A model generated the notes under the pieces. The model was not told the DNA's origin, made no database searches, and worked only from the letters and a program-made list of their open reading frames with translations. A stretch of 64,000 nucleotides of DNA from Muribaculaceae bacterium (GTDB taxonomy: Bacteria > Bacteroidota > Bacteroidia > Bacteroidales > Muribaculaceae): the NCBI GenBank assembly GCA_022484565.1, contig JAKVKZ010000004.1, positions 18,021-82,020 of the forward strand. Reading direction: 5' to 3'. Positions 1 through 64,000 of the stretch are shown here, piece after piece. Every line of letters starts with the position of its first letter. Positions within the stretch are counted from its first letter, which is position 1. Made by a program: the position numbers and the translations under genes.

Positions 1-398
1 CAAGTGGAATTATGCTGGAGCCAAAAACCAAGAGTGGTCTGCTCCGTGTCGAGGATACGATAACCCGCACTGCCCACCACATTCATGAAAGATCCTGCTC
101 CAAGGTCGAAATATCCGCGTTGGGTGGAGAAATCGTGGGTGGTTTCATAACCGTAAGGAGTGAGCACCTGAATTTTGGCAGGCACTTGAGTAGGCGCAGC
201 CCAATTACTGTAATTCAAGGCTGATGTCTTGCTCTGCTCCTTCTTCACTTTAGGCAAATCGTTAGCCTTGGTAGCCTTACGCTCAGTAGGTACGTAATCC
301 TTCTGAACGGTAATCTCCTTAGATAGATTTTGAGCGGCGGCAAATAGCGGAATCATGCCAAAAGCCGCAATAATGAGAATATTTAATTTCTTGTTCAT
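1..398 (-). CDS. 5' part of a secreted/outer-membrane protein of unknown function; runs off the left edge
   Basis: Absent from the ORF track because it is open to the window edge. The reverse complement from ATG (398-396) reads MNKKLNILIIAAFGMIPLFAAAQNLSKEITVQKDYVPTERK..., a classical signal peptide. It starts 6 nt after the stop of the TPR gene, so it is probably co-transcribed. Confidence 0.5.
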   Translation of the reverse strand, partial: MNKKLNILIIAAFGMIPLFAAAQNLSKEITVQKDYVPTERKATKANDLPKVKKEQSKTSALNYSNWAAPTQVPAKIQVLTPYGYETTHDFSTQRGYFDLGAGSFMNVVGSAGYRILDTEQTTLGFWLQHNST

Positions 399-404
399 CT
401 TAGT

Positions 405-3400
405 TTATTTCTTTTTGCCTTTTGTGGATTTCTTAGTTTTGGATTTCTTGAAAGTCTTTGAGCCGTCGGTAACTTTCGATTTTTTCTCAGTCACAACGGG
501 CTTGGTCATCGACTTTGTGGTGCCCCATGATTTCAGCCTTTGGTCGATAGCATCGTAGATTTCCGTTTCCTTTCCGGGATAATTGCTCTTCAGGCTTTCG
601 AGATATTCACTTGCCTCATAATTTTTGCCCTGCTTGTGCATGGCATCGGCAAGCAGGATAAAGCCCTTGGCAAGCCAATACTGATGAGGAGTACCTTCAT
701 CAATGAAATTATTCAGCACACGTTCGGTCTCATTCAGGTTGCCCTCATTATAATAATATTCAGCAAGACGGTAAGCAGCCTCGGCACCATACTCATTACG
801 CGGGTCCTTGGCGAGCTTTGCAAAGTCCTTTTCGGCCTGCTTGCCACGTCCGAGAATGGAATAGGCCAAAGCGCGGTTAAGCAACGCCTCTTTCTCCTCC
901 TCTGCGGAAAGGCCGCCAGTATTCAGCAGCGCATCGGCACTTTCAACCACATCATTGTAACGTCCGACAGCCTTGGCGGTACGCATCACACCAAGTTCAG
1001 CAGTGGTCTGCATGTCGGCAGAAGATGATTTACCGACAAGCCCCTTATAAGCGTTGAAAGCATCAACATTCCTGCCAAGGCGTGAAAGTATGTCACCCTT
1101 CATGGCAAGAGCATCTTCAGCAAAACTGGCATCCTGATGCTCATCAAGCAGAGAATTAATTTCGGTCAAAGCCTCATTGTAACGACCTTTGTTATAATTG
1201 TCCTTGGCGAGGTAATATCTTGCACGGTCGGCATAAGCGCCATTAGGATAGCGGGAAATGTAAGCACGGATTTTACTCAAATCGTGCTTATCGCCAAGAT
1301 AAGTCTTTTCGGCGGCCTCAAAAGTAAGGCGGTCGATGTCGCTTGTATTGATTTTAGGAGCATTCGGCACTTTTTTCAAGAAAGCAGCAAACTCATTGAG
1401 ATTGCCGTTTTCAGCATAAATCTGCTTCATGTCCTCGGCAGCTACGCGAGCTTCCTCGCTCGAAGGATATTTCGTAATCACCTTTTTGTATTCCTCAATG
1501 GCCTTGGCTTGGTCACCCATGTTGCGTTCTGTGATGGCAAGCTGGAGCTGTCCCTTACGGGCATCTACCGTAGCCGGATAGCGACTGATAAGTTCCTTAT
1601 AGGTTCCAACCGCGCCTGCACTGTTAGAAGCTGAGATTTGTGCCTGGGCCTTTTCAAGCATTGCCTCAGGAGCATACTGCGATGAAGGGTATTCACGAAT
1701 AAGCTGGTCCATGCCGCTGATTTTTGCTGAATAATTTCTGCTCAATCCCTGCATCATGGCCTTTTGGAACAAAGCATAATCACCTGATGACGCATTTCCA
1801 GTGTGGGCCTTGCCATAATAATCCTCAGCTGTGGCATACTGACGGTCATAATAATATGTGTCGCCTATACGGTTATTGGCATCAGCCTTCAGATTGGCTG
1901 CAAGAGTGCTTGAAGCGACAGCCTTCTGGAAATAATCGCGGGCGTCGGAATACTTTTTCTGCTGGAATTTTGAATAAGCCAAATCATAGTATGCAAGTCC
2001 ATAGTTGGTACTTCCGGCAGAGACTGATTGAAGATATTGCTGCTGATAACGCTCGGCTGCCGAGAAATTGCCAAGCCGGTATTCACATTCGCCAAGCCAA
2101 AGATTGCTTTCGGCAGCTGAACTGGAATTGTACTGGCCCATACCACGCGCCTCGCTGAAATATTTTTTAGCCTCAGTGACACGGTCGTTGGAAAGCGACT
2201 GAACCCCGAGATTATAAAGCACATAAGCCTTAGCCTTCAGAACCTTTGCGGAAGGATTGTCGATGCGCTGGATGCTTGCCAAAGCACGGCTGTAATTGTT
2301 GCCTGAAGTGTAAGCGTTGACGAGATAGTCCTCGACCTGCGAAGCATATTTTGAGCCAGGATATTTATTGAGGAACTTCTCAAACAAATCAATTGACTTG
2401 TTGAATGGAGTGCGTCCGCCCTCATTCTGGGTAATGGCATAATTATAAAATGCCGTTTCCTGCACATCACGGCTATAAGGCATATTCAGAGCCTTTTCAA
2501 AGGCAATGGAAGCCGAATTGAGCTGACCAGTCTTTAGATAGGATTGACCAATGTAAAGATAGGCACTTTGTGCCAAGGCATCCTCACCATCGGTGACATC
2601 GCCAAGATGCCCAATCACACTTTGATAGTCAGCACGGCGATATTCCATCACACCGAGAACATATTCGGCGGAGCGTTGCGGCTTACCGTCGCATTGCTGG
2701 AAATAAGAATTGATGTGCGTCAAGGCAGCCGCATCATTTCCCTGATGATACTGGCTTTCGCCCACAATCCTGTTCAATTCGCCATTAAGTTCAGCATTAT
2801 CGTTGTTGTCGGCAAGCAGGCTGCCGCCTAAAGCGATGACCTTCTGATAATCCTCTTTAGTGAAGTAAATTTGGCTAAGATAATATTGAGCCGCATAACC
2901 AAGTTCGCCATTACGGCTCACGCGCTCAAAATTCTGCTGGGCAGCATCGTAGCGCTTATTGGCGTAATCGATGTAAGCCTGATAAAATGTTGCTGCATCG
3001 TGATAACGGGCAGTTGACGAGAGTCGGTTGAAGCCCAATTTGGCATCATCGTAATTGGCGAGACGCAAATCGGAATAGGACTGACGATAAATCAAATCCT
3101 CGCCATTATCGGAATCGAGCGCTCCATTGCGTACACTCTGATAAGCCCTCAAAGCCTCTCCATATTTCCCGTTGAAGAAATAATAATTGCCGATGGTGAA
3201 GCGCACCTGCTGGCAATGCAGCGACGACGGATAATTGGCCAAAAACGCATTGAGGCGGTCAATCACATCATCCTTGCCAAGTTCCATAGCACTCATTGCA
3301 GCGTGGTAATCAGCCTCTTCGCGCTCGGATGACGAAGCGGGCAGATTGCGCATGTGAGTGAGCTGGTCGATAGCGCCCACGTAATTATTGTTGCCTTCCA

Positions 3401-3518
3401 TCAGAACTCCACGGGAGAGATAGCCACTGGAGCGCGTGCTGGTGACAGAGCCTTGGGCGGCAGCCGCCATAGGCACAGAAAAGAGGCAAACACTTAACAA
3501 AAAGTTACTTAAATTCAT
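405..3518 (-). CDS. Large secreted tetratricopeptide-repeat (TPR) protein with a Lys-rich C-terminal tail
   Basis: 1037-aa ORF with N-terminal signal peptide MNLSNFLLSVCLFSVPMAAAAQG. It has many A/Y/L-rich TPR-like helical repeats (..AEYYYNEGN.., ..AYYDLAYSKFQQKKYSDA..) and a C-terminus KKSKTKKSTKGKKK. Confidence 0.7.
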   Translation of the reverse strand: MNLSNFLLSVCLFSVPMAAAAQGSVTSTRSSGYLSRGVLMEGNNNYVGAIDQLTHMRNLPASSSEREEADYHAAMSAMELGKDDVIDRLNAFLANYPSSLHCQQVRFTIGNYYFFNGKYGEALRAYQSVRNGALDSDNGEDLIYRQSYSDLRLANYDDAKLGFNRLSSTARYHDAATFYQAYIDYANKRYDAAQQNFERVSRNGELGYAAQYYLSQIYFTKEDYQKVIALGGSLLADNNDNAELNGELNRIVGESQYHQGNDAAALTHINSYFQQCDGKPQRSAEYVLGVMEYRRADYQSVIGHLGDVTDGEDALAQSAYLYIGQSYLKTGQLNSASIAFEKALNMPYSRDVQETAFYNYAITQNEGGRTPFNKSIDLFEKFLNKYPGSKYASQVEDYLVNAYTSGNNYSRALASIQRIDNPSAKVLKAKAYVLYNLGVQSLSNDRVTEAKKYFSEARGMGQYNSSSAAESNLWLGECEYRLGNFSAAERYQQQYLQSVSAGSTNYGLAYYDLAYSKFQQKKYSDARDYFQKAVASSTLAANLKADANNRIGDTYYYDRQYATAEDYYGKAHTGNASSGDYALFQKAMMQGLSRNYSAKISGMDQLIREYPSSQYAPEAMLEKAQAQISASNSAGAVGTYKELISRYPATVDARKGQLQLAITERNMGDQAKAIEEYKKVITKYPSSEEARVAAEDMKQIYAENGNLNEFAAFLKKVPNAPKINTSDIDRLTFEAAEKTYLGDKHDLSKIRAYISRYPNGAYADRARYYLAKDNYNKGRYNEALTEINSLLDEHQDASFAEDALAMKGDILSRLGRNVDAFNAYKGLVGKSSSADMQTTAELGVMRTAKAVGRYNDVVESADALLNTGGLSAEEEKEALLNRALAYSILGRGKQAEKDFAKLAKDPRNEYGAEAAYRLAEYYYNEGNLNETERVLNNFIDEGTPHQYWLAKGFILLADAMHKQGKNYEASEYLESLKSNYPGKETEIYDAIDQRLKSWGTTKSMTKPVVTEKKSKVTDGSKTFKKSKTKKSTKGKKK

Positions 3519-3738
3519 ATCAATATTGTGTTCTTATTACCGATTACTTATTTTTCCACAAATATAGTGACTTTTATCCGTTTTGCGCCTTATCACTTAT
3601 TAATAAATCCTTATAAAGCAAAAAAGGCGAGAGCTGAAAGTGCCTATAAATCGCGGGTTGGCAGAAAGTCAATAACTAAGCGCCAGCATTACAAGGCAAA
3701 TAAAATTTGCCATATTTTGCAGAAAATGCGATAACTAT

Positions 3739-3769
3739 TTTGGATAGAAGTTGAAAATTAGTATCTTTG
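3739..3769 (+). promoter_or_regulatory. Bacteroidetes sigma-A type promoter for ppiD (-33 TTTG, -7 TATCTTTG)
   Basis: TTTG at 3739-3742 and TATCTTTG (TAnnTTTG consensus) at 3762-3769, with ~20 bp spacing, ~85 bp upstream of the ATG at 3853. Confidence 0.45.
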
Positions 3770-3852
3770 CGTGCTATTTTCCATAACAAAGTGGAAAATT
3801 TTTAATTTATAAACCGATTTATTAATCGCAAAACTAAATAAAAACATTATAA

Positions 3853-5928
3853 ATGGCAGCATTAGAGAAAATTAGGAAGAAAGCCGTATTCCTTACGCTG
3901 GTAATAGGATTTGCCTTGCTGGCGTTCATCTTGGGCGATGCCCTCACATCAAGCCGCTCAATTTTCGGCAACGACCGTACGATCGCAAAAGTGGGCAGCA
4001 CGAAAATCGACGTTATGGATTTCCAGAAAAAGAACGAGGAAGCTACCGAGCAAATGCAGGCTCAGGAGCAGCAGACCGGTCAAAAGACCGACCCAGCCGT
4101 AGTTCAACAGCAAGTCCTAAACCAAATGATTACCGAAGTGCTTCTCAACGATGAAGCAGACGCCACCGGTATTGACGTTACCGACGATGAACTCAGCGAA
4201 GCCATGATCGGAAAGAACGCAAACCAGCAGGTAGTGCAATTCGCTCAGCAAATGGGAATGCAATCGCCAGCCCAGCTTCATGACGTGCTCTTCAACCCGA
4301 CAAAATTCGGTGCTACAGAAGAACAGGTTGCCAAGGCTAAAGCTCAATGGCTGAAGATGGAGGACGACATGAACAAGAACATGAAGTACCAGAAACTTCA
4401 GATGCTGATTGCCGGAGCACTCCAAGCCAACGACCTCGACCGCAAGGCGATATTTGAGGAGAACGCTTCCACATGCCATATTGAATATGTAAAGAAAGAC
4501 TATGCTACACTCAACGATAAAGACTTCCCTGTAAGTGAAGCTGAAATAAAGGCTGAATACGAGAAAGAGAAGGAATTGTTCCGCAATGATCAGGAACGCC
4601 GTGCAGTGCATTACATAGCAGTTAATGAAGACCCATCGCCATCCGATATGGCAAAGGCCGTTAACGTAATCAACATAACCGTTAAGCAACTTCAGGCTGA
4701 AAACGGAGTTGACCAAGTGAAGAACAATTCTGACCTCACAGTCAACAGCGCCACAGTTCCAGCATCGGCCATCAACGACCCCGACATGAAGGCATTCATC
4801 ACGGGTGCAGCAGCAGGAGCAGTGAGCACACCTAAATTCGCCAACCACATCTACACAATCTTCAAGCTCAACTCAAAGAAGATGGAAACTGACTCTGTGA
4901 AGTTGAACATGATGGTAGTTCAAGGCGACAAGAAACTTCAGGACAGCGTACTCCATGCCCTCAATTCAGGCATGCCATTCGCACAGGTTCAGAAGATAAA
5001 GGGAACAAAGGGTGAGCAAGGCCAATGGCAAGTTGTTACCGGCATAGCCGACAGCATCAAGAACAAAGTGCTGAATGCAGGAGCCGATTATTTTGTACTG
5101 AACTCCTCAGCCCAAGGCGCATATCTTTGCCAAGTAGCAGAAAAGAAAGCACCTAAAGAGATGTACGATGTAGCACAAATCACATATCAGGTTTATCCAA
5201 GCCAGGCAACAATTGATGCATTGCGCGGAAAACTCCAAAGATTCATCAACACCAACAACACAAGCAAGCAGTTCGCAGCTAAGGCAGCGGCAGCAGGTTA
5301 TCAGGCAGGACAAGCCCAGCTGACTGTGGAAGACGCCCAAATCAACGGACTCCAGAGCAGCCGCAAAGCTATCCAATGGGTATTCAAAGATGCCAGCAAG
5401 GGAAGCGTTTCACCTATCTTTGAAGACAAGGGAACAAGCGACCAAATGATTGTTGTGGCTCTTGACGACATTTATCCAGAAGGCTACTTCTCGATGGATA
5501 TTCCTGAAATCAAGCAGATGCTTACACAGAAAGTTCGCAACTCAAAGAAAGGCGACAAACTGATGGCACAATATAAAGGCAAAGCAAACAGCCTTGCAGC
5601 TTACGGTCAACTCATGGGCTGCGCTGTTGACACCACCAACGTGACATTCGGCCAAATGTTCATTCCTAAGATTGGTCAGGGTGAATCACAATTAATCGGT
5701 CGCGTTTCAGTAGCAAAGCAGGGCGCACTCCAAGGCCCGTTCAAGGGTAACAACGCCATCTACGTTTATCAGGTTGTTAAGATTGACCGCACACCACGCA
5801 GGCCAGTCAACGATGAACTTGACCGCCAGTATGCAATGACCCGTGGCTATGGTGCCATCATGCGTAACGCTGTTGAGATTCTCCGCAAGGCAACTACAGT
5901 TAAGAACAATATGATTAAGTTCTATTAA
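3853..5928 (+). CDS. ppiD: Periplasmic chaperone / peptidyl-prolyl isomerase PpiD-like (SurA N-terminal domain family)
   Basis: 691 aa. The N-terminus MAALEKIRKKAVFLTLVIGFALLAFILGD has the single membrane anchor typical of PpiD. Length and overall architecture match Bacteroidetes PpiD. Confidence 0.7.
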   Translation: MAALEKIRKKAVFLTLVIGFALLAFILGDALTSSRSIFGNDRTIAKVGSTKIDVMDFQKKNEEATEQMQAQEQQTGQKTDPAVVQQQVLNQMITEVLLNDEADATGIDVTDDELSEAMIGKNANQQVVQFAQQMGMQSPAQLHDVLFNPTKFGATEEQVAKAKAQWLKMEDDMNKNMKYQKLQMLIAGALQANDLDRKAIFEENASTCHIEYVKKDYATLNDKDFPVSEAEIKAEYEKEKELFRNDQERRAVHYIAVNEDPSPSDMAKAVNVINITVKQLQAENGVDQVKNNSDLTVNSATVPASAINDPDMKAFITGAAAGAVSTPKFANHIYTIFKLNSKKMETDSVKLNMMVVQGDKKLQDSVLHALNSGMPFAQVQKIKGTKGEQGQWQVVTGIADSIKNKVLNAGADYFVLNSSAQGAYLCQVAEKKAPKEMYDVAQITYQVYPSQATIDALRGKLQRFINTNNTSKQFAAKAAAAGYQAGQAQLTVEDAQINGLQSSRKAIQWVFKDASKGSVSPIFEDKGTSDQMIVVALDDIYPEGYFSMDIPEIKQMLTQKVRNSKKGDKLMAQYKGKANSLAAYGQLMGCAVDTTNVTFGQMFIPKIGQGESQLIGRVSVAKQGALQGPFKGNNAIYVYQVVKIDRTPRRPVNDELDRQYAMTRGYGAIMRNAVEILRKATTVKNNMIKFY

Positions 5929-5947
5929 TCAATATACGAACCACTCT

Positions 5948-5986
5948 AAAAAGCGGGGCAACCGAAAAAGTTGCTCCGCTTTTTTA
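5948..5986 (+). terminator. Rho-independent terminator after ppiD
   Basis: aaaagcggggcaac / gttgctccgctttt form a 14-bp stem with one mismatch, followed by T-rich sequence, 20 nt after the stop codon. Confidence 0.7.
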
Positions 5987-6019
5987 TGTCCTAAGCCCTA
6001 TAGAAGCACTAAGATTTTT

Positions 6020-6755
6020 ACGTGATCCCATTGACAATTTCCGAGAGGGGGTCTGGACAGGCAAAAGTATATTCAAATGACTGAACATCAATATTGTTAC
6101 AGAGGTGTCCATTTTGTTTTTTCCGCCGTTTGCCCCCCTACCGCACTCTGATGATTTCAACTTCGGAATCTTGATGATTTCAGGCTGGATTTATGCCTCG
6201 CCAAAAGCATAAGACACACAGGATAATTTTTTGCAGCTACGTCCGCAAAATTTATCTGAATGTTTCCCCGCGCCTGAATTTCATACTTGAATCCGCAAAT
6301 TTCACACCATTCACAAGTGAAATCCCACAGTAATTTACTTGCTAATTCTGGGGAGGGGTCTGGACGGGTAAAAACAGCTCCAATAATCTGAACACCAATA
6401 TTGTTACAGAGGTGTCCATTTTATTTTCCCCGATGTTTGCCCCCTACAGCACTATGATGATTTCAACTTCGGAATCTTGATGATTTCAGGCTGGATTTAT
6501 GCCTCGCCAAAAGCATAAGACACACAGGATAATTTTTACACGACTACCAATGGCAAAATTTATCTGAATGTTTCCACGCGCCTGAATATCATACTTGAAT
6601 CCGCAAATTTCACACCATTCACAAGTGAAATTCCACAATAATTTACTTGCTAATTCCCGGAAGGGGTCTGGACAGGCAAAAGCGCCTCCAATAACCTGAA
6701 CACCAATATTGTTTCTGAGGTGTCCATTTTGTTTCCCCCGATACTTGCCCCTCAA
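6020..6755. repeat. Intergenic tandem repeat, period ~307 bp, about 2.3 copies
   Basis: ggggtctggac recurs at 6048, 6355 and 6663. The units are near-identical except for two short variable patches. See findings. Confidence 0.9.
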
Positions 6756-7008
6756 ATTGCGCTACGCAAAAGTTACTAATTTTAAACAAGAACAACATGA
6801 CAAAGAACTCGAATCAAAAGTAATGAAACGAGCGAGGGGAAAACCATGAAAATAGGATAAGCTGAATGCAATAATTTTATTAATTCTTATATGGCTTAGA
6901 GTAAACAACAATACCTAAAAGTGCATTCACTCATTATCGTTTACATTATTATAAAAACTTTTATTCAACTTTTTCTGAATTTATATCCTATGTTCCAATT
7001 TTTTGTTC

Positions 7009-7016
7009 TATATTTG
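7009..7016 (+). promoter_or_regulatory. Candidate -7 promoter box (TATATTTG) for the GYF/CD225 gene
   Basis: Matches TAnnTTTG 26 bp upstream of the ATG at 7042. No clear -33 element. Confidence 0.35.
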
Positions 7017-7041
7017 TAAATAACAATTAATTGTGATTATT

Positions 7042-7905
7042 ATGCAGTATTGGGCAAACATTGATGGCAAGCAATATGGTCCGCTCGAACTGGAACAATT
7101 GCTTAACCTTAACATCACACCTCATACTTATGTGTGGCGTGACGGCCTTGCCGATTGGATGCAGGCTAAAAACGTGAGCGAACTCGCCGAGATTTTAATC
7201 AAGCCGACTTCTGCCCCACCACTTCCTGCTACACCGCAGGTTGCAACGCCTGATGTACCTGCTGATAATGTAAATAATGTGCCGGAACCGGCTCCAGCAC
7301 CGGAAGTACCGGCTGTGCCCGAACCTGCTTCTGAGCCTGTGGAGGAAAAAACAGAGGAAAAAGTAGAGGAGAAAGTGGAACAAGCGAAGGAATTCGTTGC
7401 AGAACCTACTCCTGAGCCTGAAACTGCTCCTGAACCTGAAACTACACCTGAACCTGAGCCTGCCACTGAAGTCACAAATGAGCCGACTGAAGAACAAGTT
7501 CCCGAACCTGCTGAAGAGCCGGAAGCACCTGTTGTGGCTGAGCAAGAACAAGAGCAAACGCAACAAACAAACGTTGCACCACCGCCTGTGCCTATTCAGC
7601 AGCCTTACGCCCAGCCAATGCAGCAATATCCGCCTCAACAGCCAATCGCAGCTGAAAAGGAAGACGTTTGCCCTTCCACCAACCTTGTTTGGGCAATAAT
7701 TTCGACCATACTTTGCTGCATACCTTTTGGAATAGTGGCAATCCTATATTCCAGAAAAGTGACCAAGACTTTTGAAGCCGGTGATTTCGCCAAAGCGAAA
7801 AAGTACAGTAATCTGTCGCAGAATTGGACTATTGCCGCATTCTCCGTGGGAGTTGTGGTGAATCCGTTCATTGCAGTAATCTGCTGGATTTGCGCCTTGG
7901 TATGA
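7042..7905 (+). CDS. GYF_2 (DUF4339) domain, Pro/Glu-rich linker and CD225/dispanin (IFITM-like) membrane domain protein
   Basis: N-terminus YWANIDGKQYGPLELEQLLNLNITPHTYVWRDGLADWMQAKNV is the GYF_2 pattern. The ~150-aa PEPE/TPEPE low-complexity linker is followed by C-terminus CPSTNLVWAIISTILCCIPFGIVAILYSRKV..., the CD225 two-helix signature. ATG at 7042 is preferred over GTG at 7033. Confidence 0.7.
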   Translation: MQYWANIDGKQYGPLELEQLLNLNITPHTYVWRDGLADWMQAKNVSELAEILIKPTSAPPLPATPQVATPDVPADNVNNVPEPAPAPEVPAVPEPASEPVEEKTEEKVEEKVEQAKEFVAEPTPEPETAPEPETTPEPEPATEVTNEPTEEQVPEPAEEPEAPVVAEQEQEQTQQTNVAPPPVPIQQPYAQPMQQYPPQQPIAAEKEDVCPSTNLVWAIISTILCCIPFGIVAILYSRKVTKTFEAGDFAKAKKYSNLSQNWTIAAFSVGVVVNPFIAVICWICALV

Positions 7906-8279
7906 GCCGTCGTTGGATTATTGTCGGCTTAGGTTGCGCCTTTTTGCTGATAATAGTGTTGGTATATTCATTTTTCGATCCTTCCAACAGCAATTTTTTT
8001 CCTAAATGCCCATTTTTGATGCTTACGGGACTTAAATGTCCCGGATGCGGATCCCAACGAGCAATTCACGCCCTGCTAAAGGGTGATGTGATTGCAGCCA
8101 TCCGATTTAATGCCATGATGGTGGCTTTCATTCCGCTTATCATTGTGCTACTTTATGCTGAATTTCAGCGGACCCGCAAGCCAAAACTTTATTTGCTTGT
8201 CAATTCCAACGTGATTGTGTGGACGATTTTCACTATAGTCATCGGATGGTGGATTCTCCGCAACATCTTCGGATGGTAG
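7902..8279 (+). CDS. DUF2752-family small membrane protein
   Basis: CPFLMLTGLKCPGCGSQRAIHALLKGD is the DUF2752 CxxC signature, followed by TM helices. ATG at 7902 overlaps the upstream stop (ATGA), indicating translational coupling. Confidence 0.65.
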   Translation: MSRRWIIVGLGCAFLLIIVLVYSFFDPSNSNFFPKCPFLMLTGLKCPGCGSQRAIHALLKGDVIAAIRFNAMMVAFIPLIIVLLYAEFQRTRKPKLYLLVNSNVIVWTIFTIVIGWWILRNIFGW

Positions 8280-8415
8280 GCATCACTTCACAAAACAGTT
8301 ACGGCATAAGTCCGTCAACAGGCACTTTATTATGCCCCAACTATCCTTAAATATTTGAATTATCGGCATAGCTTTTCAAGCATTCCATAAAGATTCCATT
8401 TGAGCATATTTTTTC

Positions 8416-8456
8416 AATTTGAGGGAATTTCCCTCAAATTCCCTCAAATTCCCTTT
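8416..8456 (+). repeat. Left copy of a perfect 41-bp direct repeat flanking the Fic gene
   Basis: aatttgagggaatttccctcaaattccctcaaattcccttt, identical to 9825-9865. Confidence 0.95.
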
Positions 8457-8486
8457 AATATATTTTTATTTATCAAATATATAATT

Positions 8487-8494
8487 TATTTTTG
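8487..8494 (+). promoter_or_regulatory. Candidate -7 promoter box (TATTTTTG) for fic
   Basis: Matches TAnnTTTG. Its position argues that the real start is ATG 8518 rather than GTG 8494. Confidence 0.4.
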
Positions 8495-8517
8495 TGGAAC
8501 ATTTTTATATTGCCGAT

Positions 8518-9825
8518 ATGATTGAAAAAGCACCAAAAATAAAATCATTAGATGATGCCTACGCATTATTGCTTAGAGATGATTTAAGACCAGTCTTTAA
8601 TAAAATAAATTCTCAATATCTTTATTGGGACAAGGTAAAATACAACGTTCCAAAGGGCATAGATAAAGAAATATTCTGGTCAGCTGTGAAAATTCAACGG
8701 ATGGCAGGAAGTAAAATAATAAAATTCGGCAAATATCAGTTTAGCTTTTTTATCACTGAGCACATGCTTCAGAAACTACATGATTTTGATCTTAATTTGG
8801 GAGGGAACTTAGGTACGAGTAATCTCATACCAGCAAAAAGCAAGGATTCCTTTTTGGTAAGTTCGATTATGGAAGAAGCTATTGCTTCCAGTCAGATGGA
8901 AGGAGCTTCCACTACAAGGCGGATTGCAAAAGATATGCTACGAAAGGGCATGAAGCCAAAAGACAAAAGCCAGCAAATGATAGGGAACAACTATCAAACC
9001 ATAAATCATATAATTCAACACATAAATGACCCATTTAATATAGAGAACATTTTGTCCATTCATCGCCTCATATCAGCTCATACGATGGACAATGCCAAAG
9101 ATGAGGGAAATTTAAGGCAGTCGAATGATATTGTCGTAATGAATTGTATTAACGGTGAAATCGCTCACACCCCTCCAGCAAAAGAAGAGATAGAACTTCT
9201 TTTAACAGATTTGTGCGATTTTGCGAATAACGACGATGCGTACGGATTTATTCACCCAATAATCAAAAGCATAATTGTTCATTTCATGCTGGCTTTTATT
9301 CACCCATTCGCTGACGGAAATGGACGAACTGCTCGATCGTTGGTGTATTGGTATTTGGTCAAAAATGGGTATTGGCTGATGCAGTATCTTTCAATTTCCC
9401 GAATCATCTACAGAGATAAAGCTTCTTACGAAAAAGCATTCACTTATACAGAAAATGATGGCTATGATTTGTCTTATTTTATTCAATATAACCTAAAAGC
9501 TATGGACAACGCTTTCATAGAGCTGAAGGAATATTTGCAACGTAAGATAAATGAAGCCGATAGCATGAATCTGCTTCACGACATCAATGGCATAAATGAA
9601 CGTCAAGCACAATTATTGAAAATCCTAAAGGATAAGCCAACTACCGTGTTTACAACATCTGAAATTTCCACTCGATTTGGTATCGACATTAAAACTGCAC
9701 GTAAAGATCTTCAGATATTAGTAGATAAGGGATTTTTGGAGAAACGTACTCCGGCAAGAAGTCATAGTGCCACTTACATCCGAACAGAGAACTTTTCATC
9801 ATTAATTAATAATTCAGCTAAATGA
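8518..9825 (+). CDS. Fic-family protein (AMPylase-type) with an N-terminal inhibitory motif and a C-terminal winged-helix-like region
   Basis: Fic active-site motif HPFADGNGRTARS. Upstream SSQMEG fits the [ST]xxxE[GN] auto-inhibition helix. The gene is very AT-rich relative to its flanks. The track ORF starts at 8494 (GTG). Confidence 0.85.
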   Translation: MIEKAPKIKSLDDAYALLLRDDLRPVFNKINSQYLYWDKVKYNVPKGIDKEIFWSAVKIQRMAGSKIIKFGKYQFSFFITEHMLQKLHDFDLNLGGNLGTSNLIPAKSKDSFLVSSIMEEAIASSQMEGASTTRRIAKDMLRKGMKPKDKSQQMIGNNYQTINHIIQHINDPFNIENILSIHRLISAHTMDNAKDEGNLRQSNDIVVMNCINGEIAHTPPAKEEIELLLTDLCDFANNDDAYGFIHPIIKSIIVHFMLAFIHPFADGNGRTARSLVYWYLVKNGYWLMQYLSISRIIYRDKASYEKAFTYTENDGYDLSYFIQYNLKAMDNAFIELKEYLQRKINEADSMNLLHDINGINERQAQLLKILKDKPTTVFTTSEISTRFGIDIKTARKDLQILVDKGFLEKRTPARSHSATYIRTENFSSLINNSAK

Positions 9826-9865
9826 ATTTGAGGGAATTTCCCTCAAATTCCCTCAAATTCCCTTT
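9825..9865 (+). repeat. Right copy of the perfect 41-bp direct repeat flanking the Fic gene
   Basis: Identical to 8416-8456. Its first base is the last base of the fic stop codon. Confidence 0.95.
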
Positions 9866-10061
9866 GATGTCCCTTGAAATTCTGAACGAATATAGGCTTC
9901 TTACTTCTCCAAGCTGCAAGAGGCGGATATATTCTACCATTTCGCTGAATTTTCAGCATAAAAGTCTTTTTAATCACGATTATTCCCGCTTTCGCCCATA
10001 TTTTGCATGTCATCTAGACTTTATTGATGGCTATCATCTTGCTAATTTCTACGGATTATTA

Positions 10062-10069
10062 TATATTTG
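10062..10069 (+). promoter_or_regulatory. Candidate -7 promoter box (TATATTTG) for the acyltransferase pair
   Basis: Matches TAnnTTTG 18 bp upstream of ATG 10087. This supports the shorter start. Confidence 0.4.
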
Positions 10070-10086
10070 CACCTCAAAATGGAAAT

Positions 10087-10902
10087 ATGCCCGAAAAAGC
10101 CCTACATATTGACGTAGCCGAAACCCTAAAGACAAAATTACCGAAATATTATAAGTTTATCCCTAATTTTGCCATACGCTGGCTTGCACACACCATTTGC
10201 CAAGATCAGCTCAATGATATTCTTGAGCGCAACAATGGCAAGGAAGGCGTGGACTTTGCCACCGCGGTGCTGCACGACCTTAATGTAACGCTCAATATTG
10301 AAGGCGAGGAAAATATCCCCGACGAAGGTCACTTCACGTTCGCGTCGAATCATCCTCTGGGAGGACTTGACGGGCTTGCCCTGATTTCATATATCGGGAA
10401 AAAGTTTGCCGGAAAAATCCATTTTGTGGTGAACGACATCCTGATGCAGGTTCGTCCGCTTGCTCCAGTTTTCCTGCCGGTGAACGAGCATGGGGCGCAA
10501 CGCCAAAATGCAGTCAAAGCATTAAACAGTGCCAATTCTTCCGACAACCAAATCATAGTGTTCCCTTCAGGAATTTGTTCACGCCGCCAAATGGACGGCA
10601 TAGTGGCCGACCGCACATGGCATAAATCATTCATCAAAAGCAGTGTGGAATACCACCGCGATGTGATTCCTGTGCATTTTGTGGCTCAAAATTCCAACTT
10701 TTTTTATCGCATGGCAAATTTTCGTGAGCGGATTGGTATGAAATTCAACATAGAAATGATATATTTGCCAAGCGAAATGCTGAAATGCCACGACCGCACT
10801 TTCACTATCCGCTTCGGAAAGCCTGTCACTTGGCAGTCGCTTACTGATTTACCATACGGCGAATGTGCCCAACGCATCCGCAATTTGGTGTATAACTTAT
10901 AA
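10087..10902 (+). CDS. glsA: Lysophospholipid/1-acylglycerol-3-phosphate-type O-acyltransferase (glycine-lipid GlsA-like)
   Basis: PlsC-type motif FASNHPLGGLDG and ..VFPSGICSRR... It lies directly upstream of a hemolysin-like N-acyltransferase, the gene pair described for Bacteroidales glycine lipid synthesis. Confidence 0.55.
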   Translation: MPEKALHIDVAETLKTKLPKYYKFIPNFAIRWLAHTICQDQLNDILERNNGKEGVDFATAVLHDLNVTLNIEGEENIPDEGHFTFASNHPLGGLDGLALISYIGKKFAGKIHFVVNDILMQVRPLAPVFLPVNEHGAQRQNAVKALNSANSSDNQIIVFPSGICSRRQMDGIVADRTWHKSFIKSSVEYHRDVIPVHFVAQNSNFFYRMANFRERIGMKFNIEMIYLPSEMLKCHDRTFTIRFGKPVTWQSLTDLPYGECAQRIRNLVYNL

Positions 10903-10923
10903 TTAATTTGCAATTTCTCAGTT

Positions 10924-11877
10924 ATGGAAACAATAATACCCGCTGTTGATATCGACCTGATTGAATCCGAGCTTACACCCGAACGATTTCTGCGACACAC
11001 AAACAAAGGCAATAACGACATTTACATTGTTGACGCGTTCAATTCGCCCAACACGATGAACGAGATAGGCCGACTCCGCGAAATAGCTTTCCGCTGCGCA
11101 GGCGGCGGCACAGGACTTAAATGCGACATTGACGAATTCGACACCATGCCAGTGCCCTGTCAACAGCTAATCGTGTGGAATCACGAAGAGCATGAGATTA
11201 TCGGCGGCTACCGCTTCATTCTTGGCGAAAACATAGCATTCAAGAATGGCATTCCGCAGATTGCCACTTCCCACATGTTCAACTTCTCCAAACGATTCAT
11301 CGATGAACTTCTTCCCGTCACAATCGAATTGGGCCGGTCGTTTGTCCGCTTGGAATATCAATCTACCAAACTCGGAACAAAGGCAATTTATGCGCTCGAC
11401 AACCTTTGGGACGGACTTGGCGCACTCACAGTGGTGTATCCTCAAAGCAAATATCTGTTCGGCAAGGTCACCATGTATCCCAACTATTCAATTGAGTGCC
11501 GCAACATGCTGCTTTATTTCCTCAACATGTATTTTCCTGACACTGAAAATCTTGTACGCCCTATTGAGCCACTTGTCACCAACACCAATGTTGATGCCAT
11601 GAAGCAATTCTTCAAGGGCAACGATTTCAAGGAGGATTATTATCGCCTGAACCGCTTCATCCGAGAGCACGGATTCAACATTCCGCCACTCGTCAACGCC
11701 TACATGAGCCTATCGCCCACAATGCGGATGTTCGGAACGGCAATAAACCACGAGTTCGGCGAAGTAGAGGAAAGCGGGATTTTCTTCTCGATTGATGAGA
11801 TCACCAACGAAAAGAAAAGTCGACACATCAACACTTTTGAGGCCAACGACCATCCAGAGAGTTTAAGGGTTCACTAA
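10924..11877 (+). CDS. glsB: GNAT-fold N-acyl amino acid synthase (hemolysin-like; glycine-lipid GlsB-like)
   Basis: 317 aa. ..IGRLREIAFRCAGGGTGL.. and the overall length match the OlsB/commendamide-type N-acyltransferases of Bacteroidales. It is paired with the O-acyltransferase. Confidence 0.55.
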   Translation: METIIPAVDIDLIESELTPERFLRHTNKGNNDIYIVDAFNSPNTMNEIGRLREIAFRCAGGGTGLKCDIDEFDTMPVPCQQLIVWNHEEHEIIGGYRFILGENIAFKNGIPQIATSHMFNFSKRFIDELLPVTIELGRSFVRLEYQSTKLGTKAIYALDNLWDGLGALTVVYPQSKYLFGKVTMYPNYSIECRNMLLYFLNMYFPDTENLVRPIEPLVTNTNVDAMKQFFKGNDFKEDYYRLNRFIREHGFNIPPLVNAYMSLSPTMRMFGTAINHEFGEVEESGIFFSIDEITNEKKSRHINTFEANDHPESLRVH

Positions 11878-13422
11878 TTGAAAACAAACTATATTCACAT
11901 CTTATTTGTTCTGGCAGCCTTGATTTCCGCTTCGGCGCTTCAGGCAGCCGACTTCGACGGCATCAATTATTCAGGTTCCGTCATTGCCAATTCCGGCAGC
12001 GGCGATTTTGCCCCGTACTACATGGCATCGAATGTCCACGGCATCGTCACCCAGCCTTATTCCACATTGTTGCGGGCATCAATTGAGAAGCCAACCGACA
12101 CTTGCAGCCGAGTAAGCTATGGCTTTGGAGCGGACTTTATTGGAGGCTACACTTCCAAAACTTCATATTCATTCTACAATGCGTCGACAGCCTCTTTCGC
12201 ATCCCACAAACTGCATCCTGCCGACGGATGGATTCAGCAGCTGTATGTGGAAGGCAAATACCGCAGCGTGTTCGTCATTTTGGGCATGAAAGAGCAAAGT
12301 TCCAAACTTCTGAATTTCCAGCTCAGCAGCGGCGACATCTCAATGTCGGGCAATGCGCGTCCAGTGCCTGGCCTGCGCACCGGCTTCATTGATTTTCAGG
12401 ATATTCCCTACACCAACCATTGGGTTCAAATATGCGGCGAAATAAGTTACGGCAAAACAACCGACAAGAAATGGCTTGAAGACCATTACAATTACTACAA
12501 CGATTTCATCACCACTGGCTCATGGTTCGACTATAAGAATATCTATTTCCGCACTAATCCGGAAAAGCCGTTTTCAGTCACTGCCGGTATGCAGGCCTCC
12601 TGCCAATTCGGCGGCTATAACCGCAGTTATGAAAAAGGCGTTATGAAAAATTCCACCCATATTGATGCCAATCTGAAGGCATTTTTCCGTTGCCTTGTGC
12701 CCGGAAGCGGCGGAAACAGCGGCGGCGATTACTACGTTGAGGGCAATCATGTAGGCTCCATTGATTTTCTGTTCCGCTATCGCCTCCACGACGGCACAAA
12801 TCTGAAGGCTTATTATCAAACTCCGTGGGAAGACGGCTCTGGAATGGGCAAATTGAACGGCTTCGACGGCCTTTACGGCATTGAATATGCCGCTCCACAT
12901 CATGGCGCAGTAATCAATGGCGCAGTGATTGAATACCTTGATTTCACCAACCAAAGCGGGCCTATCCACTGGTCGCCATTCGACAATCCGGGCACTACCA
13001 TCACCAGACACGCGACCGGAGACGATAACTATTACAACAATTACTGCTACAACGGCTACCAATATTATGGGATGTCGTACGGCTCACCTTTCATAACTTC
13101 ACCGCTTTACAACCTTGATGGCTACATGAGCTACACCTGCAACCGTATGCGCGGTTTTCATGTCGGTGTCAGCGGCAGCATGGCCAAGTATATCGACTAT
13201 CGGGTACTCGCCTCTTATCGCAAGTCATGGGGCACTCCTTTCATCCCGTTTCTCCAGACAAAGCACGATTTTTCAGCACTTTTTGAGGCGACCTTGCTTC
13301 CTGAAACAATTGAGAAGGGACTTTCAATGAAGGTGCAGCTGGCGCTTGACCGCGGCACTCTCTACGGCAATAATGCCAGCATACTATTCTCCATCAGCTA
13401 TAGCGGACTATTAAAATTTTAA
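11878..13422 (+). CDS. Secreted beta-barrel-like protein, possibly capsule-assembly Wzi family
   Basis: Signal peptide KTNYIHILFVLAALISASALQA. SGSGDFAPYYMASNVHGIV resembles the conserved N-terminal Wzi motif. A TTG start directly abuts the glsB stop, and there is no in-frame ATG before residue ~49. Confidence 0.45.
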   Translation: MKTNYIHILFVLAALISASALQAADFDGINYSGSVIANSGSGDFAPYYMASNVHGIVTQPYSTLLRASIEKPTDTCSRVSYGFGADFIGGYTSKTSYSFYNASTASFASHKLHPADGWIQQLYVEGKYRSVFVILGMKEQSSKLLNFQLSSGDISMSGNARPVPGLRTGFIDFQDIPYTNHWVQICGEISYGKTTDKKWLEDHYNYYNDFITTGSWFDYKNIYFRTNPEKPFSVTAGMQASCQFGGYNRSYEKGVMKNSTHIDANLKAFFRCLVPGSGGNSGGDYYVEGNHVGSIDFLFRYRLHDGTNLKAYYQTPWEDGSGMGKLNGFDGLYGIEYAAPHHGAVINGAVIEYLDFTNQSGPIHWSPFDNPGTTITRHATGDDNYYNNYCYNGYQYYGMSYGSPFITSPLYNLDGYMSYTCNRMRGFHVGVSGSMAKYIDYRVLASYRKSWGTPFIPFLQTKHDFSALFEATLLPETIEKGLSMKVQLALDRGTLYGNNASILFSISYSGLLKF

Positions 13423-13428
13423 CCGGCA

Positions 13429-13857
13429 ATGAAAAATCTCATCTATTCCATAATTTTCTTCTTCATTGTCGCAGCCACTTCGACTTTCACCTCATGCACC
13501 CACAATAATGGCGACATAGGCGATTGGTTCGGCCTTTGGAAAGTCACTTCAATCACCATCGACGGAGCGCAGGACACCACTTATCACGGCAACCTCTTTT
13601 TCGCTTTTCAAAACAATATCTTCAGCCAACGGCTTATCCTCGAAAACCATGATTACAACCAGACTTTCGGCACTTGGAGCCAGGACGGTACAAACTTAAC
13701 CGTCACTTTTTCCGACTCCATCTACATGCCATTGACTGAAAGCCACATGCAATTCGGCACAAACGTAATGAGAATAGCCGAGTCATCGGGATCCGACATC
13801 ACCTTGGCCTATTCTGTGCCTTTCCACAATTACGTTTACACGCTCAAAAAGTGGTAA
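13429..13857 (+). CDS. Small lipoprotein (lipocalin-like?)
   Basis: MKNLIYSIIFFFIVAATSTFTSC is a lipobox with Cys. 142 aa, 6 nt after the previous gene. Confidence 0.5.
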   Translation: MKNLIYSIIFFFIVAATSTFTSCTHNNGDIGDWFGLWKVTSITIDGAQDTTYHGNLFFAFQNNIFSQRLILENHDYNQTFGTWSQDGTNLTVTFSDSIYMPLTESHMQFGTNVMRIAESSGSDITLAYSVPFHNYVYTLKKW

Positions 13858-14409
13858 TCATTGTAATTTAGGCGATTTCCCGTATTCCACCTTTTCCTCT
13901 GCAGCAATCGGCATTTCCGAAAATGTGCCCAGCGATTCAGTTGTGGGTTCTATGTCAATGTTGCTCAATTTGGCATTTTGCCGCATCAGATATATTTGGC
14001 TTAGCCGACGAGCCAGCGCCATCAACGTTGCGCAGCTTTGCTGCTTGCTAAGCTGACATTCCCACACCACCAGCACGTGCCATCCCATTTTGTGAAGTTT
14101 GGCATAATCTTCAAGGTCACGGGCTTTGTTGCGTTCAATCTTTGCTTTCCAAAAGTCAACATTAGTCTGCGGCAATCTGAATTTTCCGCAATCATCGTGT
14201 CCGTGCCAAAAGCACCCGTGCACAAAAATCACCGTGGCATAGCGGTGCAGCACAATATCGGGCGTGCCTGGCAATCGGCGTACATGCAGCCTGTAGCGAA
14301 AACCTCTTGCAAACAGATATTTCCGCACAGTCATTTCCGGCTTGGTGTTCTTACTTCGGATATGCGCCATGCACCTGTGCCGCTGCTCTTTTGTCATTTT
14401 GTCGGCCAT
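13858..14409 (-). CDS. vsr: Very-short-patch repair endonuclease Vsr, with a C-terminal extension
   Basis: TKPEMTVRKYLFARGFRYRLHVRRLPGTPDIVLHRYATVIFVHGCFWHGHDDC is the Vsr signature. At 183 aa it is longer than the typical ~150 aa. Confidence 0.85.
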   Translation of the reverse strand: MADKMTKEQRHRCMAHIRSKNTKPEMTVRKYLFARGFRYRLHVRRLPGTPDIVLHRYATVIFVHGCFWHGHDDCGKFRLPQTNVDFWKAKIERNKARDLEDYAKLHKMGWHVLVVWECQLSKQQSCATLMALARRLSQIYLMRQNAKLSNIDIEPTTESLGTFSEMPIAAEEKVEYGKSPKLQ

Positions 14410-14411
14410 CG

Positions 14412-15329
14412 TTATTTTTTCATTACGTTTCTTGGATGATGCTCCAAAATCTCGCGCCGCAGGAATGTGCGGTCGATGTTCACGTATATTTCAGTCGTAG
14501 TGATGCTTTCGTGGCCGAGCATCTGCTGAATGGCCCTGAGATTTGCCCCGCCTTCCAGCAAATGAGTGGCAAATGAGTGCCGCAAAGTGTGCGGACTCAC
14601 CGTTTTCCGTATTCCGGCTAATTCGCAAAGGTCCTTGATGATATAGAACACCATCACCCTCGTCAATTGTCCGCCTCGACGGTTCAGGAAAAGTATATCC
14701 TCGCAACCACGCTTCACCGTCAATCGGCTGCGGTATTCCCTCTCATATTCCGCTATTTCATCGAGCGCTATGCGCGAAATCGGCACAAACCGCTGCTTAT
14801 CGCCCTTGCCAGTCACTATCACATATTCATCGTCAGCAAACACTTGCGACATTCTCAGCCCCACCAGTTCCGACACCCGCAGCCCGCAGCCGTACATCGT
14901 CTCGATTATTGCACGGTTACGTGGTCCCTCCGGCTTGCTGAGATCGATAGCGGCAATCATTCTGTCGATTTCCTCCACGGTGAGCACAGTTGGCAGTTTC
15001 CGGCCGATTTTCGGCGATTCAAGCAGTCTTGTGGGGTTTTCCTCAACGTACCCTTCAATTTTCAGGAATTTATAGAAGCTCTTTATTCCCGATATTATTC
15101 TTGCCTGCGACCTCGGCTGGATGCCGATGTCCTTCAGTGCGCACACAAAGTTTTCAAGATCCTCGCGCGTCACACTTTCTATTCCGCGCCCCTCATCGTT
15201 GGCATAGCGCAGCAATTTGCTCACGTCGTCGCAATACGCCTCTTTCGTATTGCCCGACAATCCCTTTTCAAGTTGCAGATACACCTTGAACTGCTCCATC
15301 ACTTTAGCTATGTCCTCTATTTTGCGCAT
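14412..15329 (-). CDS. xerD: Tyrosine site-specific recombinase XerD
   Basis: 305 aa. The N-terminal SAM-like domain (FKVYLQLEKGLSGNTKEAYCDDV) and C-terminal catalytic residues ..HTLRHSFATHLLEGGANLRAIQQMLGHESITTTEIY.. are present. Confidence 0.85.
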   Translation of the reverse strand: MRKIEDIAKVMEQFKVYLQLEKGLSGNTKEAYCDDVSKLLRYANDEGRGIESVTREDLENFVCALKDIGIQPRSQARIISGIKSFYKFLKIEGYVEENPTRLLESPKIGRKLPTVLTVEEIDRMIAAIDLSKPEGPRNRAIIETMYGCGLRVSELVGLRMSQVFADDEYVIVTGKGDKQRFVPISRIALDEIAEYEREYRSRLTVKRGCEDILFLNRRGGQLTRVMVFYIIKDLCELAGIRKTVSPHTLRHSFATHLLEGGANLRAIQQMLGHESITTTEIYVNIDRTFLRREILEHHPRNVMKK

Positions 15330-15355
15330 TTTCTTTTCATTCTCCGTTTCAATTG

Positions 15356-15387
15356 CAAATATAGTTCAACCTTATCGCAATAGCAAA
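15356..15387 (-). promoter_or_regulatory. Sigma-A type promoter for xerD-vsr (-33 TTTG, -7 TATATTTG on the minus strand)
   Basis: Plus strand caaatata at 15356-15363 and caaa at 15384-15387, with 21 bp spacing, ~27 bp upstream of the xerD ATG. Confidence 0.45.
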
Positions 15388-15506
15388 TCAATATTTACCG
15401 GATTTTATTATCTATTAGCCCATTTATAAGCGATTAGAACAACTATATTTCCTCAATTCCGCATTTTTTTGTAGTTTTACACCCGATTTTTAAATTAACG
15501 TCGATT

Positions 15507-18116
15507 ATGGAGCCTAACACCAATAACAACAAAAATGCGTTCGTGCGTCTGTTCACGGACAGGAAATTACTTTTCAGCCTGCTTGCAATCGCTGTTTTCG
15601 CCCTTATTTCATGGGCATATTTCTATCCTGATGATGTACAGAACAACGTGCTGCACGCCCAGGACATCCAAGCTGGCTTGGCCAATGGTCAGGAGGTCGC
15701 CTCATTCCACATGAAGACCGGTAAGACTTACTGGTGGAATAATTCCCTGTTCTGCGGAATGCCATCTTTCCAGATGTCGCCGTCGTACAGCAGCAACGAG
15801 TCGCTCAACACTGTCGGCAAAGTTCTCGGACTTGGTTTCACCTCGCCTGTCAACTTGCTGTTCATCATGATGCTTGGCTTCTACATCCTTATGCTTGCCT
15901 GCAATGTGAAGTGGTATGTGGCTATCCCGGGCGCAATTGCCTATGGATTTTCATCTTACTTCATAATATTGATTGGAGCGGGCCATATTTGGAAATATCT
16001 TACTCTCGCTTACATTCCGCCCACGATTGCGGGCGTCATTTGGTGCTATCGAGGCAAATATCTGCTCGGTGGTGCTGTAGCGGCGCTTTTTGCTGCACTT
16101 CAGATTGTATCCAACCACATTCAGATGTCGTATTATTTCCTATTTGTCATTCTTGCCCTTGTCATCGCTTATCTTGTCAAGGCAATTAAGGACAAGGAAA
16201 TGAAGAAGTGGGGCATCGCCACCGGCACTCTTTTGGTTGCTGCTATCCTTGCTGTGGGGGCAAACATGTCGAACCTCTACAATACCTACGAGTTCAGCAA
16301 AGAGACAATGCGTGGCGGACGTTCTGAACTGCCTGCCGTCGCAACCAGCCAAAATGCCAAGGCAAACGATAAAGCAAACTTGACCAAAAATGGTCTGAAC
16401 CGCGACTACATCACTCAATGGAGCTATGGCATCGGCGAAACCAACTCGCTCATGATTCCTAACGTGTGCGGCGGCTCTTCCGTACGCCTCACGAATGGAG
16501 AAACCAGCATGCTCTCTCTTGCCGAAACGGACAAGGCTAAGGAAATGCTCGATAAAAATGAGATTTCACAGCAGGATTATCAATATCTGCAACAGTTCCC
16601 GCAATATTTCGGCGACCAGCCTATGACTAACGGGCCTGTGTATGTCGGCGCGCTTATCTGCGCCCTGTTCCTGCTCGGCTGCTGCGTAGTGAAAGGTCCT
16701 GTAAAATGGGCTTTGCTGATTGTCACAATTTTGTCAGTTCTGCTCTCGTGGGGGCACAACTTCATGGGACTTACCAACGTATTTATCGATTATTTGCCGT
16801 TCTACAACAAGTTCCGAACGGTTTCAAGCATACTTGTCATAGCAGAGTTCACAATGCCAATGCTGGCAATGCTGGCTTTGCAGAAGATTTTCACTGAAAA
16901 GGATTTCTTCCAGAATCATTCACGCGCACTGTATGCGTCTTTCGGCATCACTGCGGTAATTTGCCTTTTCATCTGGATGTTCCCTGGCGTTTTCAGCCTT
17001 TATTCCCAATCGGAAAATGAGCAGTTCATTCAAAGCGGTGTTGCCCAGCAGGTTCCAACCCTAACCACGGCCATTGAAGCTATCCGCAGGAGCATGATTG
17101 CCTCCGATGCCATCCGCAGCTTTGTCATTATCGCTATCGGTTTCGGCATTCTGCTTGTTTACTTCACTAAGAAGATTAATGCGGTTCTCACCGGCTCGCT
17201 TGTCACCGTCCTTGTGCTGATTGACCTTTACACCATCAATAAGCGCTACCTCAGCAGCAGCTCATTCACTTCCGATAGCGGTATCGCAACTCAGCCTTTC
17301 CAGCCACGTACGGTTGACCAGCAGATTAAGCGCGACACCACAATGAATTATCGTGTGTTTGACGTCCAGCATTTCAGCGACGCTCTGCCTTCCACATTCC
17401 ATAAGGCCGTCGGCGGTTACAGCCCTGCCAAACTCAACCGTTTCCAGGACCTTATAGATTACCAGATTGCTAAGAACAACATGCAGGTAATCAACATGCT
17501 CAACGCTAAATATATCATCACATCCGATTCCACCGTAATGCAGAATCCGGGTGCTCTTGGCAATGCATGGTTCGTGGATTCGTTGACTTTCGTGAATACT
17601 CCGGTTGAGGAAATGCACTTCCTCGATAAATTCAATCCTAAGACTCAGGCTGTGGCCGACGCTAAGTTCAAGTCAGCAATTGGTGGCGCGATACCTGCAA
17701 AGGCTTCCGGCGACACCATCTACGAGGTTACATACGCGCCTGATGAGCTGAATTACCATGCAGTTTCCAAGAATGGCGGTCTGGCAGTATTCTCCGAAAT
17801 CTACTTCCCTTGGGGCTGGCAAGTCAGCATCGATGGCAAGCCTGTGGAAATGGGCCGTGTGAACTATGTTCTCCGCGCTCTCCGCATTCCTGCCGGCAGC
17901 CACAACATTCATTTCCTCTACGACCCGCAATCGGTACACACTACCGAAACCATCGGTTACTGCTCCAACATTCTCATTGCAATTGCTGTTATTGCCGCAA
18001 TTGCGGGAGGAATCCTGCAGGCTGTCCGTCGCAAGCCAGAGGATGAAGCTCCTGCCGAAGTTCCGGCTGAAAAAGAACCGGCTGCTCCAGCAAAGCCTAA
18101 AGCAAAGAAGAAATAA
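15507..18116 (+). CDS. yfhO: YfhO-family polytopic membrane protein (glycosyl-transfer associated)
   Basis: 869 aa with many TM helices. N-terminus ..YFYPDDVQNNVLHAQDIQAGLANGQE.. and ..NNSLFCGMPSFQMS.. are typical of Bacteroidetes YfhO. It has a Pro/Ala/Lys tail. Confidence 0.75.
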   Translation: MEPNTNNNKNAFVRLFTDRKLLFSLLAIAVFALISWAYFYPDDVQNNVLHAQDIQAGLANGQEVASFHMKTGKTYWWNNSLFCGMPSFQMSPSYSSNESLNTVGKVLGLGFTSPVNLLFIMMLGFYILMLACNVKWYVAIPGAIAYGFSSYFIILIGAGHIWKYLTLAYIPPTIAGVIWCYRGKYLLGGAVAALFAALQIVSNHIQMSYYFLFVILALVIAYLVKAIKDKEMKKWGIATGTLLVAAILAVGANMSNLYNTYEFSKETMRGGRSELPAVATSQNAKANDKANLTKNGLNRDYITQWSYGIGETNSLMIPNVCGGSSVRLTNGETSMLSLAETDKAKEMLDKNEISQQDYQYLQQFPQYFGDQPMTNGPVYVGALICALFLLGCCVVKGPVKWALLIVTILSVLLSWGHNFMGLTNVFIDYLPFYNKFRTVSSILVIAEFTMPMLAMLALQKIFTEKDFFQNHSRALYASFGITAVICLFIWMFPGVFSLYSQSENEQFIQSGVAQQVPTLTTAIEAIRRSMIASDAIRSFVIIAIGFGILLVYFTKKINAVLTGSLVTVLVLIDLYTINKRYLSSSSFTSDSGIATQPFQPRTVDQQIKRDTTMNYRVFDVQHFSDALPSTFHKAVGGYSPAKLNRFQDLIDYQIAKNNMQVINMLNAKYIITSDSTVMQNPGALGNAWFVDSLTFVNTPVEEMHFLDKFNPKTQAVADAKFKSAIGGAIPAKASGDTIYEVTYAPDELNYHAVSKNGGLAVFSEIYFPWGWQVSIDGKPVEMGRVNYVLRALRIPAGSHNIHFLYDPQSVHTTETIGYCSNILIAIAVIAAIAGGILQAVRRKPEDEAPAEVPAEKEPAAPAKPKAKKK

Positions 18117-18122
18117 CTTGTT

Positions 18123-18833
18123 GTGGGACGGATTAGGCGTTATTATTCAGCACTTAGCCGTTATCACAAAAGCAAAGGTTACGGCATCCATTCCCCTTTC
18201 GCATTCAGTTTCGTGCTGAATGTGCTTAGGGAACGGTTGCCGTATTACACTTATGACGACCTTAATATTTTGCGGCACTTTGTAATTGACCAGACGCGCC
18301 AGCACTTCACTCACCCTGCCGTGATTTCCTTCAAGAGCGCCAAATTGGTGTTCCGTGTGGCCAATTACTTCAATCCCCCTGAAATTCTTCAGTTCGGCAC
18401 AAGTTATGGTGTGTCATCGGCTTCTGTGCTTGCCGTTTCCTCCAAGTCGCATCTTGTGCTTTGCGAGCCTAAATTGATGCAATATCCTGTCACCGAACAC
18501 GTCCTTGAACCTATAAGGAACAGAATCAGCGTGTACGATGATGCGGCTTCCGCCATAGCTGCCTACAAGCGTGGAAAAAGTGTTCCGTTCATTCTCATCA
18601 ATGCCATCAACAATGGCGATTTGCCGGCAATTTCCAAATATCTGCATTCCATCTTCAAAAGTGGCGAAGCAGTCGTAATCATCCGTAACATCAGCCGTTC
18701 TGACACCATTAAGTCACTTTGGCTCGACTGCAAGGCGTCAATCCCCTCCGGCATGACGTTCAGCAACGAAAAACTTGCCGTCATCACCAGCAACGAAAAA
18801 CTTCCCCGTCAGGATTTCTTCCTTTGGTTCTGA
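18123..18833 (+). CDS. Hypothetical protein, possibly a class I SAM-dependent methyltransferase fold
   Basis: 236-aa ORF 6 nt after yfhO with a GTG start. ILQFGTSYGVSS resembles a SAM-binding glycine motif. The product assignment is weak. Confidence 0.4.
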   Translation: MGRIRRYYSALSRYHKSKGYGIHSPFAFSFVLNVLRERLPYYTYDDLNILRHFVIDQTRQHFTHPAVISFKSAKLVFRVANYFNPPEILQFGTSYGVSSASVLAVSSKSHLVLCEPKLMQYPVTEHVLEPIRNRISVYDDAASAIAAYKRGKSVPFILINAINNGDLPAISKYLHSIFKSGEAVVIIRNISRSDTIKSLWLDCKASIPSGMTFSNEKLAVITSNEKLPRQDFFLWF

Positions 18834-18922
18834 TTTTCCTCATTTCATTTTATCCCATTTCCGTGAATCATTTCCCTGCAATGCCATTATTTTCGCATTG
18901 CGTTCTTTGAAATGATGAAGCC

Positions 18923-18953
18923 GAAATTTCCTCACTCGAAAAGTGGAAATTTC
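18923..18953 (+). terminator. Hairpin / terminator after the yfhO operon
   Basis: gaaatttc...cact-cgaaa-agtg...gaaatttc forms an outer 8-bp plus inner 4-bp stem. Confidence 0.4.
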
Positions 18954-19105
18954 AATTGCCCTTTTTAGGTGAAAACCTTGTAATTGTGTGTGAAGCACTT
19001 CACCGTGAACGCTCTCGCAACTTATATAATAGTCAATGGGTTACGAGCGGGAAAAGTGTTCAAACCCAAATACGAAGAATAATTGCACAGGTTGAGCCTT
19101 TTTGC

Positions 19106-19136
19106 AAACAAAAAAGGCGCAAATTGATGCGCCTTT
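19106..19136 (-). terminator. Rho-independent terminator at the end of the PUL gene string
   Basis: aaaggcgc-N8-gcgccttt. On the minus strand it is followed by a TTTTTT run, 30 nt after the stop at 19166. Confidence 0.7.
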
Positions 19137-19165
19137 CTCATTAAGAATCAACCCGTATTTGCACG

Positions 19166-21793
19166 TTATTGCAGTACGATTTTTCTTGATAAGTTATCTA
19201 TGCGCATAATGTAAATTCCAGCTGAATTGCCGTTCATGTCAATGGTCTGCGAAGCTGCTGCCATATTCACTTCACTGGCAACTTGTCCTGTAACGGAATA
19301 TATCTTGATGGTTCTGCCCTCAGCGCCAGTAACCATAAATGACCTGTCGGAAATTTTTGTGATTTTCAGATTGTCCATTTCAGCACTCTTTATTCCCGAT
19401 GCCTTGCTGATGGAAATGGTCATGTCGTCGAGATTCACAGTCACATCGTAGCCATATTCAGCAGTGCCTGAAATGCTCCATTGATTGTCGCCGGATGAAT
19501 CTTCAGTGATTTTTGTGTTGTCGCTCGTGTTGCGGTAATACATCTTTTGCCCGTAACCAGCACGATTGTTTACGGCTATTTTGAATGTGCCTGCGGAAAG
19601 TTGCAGATGCTTGCCACTGAACTCAAATGGATTGCTTGCATTCTGCGTCAACAGCAGTGATTTGGTCAAATCCCATCCACCCGGGGTGGCTGAGCCGACA
19701 ATAAACAACTCATCGTGCAGAATTTTCTTGGCCTGATATTCAGCTTTTGTCGCAGTAACTGTGAGACTGTCGAGATTGCATACTATCGTGTAGTTGCCTG
19801 AAGTTGCAAGTTGAAACTTGGTATCGTTCACCTTGTCGTTAAGCACGAGTTTGCCAGTTCCATCAAGAATGGTGGCTCCGCCATTGTTGTATTGATCATC
19901 CCATGCAGCTTGGCAGAGGAATTTGAAATCCTTGTTGGCCTCCATCCAGCCCGTGTAAGTGAATGCGTGCGGAGCTTCCGAGGTGTTGTGCATCAGTGCT
20001 GCGTTGTCGTACGACCAGCCACCCCATGTGGCTTCGCCTACGACCATCAGTTTATCAGTGATTGCGTCCTCAATCACAAGCATATCCCAATATTTCAATG
20101 CCGGCACTGTCACGCTCACCACGCCGCCGGTTTGGGTGAATTCGAGCTGCTGCGGCACTCCTCCATTGTAGTCAGGCGATGCCACCCACACCTTTTCCAC
20201 TGTGGTGGAATGTCCAATTCGCAATGCTATCGCAGTCTGTTCGGCAGCTTCGGGCATTGTTCCGTCAGCATCGCGCCAACTTGTGCTATTGGCATTTATG
20301 AAATTGAGCAGATGCACTATTTCGCGTCCACCCACCTGTTTGCAGTAAGTGATGATTTTGCCTGTTTGAGGTGACCATGCGGCCACATTGTGCGTTGTGC
20401 TGGTAATATCGGGTGTGTTTTCTATTCCTCCGTCGCGAAGCACATTCTCGTAAGCGGTAAGGAAATCATAATAATGCGTTATCGATGTTTTTAGCTCATC
20501 ACTCATCTTCCGGCTGGCTGTAGGAAAATACTCGTTGGTAAGGATATGGTCGCCGCCAATTTCAAGATGTGTTCCGCCAAGGGCGAACATTGCTGCATCA
20601 GTGAGCAGCACTCCCGGTGTGTTGACGTAGCCATCGGTACCTGATAAATTGCGGTTGACGTATGCCGCAAACACCGTTTTCAATTTATTGCCGCTGAAAT
20701 TATTATTTGTGGCGATTATGTCACGCAGATTGCTGAAATCGCCTTGGTTTTCCCATAACTCGTTATAGAGAAAATCCACATTCCCCGTCTTGGCTATCTG
20801 TTCTTGACCATAACCACCGACGGCATTCATTACAAGATGCTTTGCTGGATGTGCGGTTTTCATGGCGTTGACGAACGAGCCGAAAGCGTCCATAACTTGA
20901 ATGTTTTTGCCCGAATAGTTGTACCAATTGCCTCGGTAGCCCAACTGGTCGATATGATAACCGTCGAAATCGAAATTGGCGTACACATCGTCGTTGTGCT
21001 GCGCAATATATGCCTGCCAGCCAGTGTTGCTCGGGTCGAGAAGATAAATGTTGCTCTTCCAGCCATTGAGAACATGCACATCTTTTGTTGTGTGGTTTTG
21101 GTCAGTAAAGGCGTACCATGTTTCCTGTACTCCATCGGCTGCCGCATCGTCGAGAGCACCGTAGCAGAGATTGTAGAACATTGATTTCATGCCGCGTGAA
21201 TGTTGGGCATTTATATAGTTCTTCACGACGCTGGTATATATTGTGCGGTTAGCTATATCGGTGTAGCTGTAGAGAGGTTTTTCACGTGTGCCTCCTAATG
21301 GCCAGTGATGTTTGTAATGCCAATCGTAGAACTGCACGCCATTGATGTGGCAGCGGCATAGCCAATCCATTTCTGTTGCCACCACGCCCGATGATTTGCT
21401 GCTGCCATAGTCGGCCACAAACCCATAGCGTGGGAATTGTGTCCAGTCGCTCGAAACATCGACGGCTATTGAGCCTAAAATAGTCTCATTGCCTTCGGCA
21501 TCTGCCTTATAGACGTCAACCATGTAGCCGGTGAAATCTTTCGATGGTGCCTGCCACGTCCAAGTCTTTGAGGTCAACACCTCCTCGCTCACCACATTGT
21601 CAAGATGCCTGTAGCGCACTTTGACGCCAGTCGGCAAATTGTCGATGGTAAACGTAACCGCATCACTCGGTGAATACATGGCTTTATCCGTGGATATGTT
21701 CACCGACAAATCCGAAGTCACACTTGAAGCGGCATTGACAGCGAAACAGCCGATTATTGCAGCTACCGCAAAAATTATCGTTCGTATGTTCAT
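19166..21793 (-). CDS. GH66-type dextranase fused to two SusE/F-like binding modules and a T9SS C-terminal sorting domain
   Basis: Signal peptide MNIRTIIFAVAAIIGCFAVNAASS. The catalytic region (CHINGVQFYDWHYKHHWPLGG, FDGYHIDQLG) is paralogous to 27226-29016. Module starts are LMVVGEATWGGWS and LFIVGSATPGGWD. The C-terminus IKIYSVTGQV...GIYIMRIDNLSRKIVLQ is a T9SS type-A CTD. The upstream ORF extension to 21856 overlaps a hairpin. Confidence 0.75.
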   Translation of the reverse strand: MNIRTIIFAVAAIIGCFAVNAASSVTSDLSVNISTDKAMYSPSDAVTFTIDNLPTGVKVRYRHLDNVVSEEVLTSKTWTWQAPSKDFTGYMVDVYKADAEGNETILGSIAVDVSSDWTQFPRYGFVADYGSSKSSGVVATEMDWLCRCHINGVQFYDWHYKHHWPLGGTREKPLYSYTDIANRTIYTSVVKNYINAQHSRGMKSMFYNLCYGALDDAAADGVQETWYAFTDQNHTTKDVHVLNGWKSNIYLLDPSNTGWQAYIAQHNDDVYANFDFDGYHIDQLGYRGNWYNYSGKNIQVMDAFGSFVNAMKTAHPAKHLVMNAVGGYGQEQIAKTGNVDFLYNELWENQGDFSNLRDIIATNNNFSGNKLKTVFAAYVNRNLSGTDGYVNTPGVLLTDAAMFALGGTHLEIGGDHILTNEYFPTASRKMSDELKTSITHYYDFLTAYENVLRDGGIENTPDITSTTHNVAAWSPQTGKIITYCKQVGGREIVHLLNFINANSTSWRDADGTMPEAAEQTAIALRIGHSTTVEKVWVASPDYNGGVPQQLEFTQTGGVVSVTVPALKYWDMLVIEDAITDKLMVVGEATWGGWSYDNAALMHNTSEAPHAFTYTGWMEANKDFKFLCQAAWDDQYNNGGATILDGTGKLVLNDKVNDTKFQLATSGNYTIVCNLDSLTVTATKAEYQAKKILHDELFIVGSATPGGWDLTKSLLLTQNASNPFEFSGKHLQLSAGTFKIAVNNRAGYGQKMYYRNTSDNTKITEDSSGDNQWSISGTAEYGYDVTVNLDDMTISISKASGIKSAEMDNLKITKISDRSFMVTGAEGRTIKIYSVTGQVASEVNMAAASQTIDMNGNSAGIYIMRIDNLSRKIVLQ

Positions 21794-21838
21794 TTTCAAT
21801 GTTTTGTTCCAGAAGTATTTGTCTGGAGATTTTTGAAA

Positions 21839-21861
21839 AGGGCGTGATTTTGGCACGCCCT
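21839..21861 (-). terminator. Hairpin with U-tract between the 326-aa gene and the long GH66 gene
   Basis: agggcgtg-N7-cacgccct, followed on the minus strand by TTTTC. A TACATTTG -7-like box (21869-21862) sits immediately upstream, so a terminator and a promoter may overlap. Confidence 0.5.
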
Positions 21862-21899
21862 CAAATGTATATTAAAACATAATTGCTCCGGAATTAAAA

Positions 21900-22880
21900 T
21901 TATTCCGTCACTACTTTCTGTGCGAAATTGCCGACGCGAACTATATAAAGTCCTGAAGTCAGCACGCTCATATCAATTGCCTCGTTTGCTGAAGCCACCT
22001 TAATGGTCTTCACGATTTGTCCTGTGGCTGAATACACGTTCACTGCTTGTCCTTCAGCGCCTTTCACGGCTATAGTCCTTGGTGATGCCATGAAAACCTT
22101 AACACTGCCCTGAGCCACCTTTGCAACTCCTGTCACGTGCTTAGCAATGGAGATGCTGCTATTTTCGAGGTCAACGGTGATGTCGTAATCGCCTGCTTCA
22201 GTTATTCTCCATTGGTTGTCGCCGAGTGAACTGTCGCTGGTCAACTTAGTTGAATCGGTGGTAACGCAATAGTACATCTGCTGGCCGAAACCTGCATATT
22301 TGTTGATGGCAATCTTGAATGTACCAGCTGCCAATGCCACGATAGAGGCTGAGAACACAAATGGCTTTGAGGCATCTGCAATTGTCAATGGAGTTGCATT
22401 CGCAAGTGTCCATCCACCCGGTGTGGCGCTGCCGACAAGGAACAGAATATTATGCTTTATAGCTTTTTCCTGATATGCAGCTTTCACTGCTGTTACCGTC
22501 AGATTAGCAAGGTCAGCGGTCACTGTGTAATTGCCCGATTCAGCTACTTGGAAATGGTTGTCGGTGCCGTTCTGTACCAAAGTATCCACTGCACTTATCA
22601 CTCCTGTCGCTGATTTGCGCACATATTCACCGTCATTGGTATCTGATTTCCATGCGGCTTGACACAGAAACTTGAAGTCCTTGCCTGCTTCCAGCCAACC
22701 TGTATACACGAAAGTGGTTGGAGTAGTGGCATTTTGAATCATCAGGGCTGAATTGTCGTACGACCAGCCGCCCCATGTTGCATCTCCTACAAGCATCAGT
22801 TTGTCAGTCGTGGCGTTTGCATTTGCTGCACCTATAAGAAGTGCTGCTGCAAATAATGTTGTTGTAATTTTATTGAACAT
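21900..22880 (-). CDS. T9SS-sorted protein made of two SusE/F-like glycan-binding modules
   Basis: Signal peptide. Module starts are LMLVGDATWGGWS and LFLVGSATPGGWT. The CTD is VNVYSATGQIV...GLYIVRVGNFAQKVVTE. The whole protein aligns with the C-terminal half of 19166-21793. Confidence 0.7.
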   Translation of the reverse strand: MFNKITTTLFAAALLIGAANANATTDKLMLVGDATWGGWSYDNSALMIQNATTPTTFVYTGWLEAGKDFKFLCQAAWKSDTNDGEYVRKSATGVISAVDTLVQNGTDNHFQVAESGNYTVTADLANLTVTAVKAAYQEKAIKHNILFLVGSATPGGWTLANATPLTIADASKPFVFSASIVALAAGTFKIAINKYAGFGQQMYYCVTTDSTKLTSDSSLGDNQWRITEAGDYDITVDLENSSISIAKHVTGVAKVAQGSVKVFMASPRTIAVKGAEGQAVNVYSATGQIVKTIKVASANEAIDMSVLTSGLYIVRVGNFAQKVVTE

Positions 22881-22936
22881 AATGATTTAATATTTAGGTA
22901 AATGTTAGTAATTGATTCTTTTGATGATTTCCAAAA

Positions 22937-22965
22937 GGCAAAAGGCCATTCAGCGACCTTTTGCC
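22937..22965 (-). terminator. Rho-independent terminator after the 570-aa gene
   Basis: ggcaaaagg-N11-ccttttgcc. On the minus strand it is followed by TTTTGG. Confidence 0.65.
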
Positions 22966-22982
22966 CATAAGGAAATGAACGG

Positions 22983-24695
22983 TTATTCTGCAATAACCTT
23001 TTTGGTTGCTGCCCCAACACGGATTATATAAAGGCCCGGATTTTCAATTTCAATAGCTTGCGAGGCACTGGCTGATTTTATAGTTTTCACCAGTTGGCCA
23101 AGAGTTGAATACACGTTCACTGCACTGCCTTCAGCACCATTCACCACAAAGGTGCGTGATGAGACACGTGCTATCTTCACATTGTCAGAAATGCGGTTGG
23201 CATTTACTCCCGAGGCTTTCTTAATTGAAATCGTCATATTTTCAATGTCGGCTGTAACAATGTATTTGGCCGTTTCGGCTATTTCCCACTGATTATCAGC
23301 AGTCATGTCGTTGGTCATCTTCGTCGCATCGTTTCCGTCACGTAGGAACCACACTTGAGCATCATTGCCTGTGCTGTAATCGCCATATTTGTTTGTGGCG
23401 ATTTTGAATGATCCAGCCATCAATGAGTCGGTTGCAGTGAAAATGAATGGATTTGTCGCATCCTGCACCATTCCCGTACCTCCATTCAGACTTACTCCGC
23501 CTGCTGTAGCTGTACCTACCATATAGAGTTCGTTGTAATAAATCGGTTTTGTCTGATAGGCAGCTTTCATTGCTGAAACGGTATTGTTCAGAAGGTCGCA
23601 CGAAATGGTATAGTTGCCTGCTTCAGCCACTTGAAACTTATTGTCGGTGCTGGCTTTTGTGGAATTGAGCGTAATTGGACTTATCGCACCGGATGCGTCA
23701 AGAATTGTAGGTTCAGAAGCGCTGTTGTATTGGAATCCGTCATTATATGAGGATTGGCACATGAACTTAAAGTCCTTCGACGCGTCAAGATAGCCCGTGA
23801 AATTGAATGTTGTGGAAGTTCCAGCGTCAGGCAGCATCACATAGGCCTTGTTGAGAGTGTAGCCGCCAAAAGTGGCCTCACCAATCACCAATAATTTGTC
23901 AGGCGTGGTTGGAACCATGGAAATAGTCTTTGCGGCAATGTCAACCGTGACTTTGTAAAGGCCAGGAGTGGAGATTGTCCATTGATTGTCGCCTAGTGAA
24001 CTGTCGTCGGTGATTTTAGATGCATCCGATAAATCGCGGAAAAACCATTCTTGGTCACTATAGCCCGCATACTTGTCGGCAGTCAGTTTGAATGTTCCTG
24101 CGGAAAACAGCACATTGCCCGAGAACAGGAAAGGATTGCCCGAAGGGTCAGCTTGGCTTATGAGCGAAGCATTGTCGAGCGACCAGCCTCCAGGTGTGGC
24201 ACTTCCGACGAGGAAAAGTTGGTTGAAATAGATTGGACTGCTCTGATATGCCGATTTTACCGCCGTGATTACGTTGGTGGTGAGATTACAAGTAATAGTG
24301 TAGTTGGCACTCTCAGGGAGAATGAATTTTGCATCGGTGATGCCGTCATTCTTCACCAGTGTTCCGCTGTAGGAGCCTTCACTTCCGGCAAGCACGCCAG
24401 TAGTTCCTGCACCGTTGTTGTACTCGTCGATACCTGAATCGTTGGCACGGTCACGAAATCCGTTCTGGACATCGGTCACAAATTTGAATTCCTTGTTGCC
24501 CTGCATCCAACCTGTATAAACGAACACAGTGTCGGATGTGAAATTCGGAACCATCAATGATGATTTCGACAACGACCAGCCGCCCCATGTGGCATCACCC
24601 ACAATGAACAAGCGGTTGGACATGGCATTGGCAGTTGCAGCTCCGCAAAGCAGCAAGCCGGCCATGAATAAGTTCATAAGATAATTTTTAATCAT
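22983..24695 (-). CDS. T9SS-sorted protein made of four SusE/F-like glycan-binding modules
   Basis: Signal peptide. The four module starts are LFIVGDATWGGWS, LFLVGSATPGGWS, LLVIGEATFGGYT and LYMVGTATAGGVS. The CTD is VNVYSTLGQLV...GLYIIRVGAATKKVIAE. Confidence 0.7.
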   Translation of the reverse strand: MIKNYLMNLFMAGLLLCGAATANAMSNRLFIVGDATWGGWSLSKSSLMVPNFTSDTVFVYTGWMQGNKEFKFVTDVQNGFRDRANDSGIDEYNNGAGTTGVLAGSEGSYSGTLVKNDGITDAKFILPESANYTITCNLTTNVITAVKSAYQSSPIYFNQLFLVGSATPGGWSLDNASLISQADPSGNPFLFSGNVLFSAGTFKLTADKYAGYSDQEWFFRDLSDASKITDDSSLGDNQWTISTPGLYKVTVDIAAKTISMVPTTPDKLLVIGEATFGGYTLNKAYVMLPDAGTSTTFNFTGYLDASKDFKFMCQSSYNDGFQYNSASEPTILDASGAISPITLNSTKASTDNKFQVAEAGNYTISCDLLNNTVSAMKAAYQTKPIYYNELYMVGTATAGGVSLNGGTGMVQDATNPFIFTATDSLMAGSFKIATNKYGDYSTGNDAQVWFLRDGNDATKMTNDMTADNQWEIAETAKYIVTADIENMTISIKKASGVNANRISDNVKIARVSSRTFVVNGAEGSAVNVYSTLGQLVKTIKSASASQAIEIENPGLYIIRVGAATKKVIAE

Positions 24696-24716
24696 AATTC
24701 TATTGTTTTGGTCTTG

Positions 24717-27215
24717 TTAATAATTAATTTCTATGTTTGTTTCTTTGCCTGTATCAGCAAGCCGCACTGAACATGCGCCTTTTGTTTTGTCCCATGTCCA
24801 TGTAGCGGAGTCGGCTGTTTTAGCATTAGCGTTTCCGAACTTGTCGGCACTGATTTTCTTCACTTTCACTCCGCCAATCATTACTGATTTTGGCGCGTAT
24901 GGCATATACACTTCCATAATCTGGCTCCGCTGCGGCACTTCATAGCCTTTACCCTGACGGGCACTTACCGCTATGGAATATTTACAGATTTCGCTTGAGC
25001 AGGCGATAGGCGTTTTTGCCCACTGCTCACGCAAGTAGCCCAAGTCATTACCATTGTCCTCATAAAGAGTGAACGAGCATTTGCCGCCATTTTCAGCGGG
25101 GAATATCTGATAAGTCACAGCGCAGTTCTTATGTTCATTGCTATAGTTCATTGCCGGCATTGTGGGGATTATCGACCCCTGCTTGACGAACATCGGCACT
25201 ACGCTCAATGGAGCATCCACAGTGACAAAACTTCCGCCTGCATAAATGGTGCGTTTGTCGTTATAATTTATCCATTTCCCTTCGGGCAAATAAAGATTAC
25301 GGGAAACCGCGCCCTTCTTCACCACAGGAGCCACCAGCAGCTGGTCGCCGAGCATGAATTGCTCATCGCAAGAGTAGGTTTCGGCATCGGATGGATATTC
25401 AAGCATCATGGCGCGCATTATCGGGAGTCCCGTGTCGTGTGCCTCACGCGCAAAAGTGTAAATGTAAGGCAGCAATGTGTATTTCAGTTCAATTGCCTTA
25501 CGCACATTCTTTTCGGCTTCCTCTCCGAATAGCCATGGCTCAACGGCATTGTTGCCTTCATGATGAATGCGGCTCAGCGGTGTGAACGCCCCCATCTGAA
25601 CCCAACGGGTATATAGCTCCGCCATAGCTGGATAGTCATGAATATCTCCACAATAGCCAGAAATATCGCAAGTGGTGAACGGCATCACTCCAAGTCCATC
25701 GGAAAGCAGAACTGGAATTTGATTTGCCATCTGTTGCCAGCCTTGTAGCACATCATCGCCATTGCCGCTGTCGCCTGTCCACCCGAAAGTGTAACGTTGA
25801 GCGCCTGCGAATGTGGAGCGCGTCATCTGGAACGGCCGGAGGCCTGGATTGCGCTTTTCAAACTGCTCTTTCACAACTTTATTCCAATTTAAGCCATACA
25901 CATTGTGGATTTCAGCGTGAGTGCCAGCATAATGCCTCATCAGCAGACGCTCAGGCTGGTCTTCGTTGCTCCATGCAGGTTCGCCCATGTCGGTCCAAAA
26001 TCCGTCAACTCCATCGCTAATGGATTTTTGCTGATATTGTCCCCACCAATCGGCCACAGCGGGCAAAGTGAAGTCAACCACCCCGCAATTTCCGCCCCAT
26101 GGCCAAGGCATGTCATAACTTTTGCCGGTGCGCACGTCCTTGGCAAAATATCCGAGGCTGTCGGCCTCGTGCCATTGCACCTTATTGCTCTGCGAAACCA
26201 CAGGGTCCTGCGACACAATGACATGGAATCCCATTTTGTGCAGGTCGGCCAACATACCTTTCGGGTCGGTATAATTTGCCCTTTTCCAGTTGAAATCCTG
26301 AAGATATTCCGTCCAACCGATATCCTGATAGATTATGTCGCATGGAATGCCACGTTTGCGGTAACCTTCGGCAATTTCGCGTGTCAACTTCTCATTTGTC
26401 AGCAGTCCGCGGCATTGGGCAAAGCCCATCGCCCAACGTGGCGGCATAATTGGCGAGCCTGTCAATTGAGTGTATTGACCGATAATATCCTTGTAGTCCT
26501 TTCCATAGATGAAATAATAAATCATCTCGCCGTCAGGTACTTCAAAACTGTAATATTCACGATTTTCCGTGCCGAACTTGAATTCGGTCTTATAGGTATT
26601 GTCGAGGAATATGCCGTAATGGTAATTGCTCATGAAGAAAGGTATGCTTTTGTAGAGAGGATCTTCCGTTGTGCTGTAGCACGGACGGTCGCTGTTCCAC
26701 ATCTTATAGCTCTCGCCACGGCGGTCGAGTTTCCCCGTCTTCTCGCCAAGCCCGAAGAAATGCTCATCGCGCCGCATAGTCTTGTTTTCCACCTTCTGAG
26801 TGCCTTTGATGATGTGTCCCTTGTCGGTGAAATCACTGAAAATCAATTTCTGATATTTATCGAATATCTGAATGCTCATGGGCGATTTATTCACCCTGAT
26901 GCGCAATTTTGACGTGAATATTTCATAGCATGAAGTCTGATTGTCCACACTGACCGTCCCCACATCCTCCAATGCCTCATTCACGACGGCAAAAGATGGA
27001 TTGGAACGCTTCAATGAGCCATCGGCCGACAGCCACATTCTTATCATCGACTGGCTGCAAAGCTTCATTTGCAGCGCGGAATTATCGTCCATACGGAATG
27101 TCACCTCATTGCCACTTGCGGCAAAGGAAGTGCAGTTGATTGCCTGGGCTTCGGTAAAGGCCGCCATTACGACGGCCAGTATCAAAACCGCTAAATCTTT
27201 CTTACCGAAATTCAT
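24717..27215 (-). CDS. Glycoside hydrolase family 31 alpha-glucosidase
   Basis: 832 aa with a signal peptide. The GH31 catalytic region is GVDGFWTDMGEP (WxDMxEP nucleophile motif), and the length is typical. Confidence 0.8.
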   Translation of the reverse strand: MNFGKKDLAVLILAVVMAAFTEAQAINCTSFAASGNEVTFRMDDNSALQMKLCSQSMIRMWLSADGSLKRSNPSFAVVNEALEDVGTVSVDNQTSCYEIFTSKLRIRVNKSPMSIQIFDKYQKLIFSDFTDKGHIIKGTQKVENKTMRRDEHFFGLGEKTGKLDRRGESYKMWNSDRPCYSTTEDPLYKSIPFFMSNYHYGIFLDNTYKTEFKFGTENREYYSFEVPDGEMIYYFIYGKDYKDIIGQYTQLTGSPIMPPRWAMGFAQCRGLLTNEKLTREIAEGYRKRGIPCDIIYQDIGWTEYLQDFNWKRANYTDPKGMLADLHKMGFHVIVSQDPVVSQSNKVQWHEADSLGYFAKDVRTGKSYDMPWPWGGNCGVVDFTLPAVADWWGQYQQKSISDGVDGFWTDMGEPAWSNEDQPERLLMRHYAGTHAEIHNVYGLNWNKVVKEQFEKRNPGLRPFQMTRSTFAGAQRYTFGWTGDSGNGDDVLQGWQQMANQIPVLLSDGLGVMPFTTCDISGYCGDIHDYPAMAELYTRWVQMGAFTPLSRIHHEGNNAVEPWLFGEEAEKNVRKAIELKYTLLPYIYTFAREAHDTGLPIMRAMMLEYPSDAETYSCDEQFMLGDQLLVAPVVKKGAVSRNLYLPEGKWINYNDKRTIYAGGSFVTVDAPLSVVPMFVKQGSIIPTMPAMNYSNEHKNCAVTYQIFPAENGGKCSFTLYEDNGNDLGYLREQWAKTPIACSSEICKYSIAVSARQGKGYEVPQRSQIMEVYMPYAPKSVMIGGVKVKKISADKFGNANAKTADSATWTWDKTKGACSVRLADTGKETNIEINY

Positions 27216-27225
27216 TGTATCACTA

Positions 27226-29016
27226 TTATTGGATGACTATCATATCCCAATATTTCAAGGATGGTATCGTGAATGTCACTGTTCCCTTGCTCTGCTTGAA
27301 GGTCAATTCCTGCGGAACGCCGCCGATATAGTCAGGCGAAGCCACCCAAATCTTATTGATTTTTGTCGTGTAGCTGATTGTCAATTTTATCGACTTCTGT
27401 TCAGTAGGGGAAGGCATTGTTCCGTCAATATCTCGCCAACTTGTACCGTTTGCATTAAGCATATTGAACAGATGTATCACTTGCTTTGCGCCAATCTGCT
27501 TGCAGTAGTAGTTGATGTAGCCCGTCTTTGGCTCCCAAGCGTTAAACTTGTGGGTGCTGCTTGCAATTGCCAATGAATTGTTTTCTGTGCCAATAGAGCC
27601 ACGGAGCAGATTTTCATATCCGGTCATGAAATCATAATAACTGGTAAGCTGTGTTCTAAGCGAAGTCGGCATAGTGAGGCGCGAAGTCGGGAAATACTCG
27701 CTGCAAAGGTTATGGTCACCGCCAAGTTCAAGATGAGAGCCACCGAGGGCAAACATGATGGCATCCGTCAGCAACACGCCAGGGGTGTTGAATGTTCCAT
27801 TGCTCTTGTTGTAGTTCATATAAGCGGCAAACACTGTCTTCAGAGTATTGCTGCTGTATGTGTTGTTAGCCTTTATTATCGTCAGCAAATCCTTAAATTG
27901 GTCCTGATTCCCCCACACTTCGTTATAAAGGAAATCCACATCGCCTGTTCCGGCAATCTGCTGGTCGCCATAACCGCCAACGGCATTCATCACAAGACTT
28001 TTGCCTGAATGTTTTGCCTTCATGGCTTTTATGAACGCTGCAAAAGCACTTGGCATATTTATTGACGTTCCATCATAGGTGTAACGCGAGCCACGGTCGC
28101 CTACTTGATCGATATGATAGCCGTCGAAATCATAATTGTGATACACATCATCGTTGCGCTGAGCCATATAGGCCTGCCATTCAGTGTTCGACGGATCCAT
28201 AAGGAATATGTCGCTCTTCCAACTTTCAGCCATCGACAGGAAGTCTAAATTGGTATGTGACTTGTCCTTGTAGGCGTACCATTCCGTCTTTACACCATCT
28301 GTAGATGCGTCCTTTAGAGCGCCATAACAAAGGTTATAGAACATGGCTTTCATGCCGTGGGCATGCTGTGCCGTGATATAATTCTGAATTGAGCTGCGGT
28401 AGATTGTGCGGTTGGCTATGTCGGTGTAGCTGTCAAGCGGATTGTCGCGAGTGCCGCCAAGTGGCCAGTGATGCTTGTAATGCCAGTCGTAGAACTGCAC
28501 TCCATTGATATGGCAACGGTTAAGCCAATCCATTTCATTGGCGGTCTGGCTTGCCGTCTTGTCGCTGCCGTAATTGCTAACAAAGCCATAACGTGGGAAC
28601 AGTTTCCAACTGCTCGACACATCCACGGCAATTGAGCCTACTATCGTTTCGCTACCATCGGTGCCCGTCTGGTACAGGTCAACCATATAGCCGGTTCCGT
28701 CGGTGGATGGTGCTGTCCATGTCCACGTCTTTGAAGTCATGCTGGCTGTGGCTATCACATCGGTGTTGTTGCGATAGCGTATTTTCGTTGTTCCTGAAGG
28801 CAAATTATCGGCTGTAAACGTAACCACATCACCAGGAGAATAGATTGCCTTATCGGTTGTGAGATTCACATATATGTTGGAGTTGACCTGTGTCACGCTT
28901 GTCACCTCGTTCACGTCGGTGCTTGGCGTTGGTATCGGTTCATCACCTCCACTACTGCTGCCTCCACATGCCGTAAGACCTATAAGAATTGCAACTGCAA
29001 AAAACGTTCTTTTCAT
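27226..29016 (-). CDS. GH66-type dextranase, lipoprotein form
   Basis: MKRTFFAVAILIGLTAC lipobox (start at 29016; the track ORF extends to 29070). Motifs include CHINGVQFYDWHYKHHWPLGG and FDGYHIDQVG. It has no CTD. Confidence 0.7.
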   Translation of the reverse strand: MKRTFFAVAILIGLTACGGSSSGGDEPIPTPSTDVNEVTSVTQVNSNIYVNLTTDKAIYSPGDVVTFTADNLPSGTTKIRYRNNTDVIATASMTSKTWTWTAPSTDGTGYMVDLYQTGTDGSETIVGSIAVDVSSSWKLFPRYGFVSNYGSDKTASQTANEMDWLNRCHINGVQFYDWHYKHHWPLGGTRDNPLDSYTDIANRTIYRSSIQNYITAQHAHGMKAMFYNLCYGALKDASTDGVKTEWYAYKDKSHTNLDFLSMAESWKSDIFLMDPSNTEWQAYMAQRNDDVYHNYDFDGYHIDQVGDRGSRYTYDGTSINMPSAFAAFIKAMKAKHSGKSLVMNAVGGYGDQQIAGTGDVDFLYNEVWGNQDQFKDLLTIIKANNTYSSNTLKTVFAAYMNYNKSNGTFNTPGVLLTDAIMFALGGSHLELGGDHNLCSEYFPTSRLTMPTSLRTQLTSYYDFMTGYENLLRGSIGTENNSLAIASSTHKFNAWEPKTGYINYYCKQIGAKQVIHLFNMLNANGTSWRDIDGTMPSPTEQKSIKLTISYTTKINKIWVASPDYIGGVPQELTFKQSKGTVTFTIPSLKYWDMIVIQ

Positions 29017-29034
29017 TTCCTTATTTGATTTAAT

Positions 29035-29075
29035 ATGATGTGGCTGCGGCCTGCTAATATTCGCAGCCACATCAT
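29035..29075 (-). other. Strong intra-operon hairpin between the SusE-like and GH66 genes
   Basis: atgatgtggctgcg-N13-cgcagccacatcat forms a 14-bp perfect stem. There is no clear U-tract. Confidence 0.6.
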
Positions 29076-29084
29076 CCGTTATAT

Positions 29085-30575
29085 TTATTGCTTGACTATT
29101 GATATTGTCTCCTTAAGTTGGTTGAGGGTGATGATGTAAGTGCCTGCTGTGGCTATCTTCCACTTCATATCCACGTCACCTATGGCAACATCAGGATACA
29201 TTGCCTTGAATGTGGCATCACTCTTGTCAACGAACACTGCATTTTCAACGCCTCCTGTAGGCGCCTTATCTGAAGCATCGGCCATAAACCATGCACCCAT
29301 CCAGTCGCTCTTCTTGTCGCATGAAATCTTCATTTCACCTGCCTTCAAGGCTCCAGTCCATGTGAACAAGTAAGGATTGCTTGCATCGGCAGTCATGGCG
29401 GTGGCGCTGCTGAGTGTCCAGCCATTAGGCGTTGCGTCGCCTACGAGATAAAGTCCGGCATAAGGAGTGAACGGCGTCATCACCATCTTCTCGCTGCCAA
29501 TGGTCACGTCAAGCATAATCTTGTAGGCTTTGCCGCATTGCGCTTCAGTAAGTGCCCACTTGTTGTCGTTGCTGCTGTTGTACACCACTACGGTGCTTGT
29601 GTAAGGAGCGCCTGCGCTCGATGCGACAAGCATATTGTCCCAACTGCCGCTTACAGTACCGAACTTGAATTCGCCTGAACCGTTCCATGTGAACATTTCA
29701 CCATAATGCCAAAGATTCTTGCGAAGAACGTCCTTGGTCATTCTCACGAAGCCCCAGTTAGTGAACGAACCTACGAAATAGACATCATTGAAACGTTCGC
29801 CCGAAGCTGTTGATTTTGCAACTGTACACGTCATTTTCAGAAGGTCAACTTTCACTTCATAATTGCCAGCCGCGGTTACTGTGAAACCTTCATCAGCCTC
29901 GCTGTCGCTTGAACGGTAAACGAGTCCCGTGCCTGCGGCGTTGTTGGCATCGCGGTTATATGATGGGATTAGGCTTCCTTTAGTGGTGATGAACTTGAAC
30001 GTGCCGGCTGTGAGCGGGCCAATCCAAGTGAATTGACCGGCATCGGTGCGGGTCATGCTGATTGCTTTGGAAGCATCAGTACCTGCATTTGTGGCACTGC
30101 CCATGATGAACAATGTGCTGGTAACCGGCTGATATGTGGTTACTGCGATATTGGCTTCCGACGTTTGTGTCTTATCGGTGTAACCAGCCACATCAGCTAT
30201 CACTTTGGCATTCACATTCACAGTTTCGCCATAACCTATTCCAAGTTTTTCAGCAAGATAAGTGTTCAAATCGCCCACGGTTTTCGACCATTTGTAAACT
30301 CCGTTGCCGATGGTATCATTATATGTGTTCCCATTGGCGGAAAATTGCAGCACATAATTGATTTTGTTACCAGTTCCGTAGTTTGTGCCTGTGGTCCACT
30401 CCAAAGTCAGGCCATCCGCACTGTGATTGGCCTCGGTAAGCGTCAATTGCGTTGCCGACGGAGTGAGAGTGAGCGTGTCGCTGCCTTTGTCAAGTTCCAT
30501 GAAATCACTTGAACATGCCGTGGCAAACATGCTCGCCACAATCATCAAGGCAATTCTAAAAATATATTTTTTCAT
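29085..30575 (-). CDS. SusE/SusF-like outer-membrane glycan-binding lipoprotein
   Basis: Lipobox MIVASMFATAC. The N-terminal SusE-like region is ..LTLEWTTGTNYGTGNKINYVLQF... Three modules follow: LFIMGSATNAG, VYFVGSFTNWG and LYLVGDATPNGWT. Its position directly after susD is typical. Confidence 0.7.
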   Translation of the reverse strand: MKKYIFRIALMIVASMFATACSSDFMELDKGSDTLTLTPSATQLTLTEANHSADGLTLEWTTGTNYGTGNKINYVLQFSANGNTYNDTIGNGVYKWSKTVGDLNTYLAEKLGIGYGETVNVNAKVIADVAGYTDKTQTSEANIAVTTYQPVTSTLFIMGSATNAGTDASKAISMTRTDAGQFTWIGPLTAGTFKFITTKGSLIPSYNRDANNAAGTGLVYRSSDSEADEGFTVTAAGNYEVKVDLLKMTCTVAKSTASGERFNDVYFVGSFTNWGFVRMTKDVLRKNLWHYGEMFTWNGSGEFKFGTVSGSWDNMLVASSAGAPYTSTVVVYNSSNDNKWALTEAQCGKAYKIMLDVTIGSEKMVMTPFTPYAGLYLVGDATPNGWTLSSATAMTADASNPYLFTWTGALKAGEMKISCDKKSDWMGAWFMADASDKAPTGGVENAVFVDKSDATFKAMYPDVAIGDVDMKWKIATAGTYIITLNQLKETISIVKQ

Positions 30576-30596
30576 TGTAAGCTAACTTATTAAAGA

Positions 30597-32099
30597 TTAA
30601 TATCCAGGATTCTGTGTCATTAATGGATTCGAGTCTATTTCCGTCTGTGGAATCGGCAGGAGCAACCTCTCGGCAGTAACATTCGACTTGCCGATTGATT
30701 TCAGGAACGACAGCGCATATTCGCCATTGTTGATACGAATCATGTCGAACCAACGATGTCCTTCGAATGCGAATTCCATGCGGTTCTCATGAATAATCAT
30801 ATTGCGGAGTTCCGATTGGGTAACTGTGTTTGGAATGTCGCCAAGACCAGCACGTTCACGCACAATATTGATTGGCTTTACAGCCTCGGTGGTACTGCCC
30901 ATCTCATTCAACGCTTCTGCCTTCATCAGCAGGACTTGTGCATAACGATAGACAACGAAATTCTCGTCGCTGGTGTTGTACTCCGCCGACTGGTTCTTTG
31001 TCATCAAGAACTTGCGGACATTGTAACCGGTATTCGACCATGAGGACTTGTAAGCGTTGCCGTCGAACTTCGGGCAACCGTCATACAGAACTGTTATGTC
31101 CTTGCGCTTATCGCCTGCTTCCCATTGACTCATGAATTCATCGGTAGGCAAGTTCCAGCCGTAACCACCGGCAACGATATTGGAATTGCGTGGTCCCATG
31201 AAAGTGGAAAGCCATGAGGACTGATTGTCCGTTGCCCAAAAATCATAATCAGTGCTGCCTGAATATTGCACTTCAAATATGGATTCAGGGCCATTCTTGT
31301 CCTTACCGTTGAAATTGTCGGCAAAACTGCATTGTGTAAGGTCGTAACCGAGAGCCTCTATCTGGTTACAAAGTGAAACTACTTCATTATAGTATTCTTT
31401 ATTATTAGGTGCGAGCGTGAGATACACATCGGCAAGCTGCGTCAATGCAGCATCCTTGCAGGCACGGCCCAAATCCTTATCGCCATATTCGCTCTTTGCA
31501 GGCAGCAAGGCTATTGCATTCTGAAGGTCGGAGATAATCTGCGCATACACTTCTTCCTTGGTGCTACGGGCTATAGATGTGCTTGTACCCGGTTCGTATG
31601 GTTCAAGGCGCAATGGCACACCGCCGAAAAGACGCACCAGAATGTAATAGTAATGGGCACGGAGGAAATAAGCCTCACCCATCGAGCGGTTCTTCACCGA
31701 CTCGCTGATATTGGCATTGGGAAGGCTTGTCAGGATGATGTTGCAACGTCCGATTCCCACCCAAGGTGAGCGCCACACATAAAGTGCATATTCGCTATCA
31801 GTGTGGGTTATGAAATTGGATGCCTGCACGGTTTCAAGTCCGTCAGTTCCGCCACCTGCACCCACAACGCTGTTGCCGGCAATAATGTCGGTACACCATA
31901 GGCGCATATTGTACAGGTTCGACGACTGCAACGGCTTGTAGCAGGCATTAGTTAAGGCCATGGCCATTGAATCGGTCATTGTGGTTGACGGATCCACGGC
32001 ATAACTTGGCGATTTATCGAGAAAATCCTGACATGAAGCAAGCATCAAAAGTGCCGCAACAAATATCGTATTTAATATTCTATTTTTCATTTTCGTCAA
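30597..32099 (-). CDS. SusD/RagB-family nutrient-binding lipoprotein
   Basis: Lipobox LLMLASCQDFLDKSP. TPR-like SusD hallmarks (..AYFLRAHYYYILVRLFGGVPL..) and the C-terminus ..RLLLPIPQTEIDSNPLMTQNPGY are present. Confidence 0.85.
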   Translation of the reverse strand: MTKMKNRILNTIFVAALLMLASCQDFLDKSPSYAVDPSTTMTDSMAMALTNACYKPLQSSNLYNMRLWCTDIIAGNSVVGAGGGTDGLETVQASNFITHTDSEYALYVWRSPWVGIGRCNIILTSLPNANISESVKNRSMGEAYFLRAHYYYILVRLFGGVPLRLEPYEPGTSTSIARSTKEEVYAQIISDLQNAIALLPAKSEYGDKDLGRACKDAALTQLADVYLTLAPNNKEYYNEVVSLCNQIEALGYDLTQCSFADNFNGKDKNGPESIFEVQYSGSTDYDFWATDNQSSWLSTFMGPRNSNIVAGGYGWNLPTDEFMSQWEAGDKRKDITVLYDGCPKFDGNAYKSSWSNTGYNVRKFLMTKNQSAEYNTSDENFVVYRYAQVLLMKAEALNEMGSTTEAVKPINIVRERAGLGDIPNTVTQSELRNMIIHENRMEFAFEGHRWFDMIRINNGEYALSFLKSIGKSNVTAERLLLPIPQTEIDSNPLMTQNPGY

Positions 32100-32102
32100 T
32101 TT

Positions 32103-35100
32103 TTAAAAATTAAAGTTTACACCAAGGCTAAATGTCCTCGAAATTGGATAGCGGCTGCTGTCGATGCCATTGATAGCCACCTCAGGGTCGAATCCGGAAT
32201 AACTTGTTATTGTGACCACATTCTCACATGAGAAATAAACCTTTGCGCTGTTGAACTGAATTTTCTTCAGCAAAGCCTGCGGCAAGTTATAAGCAAGAGT
32301 GATGTTTTTGAGGCGCAGATAAGAGCCATTTTCGATAAATCTGTCGGAAACGCGCGAGTTTTGGTTCGGGTCGCCCCACACTGCACGTGGCATTGAATTG
32401 CTTGTGCCTTCGCCAGTCCAGCGTTTTAGCACTTCTGACGTCTGATTATATGCGGCTGCCATACCTTCATTGTCAATGTTGTTGGCATTGTAAATGTCGT
32501 TGCCTGCCACGCCCTGGAAGAATATTGATAATTCAAGCCCGTGATAAGTGAATGTGTTGTTCATTGAGAACAGCCAATCGGGATTAGGATTTCCTATTAC
32601 CGTACGGTCCTTATCATTAATTACGCCATCATTGTTGAGGTCCTTGAAGCGGATGTCACCTGGTTCAGCACCAGCTTGGGTGGCATGGTTGGCAACCTCT
32701 TGGGCATTCTGGAAAATGCCGTCGGTGACATAGCCATAGAACACATTGATTGGGTAATCTTTGGCAAGCATTGTCAAATAGGAGTTGTTCACCTGATTGA
32801 TATACATCGGCGTGTCGCTGTTCAAATCCTTTATGCGGTTGCGGTTGTAAGTAGCCGTAACACTTGTTTCCCAACCGAATTCACCTTGCAGGTTAACCGT
32901 ATTGAGCGACATTTCCACACCTCTGTTGCTGACTTTGCCTGCATTTGTGTAAGTGGTGAATGTGTCCTCAAATCCTGATGTGATTGGGATTGTGGCCTTC
33001 ACAAGCATGTCGTGGGTATTCTTGATATAAGCATCAAGTGAGAAATTCAGCCTTGAACGGAACATCGACAAATCTATACCGATGTTTGCCTGGCGGACTT
33101 CCTCCCAATGAATGCTCGGATTGCTTAGCGTGTTGGAGACGAGAGCCGCCTGACTTGATCCGTTGAAAGGATAGACGCTCGTGTTGTAAGTGGCAAGGAA
33201 AGCATAGTTTCCGATGTTCTGATTACCAGTCACACCGTAGCCTACACGGAGTTTCAAATCGTTGATGTTCCATGCGTCCTTTTGGAAGAAGCTTTCTTCA
33301 GATATTCTCCATGCTGCCGAAACCGACGGGAAAGTACCCCAACGGTTGTCCTTTCCAAATCTGGAGGAACCGTCGCGACGTACAGTGGCTGTAAGCAGAT
33401 AGCGGTTATCATAGCTGTAATTTACACGTCCCATGAAGGAAAGCAGTGACCAATCACTTGCACTTCCGCCAATGGAATACATCTTCTGGCCATTGTCCAT
33501 CTCATGGATATTGTCGAAAAGGAAGATGTTCTTCTGTGCATTCAGGTAATCGAAGTTGCACCATTGTGCCGATGTTCCGGCCATAACCTCAATGTGGTGT
33601 TTCTGCGCGAATGTGTAATCGCTAAGGAAATAATTATCCCACAAATAAGTGAACGACTTGTTGTCGCTCTTGTAGCGTGATGACTGGCTTACAGGTGTAG
33701 GCGACCAATTATATTTAGGAGTGAAATTGTCGATGAACCACCATTTGGCATCATAGCCGAATGTGCTGCGGAGTTTCAGCCAATTGGTAAAGGAGATTTC
33801 CCCCATTATGTTGGCAAGGAGATTATAACCTTTAGTGTCGTTCTTGTTCACGTTGATTGTGCCTATCGGGTTACGGATGCTGCCGTACCAGTAGGAATTG
33901 CCTGAAGGGCCGGCATAAGTTCCGTCCTCATTGTAGATTGCCTGCGTCGGCAGTGCCTTCATGGCATCACCCACGCTGTAACTGCCGTGTTTCTTCAAAT
34001 CGGCGCTGAACGTAACGCTCGTGGTCATTTTCAGCCATGGCTTCACTTGAGCGTCGTTGTTGACTTGGAAATTGAATCGGCGGTATTTCACACTTTGAAT
34101 TATACCTGTCTGGTCAAGGAAACCGCCGGAAATGTAATATTGATTCTTGTCGGAACCTCCGGAATAGCTTACTGAATAATCCTGCTTGAAACCGGTGCGG
34201 AACATTTCATCAAGCCAATCAGTGCCTGCCGTCAACGATGTTGGGTCAGCCCACTCAGGATTGGTGGTGTAACCTGCATTTGAAAGCATATCATTGCTCA
34301 ATGCCGCATATTGCTGCGCATTAAGCATAGTGGGCATACTCGTGGCATTCTGCACTGCCCAGTTGCCGGAGAACTGAATTCGGCCATCACCTTTTTGGCC
34401 ACGTTTAGTGGTAATCATCACCACGCCGTTGGCACCACGCGAGCCGTAAATGGCTGTTGCCGATGCATCTTTAAGCACATCCACGCGGTCAATATCAGCC
34501 ATATTCAATGATGTAATGCCTAAATCAGTAGGAATACCATCTATTACGTAAAGCGGGTCACTGTCGTTGATTGTGCCCAAACCACGGATTTTAATGGTGA
34601 CATTATCACCTGGAGTGCCGGCATCCACAACGTTTACGCCACTGAGTTTGCCTTGAAGTGCCTGACCGACATTTGAAAGCGGACTGCTTTGCAAATCCTT
34701 CTTCCCTACTGATGCCACAGCACCAGTCAAATCCTTCTTTTTCATTGTGCCGTAGCCAACCACAACCACTTCATTAAGCACTTGTGAATTGTCCTTCAAT
34801 TCAATCATTAATTGAGTCTGACCATTGACTTTCACTTCCTGTGTGGTACAGCCCAAATAGGAGAAAGTCAACACTGCCTTAGGAGAAGCTTTCAAGGAGA
34901 AATTACCGTCCATGTCAGTGGCAGTACCGTTTTTAGTGCCCTGTTCCAACACAGTCGCACCGATAATCGGTTCACCCGAAGCATCCTTCACGTGCCCCGT
35001 CACAGTAATTTCCTGTGCGAACACATTCACAGCCATCAGCAATCCAAGCGCAAGGCTCAGAAAGCGCAACTTTGAATTTAGAGATTTGTAATTCTTTTTG

Positions 35101-35105
35101 TCCAT
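32103..35105 (-). CDS. SusC/RagA-family TonB-dependent outer-membrane transporter
   Basis: 1000 aa. The carboxypeptidase-regulatory-like N-terminus is ITVTGHVKDASGEPIIGATVLEQGTKNGTATDMDGNFSL. The plug region is ..ALQGKLSGVNV..IRGLGTIN.., and the protein has a terminal F. Confidence 0.9.
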   Translation of the reverse strand: MDKKNYKSLNSKLRFLSLALGLLMAVNVFAQEITVTGHVKDASGEPIIGATVLEQGTKNGTATDMDGNFSLKASPKAVLTFSYLGCTTQEVKVNGQTQLMIELKDNSQVLNEVVVVGYGTMKKKDLTGAVASVGKKDLQSSPLSNVGQALQGKLSGVNVVDAGTPGDNVTIKIRGLGTINDSDPLYVIDGIPTDLGITSLNMADIDRVDVLKDASATAIYGSRGANGVVMITTKRGQKGDGRIQFSGNWAVQNATSMPTMLNAQQYAALSNDMLSNAGYTTNPEWADPTSLTAGTDWLDEMFRTGFKQDYSVSYSGGSDKNQYYISGGFLDQTGIIQSVKYRRFNFQVNNDAQVKPWLKMTTSVTFSADLKKHGSYSVGDAMKALPTQAIYNEDGTYAGPSGNSYWYGSIRNPIGTINVNKNDTKGYNLLANIMGEISFTNWLKLRSTFGYDAKWWFIDNFTPKYNWSPTPVSQSSRYKSDNKSFTYLWDNYFLSDYTFAQKHHIEVMAGTSAQWCNFDYLNAQKNIFLFDNIHEMDNGQKMYSIGGSASDWSLLSFMGRVNYSYDNRYLLTATVRRDGSSRFGKDNRWGTFPSVSAAWRISEESFFQKDAWNINDLKLRVGYGVTGNQNIGNYAFLATYNTSVYPFNGSSQAALVSNTLSNPSIHWEEVRQANIGIDLSMFRSRLNFSLDAYIKNTHDMLVKATIPITSGFEDTFTTYTNAGKVSNRGVEMSLNTVNLQGEFGWETSVTATYNRNRIKDLNSDTPMYINQVNNSYLTMLAKDYPINVFYGYVTDGIFQNAQEVANHATQAGAEPGDIRFKDLNNDGVINDKDRTVIGNPNPDWLFSMNNTFTYHGLELSIFFQGVAGNDIYNANNIDNEGMAAAYNQTSEVLKRWTGEGTSNSMPRAVWGDPNQNSRVSDRFIENGSYLRLKNITLAYNLPQALLKKIQFNSAKVYFSCENVVTITSYSGFDPEVAINGIDSSRYPISRTFSLGVNFNF

Positions 35106-35368
35106 GTAAGATTGGTTTATAAGTGTAAATTAATTGGCTATTTATTGGTTTATGCTCTGTTTTCAGCTACACAGCAACCCGTGCTGACTTTGAAAACTCA
35201 CGATGCAAATTTATTTATCAAATCCTCACCTTTTATATATAGTTAGTCAAAATATAGTGAATCAGAACATCCGAATTTAGATATTCTGCTATTTTTCAGG
35301 TATTTACCCTTAAAAGTGCAATTAAAAAAAGTAGTGGAAGTTTAAAGTTTTTCCATAGAAAATTCCTT

Positions 35369-37030
35369 TCAAAATCCAATTTTCATCACTTTATCCTCAA
35401 ATTCTTCACGCTCGCCGATGGCTTTGTTGCGGATTCGCGTGCGGTAATTGTATATTGTGGTCACTGAATAGCGCAGGAACTGTGCTATCTTCACACTGTC
35501 GGTGATGCCAAGACGGATAAGGGCATAAATTCTCAATTCAGTATTTAGGGCATCCGGCGTTTTAGGGTATATTTTTTCTCCGTCGCAGAGAAGTTTATTA
35601 AAGTCGTCAACAAAATTCGGGAACAGGCGCAGGAAAGTCTCGTCGAAATTGCTATAGAAATCCTTCAATTCATGGTCGATTAACGCTGTTGATTTCACGG
35701 CTTCGGCAAGTTTGGTCATATTGTGGCTCGCCACAATCTTAAAGAGCATTTTCCTGTAAGTCTCGAATTTCTCTATATAGGTGGAGCACTGGTCCATATA
35801 TCGCCCGATATATTCCTCCTTAATCACATTGGTTTCAGTAAGGATGTCATTAGTCTGCTTCAATCGCTCATTCGACGTGTTCAACTCCTTATTCACCTCC
35901 ACAAGTGTGGCATTAAGGGCACTGAGTTCATCGTTCGCAGAATGCAGATTTTGCCTTGCGACACTCAATTTGCGCATTTGTCGGAACACGAAGAATATAG
36001 TGATTATCAGAAAAATAGATAACACACTTATGGCGAAAAGTCCAATTACTATGTTTCTCTTCTGTTCCTCTTTTTTCTGATTATAGGCATTATCAACAAT
36101 AGGGAAAATATCGCCTATTTCTATTGTGCGCATCCGCGCGTTGCACTCTTTGGCATCCTCCATGGAACAGCGCAGATACTTATATGCGTGGTCAACATCG
36201 CCTTCATGGTAAAGCAGATTGGCAAGTTGGCGAAGCGAAACGTATTCCTTCACAGCCGACTGCAAATCGTTGATGGAAGAAAGTGCAAGGTTGCGCTCCT
36301 CTTCCTCTACATTTCCTTTACCTTTATATATTTGAGCCAATGAATAGGTGAAAAATGCACGGTTATGGTCGCTCTCCTTCAATTTGCTCATCACAGAATT
36401 TATCATCTTAATGGCTTCATCATAACGCTTTTCTACAACCAGTTTTTCAGCCATTATGACGATATACTCATCTGTCTTCAAAGCGAGCAGCGAATCCCGA
36501 TATTGCGCAGACAATCTGTTGTAAAGCTGCTTAACAGGCTCATTCACCGCATAGTCACCCATAAGTCCATAAGTGTTCTTGTGCAGATGGTAATAATATG
36601 GAATAAGATATTTAGGCACCGATTTACGGTTGACAGTGTTAAGCATATCAACAGCTTCTTTGAACATTCCTGTCAGGCTATAGATGTCGGCATAGTTAAG
36701 GCGGGAATCGCATAAAAGGTCAGAATCGCCCAATTTCTTTGCAATAGCCATTTTCAGTGAGGCATAGCGCATGGCAGAATCAGTGCGGTAAGAGCGGTAT
36801 TCATCAAACAATCGCCCATAATATCCATATCGTTGCCTCATATCTGTCGTTGTCGCCGCCAACCGCTTGTAATCATTAATTTTACGCTCTTTAATTTGAG
36901 CATATTTCGCCTTTTCGGCAATGGTGGCATCAAGCCTGTTAAGCAGCTCGTCCACACTCTCTTCAGCGAATATGGATTGCTGGCAAACGGCCAATAATAT
37001 TAATGTCAGTATTAATTTAAGTTTAATCAT
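35369..37030 (-). CDS. SusR-like transmembrane regulator (N-terminal TPR sensor, one TM helix, C-terminal HTH)
   Basis: 553 aa with a signal/anchor, TPR-like repeats, the TM helix IVIGLFAISVLSIFLIITIFFVF, a coiled coil and C-terminus LRIYALIRLGITDSVKIAQFLRYSVTTIYNYRTRIRNKA. It lies immediately upstream of susC. Confidence 0.65.
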   Translation of the reverse strand: MIKLKLILTLILLAVCQQSIFAEESVDELLNRLDATIAEKAKYAQIKERKINDYKRLAATTTDMRQRYGYYGRLFDEYRSYRTDSAMRYASLKMAIAKKLGDSDLLCDSRLNYADIYSLTGMFKEAVDMLNTVNRKSVPKYLIPYYYHLHKNTYGLMGDYAVNEPVKQLYNRLSAQYRDSLLALKTDEYIVIMAEKLVVEKRYDEAIKMINSVMSKLKESDHNRAFFTYSLAQIYKGKGNVEEEERNLALSSINDLQSAVKEYVSLRQLANLLYHEGDVDHAYKYLRCSMEDAKECNARMRTIEIGDIFPIVDNAYNQKKEEQKRNIVIGLFAISVLSIFLIITIFFVFRQMRKLSVARQNLHSANDELSALNATLVEVNKELNTSNERLKQTNDILTETNVIKEEYIGRYMDQCSTYIEKFETYRKMLFKIVASHNMTKLAEAVKSTALIDHELKDFYSNFDETFLRLFPNFVDDFNKLLCDGEKIYPKTPDALNTELRIYALIRLGITDSVKIAQFLRYSVTTIYNYRTRIRNKAIGEREEFEDKVMKIGF

Positions 37031-37096
37031 GTGGCACTCATAAATGCTATTGGCAAATATAGATATTTTTACTTTGATTTTGAAAATTTTCCGCTT

Positions 37097-37789
37097 TTAT
37101 CTGTATTTTGGCATTAAGGGGGCTGTGATTTTCTTTATTACGCCAAGCACAATTGGTTCCATCACCTTGTAGCCTTTAATGTTTGGATGACAACCATCTA
37201 CAGTGAGTTCAGGCCGCATTTCTCCACGCTTTCCGACCATAGCCGAATAGTAATCCACGTAAGGAATTCCTTTCTTTTCGGCATATTTCTTTATCATGGC
37301 ATTGAGCCTTAAAATTTTAGCAGCAGGCTTTATATCTGGATTCCACGGAAAGGAGTCGCACGGAGTGACCGAGCATAGCACTACTTTAATGCTGTGCAGT
37401 TCAGCGAGTTCGCACATCGACTGGATGTTGCCAAGCACATTTTCAAGCTTTATCGGTCCGTTGTTCTCAGCAATATCGTTGATGCCGGCCATTATCACTA
37501 CTGCCTTAGGATTCAGACTTAGCACGTCCTGACGGAAACGGGCCAGCATCTGCACAGTTGTTTGACCGGATATTCCACGGTCGGCCAAATGATTCTCGGC
37601 GAAAAACGCTGAATCACGTTCAATCCAGAAATCCGTTATGGAATTGCCGAACATCACGGCTTCAGGCCTCTCCGTCAATTCCTTGTTTCCATTTTCATAT
37701 CGTCCGAACTGTGCCCAATCCGCACCTTCAGCCGTGTCAAAAAACATCCAGCTCATCACAAACAGTACTATTATAAATATTTTCTTCAT
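37097..37789 (-). CDS. SGNH/GDSL-family hydrolase (secreted)
   Basis: Signal peptide. Block I is MFGNSITDFW, and the protein also has ..ADRGISGQTT.., ..MAGINDI.. and C-terminal DGCHPN. Confidence 0.75.
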   Translation of the reverse strand: MKKIFIIVLFVMSWMFFDTAEGADWAQFGRYENGNKELTERPEAVMFGNSITDFWIERDSAFFAENHLADRGISGQTTVQMLARFRQDVLSLNPKAVVIMAGINDIAENNGPIKLENVLGNIQSMCELAELHSIKVVLCSVTPCDSFPWNPDIKPAAKILRLNAMIKKYAEKKGIPYVDYYSAMVGKRGEMRPELTVDGCHPNIKGYKVMEPIVLGVIKKITAPLMPKYR

Positions 37790-37819
37790 TTTCGGGGTAC
37801 ATTTAGCTTAGTTAACGCA

Positions 37820-39649
37820 TCATTTCGGGTCAATCCAATCACCGTTGGCCTTAATTAAAGAGATTAAATGCGGGATTGCCTCGTCAGCCGAAATGTTCCG
37901 TTCCACGCATATCTTGTTCTTGTAAAGGCTTACCTTGCCAGCTGCTGCGCCTACATAGCCGTAATCGGCATCCGCCATTTCGCCTGGGCCGTTCACAATG
38001 CAACCCATTATGCCAATCTTCAGATGTGTGAGGTGGGACGTGGCAATTTTCACCTGATGCACTGTGGCTTGCAGGTCAAAAAGGGTTCGCCCGCAACTTG
38101 GGCAGGAAATGAATTCCGTCTTACTCATTCGCAGACGCGCTGCCTGAAGTATGCCAAACTCATAACGCACCACATCATCAATATTGGAAAGATTAGGTGC
38201 TTCAAGCCATATACCGTCACGGAATCCGTTGAGCAGCAATGTGCCGAAATCAGCTCCGGCTTTCACTTCTATCCATTCCTTATCGCTGTCGGCATAATTG
38301 TTCAAAATCACTGTCGGAACGCTGATTCCGGCATCAATCAAGCCATGCAGAAAGGCCTGCTGACTGCCTGTGACATTCACATTCGCTGCCTCAACTACAA
38401 TTACAGTGGTTTTGTCGTCTTTAAGAAATTCGAGTTGCGAAATTGGCGTATCGGCAGGAACTTTAAGCCACTTCAACGGTGCATTGCAAGCCGATAAGTC
38501 GGCTGATTCCGACATACTGAACAATGGCGATGTGTTCTTTCTGCCTTTATATTGCTCGGAAGGAACAATGAAATTAAATCCATCTTCCTCAACTTTTCCG
38601 TCAGCGCAAAAATAGAAATCGGGGTGCAAACCGCCTTTAATATCACTTGGTGCACACGATGCGATTATTATCGGCAATTTATTTCCACCTATCATGCCTA
38701 CGGCTTCAGTTGAACGCCGTTCTGGCTGAACTGGATTATAACCTTTACTTACTTTGCCTCTTATCGGTTTGTGACCTGCGCGACTTGTGATGTATTCAAC
38801 AAGTTTGCGTGCCACAGGCAATTCCACTTCAGGCTCTTCGCTGAGCGAAACTCTGATGGTGTCGCCAATTCCATCCGCAAGCAGAGTACCGATTCCAACA
38901 GCCGATTTTATGCGTCCGTCCTCGCCGTCGCCAGCCTCAGTAACGCCAAGATGCAGCGGGAAATGCATGTTTTCATCGTCCATAGCCTTAATCAGCCTTC
39001 GGACCGACTCCACCATCACCACAGTGTTCGACGCTTTCATTGAAATCACCACATCCATGAACTTTTCCTCAACGAACACGCGCAGAAACTCCATAACCGA
39101 TTCCACCATGCCGACAGGGGTGTTGCCATATCGGCTCATGATGCGGTCGCTGAGCGAACCATGATTCACTCCAAGCCGCACCGCAGTGCCATGTTCACGG
39201 CAAACGGCTATGAAAGGCACAAGTGCATCGTGGATTTTTTGCAGTTCCTTGGCATATTCCTCATCGGTATAGGTCAATTTTTTGAACGTACGCGCCACAT
39301 CAACGAAGTTTCCAGGGTTGATTCGCACTTTATCGGTGACTTTTGCCGCTGCAAAGGCTGCTTTTGGATTGAAATGTATGTCAGCCACAAGCGGTGCAGT
39401 GTAGCCGTCGGCACGAAGTCTTTGGCGGATAACGCCTATACTTTCAGCCTCCTTCACGCCCTGCGCGGTGAGCCTTACATAATCAGCGCCAGCATCGCAA
39501 ATACGTTTGCATTGTGCCACACTTGCCTCAATGTCGTCGGTCGATGTGGAAGTCATCGACTGCACCCTTATCGGGTAGTCGCTTCCGAGCGGCACTCCGC
39601 CGATATTAACCGATGTCGTCGTACGTCGCTGATAATTAAATTCATCCAT
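37820..39649 (-). CDS. ispG: 4-hydroxy-3-methylbut-2-en-1-yl diphosphate synthase IspG (long Bacteroidetes form)
   Basis: MDEFNYQRRTTTSVNIGGVPLGSDYPIRVQSMT.., ..RINPGN.. and the C-terminal CPSCGRT ... GCIVNGPGE Fe-S motifs. Start is at ATG 39649. Confidence 0.9.
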   Translation of the reverse strand: MDEFNYQRRTTTSVNIGGVPLGSDYPIRVQSMTSTSTDDIEASVAQCKRICDAGADYVRLTAQGVKEAESIGVIRQRLRADGYTAPLVADIHFNPKAAFAAAKVTDKVRINPGNFVDVARTFKKLTYTDEEYAKELQKIHDALVPFIAVCREHGTAVRLGVNHGSLSDRIMSRYGNTPVGMVESVMEFLRVFVEEKFMDVVISMKASNTVVMVESVRRLIKAMDDENMHFPLHLGVTEAGDGEDGRIKSAVGIGTLLADGIGDTIRVSLSEEPEVELPVARKLVEYITSRAGHKPIRGKVSKGYNPVQPERRSTEAVGMIGGNKLPIIIASCAPSDIKGGLHPDFYFCADGKVEEDGFNFIVPSEQYKGRKNTSPLFSMSESADLSACNAPLKWLKVPADTPISQLEFLKDDKTTVIVVEAANVNVTGSQQAFLHGLIDAGISVPTVILNNYADSDKEWIEVKAGADFGTLLLNGFRDGIWLEAPNLSNIDDVVRYEFGILQAARLRMSKTEFISCPSCGRTLFDLQATVHQVKIATSHLTHLKIGIMGCIVNGPGEMADADYGYVGAAAGKVSLYKNKICVERNISADEAIPHLISLIKANGDWIDPK

Positions 39650-39701
39650 GGTCAAAAAAATAGAAATTGCCGACAGCATTCCGTATGCCACCAGCCGATT
39701 T

Positions 39702-40208
39702 TCAGTTTGTCTTGAACTTATATTTCACCTCTTTCAAATCCTCGTTGGCCTTAACGATTTTCTGCACCAGTCCAGCCTTGTAGGTCTCGACCTTTTTCGC
39801 AATTTCCTCGTCGGTGAGCGCAAGAATTTGAGTGGCAAGAATTGCAGCATTGAGAGCGGCGTTGATGCCGACGGTGGCTACAGGTATTCCCGGAGGCATC
39901 TGCACAATGGCAAGCAGAGCATCAATACCCTCAATAGTCGATTTAATCGGCACTCCTATCACAGGCAGCGGCGTCATTGCAGCAATCACGCCAGGCAGAT
40001 GGGCTGCCATGCCGGCTGCAGCTATTATCACCTTCAGCCCACGCTCTTTCGCACCTCTCGCGAATTTCTCCACCTCGGCAGGTGTGCGGTGTGCCGACAG
40101 CGCATTCATTTCGAATGGAATCTCCATTTCATCAAGCAGTTTTGCCGCCTTTTCCAAAATCGGAAGGTCGGACGTGCTGCCCATGATTATGCTTACTAAT
40201 GGTTTCAT
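39702..40208 (-). CDS. purE: 5-(carboxyamino)imidazole ribonucleotide mutase PurE
   Basis: VSIIMGSTSDLPILEKA...LSAHRTP...IIAAAGMAAHLPGVIAAMTPLPVIGVPI. Confidence 0.9.
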   Translation of the reverse strand: MKPLVSIIMGSTSDLPILEKAAKLLDEMEIPFEMNALSAHRTPAEVEKFARGAKERGLKVIIAAAGMAAHLPGVIAAMTPLPVIGVPIKSTIEGIDALLAIVQMPPGIPVATVGINAALNAAILATQILALTDEEIAKKVETYKAGLVQKIVKANEDLKEVKYKFKTN

Positions 40209-40314
40209 TATTATACTGTTAAGAATTTATCATTATATTTATATTTCCCCATGCAAATAAATCTGTCGGTAAAATCCTCCAAGATAGCCATTAATGCATA
40301 AGGATATATTTTCA

Positions 40315-40947
40315 TTACACAAGCCCTGAAACGACATATATACAGACAAAGCCATTTACAAAACCTCCTACAGTCTGCAAAAATGTGTGGCGGCCTAAAG
40401 CTATACGCGATGAACCGACAAATCCGCAGACTATTATCATGATGCATATCAGCCACAAAAGATTGAAAGCGCCCAAACCATCCACATAGAGGCGGACCAT
40501 GAAAGCCAAAAGGCCTCCCACTCCGGCTGTATGCGCACTGATTTTCCACCAGAAGTTGATTACAAACGACACAACGCATGAAGCCACACCGCCAATTATA
40601 AAAATTGTAAGCCACATCGGAGCATGCACATGGTTCAAATAAAAGCCGGCAGCTGAGTAGCACACTATGGTGAACAGATACGGCAACCAGCGTTCTTCTT
40701 TCTTAATCAACCGCTTGTCCTCGATGAATTTAAGATTGTGCATCCCTGCTATCACAATCATCGGCAACATGCAAGTTATTCCGAAAACCACTATCAGCAC
40801 CGTCAAACGTGTGCCCACAGGCTGATAACACAACACTGAAGCCCACAAAGCTATCAATATGCCATAAGTCGGCATCAACAGCGGACTCATCACTGACGAG
40901 AAAAATCTCGCCACTGCACAGACTATTTTATTGTCACTCATTTCCAT
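40315..40947 (-). CDS. Integral membrane protein, degenerate PAP2-like phosphatase fold
   Basis: Six predicted TM helices. ISAHTAG and SRIALGRHTF resemble PAP2 motifs C2/C3 (SGH; SRxxxxxH). Confidence 0.45.
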   Translation of the reverse strand: MEMSDNKIVCAVARFFSSVMSPLLMPTYGILIALWASVLCYQPVGTRLTVLIVVFGITCMLPMIVIAGMHNLKFIEDKRLIKKEERWLPYLFTIVCYSAAGFYLNHVHAPMWLTIFIIGGVASCVVSFVINFWWKISAHTAGVGGLLAFMVRLYVDGLGAFNLLWLICIMIIVCGFVGSSRIALGRHTFLQTVGGFVNGFVCIYVVSGLV

Positions 40948-40950
40948 CGT

Positions 40951-42405
40951 CTATATCTCTTTACGGAGCCTTGCCACCGGAATGCCAAGTTTCTCCCTGT
41001 ATTTTGCCACCGTGCGGCGAGCTATCTCATAACCTTTGTCCTTCAGCAGTGCGCATAGCTGTTCGTCGCTCAACGGCTTATGCTTGTTTTCCGCCTCAAC
41101 CACCTTTTTCAGTATCGACTGAATTTCGCGCGACGACACCTCATCGCCCGACTCATGCTGAATGCCCTCGTTGAAGAAATATTTCAGCGGATACACGCCC
41201 CATTGTGTTGTGACGTATTTATTGGCTGTGGCGCGTGAAATTACCGACACATCGTAGCCGGTGTCGTCGGCTATATCTTTAAGAATCATCGGGTGCAACT
41301 TAGTGTCGTCGCCGGTGATGAAAAATTCATGCTGGCGGAAAGTTATGGCCCGCATAGTCTTGAAAAGCGTCTCCTGACGCTGATGAAGAACTTTAATGAA
41401 GTTCGACGCCCGTTCATACTTATCTTTTATGTCGGTAGCAGCTTCTTCCTCTTTGCGTCCAGCAGGCTTTTTAGCAGTAAACTTGTCGTAGAGCATTGAG
41501 TAGCTTTCAGCTATCTGCAATTCAGGAATATTATTGAGGAGCGTCAGATTCAAGTTTCTGCCATCGATATCCACATTAAAGTCAGGAATAATCTGTTGCG
41601 AATGGGAATCGTCGGCTACGCCAGTAACGGCACTCCCAGGCTTTGGATTCAACGACCTGATGGCATCAAACACCTTCTTCAACTGTTCATCATCAATGCC
41701 TAAAGCTGATGTGATTTTGTCGTAATGCTTTTTGGAAAATTCCTCAAAATGCTCATCAATCACCTTATAGGCAAGCATATTTGTGGTGGTGCCTTCCGCA
41801 CGTTCAAGTTGAAGCAGAAGGCAGTCGCGCAAATCGCTGGCACCCACGCCTGCAGGGTCAAGATCGCGCACAGCCTGAAGCACCGTATCCACCTCTTCCT
41901 CCGGCACATCATGGCCAGTCTGGAACACGATGTCATCAGTAATTGCCGACAGGCTGCGATGCAAATATCCGTTATTGTCAAGGTTGCCGATAATGTACTC
42001 GGCAATCATGTTCTGGTCATCGGTCAAATCGCGTTCATGGATTTGTTCCATCAAATAATCAACAAGCGAATTTTCGGCAATCACCACGGCATTGGGGATT
42101 TCATCGTCGGCACTGCTGTTGTTGGCCGATGTGCGGTAATACGGAATATCGTCATCATCGCCGTAATCCGCTTTCTGCACGTCCTCGGCAGTCTCGGTAA
42201 AGGTCTCGCCTTCCTCATCCTTGTCCACCTGTTCAGTTGGAGGTGTTTCCGATTCCTCAAGTGCAGGATTGTCGTCCATTTCCCGACGCACCTTCTCCTC
42301 AATCTCTGTGCCGTTCATCTGCAATAGAGGCACAAGTTGCAGTTGCAGCGGCGACAGCCGTTGCTGCAATTTCTGTTCCTGTGTCAATATCTGTTTTCCT
42401 GCCAT
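40951..42405 (-). CDS. rpoN: RNA polymerase sigma-54 factor RpoN
   Basis: 484 aa. The Gln/Leu-rich N-terminus is QEQKLQQRLSPLQLQLVPLLQM, followed by an acidic region and the C-terminal RpoN box ARRTVAKYRE. Confidence 0.9.
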   Translation of the reverse strand: MAGKQILTQEQKLQQRLSPLQLQLVPLLQMNGTEIEEKVRREMDDNPALEESETPPTEQVDKDEEGETFTETAEDVQKADYGDDDDIPYYRTSANNSSADDEIPNAVVIAENSLVDYLMEQIHERDLTDDQNMIAEYIIGNLDNNGYLHRSLSAITDDIVFQTGHDVPEEEVDTVLQAVRDLDPAGVGASDLRDCLLLQLERAEGTTTNMLAYKVIDEHFEEFSKKHYDKITSALGIDDEQLKKVFDAIRSLNPKPGSAVTGVADDSHSQQIIPDFNVDIDGRNLNLTLLNNIPELQIAESYSMLYDKFTAKKPAGRKEEEAATDIKDKYERASNFIKVLHQRQETLFKTMRAITFRQHEFFITGDDTKLHPMILKDIADDTGYDVSVISRATANKYVTTQWGVYPLKYFFNEGIQHESGDEVSSREIQSILKKVVEAENKHKPLSDEQLCALLKDKGYEIARRTVAKYREKLGIPVARLRKEI

Positions 42406-42881
42406 AGCCCGTATTCAGATTATTTCATTTATGCGAAGATACAAAAATCATAAATAATAATGTGCACTTTATCCTAAAATTCGTCATTGATGATTTTTTC
42501 AACCCATTCTCCTTGATTTTTATCCCCCGTAATTCAATTCAAAAAGGTGAATTTTCCAGCCACCTATGCAATTTTATTGCAGAACTGGGTTTGAACACTT
42601 TTCACGTCCGTAACGCATTGACCGAGATATATGTTGCAAGGGTGTTCACGGTAAAGAGTTTCACACACAATTACAAGGTTTTCGCCTAAAAAAGTCGCTC
42701 ATTCGTTAAGCAGTGAAATTCAATTTAAGCTAATAACCGATTCAATGCAATCAGCATTTCAAAGAACTCATTGCAATGATAATTAATCCGGCTTCGGATT
42801 TATCAAGGAAAAAGAAAAATATTGACTGATTCTTCTATAGCAGGATTTTCCAAGCGCTCAGCGCTGAAAAATCTTGTTTTT

Positions 42882-42900
42882 TTACCAATTAATTTGGTAA
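42882..42900. promoter_or_regulatory. Palindromic candidate operator TTACCAA-N5-TTGGTAA upstream of the S24/XRE repressor gene
   Basis: Perfect 7-bp arms at 42882-42888 and 42894-42900. A third TGGTAA half-site lies at 42914-42919. The ATG is at 42946. Confidence 0.4.
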
Positions 42901-42945
42901 ATAACCAAATAAATGGTAACTTGCAGCCGAAAAAATTTCACCGTT

Positions 42946-43623
42946 ATGACCACAGAAAACATAATCAGCCGGATTCGTTACCTAATCCACGAACAAAAAT
43001 GCACGCAGACGGAATTTGCCGACCGCATCGACTGCGACCCGTCGAACCTGTCGAAATACCTGAAAGGCAGACTTCCAGTGAACGATTCCCTGCTCAATAA
43101 AATAGTGATTAATCTCGGAGTGTCGAAGGCATGGCTGAAGGACGGCACCGATGTGCCATATTCCAAGCATCCCGACCATACGCCTTCAGTGGTTGTAGGC
43201 GAAAATGCACTAACCACCGTGAAGGGCACACCGATTTACGACATTGACGTGACTGCTGGTGATCTTCCACGCGCACAGATGTTTACCGACGAGCACATAA
43301 TAGGTGCCGTCAACATTCCGGGCATACCACTCGACAGCCGGATTGTAAGAGTAAGCGGCGACAGCATGCAGCCGGTAATCGGCAATGGCGACTTCATTGT
43401 GGTGCATGAACTGCCCAACATATCACAGATAGCGTGGGGACAAATCTATGTGGTGATTCTCGACGATTACCGCCTTGTGAAGTATGTCCGCAAGCACAAC
43501 GATGCTCAAAAGGTAATATTGAGAAGTCAAAACCCAAATTACGACGACATAATAGTACGCCGCCACGACATTAAGGAAATGATGATTGTGCAAAACATTC
43601 TGCACATATCTTCGTGCATTTAG
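42946..43623 (+). CDS. XRE-family HTH plus S24 peptidase repressor (LexA/CI-like)
   Basis: The N-terminal HTH is IRYLIHEQKCTQTEFADRIDCDPSNLSKYLKG. The C-terminal S24 region has VSGDSMQP (Ser nucleophile) and downstream ..VKYVRK.. (Lys). Confidence 0.75.
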   Translation: MTTENIISRIRYLIHEQKCTQTEFADRIDCDPSNLSKYLKGRLPVNDSLLNKIVINLGVSKAWLKDGTDVPYSKHPDHTPSVVVGENALTTVKGTPIYDIDVTAGDLPRAQMFTDEHIIGAVNIPGIPLDSRIVRVSGDSMQPVIGNGDFIVVHELPNISQIAWGQIYVVILDDYRLVKYVRKHNDAQKVILRSQNPNYDDIIVRRHDIKEMMIVQNILHISSCI

Positions 43624-43638
43624 CAGTGCCGCAAGGTA

Positions 43639-44661
43639 CTAAAGCATAGCTATAAGCTCATTAATCTGTTCGTCGGTAGTGGCCCAACTTGTAGCAAAAC
43701 GCACCACGCTGCGGGTTTCGTCGAACTTTTCCCAAAGTTTGAATCCTGCACGCGGCAGCATCTCCTTCACTTTGCTGTTCTCAAGCACAACGAACTGCTG
43801 ATTCGTCATAGAGTCGCAAAACAGCTCATAGCCCTTATCAAGCAACGCCTGTTTGAGCCTCAACGCCTGATTCACGGCATTCGCCGAAATGCGCATATAA
43901 AGGTCGTCGGTGAAAAGAGTGTCGAACTGCACACCCAAGAGCCAGCCCTTGGCGAGCAATGCGCCATGATGCTTCACCAGACGAAGTGTGACATTAAGAT
44001 TAGGATTTGCAAACACGACAGCCTCGCCAAAAAGCGCGCCCACCTTTGTTCCGCCAATGTAGAACACATCCACAAGCCTTGCAATGTCGGCAAGTGTCAC
44101 GTCGTAGCCTGGCGAAGCCAATCCATAGCCGAGCCGCGCACCGTCCATGTAAAGCGGAAGGTGACGCTCATGGCAAACCTTACTGATTGCCGTCAGTTCA
44201 CTTAGGCTGTATAGTGTGCCGTATTCAGTAGGATTTGAAATGTACACCATCGTAGGCAGCACCATGTGCTCATAACTTCCGTCGGCAAAGAATTTGTCGA
44301 CGTAGTCGGCAATGTCCTCGGCAGTCATCTTACTCAATTCGCTGCGTATTTCAATCACTTTATGGCCCCAACCCTCAATCGCTCCGGCTTCATGAGTATT
44401 GATATGACCAGTCCTTGGGGTAAGCACGCCTTCGCCACGATGCATTATGGCATCGGAAACGAGAGCGTTGGTCTGTGTGCCTCCAACAAGATAAACCACC
44501 TGCGCCTCAGGGCAATTGCACGCCTTCCTGATTTTTTCAGTGGCACTTTCGCAATATGGGTCAAGCCCATATCCTTCGTTTTTATCAAAATTTATTTCGG
44601 AAAGCCGCTTTAAAATCAACGGATGAGCGCCTTCCATGTAATCGCTGTCGAAATGTAGCAT
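43639..44661 (-). CDS. Threonine aldolase / beta-eliminating-lyase family PLP enzyme
   Basis: MLHFDSDYMEGAHPLILKRLSE...GYGLDPYC...YLVGGTQTN... matches the low-specificity threonine aldolase family pattern. Confidence 0.65.
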   Translation of the reverse strand: MLHFDSDYMEGAHPLILKRLSEINFDKNEGYGLDPYCESATEKIRKACNCPEAQVVYLVGGTQTNALVSDAIMHRGEGVLTPRTGHINTHEAGAIEGWGHKVIEIRSELSKMTAEDIADYVDKFFADGSYEHMVLPTMVYISNPTEYGTLYSLSELTAISKVCHERHLPLYMDGARLGYGLASPGYDVTLADIARLVDVFYIGGTKVGALFGEAVVFANPNLNVTLRLVKHHGALLAKGWLLGVQFDTLFTDDLYMRISANAVNQALRLKQALLDKGYELFCDSMTNQQFVVLENSKVKEMLPRAGFKLWEKFDETRSVVRFATSWATTDEQINELIAML

Positions 44662-44703
44662 ATTCTCAATATAATTGATTGCAATATTTATCTAATAATT
44701 CTC

Positions 44704-45729
44704 TCATTCACGCGTATAGGCCACCATGTCGCGGGTTATCCCGCTCAGACTGTGGGCACCGCACATTGCCATGGTGTCCTCAAGTTCAAAGGCCAACTTA
44801 TTGATATAGCAGTCCACGCCAGCTTCCGCAGCCCCGAAAGCGGCAACTGCAAACGGACGGCAAATCAGCACGCCATCGGCACCAAGAGCCAAAGCCTTGA
44901 AAACATCGATGCCTGAACGTATTCCACCGTCAACAAGCACTGCAATGCGGCCGTTGACTGCTTTCGCAATGTCCTCAAGCACGTCGGCTGTTGATTGGCA
45001 TTGGTCGAGAACACGCCCACCATGATTCGACACCACAATTGCCGAAGCACCAGCCTCCACAGCCTTTTCAGCGCCTTTCACAGTCATGATTCCTTTAAGA
45101 ATCATCGGCTTGCCGATTTCATTTATTATTGAACGCAACTCCTCAACGGTTTTGCTTCCTGCTGGAGGCTGCGAATTTTTCAAAAACGGCAGACCGGCTG
45201 CATCAATATCCATCGCCACAGCAAACGAGCCTGAACGCTTCACAAATTCAGCTTTCTTACGGATTGTGCCGATATCCCACGGCTTTATGGTTGGGATTCC
45301 GATACCGCCGTTTTTAGCGATGGCCTGAGTGGCATAATCCATCACTGCCGGCAGCACCCCATCGCCCGTGAATGCGGCTATGCCTGCCTTTGCACAAGCC
45401 GACACCATAATGTCGTTGTACTGCATATCATCGTAACGGTCGCCGAAATGTATGTTCACAGCTCCAATCGGAGCTGCAAAAATGGGATATTTGAATCTTT
45501 TTCCAAGAAAGTCCAACGACATGTCCACAGGACGATTTTCGCAGATGGTGTCCATGCAGACGCACAATTTCTGCCAAGCCTTATAATTGCGCACGGCAAG
45601 TTCTCCACGCCCCTTCGAGCCAGGTCCGGGAATCATATTCCCGCATGCCCTGCCGTCGCACACTGGACACGCCTTGCACAGCCGCCCCAGATGCTTTCGG
45701 GCCTCAACAATCACTTCTTCGTACGTCAT
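44704..45729 (-). CDS. FMN-dependent alpha-hydroxy-acid-oxidising-family enzyme with an N-terminal Cys cluster
   Basis: VVSNHGGRVLD and ..VLVDGGIRSGIDVFKALALGADGV.. are family hallmarks. The N-terminus has CKACPVCDGRAC. Confidence 0.65.
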   Translation of the reverse strand: MTYEEVIVEARKHLGRLCKACPVCDGRACGNMIPGPGSKGRGELAVRNYKAWQKLCVCMDTICENRPVDMSLDFLGKRFKYPIFAAPIGAVNIHFGDRYDDMQYNDIMVSACAKAGIAAFTGDGVLPAVMDYATQAIAKNGGIGIPTIKPWDIGTIRKKAEFVKRSGSFAVAMDIDAAGLPFLKNSQPPAGSKTVEELRSIINEIGKPMILKGIMTVKGAEKAVEAGASAIVVSNHGGRVLDQCQSTADVLEDIAKAVNGRIAVLVDGGIRSGIDVFKALALGADGVLICRPFAVAAFGAAEAGVDCYINKLAFELEDTMAMCGAHSLSGITRDMVAYTRE

Positions 45730-45820
45730 TTATGCCGATGGTTTTATTTTTGCTGCGAATATAATAATTATTGGCATAAAAATTATGCAGCAAACGAAAA
45801 AATACTGATGGAAAATCTGC

Positions 45821-46591
45821 TTAGAACTGCTTTGGCTTTTTGAAATAATGCTTCATGCTTATCATGTAGCGGAAAAGCATCAAGAAATAATTCGACCCTA
45901 TCTTATTGTCGCGCAAAGCGCGAAGTTTCTCGAAAGTATTGGTGAAAAGCACATTCCACAGCGATGTGCTCAGCCCGCCACGGCGCATGGCCACCATGTC
46001 AATCGGAATGTACTGTGCCTTGGTTTTCTGATTCCAAAGCACCCTCACAAAAAATTCAAAGTCGCCGGCAATGCTGTAGCTGTCGTTGTAAAGCCCGTAT
46101 TTATCAAACACCGAACGGCGGCAATACATTGAAGGGTGCGGCGGCGCGAAGCCGTAACGCAACCTGCGGCGTGTGAAATTTTCAGCTGAATAATAGCGCA
46201 CCGGCTTGTAAATGTCGCGCTTGCTGATGAAATGCACATCGCCATACACCATATCAGTTTCAGGGTCGTCAAAAGCCTTGACAACTTCGCTAAGTATATT
46301 GTTCTGGGTGAAGAAATCATCGGAATGGAGTATGCCTATCACATCGCCTTCCGACATGCGTATGCCTTTATTGATGGCATCGTAAACGCCATTGTCGGGT
46401 TCGCTCACATAATGCAACCGTCCCTTGAAGCGCTTCGACCAATGCTCCAGAATCTCCACAGTGTTGTCGCTGCTGCCTCCGTCAATCACGATATATTCCA
46501 AATCCTTATAAAGCTGTCGGTAAACGCTTTCAATGGCACGCGAAATGACATCAGCCCTATTAAATGATACTGTAATAATCGTAAGTTTCAT
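45821..46591 (-). CDS. Family 2 glycosyltransferase
   Basis: MKLTIITVSFNRADVISRAIESVYRQLYKDLEYIVIDGGSSDNT...HSDD is a GT2 N-terminal signature. Confidence 0.8.
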   Translation of the reverse strand: MKLTIITVSFNRADVISRAIESVYRQLYKDLEYIVIDGGSSDNTVEILEHWSKRFKGRLHYVSEPDNGVYDAINKGIRMSEGDVIGILHSDDFFTQNNILSEVVKAFDDPETDMVYGDVHFISKRDIYKPVRYYSAENFTRRRLRYGFAPPHPSMYCRRSVFDKYGLYNDSYSIAGDFEFFVRVLWNQKTKAQYIPIDMVAMRRGGLSTSLWNVLFTNTFEKLRALRDNKIGSNYFLMLFRYMISMKHYFKKPKQF

Positions 46592-47760
46592 GAGATATTG
46601 TTGTAAAGCTTCATGTAATTTTCAGTCATAATACTACTTGAATATTTGTCAATCACTTCTTTTCTGCAATTACCGGTCATCTTCGCCTTGTCTATTTCAT
46701 CCACCGCATCGGCCACCGCCTTGACGTCGCCGTTAGGCACAAGCCTTCCGCATGATGGAGTGATAATCTCATGCGGCGATGTGTTGTCGAACGAAATTAC
46801 AGGCGTGCCGCATGCCATCGACTCAATTATTGTCATTCCGAAACTTTCGCTGCGCGACATGTTCACTGTGACGAGGGCTGAATCGTAGAGCAATGCAAGC
46901 TGAGCATGGTCAATATGTCCGAGGCCTGTTATGCCGTGGGGCAGCATGGAAATCTGCCGTTTACCCAGTCCCACGAGCATCATTTCATAATCATACGGGA
47001 GCAGTTCACGTAGGCGCAGAAAATCGTCAAGGCCTTTTCCGCCGTGCCACACATTAGCCACGCCAAGCACACGTTTGCGCTGCACATCGTGGAGCGGACG
47101 GAACACATCGGTGTTGATGCCGTTGGGGATTGTAAATATCGGATGGCTGCCAAGCCACGATTCGTGCACCAGTTCGCTCATCCATTCACTGCCGGTCACA
47201 ATAAATAAATTCTTGAAATCGCTGAGGATTTCTTTCTTTATGGTTATGTTTCTTTTCGACCGGTCAATGTAGGATTTAGGATAACTGCCATGCTGAGGGC
47301 AATCATGGCAACTTGCGTCGCGGTAAAGTTGACATTCGGAATATATCGGTGAAGTGCAGTGCCCGGTTATCATCCAACTGTCGTGCATGGTCATCACCAC
47401 AGGAATTTCTGTCTTTTTCAGGAACGAGAACAGCATCGGGAAATTAAGGTAATAGCCATGAACATTGTGTACATGTATGATTTGCGGCTGAATGCGGATT
47501 ATTTCTTCTATCAGATTGCTTGTGGCTCGGTCGGAATGAAGCCCGTGCGAATCGTTGAGCCTTGTGAACAGTGCATGTGCATACTCATCAATTCTGTTGC
47601 CGATTTTCACAAACTGCACGCCATCCACGAGGCTGCGGCCCTGACCTGCTGCAATGTAAACCTCGCCGCTGTTGCGCATGAAAGTTCGGGCTATCTCATC
47701 GGTGATATAGCCAATAGAACCCTTACCTGCCACAGTGTTGATTTGTAATAATTTTTTCAT
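46588..47760 (-). CDS. Family 4 (GT-B) glycosyltransferase
   Basis: 390 aa. ..SRSESFGMTIIESMACGTPVI.. is the GT4 E-x7-E region. There are 4-bp overlaps with both neighbours. Confidence 0.75.
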   Translation of the reverse strand: MKKLLQINTVAGKGSIGYITDEIARTFMRNSGEVYIAAGQGRSLVDGVQFVKIGNRIDEYAHALFTRLNDSHGLHSDRATSNLIEEIIRIQPQIIHVHNVHGYYLNFPMLFSFLKKTEIPVVMTMHDSWMITGHCTSPIYSECQLYRDASCHDCPQHGSYPKSYIDRSKRNITIKKEILSDFKNLFIVTGSEWMSELVHESWLGSHPIFTIPNGINTDVFRPLHDVQRKRVLGVANVWHGGKGLDDFLRLRELLPYDYEMMLVGLGKRQISMLPHGITGLGHIDHAQLALLYDSALVTVNMSRSESFGMTIIESMACGTPVISFDNTSPHEIITPSCGRLVPNGDVKAVADAVDEIDKAKMTGNCRKEVIDKYSSSIMTENYMKLYNNIS

Positions 47761-49190
47761 GCACTAATGCTATGACAAACAATCAGTCCGGCTGCCAATA
47801 TTATTACATATATAGCAACCCAATATTTAAACGCAGCAGTTCGCCGTTTATTTTCCAATTCGTCAACAATATCTACTGCCATTGGCATCAACAACGGGAC
47901 AAAAGGTAAAATGTACCTTGAAACTGATCCAGCAAACATGTAGGCAATTATCGCCCAGCATACGAGTGTCCACAATGCCCACAGGTTCAGCCCTCCGCTG
48001 CCTTTGCGCCACCACACGGCGATAAAAAAGAAAAGTATCAGTCCGCCTATCGCATACCATGGATAGCTCACATGCATATAGGCTTCGGAATATCCGTAAA
48101 CGGTGTCGCGCCCGAAGTTCCACGGAAAAGGCACCACATATTGCACCGTGCAAGTCACCGGAAGCAGCAACGCCTTTTTCACTGGCGAATACGAGAAGTA
48201 ATCTCCCAGCCGTGACGAGTAGGCTGATTGCCTATTGCTGATTAAGTAATCTTTTGAAACAGCATCACTCTTAAGTATCCCAAGATACTCCTTTGGCGAA
48301 AAACGCGCAAATTGTGAGACCAAAACGAATATCATAGCGGCAATTGCAAGCAGCACTGCCGATTGCCTCCACAATAGTTTTACACTTGTGAACGTCAGCA
48401 GAATTATACCGACAACCATAAAGTAAATCATGGTGTTACGCACAGCGACGAGTAGCAGGCAACCACACGCAAAGGCTACAATGTCCTTCCAACCAGGCCA
48501 TTTCAATGTGGTGTTTTTCGCAAATCCAGCAAGCGCGTAGCCCACAAGCGCCACACCGACGTACATCATCGGTTCTTTCAGGAGGATAGTGGCACAGCCA
48601 ATGAAATAGCACACGGCGGCAGTGAACAGCATCGCCAAAAATTCAGCCTTCTGCCCGTCCATCTTTCCCGCTAAAAGCCGTGCCGTGATTTTTCCACTAA
48701 TCACAATTGCAGTCAGCGTCAGCATCATGTTCATCGCCAAAGGGTACACTATGCTTATTCCCAGTACTTTCCACAGAAGCATTGTCAACACCGACAGCCC
48801 TGAATAGCCCACATTGTGAATGTCCGAAGGCAATCCGCTCAGGTAAATGGCAAAATTGAAATATCTGAATGCGTCGGCGTTTTTCATTACGGGATGCGCC
48901 ACGTCAGTGCCAGCAAGCACCGTGTATTGCCAGACATTTATGATTATGCCGACCGACATCAACAGCGATGCCGCAATCAGCACCCACATTCCTCCGTTGC
49001 TTGCTCCGCGCGTCCGTCCGTAAATCAGCATCGGCACTGCAAAGGCCACAGCAAGCGACAGCGTCAGCTGCAACGCTCCTTTGCCGCCAACAAGAAGAGC
49101 AGGTAAAACCACAAGCGTTACAAGCAGGATAGCTTCTCCCGTGTAACGCCAAACGGATTTTTTGCCAGTCAATTTTCTTGCCTCTTCCAT
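47757..49190 (-). CDS. Polytopic membrane protein, possibly a Wzy/O-antigen-polymerase-like enzyme
   Basis: 477 aa with more than 10 hydrophobic helices. It is first in a translationally coupled string with two glycosyltransferases. No diagnostic motif was recognised. Confidence 0.4.
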   Translation of the reverse strand: MEEARKLTGKKSVWRYTGEAILLVTLVVLPALLVGGKGALQLTLSLAVAFAVPMLIYGRTRGASNGGMWVLIAASLLMSVGIIINVWQYTVLAGTDVAHPVMKNADAFRYFNFAIYLSGLPSDIHNVGYSGLSVLTMLLWKVLGISIVYPLAMNMMLTLTAIVISGKITARLLAGKMDGQKAEFLAMLFTAAVCYFIGCATILLKEPMMYVGVALVGYALAGFAKNTTLKWPGWKDIVAFACGCLLLVAVRNTMIYFMVVGIILLTFTSVKLLWRQSAVLLAIAAMIFVLVSQFARFSPKEYLGILKSDAVSKDYLISNRQSAYSSRLGDYFSYSPVKKALLLPVTCTVQYVVPFPWNFGRDTVYGYSEAYMHVSYPWYAIGGLILFFFIAVWWRKGSGGLNLWALWTLVCWAIIAYMFAGSVSRYILPFVPLLMPMAVDIVDELENKRRTAAFKYWVAIYVIILAAGLIVCHSISA

Positions 49191-49357
49191 CTGTTATTTT
49201 GTTGTAATTTCTTTAAAGCCTTGCGAAAAAGCGCGGTAAAAGTAATAATTTTTGCGCTATTAACCCGCCATTTGACGCATTTTTCGGCTTTTATCAGTCA
49301 TTATTGCCCAACTAAAAATCATTTTGCCACTTTATTTTACAAAAAATATGATTTTGA

Positions 49358-49389
49358 TTTGGTGACGCGGTTAATGTTTTTTACCTTTG
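49358..49389 (+). promoter_or_regulatory. Sigma-A type promoter for hpt-adk (-33 TTTG, -7 TACCTTTG)
   Basis: TTTG at 49358-49361 and TACCTTTG at 49382-49389, with 21 bp spacing. This supports ATG 49408 as the hpt start. Confidence 0.5.
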
Positions 49390-49407
49390 TGCAAATTTTT
49401 TTGCGCT

Positions 49408-49959
49408 ATGGATAAGATTACTGTAAACGGGATGACTTTTGAGCCATACTTACGTCGCGATGAGATTGCGCGCCAGGTGCAGCGTGTGGCTGAAGAGATT
49501 AAGCGTGACTGCACGGGTAAATCTCCGATTTTCATTTGTGTGCTTAACGGAGCTTTCGTTTTTGCCGCCGACCTCTTCAGAGCCTGCAATTTCAATGATT
49601 CAGAAATCACTTTTATCCGCTACAAATCTTATTGCGGCACTTCTTCCACCGGCGAAGTCAAGGAAATTGTCGGCCTCAACGAGGACATTTCCGGACGCAC
49701 CGTCATCATTGTGGAGGACATTGTCGATACTGGCGTCACCGCCACTCAGCTCTTCGCAAAATTAAGGAAGCACAATCCTGCCGACATCAAGTTGGCCACT
49801 CTCCTTTTCAAGCCCGATTCGCTCACCTGCGACGTTATGCCCGATTATGTGGGCTTCCGCATCCCGTCGAAATTCATCCTCGGCTACGGACTCGACCTCG
49901 ACGGTCTGCTCCGCAATCTCAGCGACATCTACATCCTTAGCGAGCAGGCTGATAAATAG
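49408..49959 (+). CDS. hpt: Hypoxanthine phosphoribosyltransferase
   Basis: ..[16 protein letters not shown].. and the PRPP-binding loop [13 protein letters not shown]. Confidence 0.9.
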
Positions 49960-49992
49960 CGGCAATCTTTCATAAAAACATATATATAGACA

Positions 49993-50571
49993 ATGCTTAA
50001 TATTGTGATTTTCGGTGCTCCCGGTGCTGGGAAAGGCACTCAGAGCGACAATTTAATCAGTACTTATCATCTTCTCCACATCTCCACCGGCGATGTTCTC
50101 CGCGACAATATCCGCCGCGGCACTGAACTCGGCAAAACTGCCGACGCCTTCATCTCAAAAGGGCAGCTTATCCCCGACGATTTGATGGTCAGCATCCTTG
50201 CCAGCGTCCTCGACGAAAAGGCTGAAGAGGCTAAGGAAGGAGTGATTTTCGACGGTTTTCCACGCACCATTCCGCAGGCAAAGGCTTTGAAAAAGATGCT
50301 TGCCGAACGTGGCACTGGCGTAACTGTTGTTGTAGGTCTTGAAGTTCCTGAGGATGAGCTTGTGAAGCGTCTGTTGAAGCGTGGACAGGAATCCGGCCGC
50401 AGCGACGACAATCTCGAAACCATCAAGAGCCGTTTGCAGGTCTATCACAACCAGACTGCTCCCCTCAAGGATTTCTACGTGGCTGAAGGCATTTATGCGG
50501 CCATCAATGGCCTCGGCACCATCGAAGGCATTTTTGCCGACATCAAAAAGGCTGTTGACGCAAAGAAATAA
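49993..50571 (+). CDS. adk: Adenylate kinase
   Basis: P-loop FGAPGAGKGTQ, HISTGDVLR and GFPRTIPQA. It is a short form without the zinc lid. Confidence 0.9.
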   Translation: MLNIVIFGAPGAGKGTQSDNLISTYHLLHISTGDVLRDNIRRGTELGKTADAFISKGQLIPDDLMVSILASVLDEKAEEAKEGVIFDGFPRTIPQAKALKKMLAERGTGVTVVVGLEVPEDELVKRLLKRGQESGRSDDNLETIKSRLQVYHNQTAPLKDFYVAEGIYAAINGLGTIEGIFADIKKAVDAKK

Positions 50572-50623
50572 AGGCGGCGGCTCACATTTTCCCCGCTTTA
50601 TCATAAATTTCTGAAATTATATC

Positions 50624-50660
50624 AGTGCGGATTTCATTTTTTTGGAATCCGCACTTTTTA
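50624..50660 (+). terminator. Rho-independent terminator after adk
   Basis: agtgcggatt-N12-aatccgcact followed by TTTTTA. Confidence 0.75.
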
Positions 50661-50735
50661 TGTATTTTTATGGCTTTCTTTGCACCAAATTATTATAAAA
50701 TAGACCTGTAAGTTACACTTTTATTTAATTATGGA

Positions 50736-50765
50736 TTTGAAAATTGAAAACTATTCGTAAATTTG
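50736..50765 (+). promoter_or_regulatory. Sigma-A type promoter for the LRR gene (-33 TTTG, -7 TAAATTTG)
   Basis: TTTG at 50736-50739 and TAAATTTG at 50758-50765, with 19 bp spacing. The ATG is at 50785. Confidence 0.5.
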
Positions 50766-50784
50766 CGGAATAAAATCAAATGAT

Positions 50785-52251
50785 ATGAATAAATTCTTTT
50801 CCTTTATAGCTGCCGCATTAATAGCTTTGTCGGCTAATGCTCTGGAAGTTACATCTTCTGCTGGTATGCTTTCTTCGCAAATCAGCGACACAACCATCAC
50901 TTCACTTACCGTTAAAGGTTCAATGGATGCACGCGATTTCAAGTTTATTGCCGACAATCTTAATCACTTGACTTCAATTGATTTAAGTGGCGCTACTATT
51001 CAGGCTTATTCCTCAACTCAGGCTATTTTCGGCAACTATCACGAATATGCTGCCGGCATTGTGCCTGCTCTCTGCTTCTTCGGAAAGAATTATTCATCAG
51101 TCACGCTGCCTGCCACCGCCACTGCCATCGGCGAAGGTGCCCTGGGAGCTAATTCGGCCATCACGTCGATTTCTTTCCCTGCCACTCTCGATTCCATCGG
51201 TGTAGGTGCTTTCGACGGCTGCGCGCTCCTCAATTCCCTGCTTGTTCCGGCCACTGTGAAGGTCATCGGGTCGCACGCTTTTGCCAACTGCCCAGCCCTC
51301 ACCACTGTCACGGTTTCATCACCGGTTATCGGTGAAAAGGCTTTTGCCAATTGCACCACTCTCAACGACCTTACTCTCAACGAAACGGTTGAGAAAATCG
51401 GTGCTGGAGCTTTCTCTGGCGATTCTCTCCTCACCACGCTTAAATTCCCTACTCAGCTCACTTCAATCGGTGAAGAGGCGTTCACTCACGCAGGCCTTGC
51501 CACAGTCGATTTGAGCGGCTGCACAAAGTTGTCGGTCATCGGCGCTTGGGCATTCGCTAATTCCCCGCTTAAATATATCACCCTTCCGAGTGAAATCAAA
51601 TCTGTAGGCAACGGCGCTTTCTATTACGATGCCGACCTTCTTCAAATATCTCTTCCCGACAATTTGACCAAAGTCAGTGATTACCTGCTTGCAGGCTGCA
51701 GCAGCATCGTTTCAGCCAAAGTTGGTGCCAACACTGATTCCATCGGCAAATATTCCATGTCGGGCTGGACCAAATTGCTGTCGCTCTATTTGCCTTCGTC
51801 CGTGACTTACCTCGGCGACCGCGCTTTGCAGAACGATTCAGCATTTCAGGCCATCAAATGCGATGCTGAAACGGTGCCTGCCCTCGGCGACAGCGTTTTT
51901 GCAGGTATCGACCAGCCTAACACCACCCTCAAAGTCCCCGAAAATTCTGTTGCAAACTACAAGGTAGCCGAGCAATGGAAGGAATTCCGCATTGCAAGCA
52001 GCCCAACTAAGCTCATCCGCACTCCCGACGACGAGGTTAAGGCCTTCTTCTCAGGCACTGTGCTCAACATCAAGTCCTCAATCGAAATCAAGGACGTGAA
52101 GATGTACGAACCGGGCGGCGTGATGCTTGAATCCATCCAACCAGCTGCCACCACTGCCCAAATCGAAACGGTCAACTATTCCGGACATATCTACATCGTC
52201 AACGTGGTGCTGCTCAACGGCAATTTAAAGACTTTCAAGCTGCTGCGCTAA
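50785..52251 (+). CDS. BspA-like leucine-rich-repeat surface protein with a T9SS-type C-terminal domain
   Basis: Signal peptide. It has ~22-aa repeats (..IGEGAL.., ..IGVGAFDGC.., ..IGSHAFANC.., ..IGEKAFANC.., ..IGAGAFSG..). The C-terminal ~80-aa beta-rich domain ends ..HIYIVNVVLLNGNLKTFKLLR. Confidence 0.7.
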   Translation: MNKFFSFIAAALIALSANALEVTSSAGMLSSQISDTTITSLTVKGSMDARDFKFIADNLNHLTSIDLSGATIQAYSSTQAIFGNYHEYAAGIVPALCFFGKNYSSVTLPATATAIGEGALGANSAITSISFPATLDSIGVGAFDGCALLNSLLVPATVKVIGSHAFANCPALTTVTVSSPVIGEKAFANCTTLNDLTLNETVEKIGAGAFSGDSLLTTLKFPTQLTSIGEEAFTHAGLATVDLSGCTKLSVIGAWAFANSPLKYITLPSEIKSVGNGAFYYDADLLQISLPDNLTKVSDYLLAGCSSIVSAKVGANTDSIGKYSMSGWTKLLSLYLPSSVTYLGDRALQNDSAFQAIKCDAETVPALGDSVFAGIDQPNTTLKVPENSVANYKVAEQWKEFRIASSPTKLIRTPDDEVKAFFSGTVLNIKSSIEIKDVKMYEPGGVMLESIQPAATTAQIETVNYSGHIYIVNVVLLNGNLKTFKLLR

Positions 52252-52279
52252 GCCTTGATTTCGCGCCACTTGGCAATCA

Positions 52280-53017
52280 ATGGGTAAAAACAAGCTAAAA
52301 AAATTCGCTGAGATGAGCACAATGAAAAATGTGCTCCAATATCCTTTTGCAGTCATCAATGCTTCGGAATTTCCTTTCCGTGGCAAGTGGCACAGCGATT
52401 ATTTCCACAATTCCAATCCCATCGTCGTCGAGCTTGGCTGCGGCAAGGGCGAATATGCTGTAGGCCTCGCCCAGCGTTTCCCCGGCAGGAACTTCATCGG
52501 CGTTGACATCAAGGGTGCGCGTATGTGGACAGGCGCCAAGCAGGCTCTCGAGGAGAATCTCTCCAACGTGGCCTTCCTCCGCACCAGCATCGAACTTATC
52601 GACCGTTTCTTCTCTCCGTCGGAGGTTGACGAGATTTGGATTACTTTCCCCGACCCGCAGATGAGCAACGTCAATAAGCGCCTCACTTCCACCCGCTTCC
52701 TTAATAATTATCGGAATATTCTCAAGCCCGATGGAATCGTCAATCTCAAGACCGACAGCCCTTTCCTCTACACCTACACGCATCTGCTGGTGCAACTCAA
52801 CAAGCTGAAAGTCGATATCGACACCGACGACCTTTATAATTCGGGAATTGCCGATGATATTCTTGAAATCAAGACGTATTATGAGCGCCAATGGATGGAG
52901 CGCGGCATTCCCATCAAGTACATCAAATTCCATCTCTCCGCCGACGTTCCTCTCGTGGAGCCTGACGTTGAGATTGAAAAGGACACCTACCGCAGCTTCT
53001 CGCGAGGTCATCTGTAA
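52280..53017 (+). CDS. trmB: tRNA (guanine46-N7)-methyltransferase TrmB
   Basis: VELGCGKGEYAVGLAQRFPGRNFIGVDIKG...ITFPDPQ. Confidence 0.85.
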   Translation: MGKNKLKKFAEMSTMKNVLQYPFAVINASEFPFRGKWHSDYFHNSNPIVVELGCGKGEYAVGLAQRFPGRNFIGVDIKGARMWTGAKQALEENLSNVAFLRTSIELIDRFFSPSEVDEIWITFPDPQMSNVNKRLTSTRFLNNYRNILKPDGIVNLKTDSPFLYTYTHLLVQLNKLKVDIDTDDLYNSGIADDILEIKTYYERQWMERGIPIKYIKFHLSADVPLVEPDVEIEKDTYRSFSRGHL

Positions 53018-53072
53018 TTGATATTTTTGAATTTTCGCCTTGCTGTCAAGGCATTTAATCATAACTACAACA

Positions 53073-54176
53073 ATGGAACTATATCCCAAATTAATATTGG
53101 ATGCTCTGCACACCGTCCGCTATCCGGGCAGTGGCAACGACATCGTAGCTGCCGGAATGGTCGAGGACGACATCCGCATCGAAGGCAACAAAGTCTCTTT
53201 CTCTCTCATTTTCGACAAGCCAACCGACCCGTTTATCCGCTCAATCGTCAAGTCGGCTGAAGCAGCCATCACCAATTTCATCGGACCTGAAGTTGACATT
53301 AAGGGCAACATCGCCGTCAAAACGCGCGCCCAAGCTCCCCAAAAGCCAGAGACGCTCCTTCCGGGCGTTAAAAACATCATCGGCGTTTCCTCAGGCAAAG
53401 GCGGTGTGGGCAAATCCACCGTCGCCTCCAACCTTGCCGTGGCTCTTGCACAGCTCGGCTATAAGGTCGGTCTGCTTGATGCCGACATTTTCGGCCCGTC
53501 GGCTCCCCTCATGTTCGGACTTCAGGACGAAGCTCTCTACGTCGAGAAAGTTGACGGTCGCGATCTCATAGTTCCAGCCGAAAAATATGGCGTCAAAGTT
53601 CTTTCCATCGGTTTCGTCGTCGATAAGGACAAAGCAGTCCTATGGCGCGGAGGCATGGCAAGCAACGCCCTCAAGCAACTCATCGGCGAAGCCAATTGGG
53701 GCGACCTCGATTACTTCATCATCGACATGCCTCCGGGCACCAGCGACATCCACCTTACCCTCGTGCAGACTCTCGCCATCACCGGCGCAATCGTTGTCAC
53801 CACGCCTCAGCAAGTTGCTTTGGCCGACGCGCGTAAAGGTGTGAGCATGTTCCAGGGCAAGCAGGTCAACGTGCCTGTTCTCGGCATTGTCGAAAACATG
53901 TCGTGGTTCACTCCAGCAGCCCATCCCGACGAAAAATACTTCATTTTCGGCAAAGATGGCGGTAAACTTCTTGCCGAAGCCGTCGGCGTGAAGTTGCTCG
54001 GCCAGATTCCGCTTGTGGCAAGCATTTGCCGCAGTGGTGACGAAGGCACACCAGTAGTTCTCCAGAACTCAGTCAGCGGTGCCGCCTTCCTCGACCTTGC
54101 CCGCAACGTCGTCGCAGCCACCGATGCCCGCAATTCCCAGCTTCCTCCCACCCATCCGGTTGAGATGAACAGCTGA
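53073..54176 (+). CDS. mrp: Mrp/NBP35/ApbC-family Fe-S cluster carrier ATPase
   Basis: The N-terminal DUF59-like region is followed by the deviant Walker A SGKGGVGKST, then ..DADIFGPS.. and ..IVENMS... Start is at ATG 53073. Confidence 0.85.
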   Translation: MELYPKLILDALHTVRYPGSGNDIVAAGMVEDDIRIEGNKVSFSLIFDKPTDPFIRSIVKSAEAAITNFIGPEVDIKGNIAVKTRAQAPQKPETLLPGVKNIIGVSSGKGGVGKSTVASNLAVALAQLGYKVGLLDADIFGPSAPLMFGLQDEALYVEKVDGRDLIVPAEKYGVKVLSIGFVVDKDKAVLWRGGMASNALKQLIGEANWGDLDYFIIDMPPGTSDIHLTLVQTLAITGAIVVTTPQQVALADARKGVSMFQGKQVNVPVLGIVENMSWFTPAAHPDEKYFIFGKDGGKLLAEAVGVKLLGQIPLVASICRSGDEGTPVVLQNSVSGAAFLDLARNVVAATDARNSQLPPTHPVEMNS

Positions 54177-54271
54177 TATCAGGCAAGAAAAATACAGCCC
54201 TTGTTTTCAGAATGTTATGAATAAAATATCAATAAATAGTATCGAAGTTTAACTTTTTAATAATCTAAATT

Positions 54272-54823
54272 ATGAAATGGCAGAATTTGATTAAGAACGA
54301 TTATGCTGATTTTAAATCGCATTTCACATTTCCTGAGTATAGGGGCTATGTGAAGGTAGAGGGCATTGAAGAATTATCCGAATTCACCAACGCTTTGGAC
54401 GAGGGTGAAGGAATCGTCTCGATGCGTTGTGAAAAAGGTGACGGACGGATTGTCCTTATCAACATCAATAAGGGCATAGCCCGATTGATATTGGATTCTC
54501 GTGGTCAAGTGCTTATTGATGACTCCGAAATCAATTACCGCAGCATTACTGAAAATTCTGAAAGTGGCATTTGCGTATATTCCAAGCAAACGCCTTATTA
54601 CTTTGGCCTATACACAAAATTTGAAGATGGTCTTAATGCTTTGTGCTGGACAACCTGTCCCGATGGACAATTTTACGCCGATGAGGATGGCTTTGGAGCA
54701 GAAAGCAACGCTGAAGAGGATGTGTATTGCATCATCAACACCGATTTGGACATCATCGTTCCTTTCCAGCCAATGAGTGTAAAGTCCGTTCTTATCACAA
54801 TGCGAATGGCCAACAAAAGTTGA
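54272..54823 (+). CDS. Hypothetical protein (no recognisable motif), AT-rich
   Basis: 183-aa ORF with its own terminator. Its composition is lower in G+C than the upstream core genes. Confidence 0.5.
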   Translation: MKWQNLIKNDYADFKSHFTFPEYRGYVKVEGIEELSEFTNALDEGEGIVSMRCEKGDGRIVLININKGIARLILDSRGQVLIDDSEINYRSITENSESGICVYSKQTPYYFGLYTKFEDGLNALCWTTCPDGQFYADEDGFGAESNAEEDVYCIINTDLDIIVPFQPMSVKSVLITMRMANKS

Positions 54824-54852
54824 TTCTCCGAAATATTGCACACATAATCACA

Positions 54853-54888
54853 AATTAGGGCGCATTTCAATATTGCGCCCTAATTTTA
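54853..54888 (+). terminator. Rho-independent terminator
   Basis: aattagggcgca-N8-tgcgccctaatt followed by TTA/T-rich sequence. Confidence 0.7.
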
Positions 54889-54989
54889 TACATTTGTCCA
54901 TTTCTGGTGTTTAACTTTTACGAGAATCTAATCTGAAAATTAAGCTTGAATATCAAAGAACCTTTATCATCCCTCTCTATTTTTCCGAA

Positions 54990-55699
54990 TTCATGTCGAG
55001 TGCTGCTTGCTGTCTCAAAACGAGTGTTTCATGAAAGGAATCCATCAATGCGACAATCGCATAGTAAGCATTTTCCAGCCGCATGTCCGCCCGATAGTCA
55101 GAGTGAAAGCCAAAGCGAAGGTCGAATTCGGCGGGAAAATCGGGGCAAGCATCGTAGACGGGTATACTTTCATTGACCATCACAGCTGGGAGGCCTATAA
55201 TGAATGCGACGATCTGATGACCCACCTGAGGTGCTATAAGAGGCGATTCGGCTGTCTCCCTGAGAAATTCGAGGGAGACACGATTTACATGAACAGGACC
55301 AATCGCAGGATTTTGAGGTTCCTGAGAATCGAAATCGGCGGAAAGCCCTTGGGTCGTCCCTCCAAAGAGCAATTGACAGAAGAGTATCGGACGGCAATGG
55401 CCAAAAACATCGGGGAAAGAAACGAGATTGAGGCGACTTTTGGCACAGGCAAGAGAGTTTATAAGGCAAACGACATCAGGGCGAAATTGCCTGACACGGG
55501 AAAATCATGGACTGCCGCCTGTTATTTTGCGAAAAAATGTGATGAAGTTCTTAAGAGGGCTTATTCATGCCTTGTTTGAAATGTCCGATTCCTTCCTGAA
55601 GCTCTTCTCCAACCTGCTAATCTTTGAAACTCGAAGTCTGCCGATGGACAAATATCGGATTCTGACAACTAACGGATATCGATAATTCAGCAAACCCTA
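54990..55699 (+). mobile_element. 5'-truncated, frameshifted remnant of an IS5/IS1182-type insertion sequence (right end intact)
   Basis: ORF 55007-55579 reads ..SIFQPHVRPIVRVKAKAKVEFGGKIGASIVDGYTFIDHHSWEAYNE.., a DDE transposase core. 55412-55699 is ~95% identical to 63232-63518, with a 1-nt A-run indel near 55537 that breaks the frame. The terminal attcagcaaacccta is at 55685-55699. The left boundary is not determinable and no left inverted repeat is present. Confidence 0.7.
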
Positions 55700-55774
55700 C
55701 ATAGTAATAAAAGTAAAGGATATTCTCTTATAAACAAAAGTCCCAATAGCCAGAATAGACTATTGGGAGAAATA

Positions 55775-56473
55775 TTAAAAAATACATTTATCAATTATGT
55801 CTTGGCTGATGCCTTCTTTCTTGAACCTTTCAGCAATAATAGATTTTAGGTCTTTACTTTCATTATACTGGTAAATCATGTGCCCCAACATCTCTATTGC
55901 ATCTTCTATCCTTTTCTTCCCACTCTCTTTTTTAATATCTATTTCTGAAAAAAGAGAGCGATCCCTATGCAGGTTGAGATAATAGATACCACCTATAATC
56001 AATGCGGAAATCGCTGCAATATCGATGCCAGTTCCCTTAAATTTCTTTTCATAAGTTTTTACCAAAGGTAACGTATGCATCTCACGTAACATTGCCGTTC
56101 GTACTGTGGTTTCATTACCTTCTGCAATTTCCCAGCGTAAAAGCTCCAACATGACAGATCCTTCTGATAGGGCTTTTTGTACTTCCTTAAAGATACTAAT
56201 ATATCCATTGACATCGTCAGTTGGAAATTGGCTACCCGAAAGAATATCCTTAAACCAATAATCATACTTCTTGACAAATTCGTCAAGGAATCCGCCAAGA
56301 TTAGTGTACCGGTTATAAAATACAGGAGGCTCTATCCTCGCTTTTTTAATCAAATCGGTAACAAGCATGGCAGAGAACCCTTTCTTTTTAATAAGGCTCT
56401 CTGCGGATTTTATAATATCAGCCTCTAAATCCACCTTGGTTCTTCTATATCTCTTCGGCTTGTTTTCTTCCAT
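55775..56473 (-). CDS. TetR/AcrR-family transcriptional regulator
   Basis: The N-terminal HTH region is IIKSAESLIKKKGFSAMLVTDLIKKARIEPPVFYNRYTN. 232 aa. Confidence 0.75.
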   Translation of the reverse strand: MEENKPKRYRRTKVDLEADIIKSAESLIKKKGFSAMLVTDLIKKARIEPPVFYNRYTNLGGFLDEFVKKYDYWFKDILSGSQFPTDDVNGYISIFKEVQKALSEGSVMLELLRWEIAEGNETTVRTAMLREMHTLPLVKTYEKKFKGTGIDIAAISALIIGGIYYLNLHRDRSLFSEIDIKKESGKKRIEDAIEMLGHMIYQYNESKDLKSIIAERFKKEGISQDIIDKCIF

Positions 56474-56478
56474 AATTA

Positions 56479-57476
56479 TTAAAAAGAAATTGATTTCCGT
56501 ATAGTTACCAGTGCATTTACCAAATCATCCAACTGACTAAGCTCATGGGTTGCTAAGACACTAACCCGCAACCGAGCCTCTTTGGTTCTTACAGCAGGAT
56601 AAGTAATTCCGCTTACAAATATACTCATTTTTTGCAATTCACGAGAAATCTCATATACTTTTTTATTATCTCTTACCCTTATTGGGAATATAGCGGATTC
56701 AGAAGGCCCTATATCAAATCCTTCTTTTGTAAGTCTTCTGCGCAGATAGGTTATATTCTCTCATAGCTTCTTTCTTATTTCTGGACGAGTATTGATTAAC
56801 TCCAATGCTTTAAGGGCTGAGTCTGCTACCTGAGGTGTCATCGCAGCAGAAAATACATTACTGTCAGCATAGTATCTGAGATATTGTATGAGCTTGGTCG
56901 AAGCTGCGACAAAACCACCCACACAGCCAAAAGACTTGCTGAAAGTTCCTGTGATGATATCAACCTTTCCTAAACAATCGTAATATTCCGCCGTTCCTTT
57001 TCCAGTATCTCCCATAACGCCAATGCCGTGAGCATCATCCATCATAAGTAGGCAATTATGCTTTTTACATACCCTTATATAATCAGGAAGAAGGGATAAA
57101 TCGCCGTTTTGTGAATAAACACCGTCTATAATGACTATACGTGTTTGATACTGACCTTTATCACGCTCCAGTATCACATCAAGGTACTCTATATCATTAT
57201 GACCTATATGCTTTGTATTTGTTCCTATTAACCCACTCGTAGCACTGGTATGGATATATGAATCTATATAGGCCATATCATTTTTACCTAATATTGCACG
57301 TAAGAAACCATCATCTCCATTTTGGCTCCAACACCTGTCTTTGACATAACTCAATATCTCTTACAGACGAAGGTCTTCATCTGGTCAATATACGCTTGGA
57401 AATTTTGGCTTCTTTCAATGATATTCTCTTTATGAGATAGCTCAAAGTCTTTTAAATCAATAATTGTTTTGTTCAT
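56479..57476 (-). pseudogene. Decayed alpha-oxoamine synthase (AONS / serine-palmitoyltransferase family) gene
   Basis: PLP-enzyme motifs DDAHGIGVMGDTGKGT and TGTFSKSFGCVGGF occur in ORF 56761-57354. The same frame continues after an in-frame TGA (56761-56763) as ENITYLRRRL...YPAVRTKEARLRVSVLATH. The stop replaces the conserved Trp of the family's LWEN motif. The N-terminal 41 codons (from ATG 57476) are in another frame and ~70-90 aa of the family core are missing. Confidence 0.7.
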
Positions 57477-57582
57477 ATAAACAATGTATATATAGTTAAT
57501 ATCACTGCAAATATACTAATAATACCAACAAGATACAAATTTTAAAAAAACAGAAAATCTTTATATTAAACAATAATGTTTG

Positions 57583-57590
57583 TATATTTG
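57583..57590 (+). promoter_or_regulatory. Candidate -7 promoter box (TATATTTG) for the OMP/peptide operon
   Basis: Matches TAnnTTTG in the AT-rich divergent intergenic region, 76 bp upstream of ATG 57666. Confidence 0.4.
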
Positions 57591-57665
57591 TGGAGTGATT
57601 ATAAAAAGAATATCATTTATAGATAAATTTTGAGTTAGAAACATACCCCTTATAAACATACCATT

Positions 57666-60281
57666 ATGAAGTTTACAACATTATATTTACTGATATTTCT
57701 CCTCTGTTCTTATTCTGAGGCACAAGGACAAACTAAGACTACTCTAATAACTGGAGTGGTTAAAACGGAATTGGGAGAATTTGTGCCATATACCACAATT
57801 TTTATCTCCAAAGTTAAGCAAAAAAATTGCGTTCTTGCTTCTGGGCAATCTGATTCAAAAGGCGAATTTCACATTGCACTATCTGTACCAAACGATAGTA
57901 TTGCACTGCACATTACACATATTAGCTTTGAGCCTGTAACAATTTTGTGCAAGAATATATCACAAAAAATTGACGTGATTGTTCAAGAACGTGCTAATCA
58001 ATTGAAAGATGTTGTAGTAAAGTTCCCAAAAGTGTATGCAAATGGAGACACTGTCAATTATCGTGTTTCTGCATTCCAACAGGCAAATGATTTATCAATT
58101 GGTCAAGTTCTTCAACGGCTACCTGGCATAACAGTGTCTGACATCGGTCAAATCTCTTATAAAGGAGTGCCTATCAAGAACTTCTACATCGAGGGGTTGG
58201 ATTTAATGAAAGGTAGATATGGAATTGCAACCAACAATATAGACCCTAATAGCATCAGTACAGTACAAGTGCTGGAAAATAACCAAGATATTAAGGCGCT
58301 TAAAGACTTAAAACCTGAAGAACGGGCTTCCATCAACTTAAAACTCAAAAGTGGGGTAAAAGAAATTTTCAATCTTATTGCTACGTTAGGTGTAGGATCT
58401 GATAAAAAGGCGCTATGGGATAATGAGTTAATCGCCACTTATTTTAAGCGCAACAGTCAATTGTTGGCTACCTATAAGGGAAATAATTCAGGAAATGATT
58501 TGGAAATAGAATTGAGATCATTTGACGAAGGTGGCACAAGGTATAAGACAACAGCTTTAACAGAAATGACAATGCCTAGTACTCCTGGCATCGGAAAACG
58601 TTATTATTATTTTAATCAATCACATACAGCTACTTTCAATCATGTAAGTAGGATCGGTTCAAATGGCGAATTGGGATTGAATATTGCTTTTTTGAAAGAT
58701 AAAGATGAGAGAACTCTTCAGGCAACCACAACCACCTATTTAGCCAATGGGAAACGAAATATTATAAATGAAAGCATTGATGGATTACTATACAAACGTG
58801 TTGGCTATGGTACCATAACCTATATGCTCAACAGTAATCATTATTATGTAAAAGAACAACTAAAATCAGAGTTGACTTCGACAAATGGTCATAGTGATGT
58901 TCAAATAGGAAATAAAGTTACTCAATTTAGTAAAATGAATAGTTATGCGGTTCAAAACACGCTTCATTTTACCTATCGTACAAGTAATAATCACGGAATA
59001 GATTTTTTCTCAAAAGTGAATTTTGAAAAAAGACCACATCAGTTGTCCGTTTCATCAAATTTCTTTCCAAAGATATTATCAGATGATGACATGCTCCAGC
59101 AAGTGAACCGTTCTAATATTTCAACCGAAAACAAATTAGATTTATTATCAGCTTTAGTTTTAGGGCGTTTGACAGTAGACCCATTCGCCCTATTTAATCT
59201 TTCTGTTGACAAATTAAGCAGCTCACTGCAACAATATCAGAACGACATTTCATTGAAAACGACAAATGTTGGTATGGGGCTTACTGCTAATTATAAATTA
59301 GGGAAAACCTATTTTGATTTTTTACTGTCTGGAATATACCGTTTATATAGTTTAAGAGACCAGCAGATTGGTCTGTCATCTCTAAAGCAAAAAATTGTGA
59401 CAGAGCCAAGTCTTTCTATCAAGTATGCAATCAATGGTTTTCATGAACTAAAGTTCGGATTTGGTATGGGTTATGCCAATCCTTCTATTGAAACACTTTA
59501 TGGAAATTATATTTTGACCAATTATAGACAACTCTCAATTTATGAAAGTAACGAACTATTTTATGCTCAAATTAATAGGACAAACCTTACATATAACTAT
59601 AAGAACATTGTTTCTATGTGGTTTGCAGGGGTTGATTTGACATGGGTTAACTATCATCCAGATGTATTATATGGCACAACTTATGATGGTGTATCAGAAA
59701 AAATAACAAGTAGATCAACAGACGAAGTCTCAAACTCGTATTCGGCCATTTTGCGAAGCAGTAAGGGGTTCGACTGGAAAAAAACAAAAATAAGTGTTGA
59801 TGCGAAATACACGCACTTTGATAGTCCATTGCTTCAGCAAGAACAGATCTTGAGATATTCTGGAAATTCATACTCCACGAATCTTTCTCTTAACAGTAGT
59901 CCGTTTAACTGGATGTCAGTAGCTTATTCAAGTGGACTTTACGTTTCTAAGTCAAAAATGCAATTTGGAGGGTCTACACCCACCATTAAAACCCTAAGAA
60001 ATAATTTTACTATGAATTTATATTTACCTAAAGGTATAGATCTCAGAATGAAAGCCGTTCACTTTTACAACAATCTGAACAATAAGGATAAATCTTTCTT
60101 TCTTGGCGATATAGATATAAATTACAGTATTAAACGTTGGTATTTTTCATTGGCTTTCGATAACATCTTCAATCGCAAAATGTATGTAAACTCAACATCG
60201 TCTGATTTGCGTGAAAATATGATTTTTTACCACATTCGTCCACGCACATTCATATTTCGTGTAAGATATAGAATACTATAA
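57666..60281 (+). CDS. Outer-membrane beta-barrel protein with a carboxypeptidase-regulatory-like domain and a TonB-receptor plug
   Basis: Signal peptide. The N-terminus is LITGVVKTELGEFVPYTTIFIS, the plug is GQVLQRLPGITVSDIGQISYKGVPIKNFYIEGLDLM...VQVLEN, and a long Y/N/S-rich beta-barrel ends ..IFRVRYRIL. Confidence 0.75.
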   Translation: MKFTTLYLLIFLLCSYSEAQGQTKTTLITGVVKTELGEFVPYTTIFISKVKQKNCVLASGQSDSKGEFHIALSVPNDSIALHITHISFEPVTILCKNISQKIDVIVQERANQLKDVVVKFPKVYANGDTVNYRVSAFQQANDLSIGQVLQRLPGITVSDIGQISYKGVPIKNFYIEGLDLMKGRYGIATNNIDPNSISTVQVLENNQDIKALKDLKPEERASINLKLKSGVKEIFNLIATLGVGSDKKALWDNELIATYFKRNSQLLATYKGNNSGNDLEIELRSFDEGGTRYKTTALTEMTMPSTPGIGKRYYYFNQSHTATFNHVSRIGSNGELGLNIAFLKDKDERTLQATTTTYLANGKRNIINESIDGLLYKRVGYGTITYMLNSNHYYVKEQLKSELTSTNGHSDVQIGNKVTQFSKMNSYAVQNTLHFTYRTSNNHGIDFFSKVNFEKRPHQLSVSSNFFPKILSDDDMLQQVNRSNISTENKLDLLSALVLGRLTVDPFALFNLSVDKLSSSLQQYQNDISLKTTNVGMGLTANYKLGKTYFDFLLSGIYRLYSLRDQQIGLSSLKQKIVTEPSLSIKYAINGFHELKFGFGMGYANPSIETLYGNYILTNYRQLSIYESNELFYAQINRTNLTYNYKNIVSMWFAGVDLTWVNYHPDVLYGTTYDGVSEKITSRSTDEVSNSYSAILRSSKGFDWKKTKISVDAKYTHFDSPLLQQEQILRYSGNSYSTNLSLNSSPFNWMSVAYSSGLYVSKSKMQFGGSTPTIKTLRNNFTMNLYLPKGIDLRMKAVHFYNNLNNKDKSFFLGDIDINYSIKRWYFSLAFDNIFNRKMYVNSTSSDLRENMIFYHIRPRTFIFRVRYRIL

Positions 60282-60337
60282 AAATACACTTCGGTGTACA
60301 TAGTTCATATATTATTAACATTTTAAATTCTTAAACA

Positions 60338-60586
60338 ATGGATGCAACAAAATTCCAATCTTTAGCACAAAGTGCTATGAATGAGAGGGAGATGAGATCC
60401 CTTTCTGGAGGCAATGTCTGTGGATGCGCAAGCAATTCCACTATGGACAATGGTTCTGCAAACCACGCCGGAAACCTCAACTCGAAGGGAGCTACTATGT
60501 CAGAAATGACATACTTCATGGACGAGGTTGTTGTGACTGCTTCGCATGCAGTTGCAACAGAGACTAATTTTGAGATTTGTGAATAA
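60338..60586 (+). CDS. Small secreted-peptide precursor with a double-glycine-type leader
   Basis: The 82-aa ORF begins MDATKFQSLAQSAMNEREMRSLSGG, followed by a 57-aa core (NVCGCASNST...NFEICE). The leader fits the L-x4-E-[LM]-x2-[IL]-x-GG pattern. A C39-peptidase gene fragment lies 2 kb downstream. Confidence 0.55.
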   Translation: MDATKFQSLAQSAMNEREMRSLSGGNVCGCASNSTMDNGSANHAGNLNSKGATMSEMTYFMDEVVVTASHAVATETNFEICE

Positions 60587-60618
60587 TCAACAAATTAATA
60601 CCCTTAACTAAAAACAAA

Positions 60619-61455
60619 ATGAAAAAAGTATTATTATTAATAATTTGCCTTATATCCAAGTTTGTCTATGCACAGTTCCCACCTGCACCACAAATATTGG
60701 ATAAGAAACATTGTGTAGACACTGCATATATAGAACTCCTATATTCATTTAAATTTAAGAACCTTGCAGGACAAAAAGATTTTACAGAGGACATAAGAAA
60801 AATACAGGTTGGAAATCATATTGTAAAGGACTTTAGTCACATTGTATTCCATTATGACTCACTTGCAACAGAGCGTACTAAAAAGGGTCTACAAACACAA
60901 AACATTCCCACACAAACATATCCTTGTGAATTATACAGTGATGTGGAAAATCATTTGCGAGAAGAGAAATATCGCCTGATGTTAAATGCAGGTGTACTTT
61001 GCTATGATTCCCATTGGATAACACCCGAATGGCAGTTTATACCTGATGATACAATACGTTTATCTGGCTATCTGTGTAATAAAGCACAAATTAATTATGC
61101 AGGAAGAAACTACACAGCATGGTATACATTGGATATCCCTATTTCCTATGGGCCATTCAAATTTTGGGGTCTACCGGGGTTAATTATTAAAATTGAAGAG
61201 GAGAGTGGCTTGTTCATATGGGAGCTATATAAGATGAATAAGGTTCATTCACCCATTTATAAATACAAATACGACAGGGAGCAAACTTGTACAGAAAGCA
61301 CAGCAAAACGCACAATTGATAGGATGATGTCTTCACCTATGTCATTTTTGCAGTCCGTCGGAACAAGAATGATGGTAAGGCGCAGTGATGGGAGTTTTGG
61401 TGCGCCATCACAGAATAACCAACTGGAAGTGTATCAACCCATAGAATTAAAATAA
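60619..61455 (+). CDS. GLPGLI-family protein
   Basis: Signal peptide MKKVLLLIICLISKFVYAQ. The eponymous motif is FWGLPGLIIKIEE. 278 aa. Confidence 0.8.
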   Translation: MKKVLLLIICLISKFVYAQFPPAPQILDKKHCVDTAYIELLYSFKFKNLAGQKDFTEDIRKIQVGNHIVKDFSHIVFHYDSLATERTKKGLQTQNIPTQTYPCELYSDVENHLREEKYRLMLNAGVLCYDSHWITPEWQFIPDDTIRLSGYLCNKAQINYAGRNYTAWYTLDIPISYGPFKFWGLPGLIIKIEEESGLFIWELYKMNKVHSPIYKYKYDREQTCTESTAKRTIDRMMSSPMSFLQSVGTRMMVRRSDGSFGAPSQNNQLEVYQPIELK

Positions 61456-61538
61456 AATGATAGAATCAAGGACTGCCCATTACGATACATTTGTCCTCCC
61501 ATTTCTTCTTATGAAATTTCATCTAATAATACTCAAAT

Positions 61539-62597
61539 ATGTGGTTAAACTATAAAAAGATACGATTATACAGTTTGGTATTTATCGTTATGCTGTTTTG
61601 TGCAAACACAAGAGAGATAGCTGCAACAGTTCCTCAAACAATTACATGGTCATTACTCAAAGAGGATTCTCTTCTTCATATAAAAAACATTCAAGAGATA
61701 AAACTCTTACATGATGAATTGTATATAACCTATGAATTTCCTGGAGGATATGGCGATCAGTTATTAAAAAGTTATAGTATAAATTGGAATACTCACACGA
61801 TGCACTTTACAAAAGAGTATTACAAGCGTAAAAATGGTACGCATGTGTTTAGTGTTCCAATAACATTTTGGGATGAATATGGAAATATATTTGTCACAGA
61901 ACGTAGCAATCCATATATCTACGAGTTAAGAAAAGACACCCTGCATAGAAACGGTGAAGCCATAATCTCTTCAATGTCAGAGTGCCCATATGAGTTAGTT
62001 CTTGAAGTCAAATACCCTTTCATTTTATCTAAAGGTAAATATTTCTTTGTAGGACGACAAGAAAAGAATGGGCATCAAGCTATTTTTAGTTCAACCACCC
62101 ATGATAATAAGCAGAAGATAGAAGAACTTTCTAAAATTATATATGATAAAAGATACCCATCATGGCTTGTAAATCATGGAATGTTTATCTATTGCCCATC
62201 AAAACAAAAGGGCGCATTTGCATATCAGCTATTCCCTGCTGTAGAATTCTTTAATTTCAGCGATGGCACTACCAAACTATTCAAGAAAGGATTGAACACT
62301 TTTAATTCTAAGACAATTAATGAAGGCGATATATGGGAGTCAAATCCTATTCATTTTAAGTATATTACTTCAAATAAAAAATATGTATATTGTCTTTATT
62401 GGGGGCTTACTACACAACGTGCGTTGCAAAAATACAAGCAGCATACATTTCGAGCAGAAATTGTGATTCTAAATTGGGATGGGGAAATATATAAGACCTT
62501 AAAAACCACACGTAAGATAACTGCTATGGCTGTTAGTGAGGACGGAAAATATCTCATAGGATTTGATGGTAAGAACTTCCTAATTGCAACAATTTAG
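61539..62597 (+). CDS. Hypothetical protein, possibly a TolB-like/6-bladed beta-propeller family member
   Basis: 352 aa with an N-terminal hydrophobic anchor. It has repeated beta-rich segments, and its ending ..AMAVSEDGKYLIGFDGKNFLIATI resembles Bacteroidales 6-bladed propeller proteins. The assignment is weak. Confidence 0.35.
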   Translation: MWLNYKKIRLYSLVFIVMLFCANTREIAATVPQTITWSLLKEDSLLHIKNIQEIKLLHDELYITYEFPGGYGDQLLKSYSINWNTHTMHFTKEYYKRKNGTHVFSVPITFWDEYGNIFVTERSNPYIYELRKDTLHRNGEAIISSMSECPYELVLEVKYPFILSKGKYFFVGRQEKNGHQAIFSSTTHDNKQKIEELSKIIYDKRYPSWLVNHGMFIYCPSKQKGAFAYQLFPAVEFFNFSDGTTKLFKKGLNTFNSKTINEGDIWESNPIHFKYITSNKKYVYCLYWGLTTQRALQKYKQHTFRAEIVILNWDGEIYKTLKTTRKITAMAVSEDGKYLIGFDGKNFLIATI

Positions 62598-62600
62598 ATA

Positions 62601-62707
62601 ATGCTTAGATTTCCAAATTGTACACAATATGATAGTATGGACTGTGGTCCATCATGCCTACGTTTGATATCATTATCCTACGGAAGAGATATTTCTTTAG
62701 TATATAT
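62601..62707 (+). pseudogene. N-terminal stub of a C39-peptidase-domain bacteriocin ABC exporter, truncated by IS insertion
   Basis: Below the ORF track's size cutoff, so absent from it. ATG 62601 reads MLRFPNCTQYDSMDCGPSCLRLISLSYGRDISLVYI, the canonical Q..DCG..CL....YG C39 active-site N-terminus. The frame runs into the IS inverted repeat at 62707 and stops. Confidence 0.7.
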
Positions 62708-63518
62708 AGGGTTTGCTGAATAATATCATTTATTTGATTAATAGTAAATTAATTGCATAAAAAGTTGCCAGATTCGATAAAAAGCAGTACCTTTATGTGT
62801 TAATTTGAAGTAAATGAAATAAAGTTCACAGCATAAACAGATAGTACTTGACCCGTGCTGGACAAGCCTCGAGGGTTTGCCCAAAGAAAACTGGTGGGCG
62901 AAACTCGGTGATTCCCTTCCATGGGACAAGATTGAGCGGATTTACAATAATCGCCTCAACAACAGGCATTGTGGAGCCGGCAACAAGTCGGCACGCATCA
63001 TCATAGGAGCACTGTTGATAAAGCACAAGATGAATCAGTCCGACCGCGAAACGATTCAGGCCATCAGTGAGAATCCTTATATGCAGTACATGCTCGGCCT
63101 TGAGGCGTTTACCGCACGCCCTGTTTTTGATCCGTCTTTGTTCGTGACCGTCCGCAAACGCCTTGGCGAGGACACGTTCAACGACATGAGCGAGTCCCTG
63201 CTAAAACTGGAGGTCAGGCTGTCGGAAGAAGGGGGAAAGAAACGAGATTGAGGCGACTTTTGGCACAGGCAAGAGAGCTTATAAGGCAAACGACATCAGG
63301 GCGAAATTGCCTGACACGGGAAAATCATGGACTGCAGCCTGTTATTTTGCGAAAAATGTGATGAAGTTCTTACGAGGGCTTCTTCATGCCTTGTTTGAAA
63401 TGTCCGATTCCTACTTGAAACGCTTCTCCAGCCTGCTAATCTTTGAAACTCGAAGTCTGCCGATGGACAAATATCGGATTCTGACAACTAACGGATATCG
63501 ATAATTCAGCAAACCCTA
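62707..63518 (+). mobile_element. Internally deleted (non-autonomous) copy of the same IS5/IS1182-type element, with both ends intact
   Basis: Perfect 15-bp terminal inverted repeats: tagggtttgctgaat (62707-62721) and attcagcaaacccta (63504-63518). The N-terminal transposase fragment ..ENWWAKLGDSLPWDKIERIYN...SENPYMQYMLGLEAFTARPVFDPSLF.. is a DUF772-type domain. It is joined at ~63231 directly to the last ~290 bp of the element. Confidence 0.8.
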
Positions 63519-63687
63519 AATGAGTTTTTTCCGTTTTTCATGTACCCCACTTTCTATGCTGCATTAACTTAGCGTGAAAAACTGGAACATGAAAGCCCAA
63601 ACTACTATCACAAATCACCATGCAGCCGAGCCTCAAAAATGTTTGGCAGAATTCCTTTTGATGGTAATAAATATCCTCATCAAAATC

Positions 63688-64000
63688 ATGGGGGCAACCC
63701 CGCAGAAAAATAAATTGGACACCCTCGCCAAGCATCATATATCAACAAGTTGCAATCACTTTACCCCGTCCAAACCCCTCCCGAAATTCTATAAGGTTTT
63801 CGTCCCATTTTTTACGCTCTTAACCTTGCCGAATTCCAATTTGCGAACCGCACCATTTTCTTCACCTCTCAGCATGGGGGCAACCACGCAGAAAAATAAA
63901 TTGGACACCCTCGCCAAGCATCATATATCAACAAGTTGCAATCACTTTACCCCGTCCAAGCCCCTCCCGAAATTCTATAAGGTTTTCGTCCCATTTTTTA
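63688..64000. repeat. Tandem repeat, period 186 bp (1.7 copies visible, runs off the right edge)
   Basis: atgggggcaacc occurs at 63688 and 63874. The 127 bp visible in both copies differ at 2 positions. The array shares a ~100-bp module, in opposite orientation, with the 6.0-6.8 kb array. Confidence 0.9.

Follow-up and report, generated by a model that had tools for sequence, protein, structure and literature searches.

Gene content of the locus and the repeat pair

The window, the whole 64,000-nt stretch of Muribaculaceae DNA analysed here, carries a Fic gene between a DUF2752 gene and an acyltransferase gene (Table 1). The Fic gene is bracketed by two exact copies of a 41-mer (AATTTGAGGGAATTTCCCTCAAATTCCCTCAAATTCCCTTT), with 0 mismatches between them, and the downstream copy takes in the final A of the TGA stop codon as its first base. 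Both features had been described in an earlier inspection made without database searches (hereafter the sequence-only reading), and both were confirmed in the sequence. The same reading had placed a single gene and no recombinase within the 1.4-kb unit, and by ORF and Pfam search the Fic gene is indeed the sole ORF of the unit, with no recombinase inside it. The cassette (8457-9824) has a G+C content of 35.1%, compared with 45.1% for the window, 43.9% for the DUF2752 gene and 46.1% for the acyltransferase gene, so that the claim of a gene richer in AT than its two neighbours also holds.

Table 1. Features of the Fic locus in window coordinates
Feature	Position	Strand	Remarks
Left flank gene, DUF2752	7902..8279	+	Intact in both alleles
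Direct repeat copy 1 (upstream)	8416..8456	+	35-bp palindrome + CCCTTT; probable operator; ends 61 nt before ATG
Presence/absence unit, 1409 bp	8457..9865	+	Cassette + one repeat copy; missing from four contigs
Candidate Bacteroidetes-type -7 box, TATTTTTG (TAnnTTTG)	8487..8494	+	Read from sequence; 30 nt past copy 1
Fic gene, 435 aa, class II, SoFic type, C-terminal winged-HTH	8518..9825	+	ORF, Pfam, PADLOC and PDB matches
Direct repeat copy 2 (downstream)	9825..9865	+	Identical to copy 1; begins on last base of stop codon (TGA)
Right flank gene, Acyltransf_2 family acyltransferase	10087..10902	+	Intact in both alleles; gene callers also ATG 10027
xerD	14412..15329	-	~4.5 kb away; NCBIfam XerD equivalog 338.7 bits (cut-off 329.6)

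The 41-mer is laid out as a 35-bp palindrome of the form 15-5-15 (AATTTGAGGGAATTT-ccctc-AAATTCCCTCAAATT, 8416-8450 in copy 1) followed by a phased half-site, and copy 1 can be read as one inverted unit plus 2.6 direct TTCCCTCAAA units in a 10-bp phase. No third copy at ≤3 mismatches was found in the window (expected 0, from 100 shuffles), the two Fic-flanking copies are the only ones in the 2.95-Mb assembly (82.5% complete), GGGAAWTTCCC is confined to the two repeats in the source genome, and the 41-mer was absent from the 400 same-family genomes searched. These counts rule out a common dispersed repeat, the case that the sequence-only reading had named as fatal to the cassette idea. Its suggestion that other cargo genes might lie between the same 41-mers found no support: the 25-nt palindrome core had no match in genome, viral and metagenome collections, a weak negative given that records near the source genome are possibly lacking there. 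The repeats break short-read metagenome assemblies exactly at the cassette borders, and contigs L025, L028 and L139-L141 end inside the repeat.

Upstream of the gene, TATTTTTG is taken by us as a candidate -7 box on the basis of the Bacteroides promoter consensus TAnnTTTG. A sigma-70 promoter scan, whose model is ill-suited to this phylum, returned 8 sites versus 7.7 expected and none at the -7 box. Downstream, copy 2 folds as RNA into a 16-bp hairpin (-20.8 kcal/mol, z -4.8) and was flagged as terminator-like in the promoter/terminator scan; it probably acts as an RNA hairpin that terminates the transcript or adds to its stability.

Class II Fic domain and C-terminal HTH of the encoded protein

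The likely start codon of the Fic gene is ATG 8518, which yields a 435-aa protein beginning MIE..P as in relatives, while the GTG at 8494 chosen by gene callers yields 443 aa. The active-site motif HxFx(D/E)GNGRxxR is present in the translation as HPFADGNGRTAR (active site HPFADGNGRTARS), and the inhibitory helix (S/T)xxxE(G/N) lies N-terminal to it in the same chain as SSQMEG, in which S132, S133, M135, E136 and G137 (443-aa numbering) are invariant across 18 relatives. Together with the Pfam Fic match (63 bits, cut-off 24), this bears out the intact Fic motif and SxxxEG helix recognised from the sequence earlier. Two HTH families matched residues ~362-409 in the same Pfam search, HTH_11 with 26.0 bits (cut-off 25) and HTH_DeoR with 24.2 bits (cut-off 21).

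The protein matched the PADLOC SoFic model over model positions 22-355 of 361 (E=1.1e-52), and its PDB matches include SoFic (3eqx) and CccR (7xux, E=1.9e-11). On the NCBIfam SoFic equivalog it scored 70 bits against a cut-off of 550, a value so far below the cut-off that the protein belongs to a distant subfamily of the same broad family and is not an orthologue. Profile searches found no nuclease or recombinase motif in it. The gene is predicted to be a toxin-like or anti-phage defence gene. Of the anti-phage systems that consist of a single gene, SoFic-type Fic genes are one of the commoner kinds, and class II proteins make up the majority of the Fic superfamily.

The cassette has no room for an AS1-like small antitoxin gene. 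A 96-aa ORF at 9822-10112 was considered for this role and rejected: its ATG arises from the Fic stop region and is lacking in the empty alleles, and the ORF runs into the start of the acyltransferase gene, with no Pfam match on record. Searches for a plasmid or phage vehicle yielded no near match, the best plasmid matches having ~35% identity and the best match in the phage collection being a 5-kb unannotated faecal contig at 47%.

Same-species alleles lacking the Fic gene

The single-copy empty site predicted by the sequence-only reading, DUF2752 gene, one exact 41-mer, acyltransferase gene and no Fic gene, exists in four same-species metagenome contigs from different samples (L032, L034, L036 and L143). 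In all four, position 8456 is joined straight to 9866 and the flanks match the window, the borders of the 1409-bp unit being resolvable only to within the 41 bp of the repeat. The occupied form is carried by at least 12 same-species contigs with an identical Fic protein, and the eight of these that were read as DNA have the cassette at 0 mismatches. Because the Fic gene is missing from same-species strains that keep exactly one 41-mer, it is a removable cassette, and one without a recombinase gene of its own. The two-copy arrangement is thus not universal, and the low G+C content of the cassette marks a composition shift, so neither of these further objections foreseen for the cassette idea applies. 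Both alleles occur within the JGI samples 3300056808 and 3300053571, and SRR26424703 also contains the species. The genus consists of this genome alone, and in other genera the DUF2752 and acyltransferase genes lie on separate contigs, which makes that comparison uninformative for an empty site. No junction of the Fic 3′ end, the 41-mer and the Fic 5′ end, as a circle would have, was found among the metagenome contigs examined.

The occupied contigs are nearly clonal, whereas the four empty contigs represent different haplotypes, a pattern that agrees as well with a recent gain at a solo site of older date as with repeated loss. The solo 41-mer sits 137 nt past the DUF2752 stop and is kept at 41/41 in the four empty haplotypes, three of which differ by 3-5% in the adjacent 135-190 nt. 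That an assembly artefact produced the repeat pair or the empty site we regard as next to impossible: several contigs do break inside the repeat, so assemblers struggle there, but independent assemblies made by different pipelines (JGI, Logan) from different samples read through both forms, and the empty forms have flank variants of their own.

Bracketing palindromes in related Fic loci

Related Fic loci from Bacteroidales, Treponema and Clostridia are bracketed by the same type of palindrome (52/77). A significant flank-to-flank direct repeat (score ≥18; shuffle maxima 8-13) was detected in 53 of 78 loci, the window included, with perfect repeats of 35-56 nt at 11 of them, and 25 of the 78 had no clear repeat pair. 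In relatives with 50-63% identity, a GGRAAWWTTYCC-type palindrome lies ~55-75 nt before the ATG and again 0-30 nt past the stop, and the upstream family equivalent of copy 1 lies roughly between -100 and -40 relative to the start codon. Repeat lengths vary among relatives and the repeats often extend into the coding 3′ end; the flanking contexts are varied, and no recombinase occurs among the called neighbouring genes. The palindrome pattern also marks both Fic flanks in three further genomes, one of which has an additional weaker, unrelated match. For solo operators in the family, a strict consensus pattern, which misses the window's own variant, matched 1 of 120 genomes.

Comparison of 31 diverged repeat pairs indicated that the upstream and downstream copies mismatch at 5.5% in the palindrome arms versus 18.8% in the spacers (Fisher p=3e-8), and at 6.3% in the extra direct half-sites outside the palindrome. 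Conserved arms beside variable spacers suggest that both repeat copies are under selection. The half-site also differs with the recognition helix of the HTH (NQTAR with TTTCTCCTAATT, NRTAH with AATTAGTGATAATTT and [DE][KR]TAR with GCGGAAAT), an association that is confounded by phylogeny. A pure hairpin function would also fit conserved arms and free spacers, but the conservation of the sequence across phyla and of half-sites that take no part in the hairpin argues for protein binding. Judged from this family pattern, the 41-mer is a palindromic site typical of this Fic family and not an arbitrary att duplication, and the repeats are most likely the operator of the Fic protein's own HTH, that is, putative twin binding sites. 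The palindrome of copy 1 lies at the gene's own putative promoter, ~30 nt upstream of the TAnnTTTG box, with an equivalent in most relatives. Hence, of the earlier proposal of an attL/attR-type duplication or excisable cassette, the removable unit with a single copy at the empty site stands, while the repeat itself reads as a Fic-family palindrome in place of an arbitrary att site.

The family pattern also bears on whether the 41-mer could be a native chromosomal element, for instance the terminator hairpin of a CD225-DUF2752 operon, a second copy of which arose as a long target-site duplication on insertion of the Fic gene. The solo 41-mer past the DUF2752 stop, its strong hairpin and its presence in every Fic-less haplotype seen would agree with this, but the same palindrome type accompanies Fic relatives in unrelated contexts and phyla and hence travels with the gene, and the 41-mer occurs nowhere else in the source genome or the 400 family genomes; we know of no transposition mechanism that yields a 41-bp duplication, and hold this origin to be very improbable. 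A transposon with a target-site duplication was likewise rejected: the duplicated sequence is a Fic-family motif known from unrelated contexts, and neither a transposase nor terminal inverted repeats are present.

Proposed recombination between the probable twin operators

The putative operators are identical and in the same orientation, and recombination between them would therefore cut out exactly 1409 bp and leave one operator behind. We consider it reasonably probable that the locus is a one-gene, self-regulated SoFic-type module whose twin operators, by recombining, precisely remove or restore the gene. In this model, the Fic module would have been acquired by horizontal transfer into the gap between the DUF2752 and acyltransferase genes, with one operator against the promoter and the other directly behind the stop codon. 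A dimeric Fic protein would bind both copies through its C-terminal HTH and repress its own gene. The deletion product would be the allele of the four wild empty haplotypes, and in the reverse step a circle would integrate at a solo operator and recreate the bracket. As the unit holds no recombinase, host general recombination or replication slippage would be the default agent. For recombination of the RecA type, a substrate of 41 bp is short, which leaves room for a site-specific enzyme acting in trans.

In one such alternative, the 41-mer would be an att- or dif-like site for site-specific recombination, its core being 15-5-15 or 9-7-9, on which XerD/XerC or a mobile-element integrase encoded elsewhere would act in trans, so that the cassette would be cis-mobilisable. 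Perfect direct repeats with exactly one copy at the empty site would be expected of it, the palindrome with its short central spacer resembles the core layout of tyrosine recombinases, 11 relatives also have perfect repeats, and a xerD gene lies near. Against this, the arms vary with the cassette's own HTH, and Xer, being a conserved host enzyme, could not keep pace with such variation; brackets are found in three phyla with no recombinase among the called neighbours; and the variable repeat length, often reaching into the coding 3′ end, is that of a homology stretch and not of a fixed core. The nearby XerD reaches the cut-off of the housekeeping equivalog and its gene is present in occupied and empty alleles alike. 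Nothing supports a dedicated recombinase, nor the tie between xerD and the cassette on which the sequence-only reading had speculated. Overall, we judge a site-specific system unlikely.

Mobility could conceivably also be driven by the Fic-HTH protein, which would bind both operators, pair them and promote recombination, so that the gene would itself supply what it needs to leave and re-enter the chromosome. Sites and protein co-vary, both repeat copies appear to be under selection, the downstream operator is kept family-wide with no obvious role in simple self-repression, and solo operators persist unchanged in the four Fic-less haplotypes beside sequence that has diverged in three. The protein, on the other hand, has no nuclease or recombinase motif, we know of no Fic or wHTH protein that catalyses or assists DNA recombination, and the second site is explained more simply by DNA looping for tighter repression or by a terminator role; active pairing by the Fic protein thus seems to us quite unlikely. 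A broader idea, that SoFic-type Fic genes are widespread integrase-less mobile cassettes whose twin operators serve as switch and recombination handles, with Fic-HTH pairing the sites and the circle re-docking at any solo operator, is a speculation that we would not expect to hold; if true, a minimal mobile element would be using the binding sites of a regulator as its att sites.

For the favoured reading of twin operators around a self-regulated gene, the locus offers a natural experiment, in which alleles of the same species differ by exactly one gene and one copy of a Fic-family 41-bp site. It suggests a simple route for the loss, and perhaps the regain, of a defence gene in gut or rumen-type Bacteroidales, and both the binding and the excision hypotheses are directly testable on a 1.4-kb construct.

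Comparison with known systems

Like cis-mobilisable elements (CIMEs) and other integrase-less islets, the unit has direct repeats around cargo free of recombination genes and a precise presence/absence among strains. In those elements the repeats are att sites, often within a tRNA gene, that belong to a related integrative element, whereas here neither a parent element nor an integrase was seen and a putative regulatory site of the cargo itself makes up the repeat. As to the marks of an attL/attR-type pair, repeats at both ends and a single copy at the empty site are present, and an integrase of the element's own is absent.

Like integron cassettes and attC-only arrays (CALINs), the unit consists of one gene without a recombinase of its own, is bounded by a palindromic sequence of which the empty position keeps one copy, and could conceivably pass through a circular intermediate. 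It differs in having no attC architecture or GTTRRRY core, in its own candidate -7 box/promoter, where an integron cassette would be promoterless, and in a site sequence that follows the HTH of the cargo protein. No integron integrase was found near the unit: with the integron-integrase model XerD reached a score of 131.6, below the cut-off of 265.

The phd-doc locus is an autoregulated type II toxin-antitoxin operon in which Doc has the Fic fold. As in such operons, a toxic enzyme would here be repressed at a palindromic operator, but toxin, inhibitor helix and repressor would reside in one polypeptide and a second putative operator lies behind the gene.

SoFic is an anti-phage defence gene (Millman et al. 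2022, bioRxiv 10.1101/2022.05.11.491447; E. coli Sofic, PMC12249575; Shewanella, 3EQX). Like it, the window protein is a Fic protein that stands alone and has its domains in the same order, with a nearly full-length match to the PADLOC model; it differs as a distant subfamily member without an AS1-like small antitoxin gene. Flanking repeats are not mentioned in the SoFic literature examined, and no description of a repeat bracket around Fic or SoFic genes was found.

A precedent in regulation is CccR of Yersinia pseudotuberculosis, a class II Fic toxin with an HTH at its C-terminus that has been shown by experiment to bind inverted repeats in its promoter and to repress its own gene (PMC9755527; PDB 7XUX). 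In both proteins, an N-terminal SxxxEG helix and a Fic domain are followed by an HTH at the C-terminus. CccR is secreted by the T6SS as an effector, and its site, 10-N26-10, is described in the promoter only (PMC9755527), whereas the window site is 15-5-15 with phased half-sites and a second copy behind the gene, nothing points to secretion of the window protein, and excision is not described for cccR. The putative second operator behind the gene, kept in the family, is a feature that the published promoter-site model of CccR does not predict.

A Fic gene lies between perfect 41-bp direct repeats

The sequence-only reading had described an AT-rich cassette in which direct repeats of 41 bp bracket one Fic gene with an intact active-site motif and an SxxxEG helix, the second copy starting at the last base of the stop codon, and all of its factual statements were borne out. 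The 41-mer AATTTGAGGGAATTTCCCTCAAATTCCCTCAAATTCCCTTT is present at both places with 0 mismatches, and a single ORF lies between the two copies. Translation and matches to Pfam Fic, HTH_11 and HTH_DeoR, each above cut-off, showed a Fic protein in which the Fic motif HPFADGNGRTARS is accompanied by a class II inhibitory helix (SSQMEG) and by an HTH at the C terminus; the TGA stop codon of its gene ends on the first base of copy 2. The G+C content is 35.1% in the cassette vs. 43.9–47.3% in the flanking genes and 45.1% in the window. The predicted start was placed at an ATG because relatives begin MIE..P; public gene calls use a GTG that falls in the candidate −7 promoter box.

Positions of the Fic cassette and of neighbouring features in the window
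Feature	Position	Remark
Tandem array	6036-6751	308-nt unit, 2.3 copies, 87% matches
DUF2752 gene	7902-8279	left flank
Degenerate 10-nt half-site ATTCCATAAAGATTCCATTTGAG	8380-8415	before copy 1
41-mer copy 1	8416-8456	
Cassette	8457-9824	
Presence/absence unit	8457-9865	1409 bp, cassette plus one repeat copy
TAnnTTTG box	8487-8494	candidate −7 box
Fic start, public gene calls	8494	GTG, 443 aa
Fic start, predicted here	8518	ATG, 435 aa
Fic stop codon, last base	9825	TGA
41-mer copy 2	9825-9865	
Degenerate 10-nt half-site TCCCTTGAAATTC	9866-9900	just 3′ of copy 2
Acyltransferase gene	10087-10902	right flank
xerD with the vsr gene directly after it	13858-15329	minus strand; vsr mismatch endonuclease, 151 bits
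xerD	14412-15329	minus strand; NCBIfam equivalog, 338.7 bits

No third copy was found in the window at ≤3 mismatches, the chance expectation being none, and no further copy in the window's assembly (2.95 Mb, 93 contigs, 82.5% complete); the 41-mer was also absent from 400/400 genomes of the same family, and the genus contains no genome besides the window's own. The 25-nt core of the palindrome gave no hit in genome, viral or metagenome collections, from which records close to this genome may be missing. With two copies in the assembly and none in the 400 family genomes, it is not the dispersed repeat that the sequence-only reading had considered.

In the 41-mer, two 15-nt arms around a 5-nt spacer make up a 35-bp palindrome (AATTTGAGGGAATTT ccctc AAATTCCCTCAAATT), and CCCTTT follows it; alternatively, the sequence can be read as a single inverted unit together with 2.6 direct TTCCCTCAAA units in 10-bp phase. 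Folded as RNA, it forms a 16-bp hairpin (−20.8 kcal/mol, z = −4.8). Copy 1 ends 30 nt 5′ of the TAnnTTTG sequence, which we take to be a candidate Bacteroidetes-type −7 box, copy 1 thus lying where the −33 element would lie. GGGAAWTTCCC occurs in the window's genome in the two repeats only, and the palindrome pattern marks both Fic flanks in three other genomes, one of which also has a weaker unrelated match. The degenerate half-sites beyond the exact repeat are found in alleles lacking the gene as well, and could be what is left of a site that was older and longer.

The gene is a precise presence/absence polymorphism

To find alleles, public assemblies were searched for proteins identical to those encoded next to the cassette. 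This exact Fic protein is encoded on at least 12 metagenome contigs (the occupied form); 8 of them were read at the DNA level and had 0 mismatches in whatever cassette sequence each contains, and both 41-mers were present in all 6 that span both ends. The single-copy empty site that had been predicted, with the DUF2752 gene followed by exactly one 41-mer and the acyltransferase gene, was found on four other contigs (L032, JGI 3300056808; L034, JGI 3300053571; L036, 3300012886; L143, Logan SRR26424703), on which the sequence 3′ of the 41-mer matches the window after copy 2, not copy 1. Therefore, the Fic gene is a precise, repeat-bounded 1409-bp presence/absence polymorphism. Samples 3300056808 and 3300053571 each contain both alleles, on different contigs, and since each form is present in independent assemblies, an assembly artefact is excluded as the source of the repeat pair or the empty site. 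At the cassette borders, the repeats cause systematic fragmentation of assemblies: short-read contigs of the species break off within the 41-mer (L025, L028 (start within), and L139–L141). The first base of Logan contigs L139–L141 lies exactly 30 nt from the end of the 41-mer (k−1 for k = 31), and many Fic relatives are found only on contigs of 1.4–1.8 kb, about the cassette length.

The occupied contigs are near-clonal: over right-flank stretches of up to 4 kb, they show 0–5 differences. The empty contigs represent different strains, and their right flank differs from the window by 1.4% (L032) and 0.7% (L143), and by 3.6–4.4% in the first 135–250 nt for L034 and L036. The first 187 nt of the L143 right flank are identical to the occupied haplotype, and the L034 left flank is that of the occupied haplotype except at two positions; these mixed flanks show that reshuffling has taken place around the site. 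The solo 41-mer is 41/41 identical in the four empty haplotypes, three of which are 3–5% different in the adjacent right 135–190 nt and about 1–2% on the left. It is mildly more conserved than the neutral expectation, on small numbers, which would fit recent, repeated losses or residual function. L032 aligns with many gaps over the tandem array, which lies in a stretch devoid of genes, with the SurA-like gene on one side and the GYF_2-CD225 gene on the other.

Related Fic genes carry the same bracket

In the nearest relatives, which are 63% identical and come from Prevotellaceae-type metagenome contigs, AAAAGGGAATTTCCCTAAAATTCCCTTTTG precedes the ATG by about 30 nt, and the stop is immediately followed by ATTCCCTTTTGG or GGGGAAATTCCCC. 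The survey covered 80 loci of relatives 50–63% identical, from Bacteroidales, Treponema and other Spirochaetes, and a few Clostridia; these loci are mutually related, so statistics across them overstate independence. A GGRAAWWTTYCC-type palindrome was found 55–75 nt 5′ of the start in most of them and 0–30 nt 3′ of the stop in about half. The flanks were long enough for comparison in 78 loci, the window counted; 53 of these have a significant direct repeat linking the two flanks (score ≥18; shuffles reach 8–13), and in 11 of the 53 it is perfect over 35–56 nt. The upstream copy usually ends 17–62 nt 5′ of the ATG, and the downstream copy begins within a few bases of the stop, or 5–72 nt inside the coding 3′ end in 27 loci. 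Such inclusion of the last codons is expected from circular permutation of the unit, and also fits a longer half-site array. These comparisons indicate that the 41-mer-type palindrome travels with this Fic gene family, and the family-wide motif contradicts the explanation that a native terminator was duplicated upon Fic insertion.

Further features were seen at the relatives' loci. At those of the 63%-identical relatives (L039:300-3000, L042, L045:1380-2010 and L046), small accessory genes stand in a row (23S_rRNA_IVP four-helix-bundle, DUF1016/YhcG, AlbA_2/Schlafen-like and a MarR-like fragment), with tandem arrays of a 7-nt repeat (GGTTCAN or GTGAKAR, depending on the genome) and repeated occurrences of a ~70-nt unit (GGTTCTTGGACGAGCCAAGCGACAGAGTCGAGCG) between them, and the same Fic gene has differing upstream neighbours across the contigs; these loci look like a cassette array of their own kind. 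At the locus of another Fic relative (L092:2140-2230 and 3890-3980; L132:1480-1500; G446:C51:2023-7826), a never-occupied site is seen in a sister species, where 12 nt separate the flanks, in a third species 5.8 kb of other cargo takes this position, and the insert is bounded by dispersed 7–8-nt tandem arrays (GAGGAAT TGAGGGTA ...) found at at least 10 places in that genome. This locus looks like a cassette hot spot, which may explain first-time insertion. The closest match in the phage collection, a 47%-identical Fic (MT840011.1, 450-1601), lies on a 5,061-nt unannotated 'Bacteriophage sp.' record from human faeces; this record may be a genuine vehicle, or it may be a fragment of about cassette size that was wrongly classified as phage.

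The repeats are putative operators of the Fic-HTH protein

Across 31 diverged repeat pairs from mutually related loci, mismatches between the copies affect 5.5% of arm vs. 18.8% of spacer positions (p = 3e-8), and the direct half-sites outside the palindrome differ at 6.3%, being as conserved as the arms. This pattern suggests that purifying selection acts on both copies; a pure hairpin function would not preserve the outside half-sites or the constancy of the arms across phyla. The half-sites also follow the HTH recognition helix: TAGRGGRAAWTT accompanies the majority helix KTAR(T/S/A)DL, TTTCTCCTAATT arms, outward-pointing, accompany NQTAR, AATTAGTGATAATTT accompanies NRTAH, and GCGGAAAT accompanies [DE][KR]TAR, a correspondence that is suggestive and is confounded by shared descent. 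We infer that the repeats are putative binding sites of the Fic gene's own product.

The cassette would then be a self-contained module of operator, promoter, Fic-HTH gene and second operator, in which a Fic-HTH dimer or higher oligomer would bind both operators and repress its own gene, keeping the toxic AMP-transferase scarce; a probable further role of the downstream copy is to terminate or stabilise the transcript. Loss would proceed by recombination between the direct, 41-bp-identical operators, removing the gene precisely and leaving a solo operator, and a solo operator is the Fic-less allele seen in four contigs. The empty alleles show that natural recombination takes place at these sites, regardless of which enzyme carries it out. 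A site-specific recombinase acting in trans on the 41-mer is compatible with the repeat layout, but the site changes in step with the HTH that the cassette itself encodes, no recombinase is present among the called neighbours in the relatives' contexts, and xerD is the housekeeping equivalog found in both alleles. The Fic-HTH protein may itself promote recombination, the sole point in favour being that the second site is kept.

Given the specificity of the motif for this Fic family, the solo 41-mer behind the DUF2752 gene is best read as the footprint of a Fic-family cassette and not as native chromosomal sequence. On this footprint reading, all Fic-less haplotypes observed would descend from a once-carrying chromosome or have received the footprint by recombination, and the near-clonal occupied lineage possibly retained the original gene or regained it through a circle integrating at the solo site.

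Comparison with CccR and SoFic

The window protein matches the PADLOC SoFic model over nearly its full length (E = 1.1e-52) and scores 70 bits against the NCBIfam SoFic equivalog, far below the cut-off of 550, which together place it, as judged by sequence, as a distant member of the SoFic-type group. Published work describes this group as a stand-alone gene against phages (bioRxiv 10.1101/2022.05.11.491447; PMC12249575). Structure-linked matches were to SoFic (about 7e-12) and to 7xux (E = 1.9e-11), CccR of Yersinia pseudotuberculosis (PDB 7XUX), a class II Fic protein with a C-terminal HTH that binds two inverted 10-mers in its own promoter, resulting in self-repression, and mutation of the palindrome releases cccR expression (PMC9755527). 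CccR thus provides an experimental precedent for the proposed binding of the repeats by the gene's own product. No description was found in the searchable literature of a second operator behind the gene, of its family-wide conservation, or of the resulting precise removable cassette without a recombinase. The SoFic-like class II Fic-HTH gene type and CccR-style self-repression at a palindrome are already known.

Follow-up and report, generated by a model that had tools for sequence, protein, structure and literature searches.

A structurally solved dextran utilisation system is the utilisome of Bacteroides thetaiotaomicron, in which the GH66 enzyme BT3087, the glycan-binding protein BT3088 SGBPdex and the SusD protein BT3089 are assembled with their own SusC (PMC13450635). 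PULs whose products are T9SS cargo have been described for other glycans: the mannan PUL of B. salyersiae encodes one GH76 as a lipoprotein, another GH76 as T9SS cargo, and two binding proteins that also use the T9SS (bioRxiv 10.1101/2022.07.15.500217), and ChiA of the Flavobacterium johnsoniae chitin PUL is secreted by the T9SS as a soluble protein (PMC5127042). In Muribaculaceae, a GH66 PUL found in a MAG study was speculated to serve starch (PMC8636109). Here we analysed a window of 64,000 nucleotides from a gut Muribaculaceae MAG (contig JAKVKZ010000004.1; completeness 82.5%), in which an uncultured bacterium of the gut probably carries a locus for the use of dextran (alpha-1,6-glucan) with a T9SS-exported outer layer.

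The core dextran PUL

Nine co-oriented ORFs, all on the minus strand, fill positions 19166-37030 of the window. The genes on the flanks encode housekeeping functions (GcpE, PurE, a GDSL lipase and a YfhO-like protein), so the boundaries drawn by the first-pass annotation are right, and Pfam and NCBIfam profile matches bore out the gene order that it had given for the first six genes: SusR, SusC, SusD, SusE/F, GH66 and GH31. Three further genes, T9_570, T9_326 and GH66B, follow on the same strand.

The SusR-family glycan utilisation regulator (35369..37030, 553 aa), with TPR and DUF6377 regions, passed the NF058541 cut-off of 480 bits with a score of 608 and also matched PF19904. The SusC-type TonB-dependent transporter (32103..35105, 1000 aa; TIGR04056, 992 bits) aligned end to end with the SusC of the B. 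thetaiotaomicron dextran utilisome (8AA4/9SJE; 1676 bits), and the SusD-type lid lipoprotein (30597..32099; lipobox LASC; PF07980 and PF14322) matched the SusD of 9SJE with 836 bits. Residues 1-496 of the SusE/F-type surface glycan-binding lipoprotein (29085..30575; lipobox ATAC; PF14292 and PF16411) aligned with residues 1-504 of 9SJE chain E (552 bits), and by sequence this protein is the orthologue of BT3088 SGBPdex. The likeness to the B. thetaiotaomicron dextran PUL, which the first-pass annotation had proposed, was thereby confirmed.

[quoted passage not shown] Its reading frame is open to a GTG at 29070, but this limit is probably too long and the start is more likely the ATG at 29016 (MKRTFF), which gives the 596 aa called in public assemblies; pN/pS is 0.04. 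The GH31 (24717..27215) contains PF01055, PF13802 and PF21365 and matched FjDex31A (6JR6) with 1164 bits. The family assignments given earlier thus stood up to profile searches, with NF052487 in both GH66 copies and PF01055 in the GH31. These matches support reading the six core genes as a dextran PUL like PUL48 of B. thetaiotaomicron and FjDexUL of F. johnsoniae.

TAnnTTTG is the Bacteroidetes -7 promoter motif, and a match to it about 100 bp upstream of susC, TAAATTTG (35205..35212, minus strand), is the putative PUL promoter. At the other end, the locus closes with a strong intrinsic terminator (19106..19136, minus strand) with a GGCGCA/UGCGCC stem and a U-run (-35 kcal/mol, z = -5.4).

Three distal genes with T9SS sorting domains

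T9_570 (22983..24695, 570 aa) begins only 21 bp downstream of the GH31 stop codon and encodes a signal peptide, four CBM-like modules of the SusF_SusE type arranged as two pairs, with PF16411 matching four stretches, and a type-A CTD. The last scored 26.3 bits with TIGR04183 (cut-off 23) and 18.5 bits with PF18962, below the cut-off of that model. T9_570 matched BT3088 SGBPdex (9SJI) with E=6e-20, and SGBPdex was the only sequence match of the modules in the PDB. Comparison with the strain variant L068 gave a pN/pS of 0.10, and T9_570 is therefore under purifying selection. T9_326 (21900..22880, 326 aa) has a signal peptide, one module pair (two PF16411 stretches) and a type-A CTD that scored 29.4 bits with TIGR04183 and 28.4 bits with PF18962, passing the cut-off of the latter. 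In its AF2 model the modules resemble those of SusF and SusE, and the modelled fold of the modules matches SusF, SusE and the X25 alpha-glucan binders of R. bromii, while the modelled CTD (pLDDT 83-89) matches the mirolase CTD of T. forsythia (8QB1; target TM 0.65, rmsd 3.0).

GH66B (19166..21793) combines a signal peptide, a GH66 endo-dextranase (NF052487, 871.5 bits), one module pair (two PF16411 stretches) and a type-A CTD (TIGR04183, 26.8 bits; PF18962, 31.3 bits, passing its own cut-off). It matched BT3087 (9SJG) with 721 bits, and its IDQLG and YNELW motifs keep the catalytic Asp and Glu. The reading frame is open to a GTG at 21856 that lies within a hairpin (21838..21862); this limit appears too long, and the ATG at 21793 is the more likely start, which gives the 875 aa called in public assemblies. 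The N-terminal regions of the three distal proteins close with cleavage-type sites (..ANA/..VNA), and that of GH66B contains a lipobox-like IIGC and may be a lipoprotein signal.

In all three proteins TIGR04183 matched the very end of the chain and passed the NCBIfam cut-off, with modest scores of 26-29 bits. Hence the type-A CTDs that the first-pass annotation had read on all three products, and the second GH66 that it had placed among them, were both recovered. Its claim that these proteins serve the same substrate as the core PUL is supported by the intact catalytic residues of GH66B and by the homology of the modules to the CBMs of BT3088 SGBPdex. Because the modules share only 27-35% identity with the locus's own SGBP, their specificity for dextran is something that we infer.

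GH66A and GH66B are 62% identical, and in the tree GH66B is sister to GH66A (UFboot 94, SH-aLRT 98); we propose that GH66B arose by duplication of GH66A and acquired a module pair and a CTD. Copies of the locus that are 98.6-100% identical occur in at least 8 independent metagenomes, with a constant gene order in every assembly of the host species; with the low pN/pS of GH66A and T9_570, they speak for a genuine locus that is being maintained. Other Muribaculaceae have dextran loci that include T9SS proteins but are arranged differently (L054/L059, L062, L063, L020, L021), and CTD-bearing GH31 or module proteins occur in dextran-type PULs of other Muribaculaceae and Bacteroidales MAGs. The locus is consequently not a one-off. 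As for the combination of a Sus-type system with T9SS delivery, a search of published work found no description of a T9SS-cargo PUL for dextran, and to that extent the earlier claim held, but the idea itself is not new, since the same design is known for mannan in B. salyersiae and for chitin in F. johnsoniae.

Export, anchoring and substrate weighed against alternatives

Profile searches of the MAG recovered an intact SprA (2746 bits, 2482 aa), two PorU (972 and 795 bits) and PorV (516 bits), together with 90 TIGR04183 matches at E<=0.001, 81 of them over the cut-off, corresponding to about 85-90 CTD proteins. PorK, PorL, PorM, PorN and PorP did not turn up in this incomplete MAG, where TIGR03525, TIGR03513, TIGR03517, TIGR03523, PF12081 and PF11751 gave no true match, and the T9SS core on which the first-pass reading depended was thus confirmed only in part. 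Taken at face value, these absences would mean that the PorKLMN motor has been lost and that the CTDs are non-functional relics on proteins that are periplasmic or not made. We give this almost no credence: the same models gave strong matches in another genome of the family, in which porT-P-K-L-M-N sit together in a single block of 7 kb, so that a single assembly gap explains all the absences; PorM is present in 11 of 12 same-family relatives; SprA, both PorU and PorV are intact, as are about 90 open reading frames with a CTD; and purifying selection acts on T9_570. Whether exported cargo stays on the cell is a different matter. If it were released, soluble or on vesicles, it would work away from the cell and dextran fragments would become a public good instead of being privately captured, as the soluble ChiA, the recovery of B. 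salyersiae T9SS binding proteins with OMVs, the sharing of oligosaccharides by that species (bioRxiv 10.1101/2022.07.15.500217) and the binding modules of GH66B, often seen in free enzymes, might suggest. This outcome is unlikely, though it deserves real weight, because no soluble activity was detected in B. salyersiae, itself a gut Bacteroidales, and the authors of that study favour LPS anchoring (bioRxiv 10.1101/2022.07.15.500217), the MAG carries two PorU sortase genes, and the non-catalytic binders T9_570 and T9_326 would be of little use if they drifted off the cell.

The distal genes could also be a separate unit outside PUL control, encoding adhesins that bind dextran or other alpha-glucans and a matrix-cutting enzyme, with which the cell would attach to or invade the exopolysaccharide of lactic acid bacteria, nutrition being a lesser purpose. 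Spacers of 102-106 bp precede T9_326 and GH66B, with a hairpin in each: 3' of T9_570 (22936..22966, minus strand), a 13-bp stem followed by UUUU (-25.3 kcal/mol, z = -3.7) is possibly a partial terminator or an RNA-stabilising element, and 3' of T9_326 the GC-rich hairpin mentioned above (minus strand) has a 9-bp stem (-25.1 kcal/mol, z = -3.8), with TACATTTG (21862-21869) overlapping its 5' arm. Given these stable hairpins and the short U-runs, T9_326 and GH66B may be attenuated or separately transcribed; a TAnnTTTG-like motif precedes GH66B, and in other genomes (L060, L061, L002) module proteins and fusions of GH66 with modules have no SusC/D beside them. Full independence seems improbable nevertheless, as the 21 bp between GH31 and T9_570 leave no space for a terminator or promoter, the gene order is fixed within the species, relatives repeatedly place module and CTD genes at the ends of alpha-glucan PULs, and GH66B duplicates the PUL's own enzyme. 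The substrate might instead be another alpha-glucan, such as starch, a pullulan-like polymer, or a branched or mixed-linkage glucan (alternan, reuteran), with the modules providing starch-type binding: PF16411 was defined on SusE and SusF, which bind starch, the folds that match best are likewise those of starch binders, and a starch role has been speculated for a Muribaculaceae GH66 PUL (PMC8636109). We find this very improbable, since all four outer-membrane proteins align over their whole length with the dextran utilisome, much better than with any starch system, both GH66 copies score above the EndoDexBT3087 equivalog cut-off, the GH31 is FjDex31A-like, GH13 and GH97 are absent from the locus, and the sole PDB sequence match of the modules is to SGBPdex.

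Proposed working and comparison with known systems

For the dextran locus with an exported outer layer, we propose that the SusR-type sensor would turn on the SusC/SusD transporter, which would carry the lipid-anchored SGBP and the lipid-anchored GH66 endo-dextranase as a utilisome, and that imported isomalto-oligosaccharides would be finished by a periplasmic GH31. T9_570, T9_326 and GH66B, presumably co-regulated with the core, would form the outer layer and take a different route, directed by a Sec signal peptide and a type-A CTD: the T9SS (SprA/PorV) would take them across the outer membrane, PorU would remove the CTD and, by analogy with Porphyromonas gingivalis and B. salyersiae, they would most probably remain at the surface of the cell or of vesicles through binding to anionic LPS. 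There, the non-catalytic T9_570 (four modules) and T9_326 (two) would capture large dextran, and GH66B would pre-cut the polymer held off the membrane, with the fragments passed to the utilisome.

Like B. thetaiotaomicron PUL48 and its utilisome (9SJE, 8AA4; PMC13450635), the locus encodes end-to-end homologues of SusC, SusD, SGBP and the lipoprotein GH66 (GH66 >700 bits), with the same catalytic Asp and Glu, a SusR-type regulator and a GH31. However, the surface parts of PUL48 are all lipoproteins, whereas here three CTD-tagged extras, including a second GH66, are added; the B. thetaiotaomicron control genome gave no T9SS match over cut-offs. The order SusR, SusC, SusD, SusE/F, GH66, GH31 is shared with F. 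johnsoniae FjDexUL (Fjoh_4428-4435; PMC10316084), and GH66B matched FjGH66 (8IU8) with 595 bits, but FjDexUL goes on with GH97 and GH65 enzymes that deal with branched dextran in the periplasm, where this locus has T9SS binders and a T9SS GH66. Although a T9SS is present in F. johnsoniae, the FjDexUL proteins are not described as its cargo (PMC10316084).

In design, the locus resembles the yeast mannan PUL52 of B. salyersiae, likewise a Sus-type PUL in a gut Bacteroidales, in which a lipoprotein endo-enzyme is accompanied by a multimodular T9SS-tagged paralogue of the same GH family and two T9SS-tagged non-catalytic binders (bioRxiv 10.1101/2022.07.15.500217). The substrate there is alpha-mannan (GH76, GH38) rather than dextran, and the binders of B. 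salyersiae contain Big-2 and other domains (138-240 kDa; bioRxiv 10.1101/2022.07.15.500217), whereas those encoded here measure 33-60 kDa and consist of a short row of SusE/F-type modules with homology to the lipoprotein SGBP of the same PUL. As in the F. johnsoniae chitin locus, where ChiA is both endo- and exo-acting, a key enzyme of a SusC/D locus would be exported by the T9SS via its C-terminal domain, but that system differs in its soluble ChiA, its aerobic soil host, its substrate and its lack of T9SS binding proteins (PMC5127042). Finally, the modules are repeated PF16411 beta-sandwiches of about 100 residues like those of SusE and SusF of the B. thetaiotaomicron starch system (4FE9, 4FEM), which their predicted models match best. 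SusE and SusF carry a lipid at the N-terminus, followed by an Ig-like SusE domain; T9_570, T9_326 and GH66B, in contrast, have neither that domain nor a lipobox, apart from the lipobox-like sequence of GH66B, and end in a T9SS CTD.

The dextran locus and its distal T9SS-tagged genes

Nine open reading frames, all co-oriented on the minus strand and flanked on either side by housekeeping genes, make up the locus at 19166-37030. Pfam and NCBIfam profiles bore out the gene order that a first-pass annotation had read (SusR-like, SusC, SusD, SusE/F-like, GH66, GH31): a SusR-family regulator stands at the head (NF058541 equivalog, 608 bits, cut-off 480), followed by adjoining genes for a SusC-type TonB-dependent transporter (TIGR04056, 992 bits) and a SusD-type lipoprotein (PF07980 and PF14322), a SusE/F-type protein (SGBP; PF14292 and PF16411), a GH66 enzyme (GH66A, 27226-29016; NF052487 'EndoDexBT3087', 882 bits, cut-off 730) and, as the sixth gene, a GH31 enzyme likewise named by Pfam/NCBIfam. 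Among solved structures, SusC, SusD and the SusE/F-type protein matched the B. thetaiotaomicron dextran utilisome (9SJE/8AA4) end-to-end with 1676, 836 and 552 bits, the last of these being BT3088, and the next best SusC/SusD structures scored far lower. GH31 matched FjDex31A (6JR6) with 1164 bits; this is the GH31 dextranase from FjDexUL, the dextran locus of F. johnsoniae, in which the order of SusR, SusC, SusD, SusE/F, GH66 and GH31 is identical to that found here (PMC10316084). Inspection by eye showed lipoboxes in SusD (LASC), SGBP (ATAC) and GH66A (LTAC) and a type-I signal in GH31. GH66A, which keeps the catalytic Asp and Glu, is therefore a predicted surface lipoprotein endo-dextranase, and the locus has both a SusE/F-type SGBP and a predicted periplasmic GH31, as in the Bt PUL48/FjDexUL-type dextran PUL. 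On these sequence matches the first six genes are assigned to a dextran system of that type. The GH66A start is probably the ATG at 29016 (596 aa), the called ORF being over-extended.

The same strand continues with T9_570 (22983-24695, 570 aa), T9_326 (21900-22880, 326 aa) and GH66B (19166-21793). T9_570 contains four SusF_SusE stretches and T9_326 two; GH66B combines a GH66 domain (NF052487, 871.5 bits) with two such stretches, confirming that one of the distal genes is a second GH66. At the extreme C-terminus all 3 proteins match TIGR04183, the model of the type-A T9SS C-terminal sorting domain (CTD), over its cut-off of 23 bits (26.3, 29.4 and 26.8 bits, respectively). The PF18962 cut-off was reached by T9_326 (28.4 bits) and GH66B (31.3 bits) and not by T9_570 (18.5 bits). 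With nine ORFs, these domain matches and the housekeeping flanks, the first-pass observation of three further same-strand genes ending in a type-A CTD proved correct as written.

The repeated unit of the distal proteins is a pair of modules of ~100 residues. The module pair plus CTD shares 42-50% identity among the 3 proteins, but the module pairs share only 27-35% identity with the CBMs of the SGBP of the locus; their sole sequence match in the PDB is BT3088 SGBPdex (E=6e-20 with T9_570 and 5e-12 with the tail of GH66B). T9_326 was modelled with AlphaFold on a 9-row alignment (mean pLDDT 74, domains mostly 80-93); the model shows two beta-sandwich modules that structurally resemble SusF, SusE and the R. 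bromii X25 alpha-glucan-binding domain most closely. Its CTD (residues 258-326, pLDDT 83-89) matched the T. forsythia mirolase CTD 8QB1 in Foldseek (prob 1.00, target TM 0.65, rmsd 3.0), the C-terminal sandwich also resembles PorZ structurally, and the CTD is thus predicted to adopt the Ig-like beta-sandwich fold known from other T9SS CTDs. The N-termini of the 3 proteins appear by eye to be Sec-type, ending in ..ANA or ..VNA (..TANA|MS, ..ANANA|TT and ..AVNA|AS), and GH66B also has a lipobox-like IIGC, so that its signal may instead be that of a lipoprotein.

Origin of GH66B and recurrence of the modules in relatives

The catalytic part of GH66B matches BT3087 with 721 bits. The residues aligned with the catalytic D297 and E360 of BT3087 (PMC13450635) are present in both copies of the locus, as IDQLG/YNELW in GH66B and IDQVG/YNEVW in GH66A. 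The two copies are 59-62% identical over the full domain, and a maximum-likelihood tree built from 16 GH66 domains pairs them as each other's closest relatives (UFboot 94, SH-aLRT 98), while the GH66-module fusions of other genomes fall in separate, well-supported clades. From this topology GH66B appears to be a duplicate of the PUL's GH66 that originated in the window's lineage and later gained the module pair and CTD, and the fusions elsewhere are read as independent origins; import of GH66B together with those fusions (P0008-10, L002, L060, L061) was rejected on the same grounds. The gene probably starts at the ATG at 21793 (875 aa) rather than at the over-extended called start, because the upstream GTG sits in a hairpin and public gene calls also give 875 aa.

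The tail module retrieved, at E<=1e-5, only 16 proteins within the length range from a 5.8-billion-protein index, GH66-module and module-GH31 fusions among them. Module matches occur in 69 of 300 sampled Muribaculaceae (70/301 with the window's genome) and GH66 in 34 of the 300 (35/301). In genome G199, SusR-SusC-SusD-SusE/F-GH66-GH97 precedes four more genes, whose products are, in order, a module protein of 299 aa, a protein of 1217 aa that joins modules and an unknown region to a CTD (48.8 bits with PF18962), a module-CTD protein of 449 aa and another GH66. Genomes G021 and G125 and the Bacteroidales MAGs of loci L020 and L021 carry CTD-tagged GH31 and module-CTD proteins beside a SusR-SusC-SusD-SusE/F-GH66 core, and G067 and G298 carry GH66-module fusions without adjacent SusC/D. 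A home-made CTD HMM was less sensitive than TIGR04183, and its silence on short-tailed proteins of relatives means little. The theme of CTD and module genes beside dextran-type PULs recurs across Muribaculaceae; the exact set of a four-module binder, a two-module binder and a GH66 with two modules and CTD was found only in the window's species.

Three other protein types were observed in related alpha-glucan loci. Proteins of ~290-315 aa end many PULs of Muribaculaceae and oral Prevotella (L016:9923-10807, L018:9923-10807, L044:13432-14358, L054:4488-5387 and ~40 more in family genomes); each has a signal peptide and a single SusF_SusE module pair, followed by a conserved tail of 35-40 residues (..YYxLxGxxVxxPxxGvyvxxxxGxxxKVxxK), which looks like the final two strands of a type-A CTD and was detected by neither PF18962 nor TIGR04183. 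In several Muribaculaceae loci the 300-aa module gene is followed by one for a protein of ~1215 aa (L054:675-4328, L041:15356-19001, L043:15128-18778, L046:15104-18781) with an N-terminal module pair, ~900 residues that match nothing in Pfam and may be a new enzyme or binder, and a T9SS CTD that scores strongly (48.8 bits). Finally, Muribaculaceae SusR-SusC-SusD-SusE/F loci with GH97 encode, in the place expected for a surface GH13 (SusG), a lipoprotein of 471 aa (L041:10543-11958 and equivalents in L042-L057); its sole Pfam match is Melibiase_C, a GH27/GH36-type C-terminal sandwich, leaving the surface enzyme of these loci unannotated.

A broader generalization is offered only tentatively, as possible rather than probable: the SusE/F-type module pair of Muribaculaceae and some Prevotella would be a portable cassette, joined repeatedly and independently to GH66, GH31, large unknown domains, type-A CTDs and the short 35-40-residue tail in genes at the ends of alpha-glucan PULs, as a general strategy giving a T9SS-delivered, LPS-anchored outer capture layer above the lipoprotein utilisome, with the short tail as a new minimal sorting signal.

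Transcription signals and strain variation

The distal genes are separated by spacers of 21 bp (GH31-T9_570), 102 bp (T9_570-T9_326) and ~106 bp (T9_326-GH66B). Directly 3' of T9_570 lies a hairpin with a 13-bp stem and UUUU (22936-22966, fold z-score -3.7), 3' of T9_326 a GC-rich 9-bp hairpin (21838-21862, z-score -3.8), and 3' of GH66B, at the locus end, the sole strong canonical terminator (z-score -5.4). A terminator scan with loop and T-run limits missed all 3, which were found by folding the spacers. T9_570, only 21 bp from GH31 and upstream of the hairpins, is almost certainly co-transcribed with the PUL, to judge from this layout; for T9_326 and GH66B, read-through, attenuation or a transcription start of their own are all possible. 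A motif of the type TAnnTTTG, the Bacteroidetes -7-type promoter motif, lies ~100 bp upstream of susC. A perfect match (TACATTTG, 21862-21869, minus strand) shares sequence with the 5' arm of the hairpin after T9_326, so that a terminator and a promoter may overlap here and give GH66B its own start. A sigma-70 promoter scan was uninformative, with 36 sites against 34 expected and a model that is not of the Bacteroidota promoter type, which differs from sigma-70.

An identical T9_326 protein was found on 12 contigs, and eight contigs from JGI and Logan samples are 98.6-100% identical to the window. Where these continue past T9_326, gene order is unchanged over all that they cover, and with this order recurring across at least 8 samples, as far as the contigs reach, we rejected an assembly chimera. 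Against the 98.6% variant L068, pN/pS was 0.04 for GH66A, 0.25 for GH31 and 0.10 for T9_570.

Two further features of L068 were noted. Its T9_570 (L068:5140-6854, equivalent to 22983-24695) is split by two single-G insertions and called as 460 + 111 aa, which may be a strain-level loss of the binder or a sequencing or assembly error. Divergence from the window is concentrated from GH66A to T9_570 (pS 0.04-0.09), with 0 differences in T9_326 (21900-22880) and 1 in the 5' part of GH66B (20909-21793); these counts suggest that recombination or a sweep has recently left a boundary near 22900.

Proposed function and precedents

[quoted passage not shown] The fragments would pass to the lipoprotein SGBP, GH66A and SusD on SusC for import; periplasmic GH31 would then degrade them, and oligosaccharides would signal via SusR. 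Four elements of this scheme we infer: export, anchoring to LPS, the modules' binding of dextran, and regulation together with the PUL.

One rival reading is that the T9SS is dead in the window's lineage. The window comes from contig C4 of a MAG (2.95 Mb, 93 contigs) that is 82.5% complete and the sole member of its genus in the genome collection. A same-family genome (G170) matches a contig of a MAG labelled Muribaculaceae with 100% identity across 3.7 kb; this places the window's genome in that family, and Prevotella, to which its G+C content and T9SS had pointed, was rejected. The T9SS core, which the first-pass annotation had proposed to confirm, was seen in the MAG in part: SprA/Sov (2482 aa, 2746 bits), two PorU copies (972 and 795 bits) and PorV (516 bits) are present, but the PorK, PorL, PorM, PorN and PorP models gave no true match in this incomplete assembly. 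The weak hits of the GldK model TIGR03525 on contigs C69 and C31 proved to be unrelated SUMF1/FGE-domain proteins and not PorK. In the same-family genome G005 the PorK/L/M/N/P models score 200-570 bits and porT-porP-porK-porL-porM-porN form one 7-kb block, and PorM occurs in 11 of 12 same-family relatives, so that one missing contig is the simplest explanation for the absence. At E<=0.001 the MAG also yields 90 matches to TIGR04183, of which 81 exceed the cut-off, and most genomes of Muribaculaceae have complete T9SS sets (Ormerod et al., PMC4936053).

Three further rivals we also rank as less likely. The cargo might be released as public goods; the T9SS binding proteins of a B. salyersiae mannan PUL remain with cells and vesicles (bioRxiv 10.1101/2022.07.15.500217). 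The distal genes might serve an independent adhesion role; they are contiguous and co-oriented with susC/D, and their GH66 and SGBPdex-like modules predict them to act on the PUL's substrate. That substrate might be another alpha-glucan; the utilisome and FjDex31A matches point to dextran.

Cargo of this kind was also seen elsewhere in the window's MAG: of 91 ORFs that have a CTD at their C-terminus, 26 are found no more than 12 kb from one of 18 SusC-like genes (~15 expected if evenly spread), for example at C5:20553-31614, C9:43934-57316 and C60:1-15212. T9SS cargo beside PULs therefore seems usual in this genome and not peculiar to the dextran locus.

Muribaculaceae are dominant in the mouse gut; dextran and isomalto-oligosaccharides are met as exopolysaccharides of lactic acid bacteria and are also used as prebiotics. 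Study of how T9SS-bearing gut Bacteroidales pair a selfish lipoprotein utilisome with enzymes that are secreted and may be shared is just beginning. The locus is a compact natural test case, in which the same enzyme and binding-module families occur lipid-anchored and CTD-tagged in one operon-like unit, aided by solved B. thetaiotaomicron reference structures and variant architectures in related genomes. It could show what T9SS delivery adds, be it large-polymer reach, vesicle loading or cross-feeding, and leaves the known picture of PULs and of the T9SS unchanged.

The first-pass annotation had met no description of the Sus and T9SS hybrid for alpha-1,6-glucan use. This stood insofar as our literature search returned no paper linking dextran or GH66 PULs to the T9SS, but the general design is already published. 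In the F. johnsoniae chitin PUL, ChiA is secreted by the T9SS (PMC5127042), and the B. salyersiae mannan PUL combines a lipoprotein GH76 with a multimodular T9SS GH76/GH38 enzyme and two T9SS binding proteins (bioRxiv 10.1101/2022.07.15.500217); in rumen Prevotellaceae transcriptomes, TIGR04183 proteins were placed outside PULs and their role left open (PMC11107044). Since PULs with T9SS cargo are thus known for chitin and mannan, what is new here is the substrate, the bacterial family and the SusE/F-type modules as T9SS binders.

Follow-up and report, generated by a model that had tools for sequence, protein, structure and literature searches.

Does a short open reading frame (ORF) with a double-glycine leader in a Muribaculaceae genome encode an unusual bacteriocin, or does it belong to a system that is already known? 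This question is raised by an 82-aa precursor ORF at positions 60338-60586 of the window, i.e. the whole stretch of 64,000 nucleotides of contig JAKVKZ010000004.1 analysed here, in which all features described below lie on the + strand. Read from the sequence, the precursor consists of the leader MDATKFQSLAQSAMNEREMRSLSGG and the 57-aa core NVCGCASNSTMDNGSANHAGNLNSKGATMSEMTYFMDEVVVTASHAVATETNFEICE. The leader (25 aa, 60338-60412) ends in the two glycines of the predicted C39 cleavage site and carries Leu at -4, Met at -7 and Met at -12, i.e. the hydrophobic residues of a double-glycine leader at all three positions (...AMNEREMRSLSGG). The core occupies 60413-60586 together with the stop codon. 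It shows CGC at its positions 3-5 and a Cys as its second-to-last residue; the original prediction had read the same CGC and a Cys within the last three residues, and the sequence confirms both. The ORF is part of a row of genes running in one direction, which encode an 871-aa protein, the peptide, a GLPGLI-family protein, a beta-propeller protein and, as a 40-codon ORF (62601-62723), a C39-like fragment. This locus (57666-62720) has a GC content of 34.5% versus 44.6% genome-wide and is situated 225 nt off the contig end, with IS-derived sequences on both sides.

Here, we found that the window peptide is a damaged, new member of a known family and not a new kind of bacteriocin. It matches NCBIfam TIGR04149 over residues 4-37 with 37.7 bits (cut-off 25, E 1.4e-9), and a whole-genome scan returned the same match. 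In a search of a 5.8-billion-protein collection, the homologues of the peptide fell into 26 clusters, and a profile search of 1.84 billion representatives (50% identity) found 345 homologues at E <= 0.001. Across the family, the leader residues E/R/E and L/S/G/G are invariant or nearly so. A check for conservation in homologues had been proposed with the original prediction; the GG site as well as the cysteines are indeed conserved, and the leader with Leu at -4 and Met at -7 proved to be a genuine C39-type leader. That the peptide was of an unrecognised kind was not borne out, as it exceeds the TIGR04149 cut-off and has relatives that NCBI has already named. The NCBIfam name that NCBI applies to these relatives is ‘TIGR04149 family rSAM-modified RiPP’ (“GG-Bacteroidales”), and the family is widespread in Bacteroidales of the gut, the mouth and the vagina.

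Is the ORF a gene at all? It is short, lacks a Shine-Dalgarno sequence and is overlapped by two other short ORFs, as might be expected of a chance open frame in an AT-rich spacer. However, in pairwise comparisons with diverged relatives, each of which comprises 20-28 synonymous differences, the peptide gene has a dN/dS of 0.05-0.13, as low as or below the values of the flanking genes (0.12-0.26); because of this ratio, we conclude that 60338-60586 is a coding frame. Given in addition a score above the curated TIGR04149 cut-off and hundreds of homologues with the same leader-core architecture, the probability of a chance frame is practically nil, and we rejected this explanation on the basis of dN/dS. 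The ORF is a real gene and encodes a precursor of a peptide family with predicted rSAM modification.

The damage to the peptide becomes visible in the core. Among the 345 representatives, the family core follows an empirical motif, which starts with CxCxC, continues with (S)S..[DN]-N-G-x-A-N-[HY]-x-G and includes a conserved Ser; the core also holds invariant Cys, His, Asp and Asn. The window core keeps DNGSANHAGN and has CGC where the family motif reads CGCxC. The codon alignment with locus L013 of a relative places a 6-nt in-frame deletion between 60423 and 60424, inside TGTGG[TTGTGC]ATGC, by which CGCAC was shortened to CGC. The third Cys of CxCxC (C32) is found in 15 of the 16 intact aligned members, the window being the exception. 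The CGC that the original prediction took for a native motif is therefore a damaged CxCxC, the third Cys having been lost in the window alone. The C-terminal Cys of the window peptide is missing from most family members.

What does an undamaged copy of the locus look like? In relatives, the cluster has the order transporter-like gene, peptide gene, GLPGLI gene, rSAM gene, pseudo-rSAM gene, propeller gene, C39-ABC exporter gene and a gene for a small protein, and the orthologous clusters encode an rSAM protein of 413-416 aa, a pseudo-rSAM protein of 404-407 aa, an exporter of 714-733 aa and a small protein of 148-158 aa. Among named genomes, the cluster occurs in Prevotella amnii DSM 23384, Hallella multisaccharivorax DSM 17128, Segatella copri HDD05 and Prevotella sp. 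khp7, and several metagenome contigs carry it too. The whole gene set, including the short 148-158-aa protein after the exporter, is present in loci L013, L014, L022 and L025; this short protein resembles the N-terminus of an HlyD-family protein at the same position in a distant cluster. The L013 peptide is 90% identical to that of the window, and its cluster encodes a TIGR04148 rSAM protein (442 bits, cut-off 300), a 405-aa pseudo-rSAM protein that matches TIGR04150 with 131 bits (below the cut-off of 250, E 6e-38) and a PCAT exporter of 725 aa. A TIGR04148 rSAM gene is located at the orthologous position in L013, L014, L022, L025, L027, L028, L030 and L031. In orthologous loci, the rSAM and pseudo-rSAM genes sit between the GLPGLI and propeller genes, and the orthologous clusters encode this pair with the exception of the independently decayed L032.

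Exactly there, the window carries a deletion. Using blastn, we aligned window 57666-61464 with L013 2232-6073 and window 61467-62708 with L013 8449-9689, so that 2375 bp are missing from the window relative to L013 as a clean deletion. A base-by-base reading of the scar (61456-61545) showed that, at a junction at ~61465, ~8 nt of the rSAM start run directly into the final 26 codons of the pseudo-rSAM gene, and tblastn found pseudo-rSAM residues 380-405 at 61468-61545. The exporter was lost as well. Only the first 36 codons of the C39-ABC exporter (PCAT) remain as a stump at 62601-62708, which gives a weak Pfam Peptidase_C39 match and shares 89% identity with residues 1-36 of the 725-aa L013 PCAT; the homology stops at 62708. 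The exporter is truncated by an IS5-family-derived element at 62709-63521, recognised by NCBIfam transpos_IS5_1 and Pfam DUF772 on 62877-63248. The 3′ end of this element (63232-63521) is 96% identical to 55412-55702, and owing to this repeat, IS ends bracket the low-GC island. The recognition by a C39 domain that had been predicted from the leader agrees with the C39-ABC exporter gene of the cluster, of which the window keeps this stump. The original prediction had also noted that no modifying enzyme was visible. Indeed, no rSAM, LanM-type or other modifying enzyme is present in the window, but this absence is secondary, since the TIGR04148 rSAM and the pseudo-rSAM genes were deleted at precisely this site. 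The assembly (82.5% complete) holds no replacement maturase; it contains generic rSAM enzymes only, the best of which reaches 42 bits versus the TIGR04148 cut-off of 300. Likewise, there is no other C39 domain or PCAT remainder in this 82.5% complete assembly, and the ABC transporters encoded there are without a C39 domain. The decayed layout recurs on six metagenome contigs of this species, five with an identical sequence over the locus and one with differences at 9 positions.

These findings bear directly on a reading in line with the original prediction, in which the peptide would be a new double-glycine bacteriocin resembling class II, left unmodified, cleaved and exported by a C39 transporter and with a disulfide between its cysteines. 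The GG leader is genuine, the window encodes no modifying enzyme, and the two N-terminal cysteines and the C-terminal Cys could in principle pair. Yet all orthologous clusters but the decayed L032 encode the rSAM pair at the deletion site of the window, the 36-codon exporter stump is the sole C39 match in the assembly, and the C-terminal Cys is not shared by most of the family. We therefore consider an unmodified bacteriocin very improbable. Bacteroidetocins, which are made by the same order, Bacteroidales, and are unmodified (PMC10352776), as well as colicin V/microcin V, resemble the window family in their double-glycine leader and C39-ABC exporter; unlike these unmodified peptides, the window family is encoded together with an rSAM pair.

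In an intact cluster, the ribosome would make the leader-core precursor, and the TIGR04148 rSAM/SPASM maturase together with its pseudo-rSAM partner would cross-link the core, as suggested by homology to the PapB, CcpM, RumMC and SCIFF maturases. We infer that this chemistry likely consists of thioether bridges from the three cysteines of CxCxC to the invariant D-N-G-x-A-N-H stretch. The C39-ABC exporter would then cleave after GG and move the product out of the cytoplasm, and the TonB-dependent-transporter-like barrel, the GLPGLI protein and the propeller lipoprotein may handle it in the periplasm or at the outer membrane. The orthologous maturase matches the PapB, CcpM, RumMC and SCIFF models with E-values of 1e-50 to 3e-19, all far below the family cut-offs. 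The similarity to ranthipeptides and sactipeptides (PapB/freyrasin, CteB/thermocellin, SCIFF, RumMC) thus comprises an orthologous rSAM/SPASM maturase and a core rich in Cys, Asp, Asn and Thr; unlike in these systems, the maturase scores far below the cut-offs, the cross-link of the window family is deduced from homology, and the clusters add a pseudo-rSAM partner and envelope accessory genes, both of which the ranthipeptide and sactipeptide systems are without. A literature search returned no biochemical report, structure or activity for any TIGR04148/TIGR04149 member.

Since the maturase pair is deleted, the exporter cut by the IS element and the third Cys gone, the cluster of the window can neither mature nor export its peptide. 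We are fairly confident that the ORF is a TIGR04149 rSAM peptide precursor in a decayed biosynthetic cluster that has lost its own maturation and export, and that it is most likely a relic not yet erased. What counts against a relic is that the ORF is still intact and that an exporter or a maturase may be encoded in the unassembled part of the genome, the assembly being 82.5% complete.

The same observations would suit a peptide that is still used unmatured, e.g. one that serves the envelope module as ligand, decoy or regulator, or one that is modified by enzymes which come from neighbouring cells or are encoded on unassembled DNA. In addition, five of the six independent metagenome copies share an identical, intact ORF, and its neighbour genes are under purifying selection. 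However, without an exporter the peptide would have no way out of the cytoplasm, as it bears a GG leader instead of a Sec signal, and it has lost an otherwise invariant Cys. In the closest relative, L071 (dS about 0.02), the leader GG is changed to GC, i.e. the GG site itself is lost. Compared with L071, the peptide gene shows 4 nonsynonymous and 1 synonymous substitutions plus the 6-nt deletion, while the omega values are 0.32 for the transporter-like gene and 0.25 for the GLPGLI gene. This contrast would look like a relaxed constraint on the peptide with neighbours that are still constrained, although it comprises only 5 substitutions and is not significant. Finally, the envelope genes do not appear to need the peptide, because in L032 all three are kept while the peptide gene is destroyed. 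A continued use of the unmatured peptide is, in our view, quite unlikely, and we retain the reading as a relic.

Is the decay of the window copy a singular event? Damaged clusters were found in several other lineages. In Hallella multisaccharivorax, the peptide gene is frameshifted by a 1-nt insertion and the rSAM gene carries a ~1-kb insertion. L020/L021 have a peptide gene with a 1-nt deletion in an otherwise intact cluster, and in L018/L019 a segment with the peptide gene and the 5′ end of the rSAM gene is inverted. An invertible switch was considered for L018, but the flanking inverted repeat is just 15 nt long and 87% matched, and the inversion stands as a mere observation. L032 is 98-99% identical to the intact L014 and has lost 210 bp of the peptide gene (3′ part), 2422 bp over the rSAM pair and most of the exporter, from about residue 146 onwards; it retains the transporter-like, GLPGLI and propeller genes. 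Together with the window, this amounts to five separate kinds of damage. The proteins of the window and L032 branches are ~58% identical, and since these are separate branches with an intact sister in each, the two loci reached the same end state independently. In the original prediction, frame disruption in close relatives next to intact flanking genes was regarded as a sign of an untranslated ORF. Such disruption does occur, in H. multisaccharivorax, L020/L021 and L032, but to judge from the sequences it speaks for a repeated loss of production and does not show the ORF to be a non-gene.

Which genes outlive the decay, and what could they do? The first is the gene at 57666-60281 for an 871-aa outer-membrane protein that resembles TonB-dependent transporters, as suggested by weak Pfam matches, an AF2 model and Foldseek. 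It comprises a signal peptide, a CarboxypepD_reg-like beta-sandwich, a TonB-box-like LKDVVVKF, a divergent plug and a beta-barrel; the Pfam Plug and CarboxypepD_reg matches are weak and below the cut-offs. The AF2 model (pLDDT 65) is confident for the N-terminal beta-sandwich and the barrel and poor for the plug. The top Foldseek matches of this model in the PDB are all TonB-dependent transporters (FhuA, YncD, Fiu, BtuB), with low TM-scores of 0.3-0.46. The gene is present in every orthologous cluster, with a dN/dS of 0.13-0.32. The second gene (60619-61455) encodes a 278-aa GLPGLI-family protein with a signal peptide (TIGR01200, 131 bits, cut-off 50; Pfam Porph_ging) and is found directly 3′ of the peptide gene in most clusters (dN/dS 0.12-0.25); its AF2 model is poor (pLDDT 55). 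The third (61539-62597) encodes a 352-aa beta-propeller protein with a lipoprotein-type signal (...MLFC), for which TolB_like/PF15869 is recorded on orthologues; it is conserved in orthologous clusters, being absent from the available stretch of L031, and has a dN/dS of 0.12-0.26. PDB sequence searches with the three proteins gave no usable match.

The three envelope genes are still under purifying selection, as judged from these ratios, and probably are what selection keeps at this locus. The trio would thus appear to be useful independently of peptide production, and its role would most plausibly be either protection against the peptide of neighbours or uptake of this peptide by a receptor-only ‘cheater’. 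Because L032, which decayed independently, kept the trio too, we infer that it may form an immunity or uptake module. Envelope genes that are kept after the loss of biosynthesis and export are a general concept from orphan immunity loci and siderophore ‘cheater’ loci; the likeness lies in a trio that is kept under purifying selection after biosynthesis and export were lost in two independent lineages. The partner genes vary in number and kind. In the multi-peptide clusters L028, L033 and L047, each peptide gene is directly followed by its own GLPGLI gene, and because of this pairing, immunity gains some support. L053 has two GLPGLI genes after one peptide gene, and in one distant cluster a DUF5128 propeller is the peptide partner in place of GLPGLI.

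Uptake would be at the centre of a different explanation, in which the family product is a shared metal- or nutrient-binding peptide that is exported by the PCAT and re-imported via the transporter-like protein, the window strain being a non-producer that keeps the receptor. Methanobactin with MbnT and siderophore cheaters serve as models for such a shared good. In favour of this, the transporter-like gene is integral to the cluster and conserved, the transporter-like, GLPGLI and propeller genes were kept in two lineages in which biosynthesis and export have been lost, and the core has invariant Cys, His, Asp and Asn. On the other hand, several peptide genes with a GLPGLI gene each, as in the three multi-peptide clusters, look more like toxin-immunity pairs, cysteines consumed in thioethers could not bind metal, and there are no metal-regulation signals. 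We regard a shared good as a possible, albeit unlikely, function of the family.

A further feature of the peptide concerns its C-terminal part. The core of this subfamily ends in, or contains near its end, [FYW]-L-D-E-V-V-V-T-(P/A), and the window peptide accordingly has MDEVVVTA (60518-60541; family LDEVVVTA/P) as a TonB-box-like C-terminal strand, evaluated by a count of DEVVV in the genome and by a position weight matrix (PWM). The tail resembles the consensus by which the TonB boxes of the transporters encoded in this genome can be described, L-[DNKQ]-E-V-V-V-[TIV]-[AG]. Among the 2324 ORFs of the genome, DEVVV is found at 9 sites; eight of these form the TonB box of a Plug-bearing protein, and the remaining one lies in the window peptide. 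When scored with a PWM built from the TonB boxes of the genome, the family consensus LDEVVVTAS reaches 20.9 bits, a value also typical of genuine boxes, while the MDEVVVTAS of the window scores 12.8 bits, which is equalled by about ten non-transporter sites, and the S. copri variant 7.2 bits. The pattern x-[DE]-[VI]-[VIT]-[VIC] is found in the last 14 residues of 24 of the 137 family representatives versus 0.13 expected from shuffles, a contrast that is inflated by relatedness. On these counts, the tail is a recurrent module. Its resemblance to a TonB box was noticed post hoc and is a lead, not a test.

We speculate that the tail, [FYW]-L-[DP]-E-V-V-V-T-P/A, could be a functional mimic of a TonB box, carried by a small cross-linked RiPP with a TonB-dependent transporter as its docking site. 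Such a product would thread its C-terminal strand into the periplasm and engage TonB, so that it either would be pulled in like a colicin or would block TonB; the transporter-like protein, GLPGLI and the propeller would then be the matching immunity or uptake module, kept by non-producers. We regard this as rather improbable. We know of no RiPP or microcin that carries its own TonB box. In a 401-genome sample of the order, transporter-like and GLPGLI genes also occur with tail-less peptides, and of three distant tail-bearing peptides, two are found with transporter-like and GLPGLI genes and one with DUF5128 propeller cassettes instead. Microcin V uses the TonB box of the transporter and has none of its own (PMC12511343). 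Group B colicins and pyocins S2/S5 do possess their own TonB box, which is used after binding to a TonB-dependent transporter (PMC5692591, PMC7064778). Here, the likeness is a short strand of TonB-box consensus on a secreted product, which is antibacterial in the case of colicins and pyocins; unlike the window family with its ~45-57 residues and a putative C-terminal box, these proteins have tens of kDa and an N-terminal box.

How does the locus relate to the GG-Bacteroidales system as described? An in silico survey (Walsh et al. 2015, PMC4573289) lists clusters with TIGR04148, TIGR04149 and TIGR04150 from gut Bacteroides as ‘sactipeptide-like’. Such clusters of Bacteroidales are also discussed in PMC10352776, according to which the pseudo-rSAM proteins have no assigned function. 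The window leader and core start pass the TIGR04149 cut-off, and the orthologues come with TIGR04148, a pseudo-rSAM and a C39-ABC exporter, as in that system. In contrast to that system, the maturase pair, the exporter and one Cys have disappeared from the window copy, and the subfamily adds the transporter-like, GLPGLI and propeller-lipoprotein genes as well as the LDEVVVT(A/P) tail, which are mentioned in neither PMC4573289 nor PMC10352776. The subfamily also has the short 148-158-aa protein related to the HlyD N-terminus in place of a full HlyD partner. For the window itself, our result is mainly corrective, as the ‘unusual bacteriocin’ turned out to be a recognisable TIGR04149 precursor in a decayed cluster. 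At the level of the family, it provides three handles: a core signature, GG followed by CxCxC...DNGxANHxG; an envelope trio that outlived biosynthesis and export in two lineages and hints at immunity or uptake; and a C-terminal tail with a likeness to the TonB-box consensus. As the cultured strains Prevotella amnii DSM 23384 and Segatella copri HDD05 as well as Prevotella lacticifex have intact clusters, these features are testable.

A minor element of the locus is a hairpin between the transporter-like and the peptide genes. Read from the sequence, it has a 5-bp stem and a UUCG loop at 60285-60298, where the original prediction had placed it, and begins 4 nt past the stop codon of the transporter-like gene. 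For the surrounding 76 nt, the predicted fold is no more stable than that of shuffled sequence (z = +0.5), and by eye, distant clusters share no common hairpin upstream of their peptide genes. A role as a terminator or structured leader was rejected, as the hairpin has no U-tract, a stability like that of shuffles and a single compensatory pair (A-U to G-C). In eight loci, the hairpin is kept in place.

Two fragments derived from an IS5-family element bracket the low-GC island that holds the decayed peptide cluster of the window (54946-55702 and 62709-63521). The 3' ends of both fragments (55412-55702 and 63232-63521) are 96% identical, and the right-hand one is an element with an internal deletion, in which only about 124 transposase codons are left. 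Upstream of the cluster, at 55775-57476, we found a TetR-family gene and a decayed gene for an aminotransferase resembling BioF and serine palmitoyltransferase, the latter broken into fragments. An aminotransferase gene is likewise recorded upstream of the cluster in relatives (L020:5115-7047 and L072:21-533); in L020 it is split too, but differently from that of the window, and lies next to a gene of 232 aa, which matches the TetR gene of the window in size. Both the TetR-family and the aminotransferase gene may be part of the island.

A second decayed cluster was observed in a gut Prevotella MAG (L032:10100-12460), where, relative to the intact cluster of L014, the peptide gene lacks its 3' portion (210 bp). 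The same comparison shows that 2422 bp comprising the radical SAM (rSAM) and pseudo-rSAM genes are missing and that the exporter is mostly gone, while the transporter-like, GLPGLI and propeller genes are retained. These losses are independent of those in the window, and the end state is identical. In the isolate genome of Hallella multisaccharivorax DSM 17128 (L026:10001-13500), a 1-nt insertion between ANHA and GN shifts the frame of the peptide gene and an insertion of about 1 kb splits the rSAM gene, the cluster being otherwise intact.

In the P0019 lineage (L018:5870-6530, and likewise L019), one segment of the cluster, which carries the peptide gene together with the initial ~107 rSAM codons, is inverted with respect to the remainder and leaves the rSAM gene split. 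The inversion is present in ENA and Logan assemblies (seven contigs), and the inverted repeat flanking the L018 segment is only 15 nt long and 87% matched. The inversion could be fixed, or the segment could act as an invertible on/off switch.

Several TIGR04149 peptide genes occur per cluster in L028, L033, L047, L053 and L076, in a cassette layout in which every peptide gene has a separate partner gene after it. The partner is GLPGLI in most clusters, whereas L076 has a six-bladed propeller (DUF5128). By their layout, such peptide-partner cassettes are reminiscent of toxin-immunity pairs. In Segatella copri (L030:16818-19511) and a related MAG (L028:10128-12821), the transporter-like gene directly follows the exporter, and its product begins with MKHNKILNGHCKELNNML..., an N-terminus that is unlike an ordinary signal peptide and resembles the start of the short post-exporter protein of other clusters.
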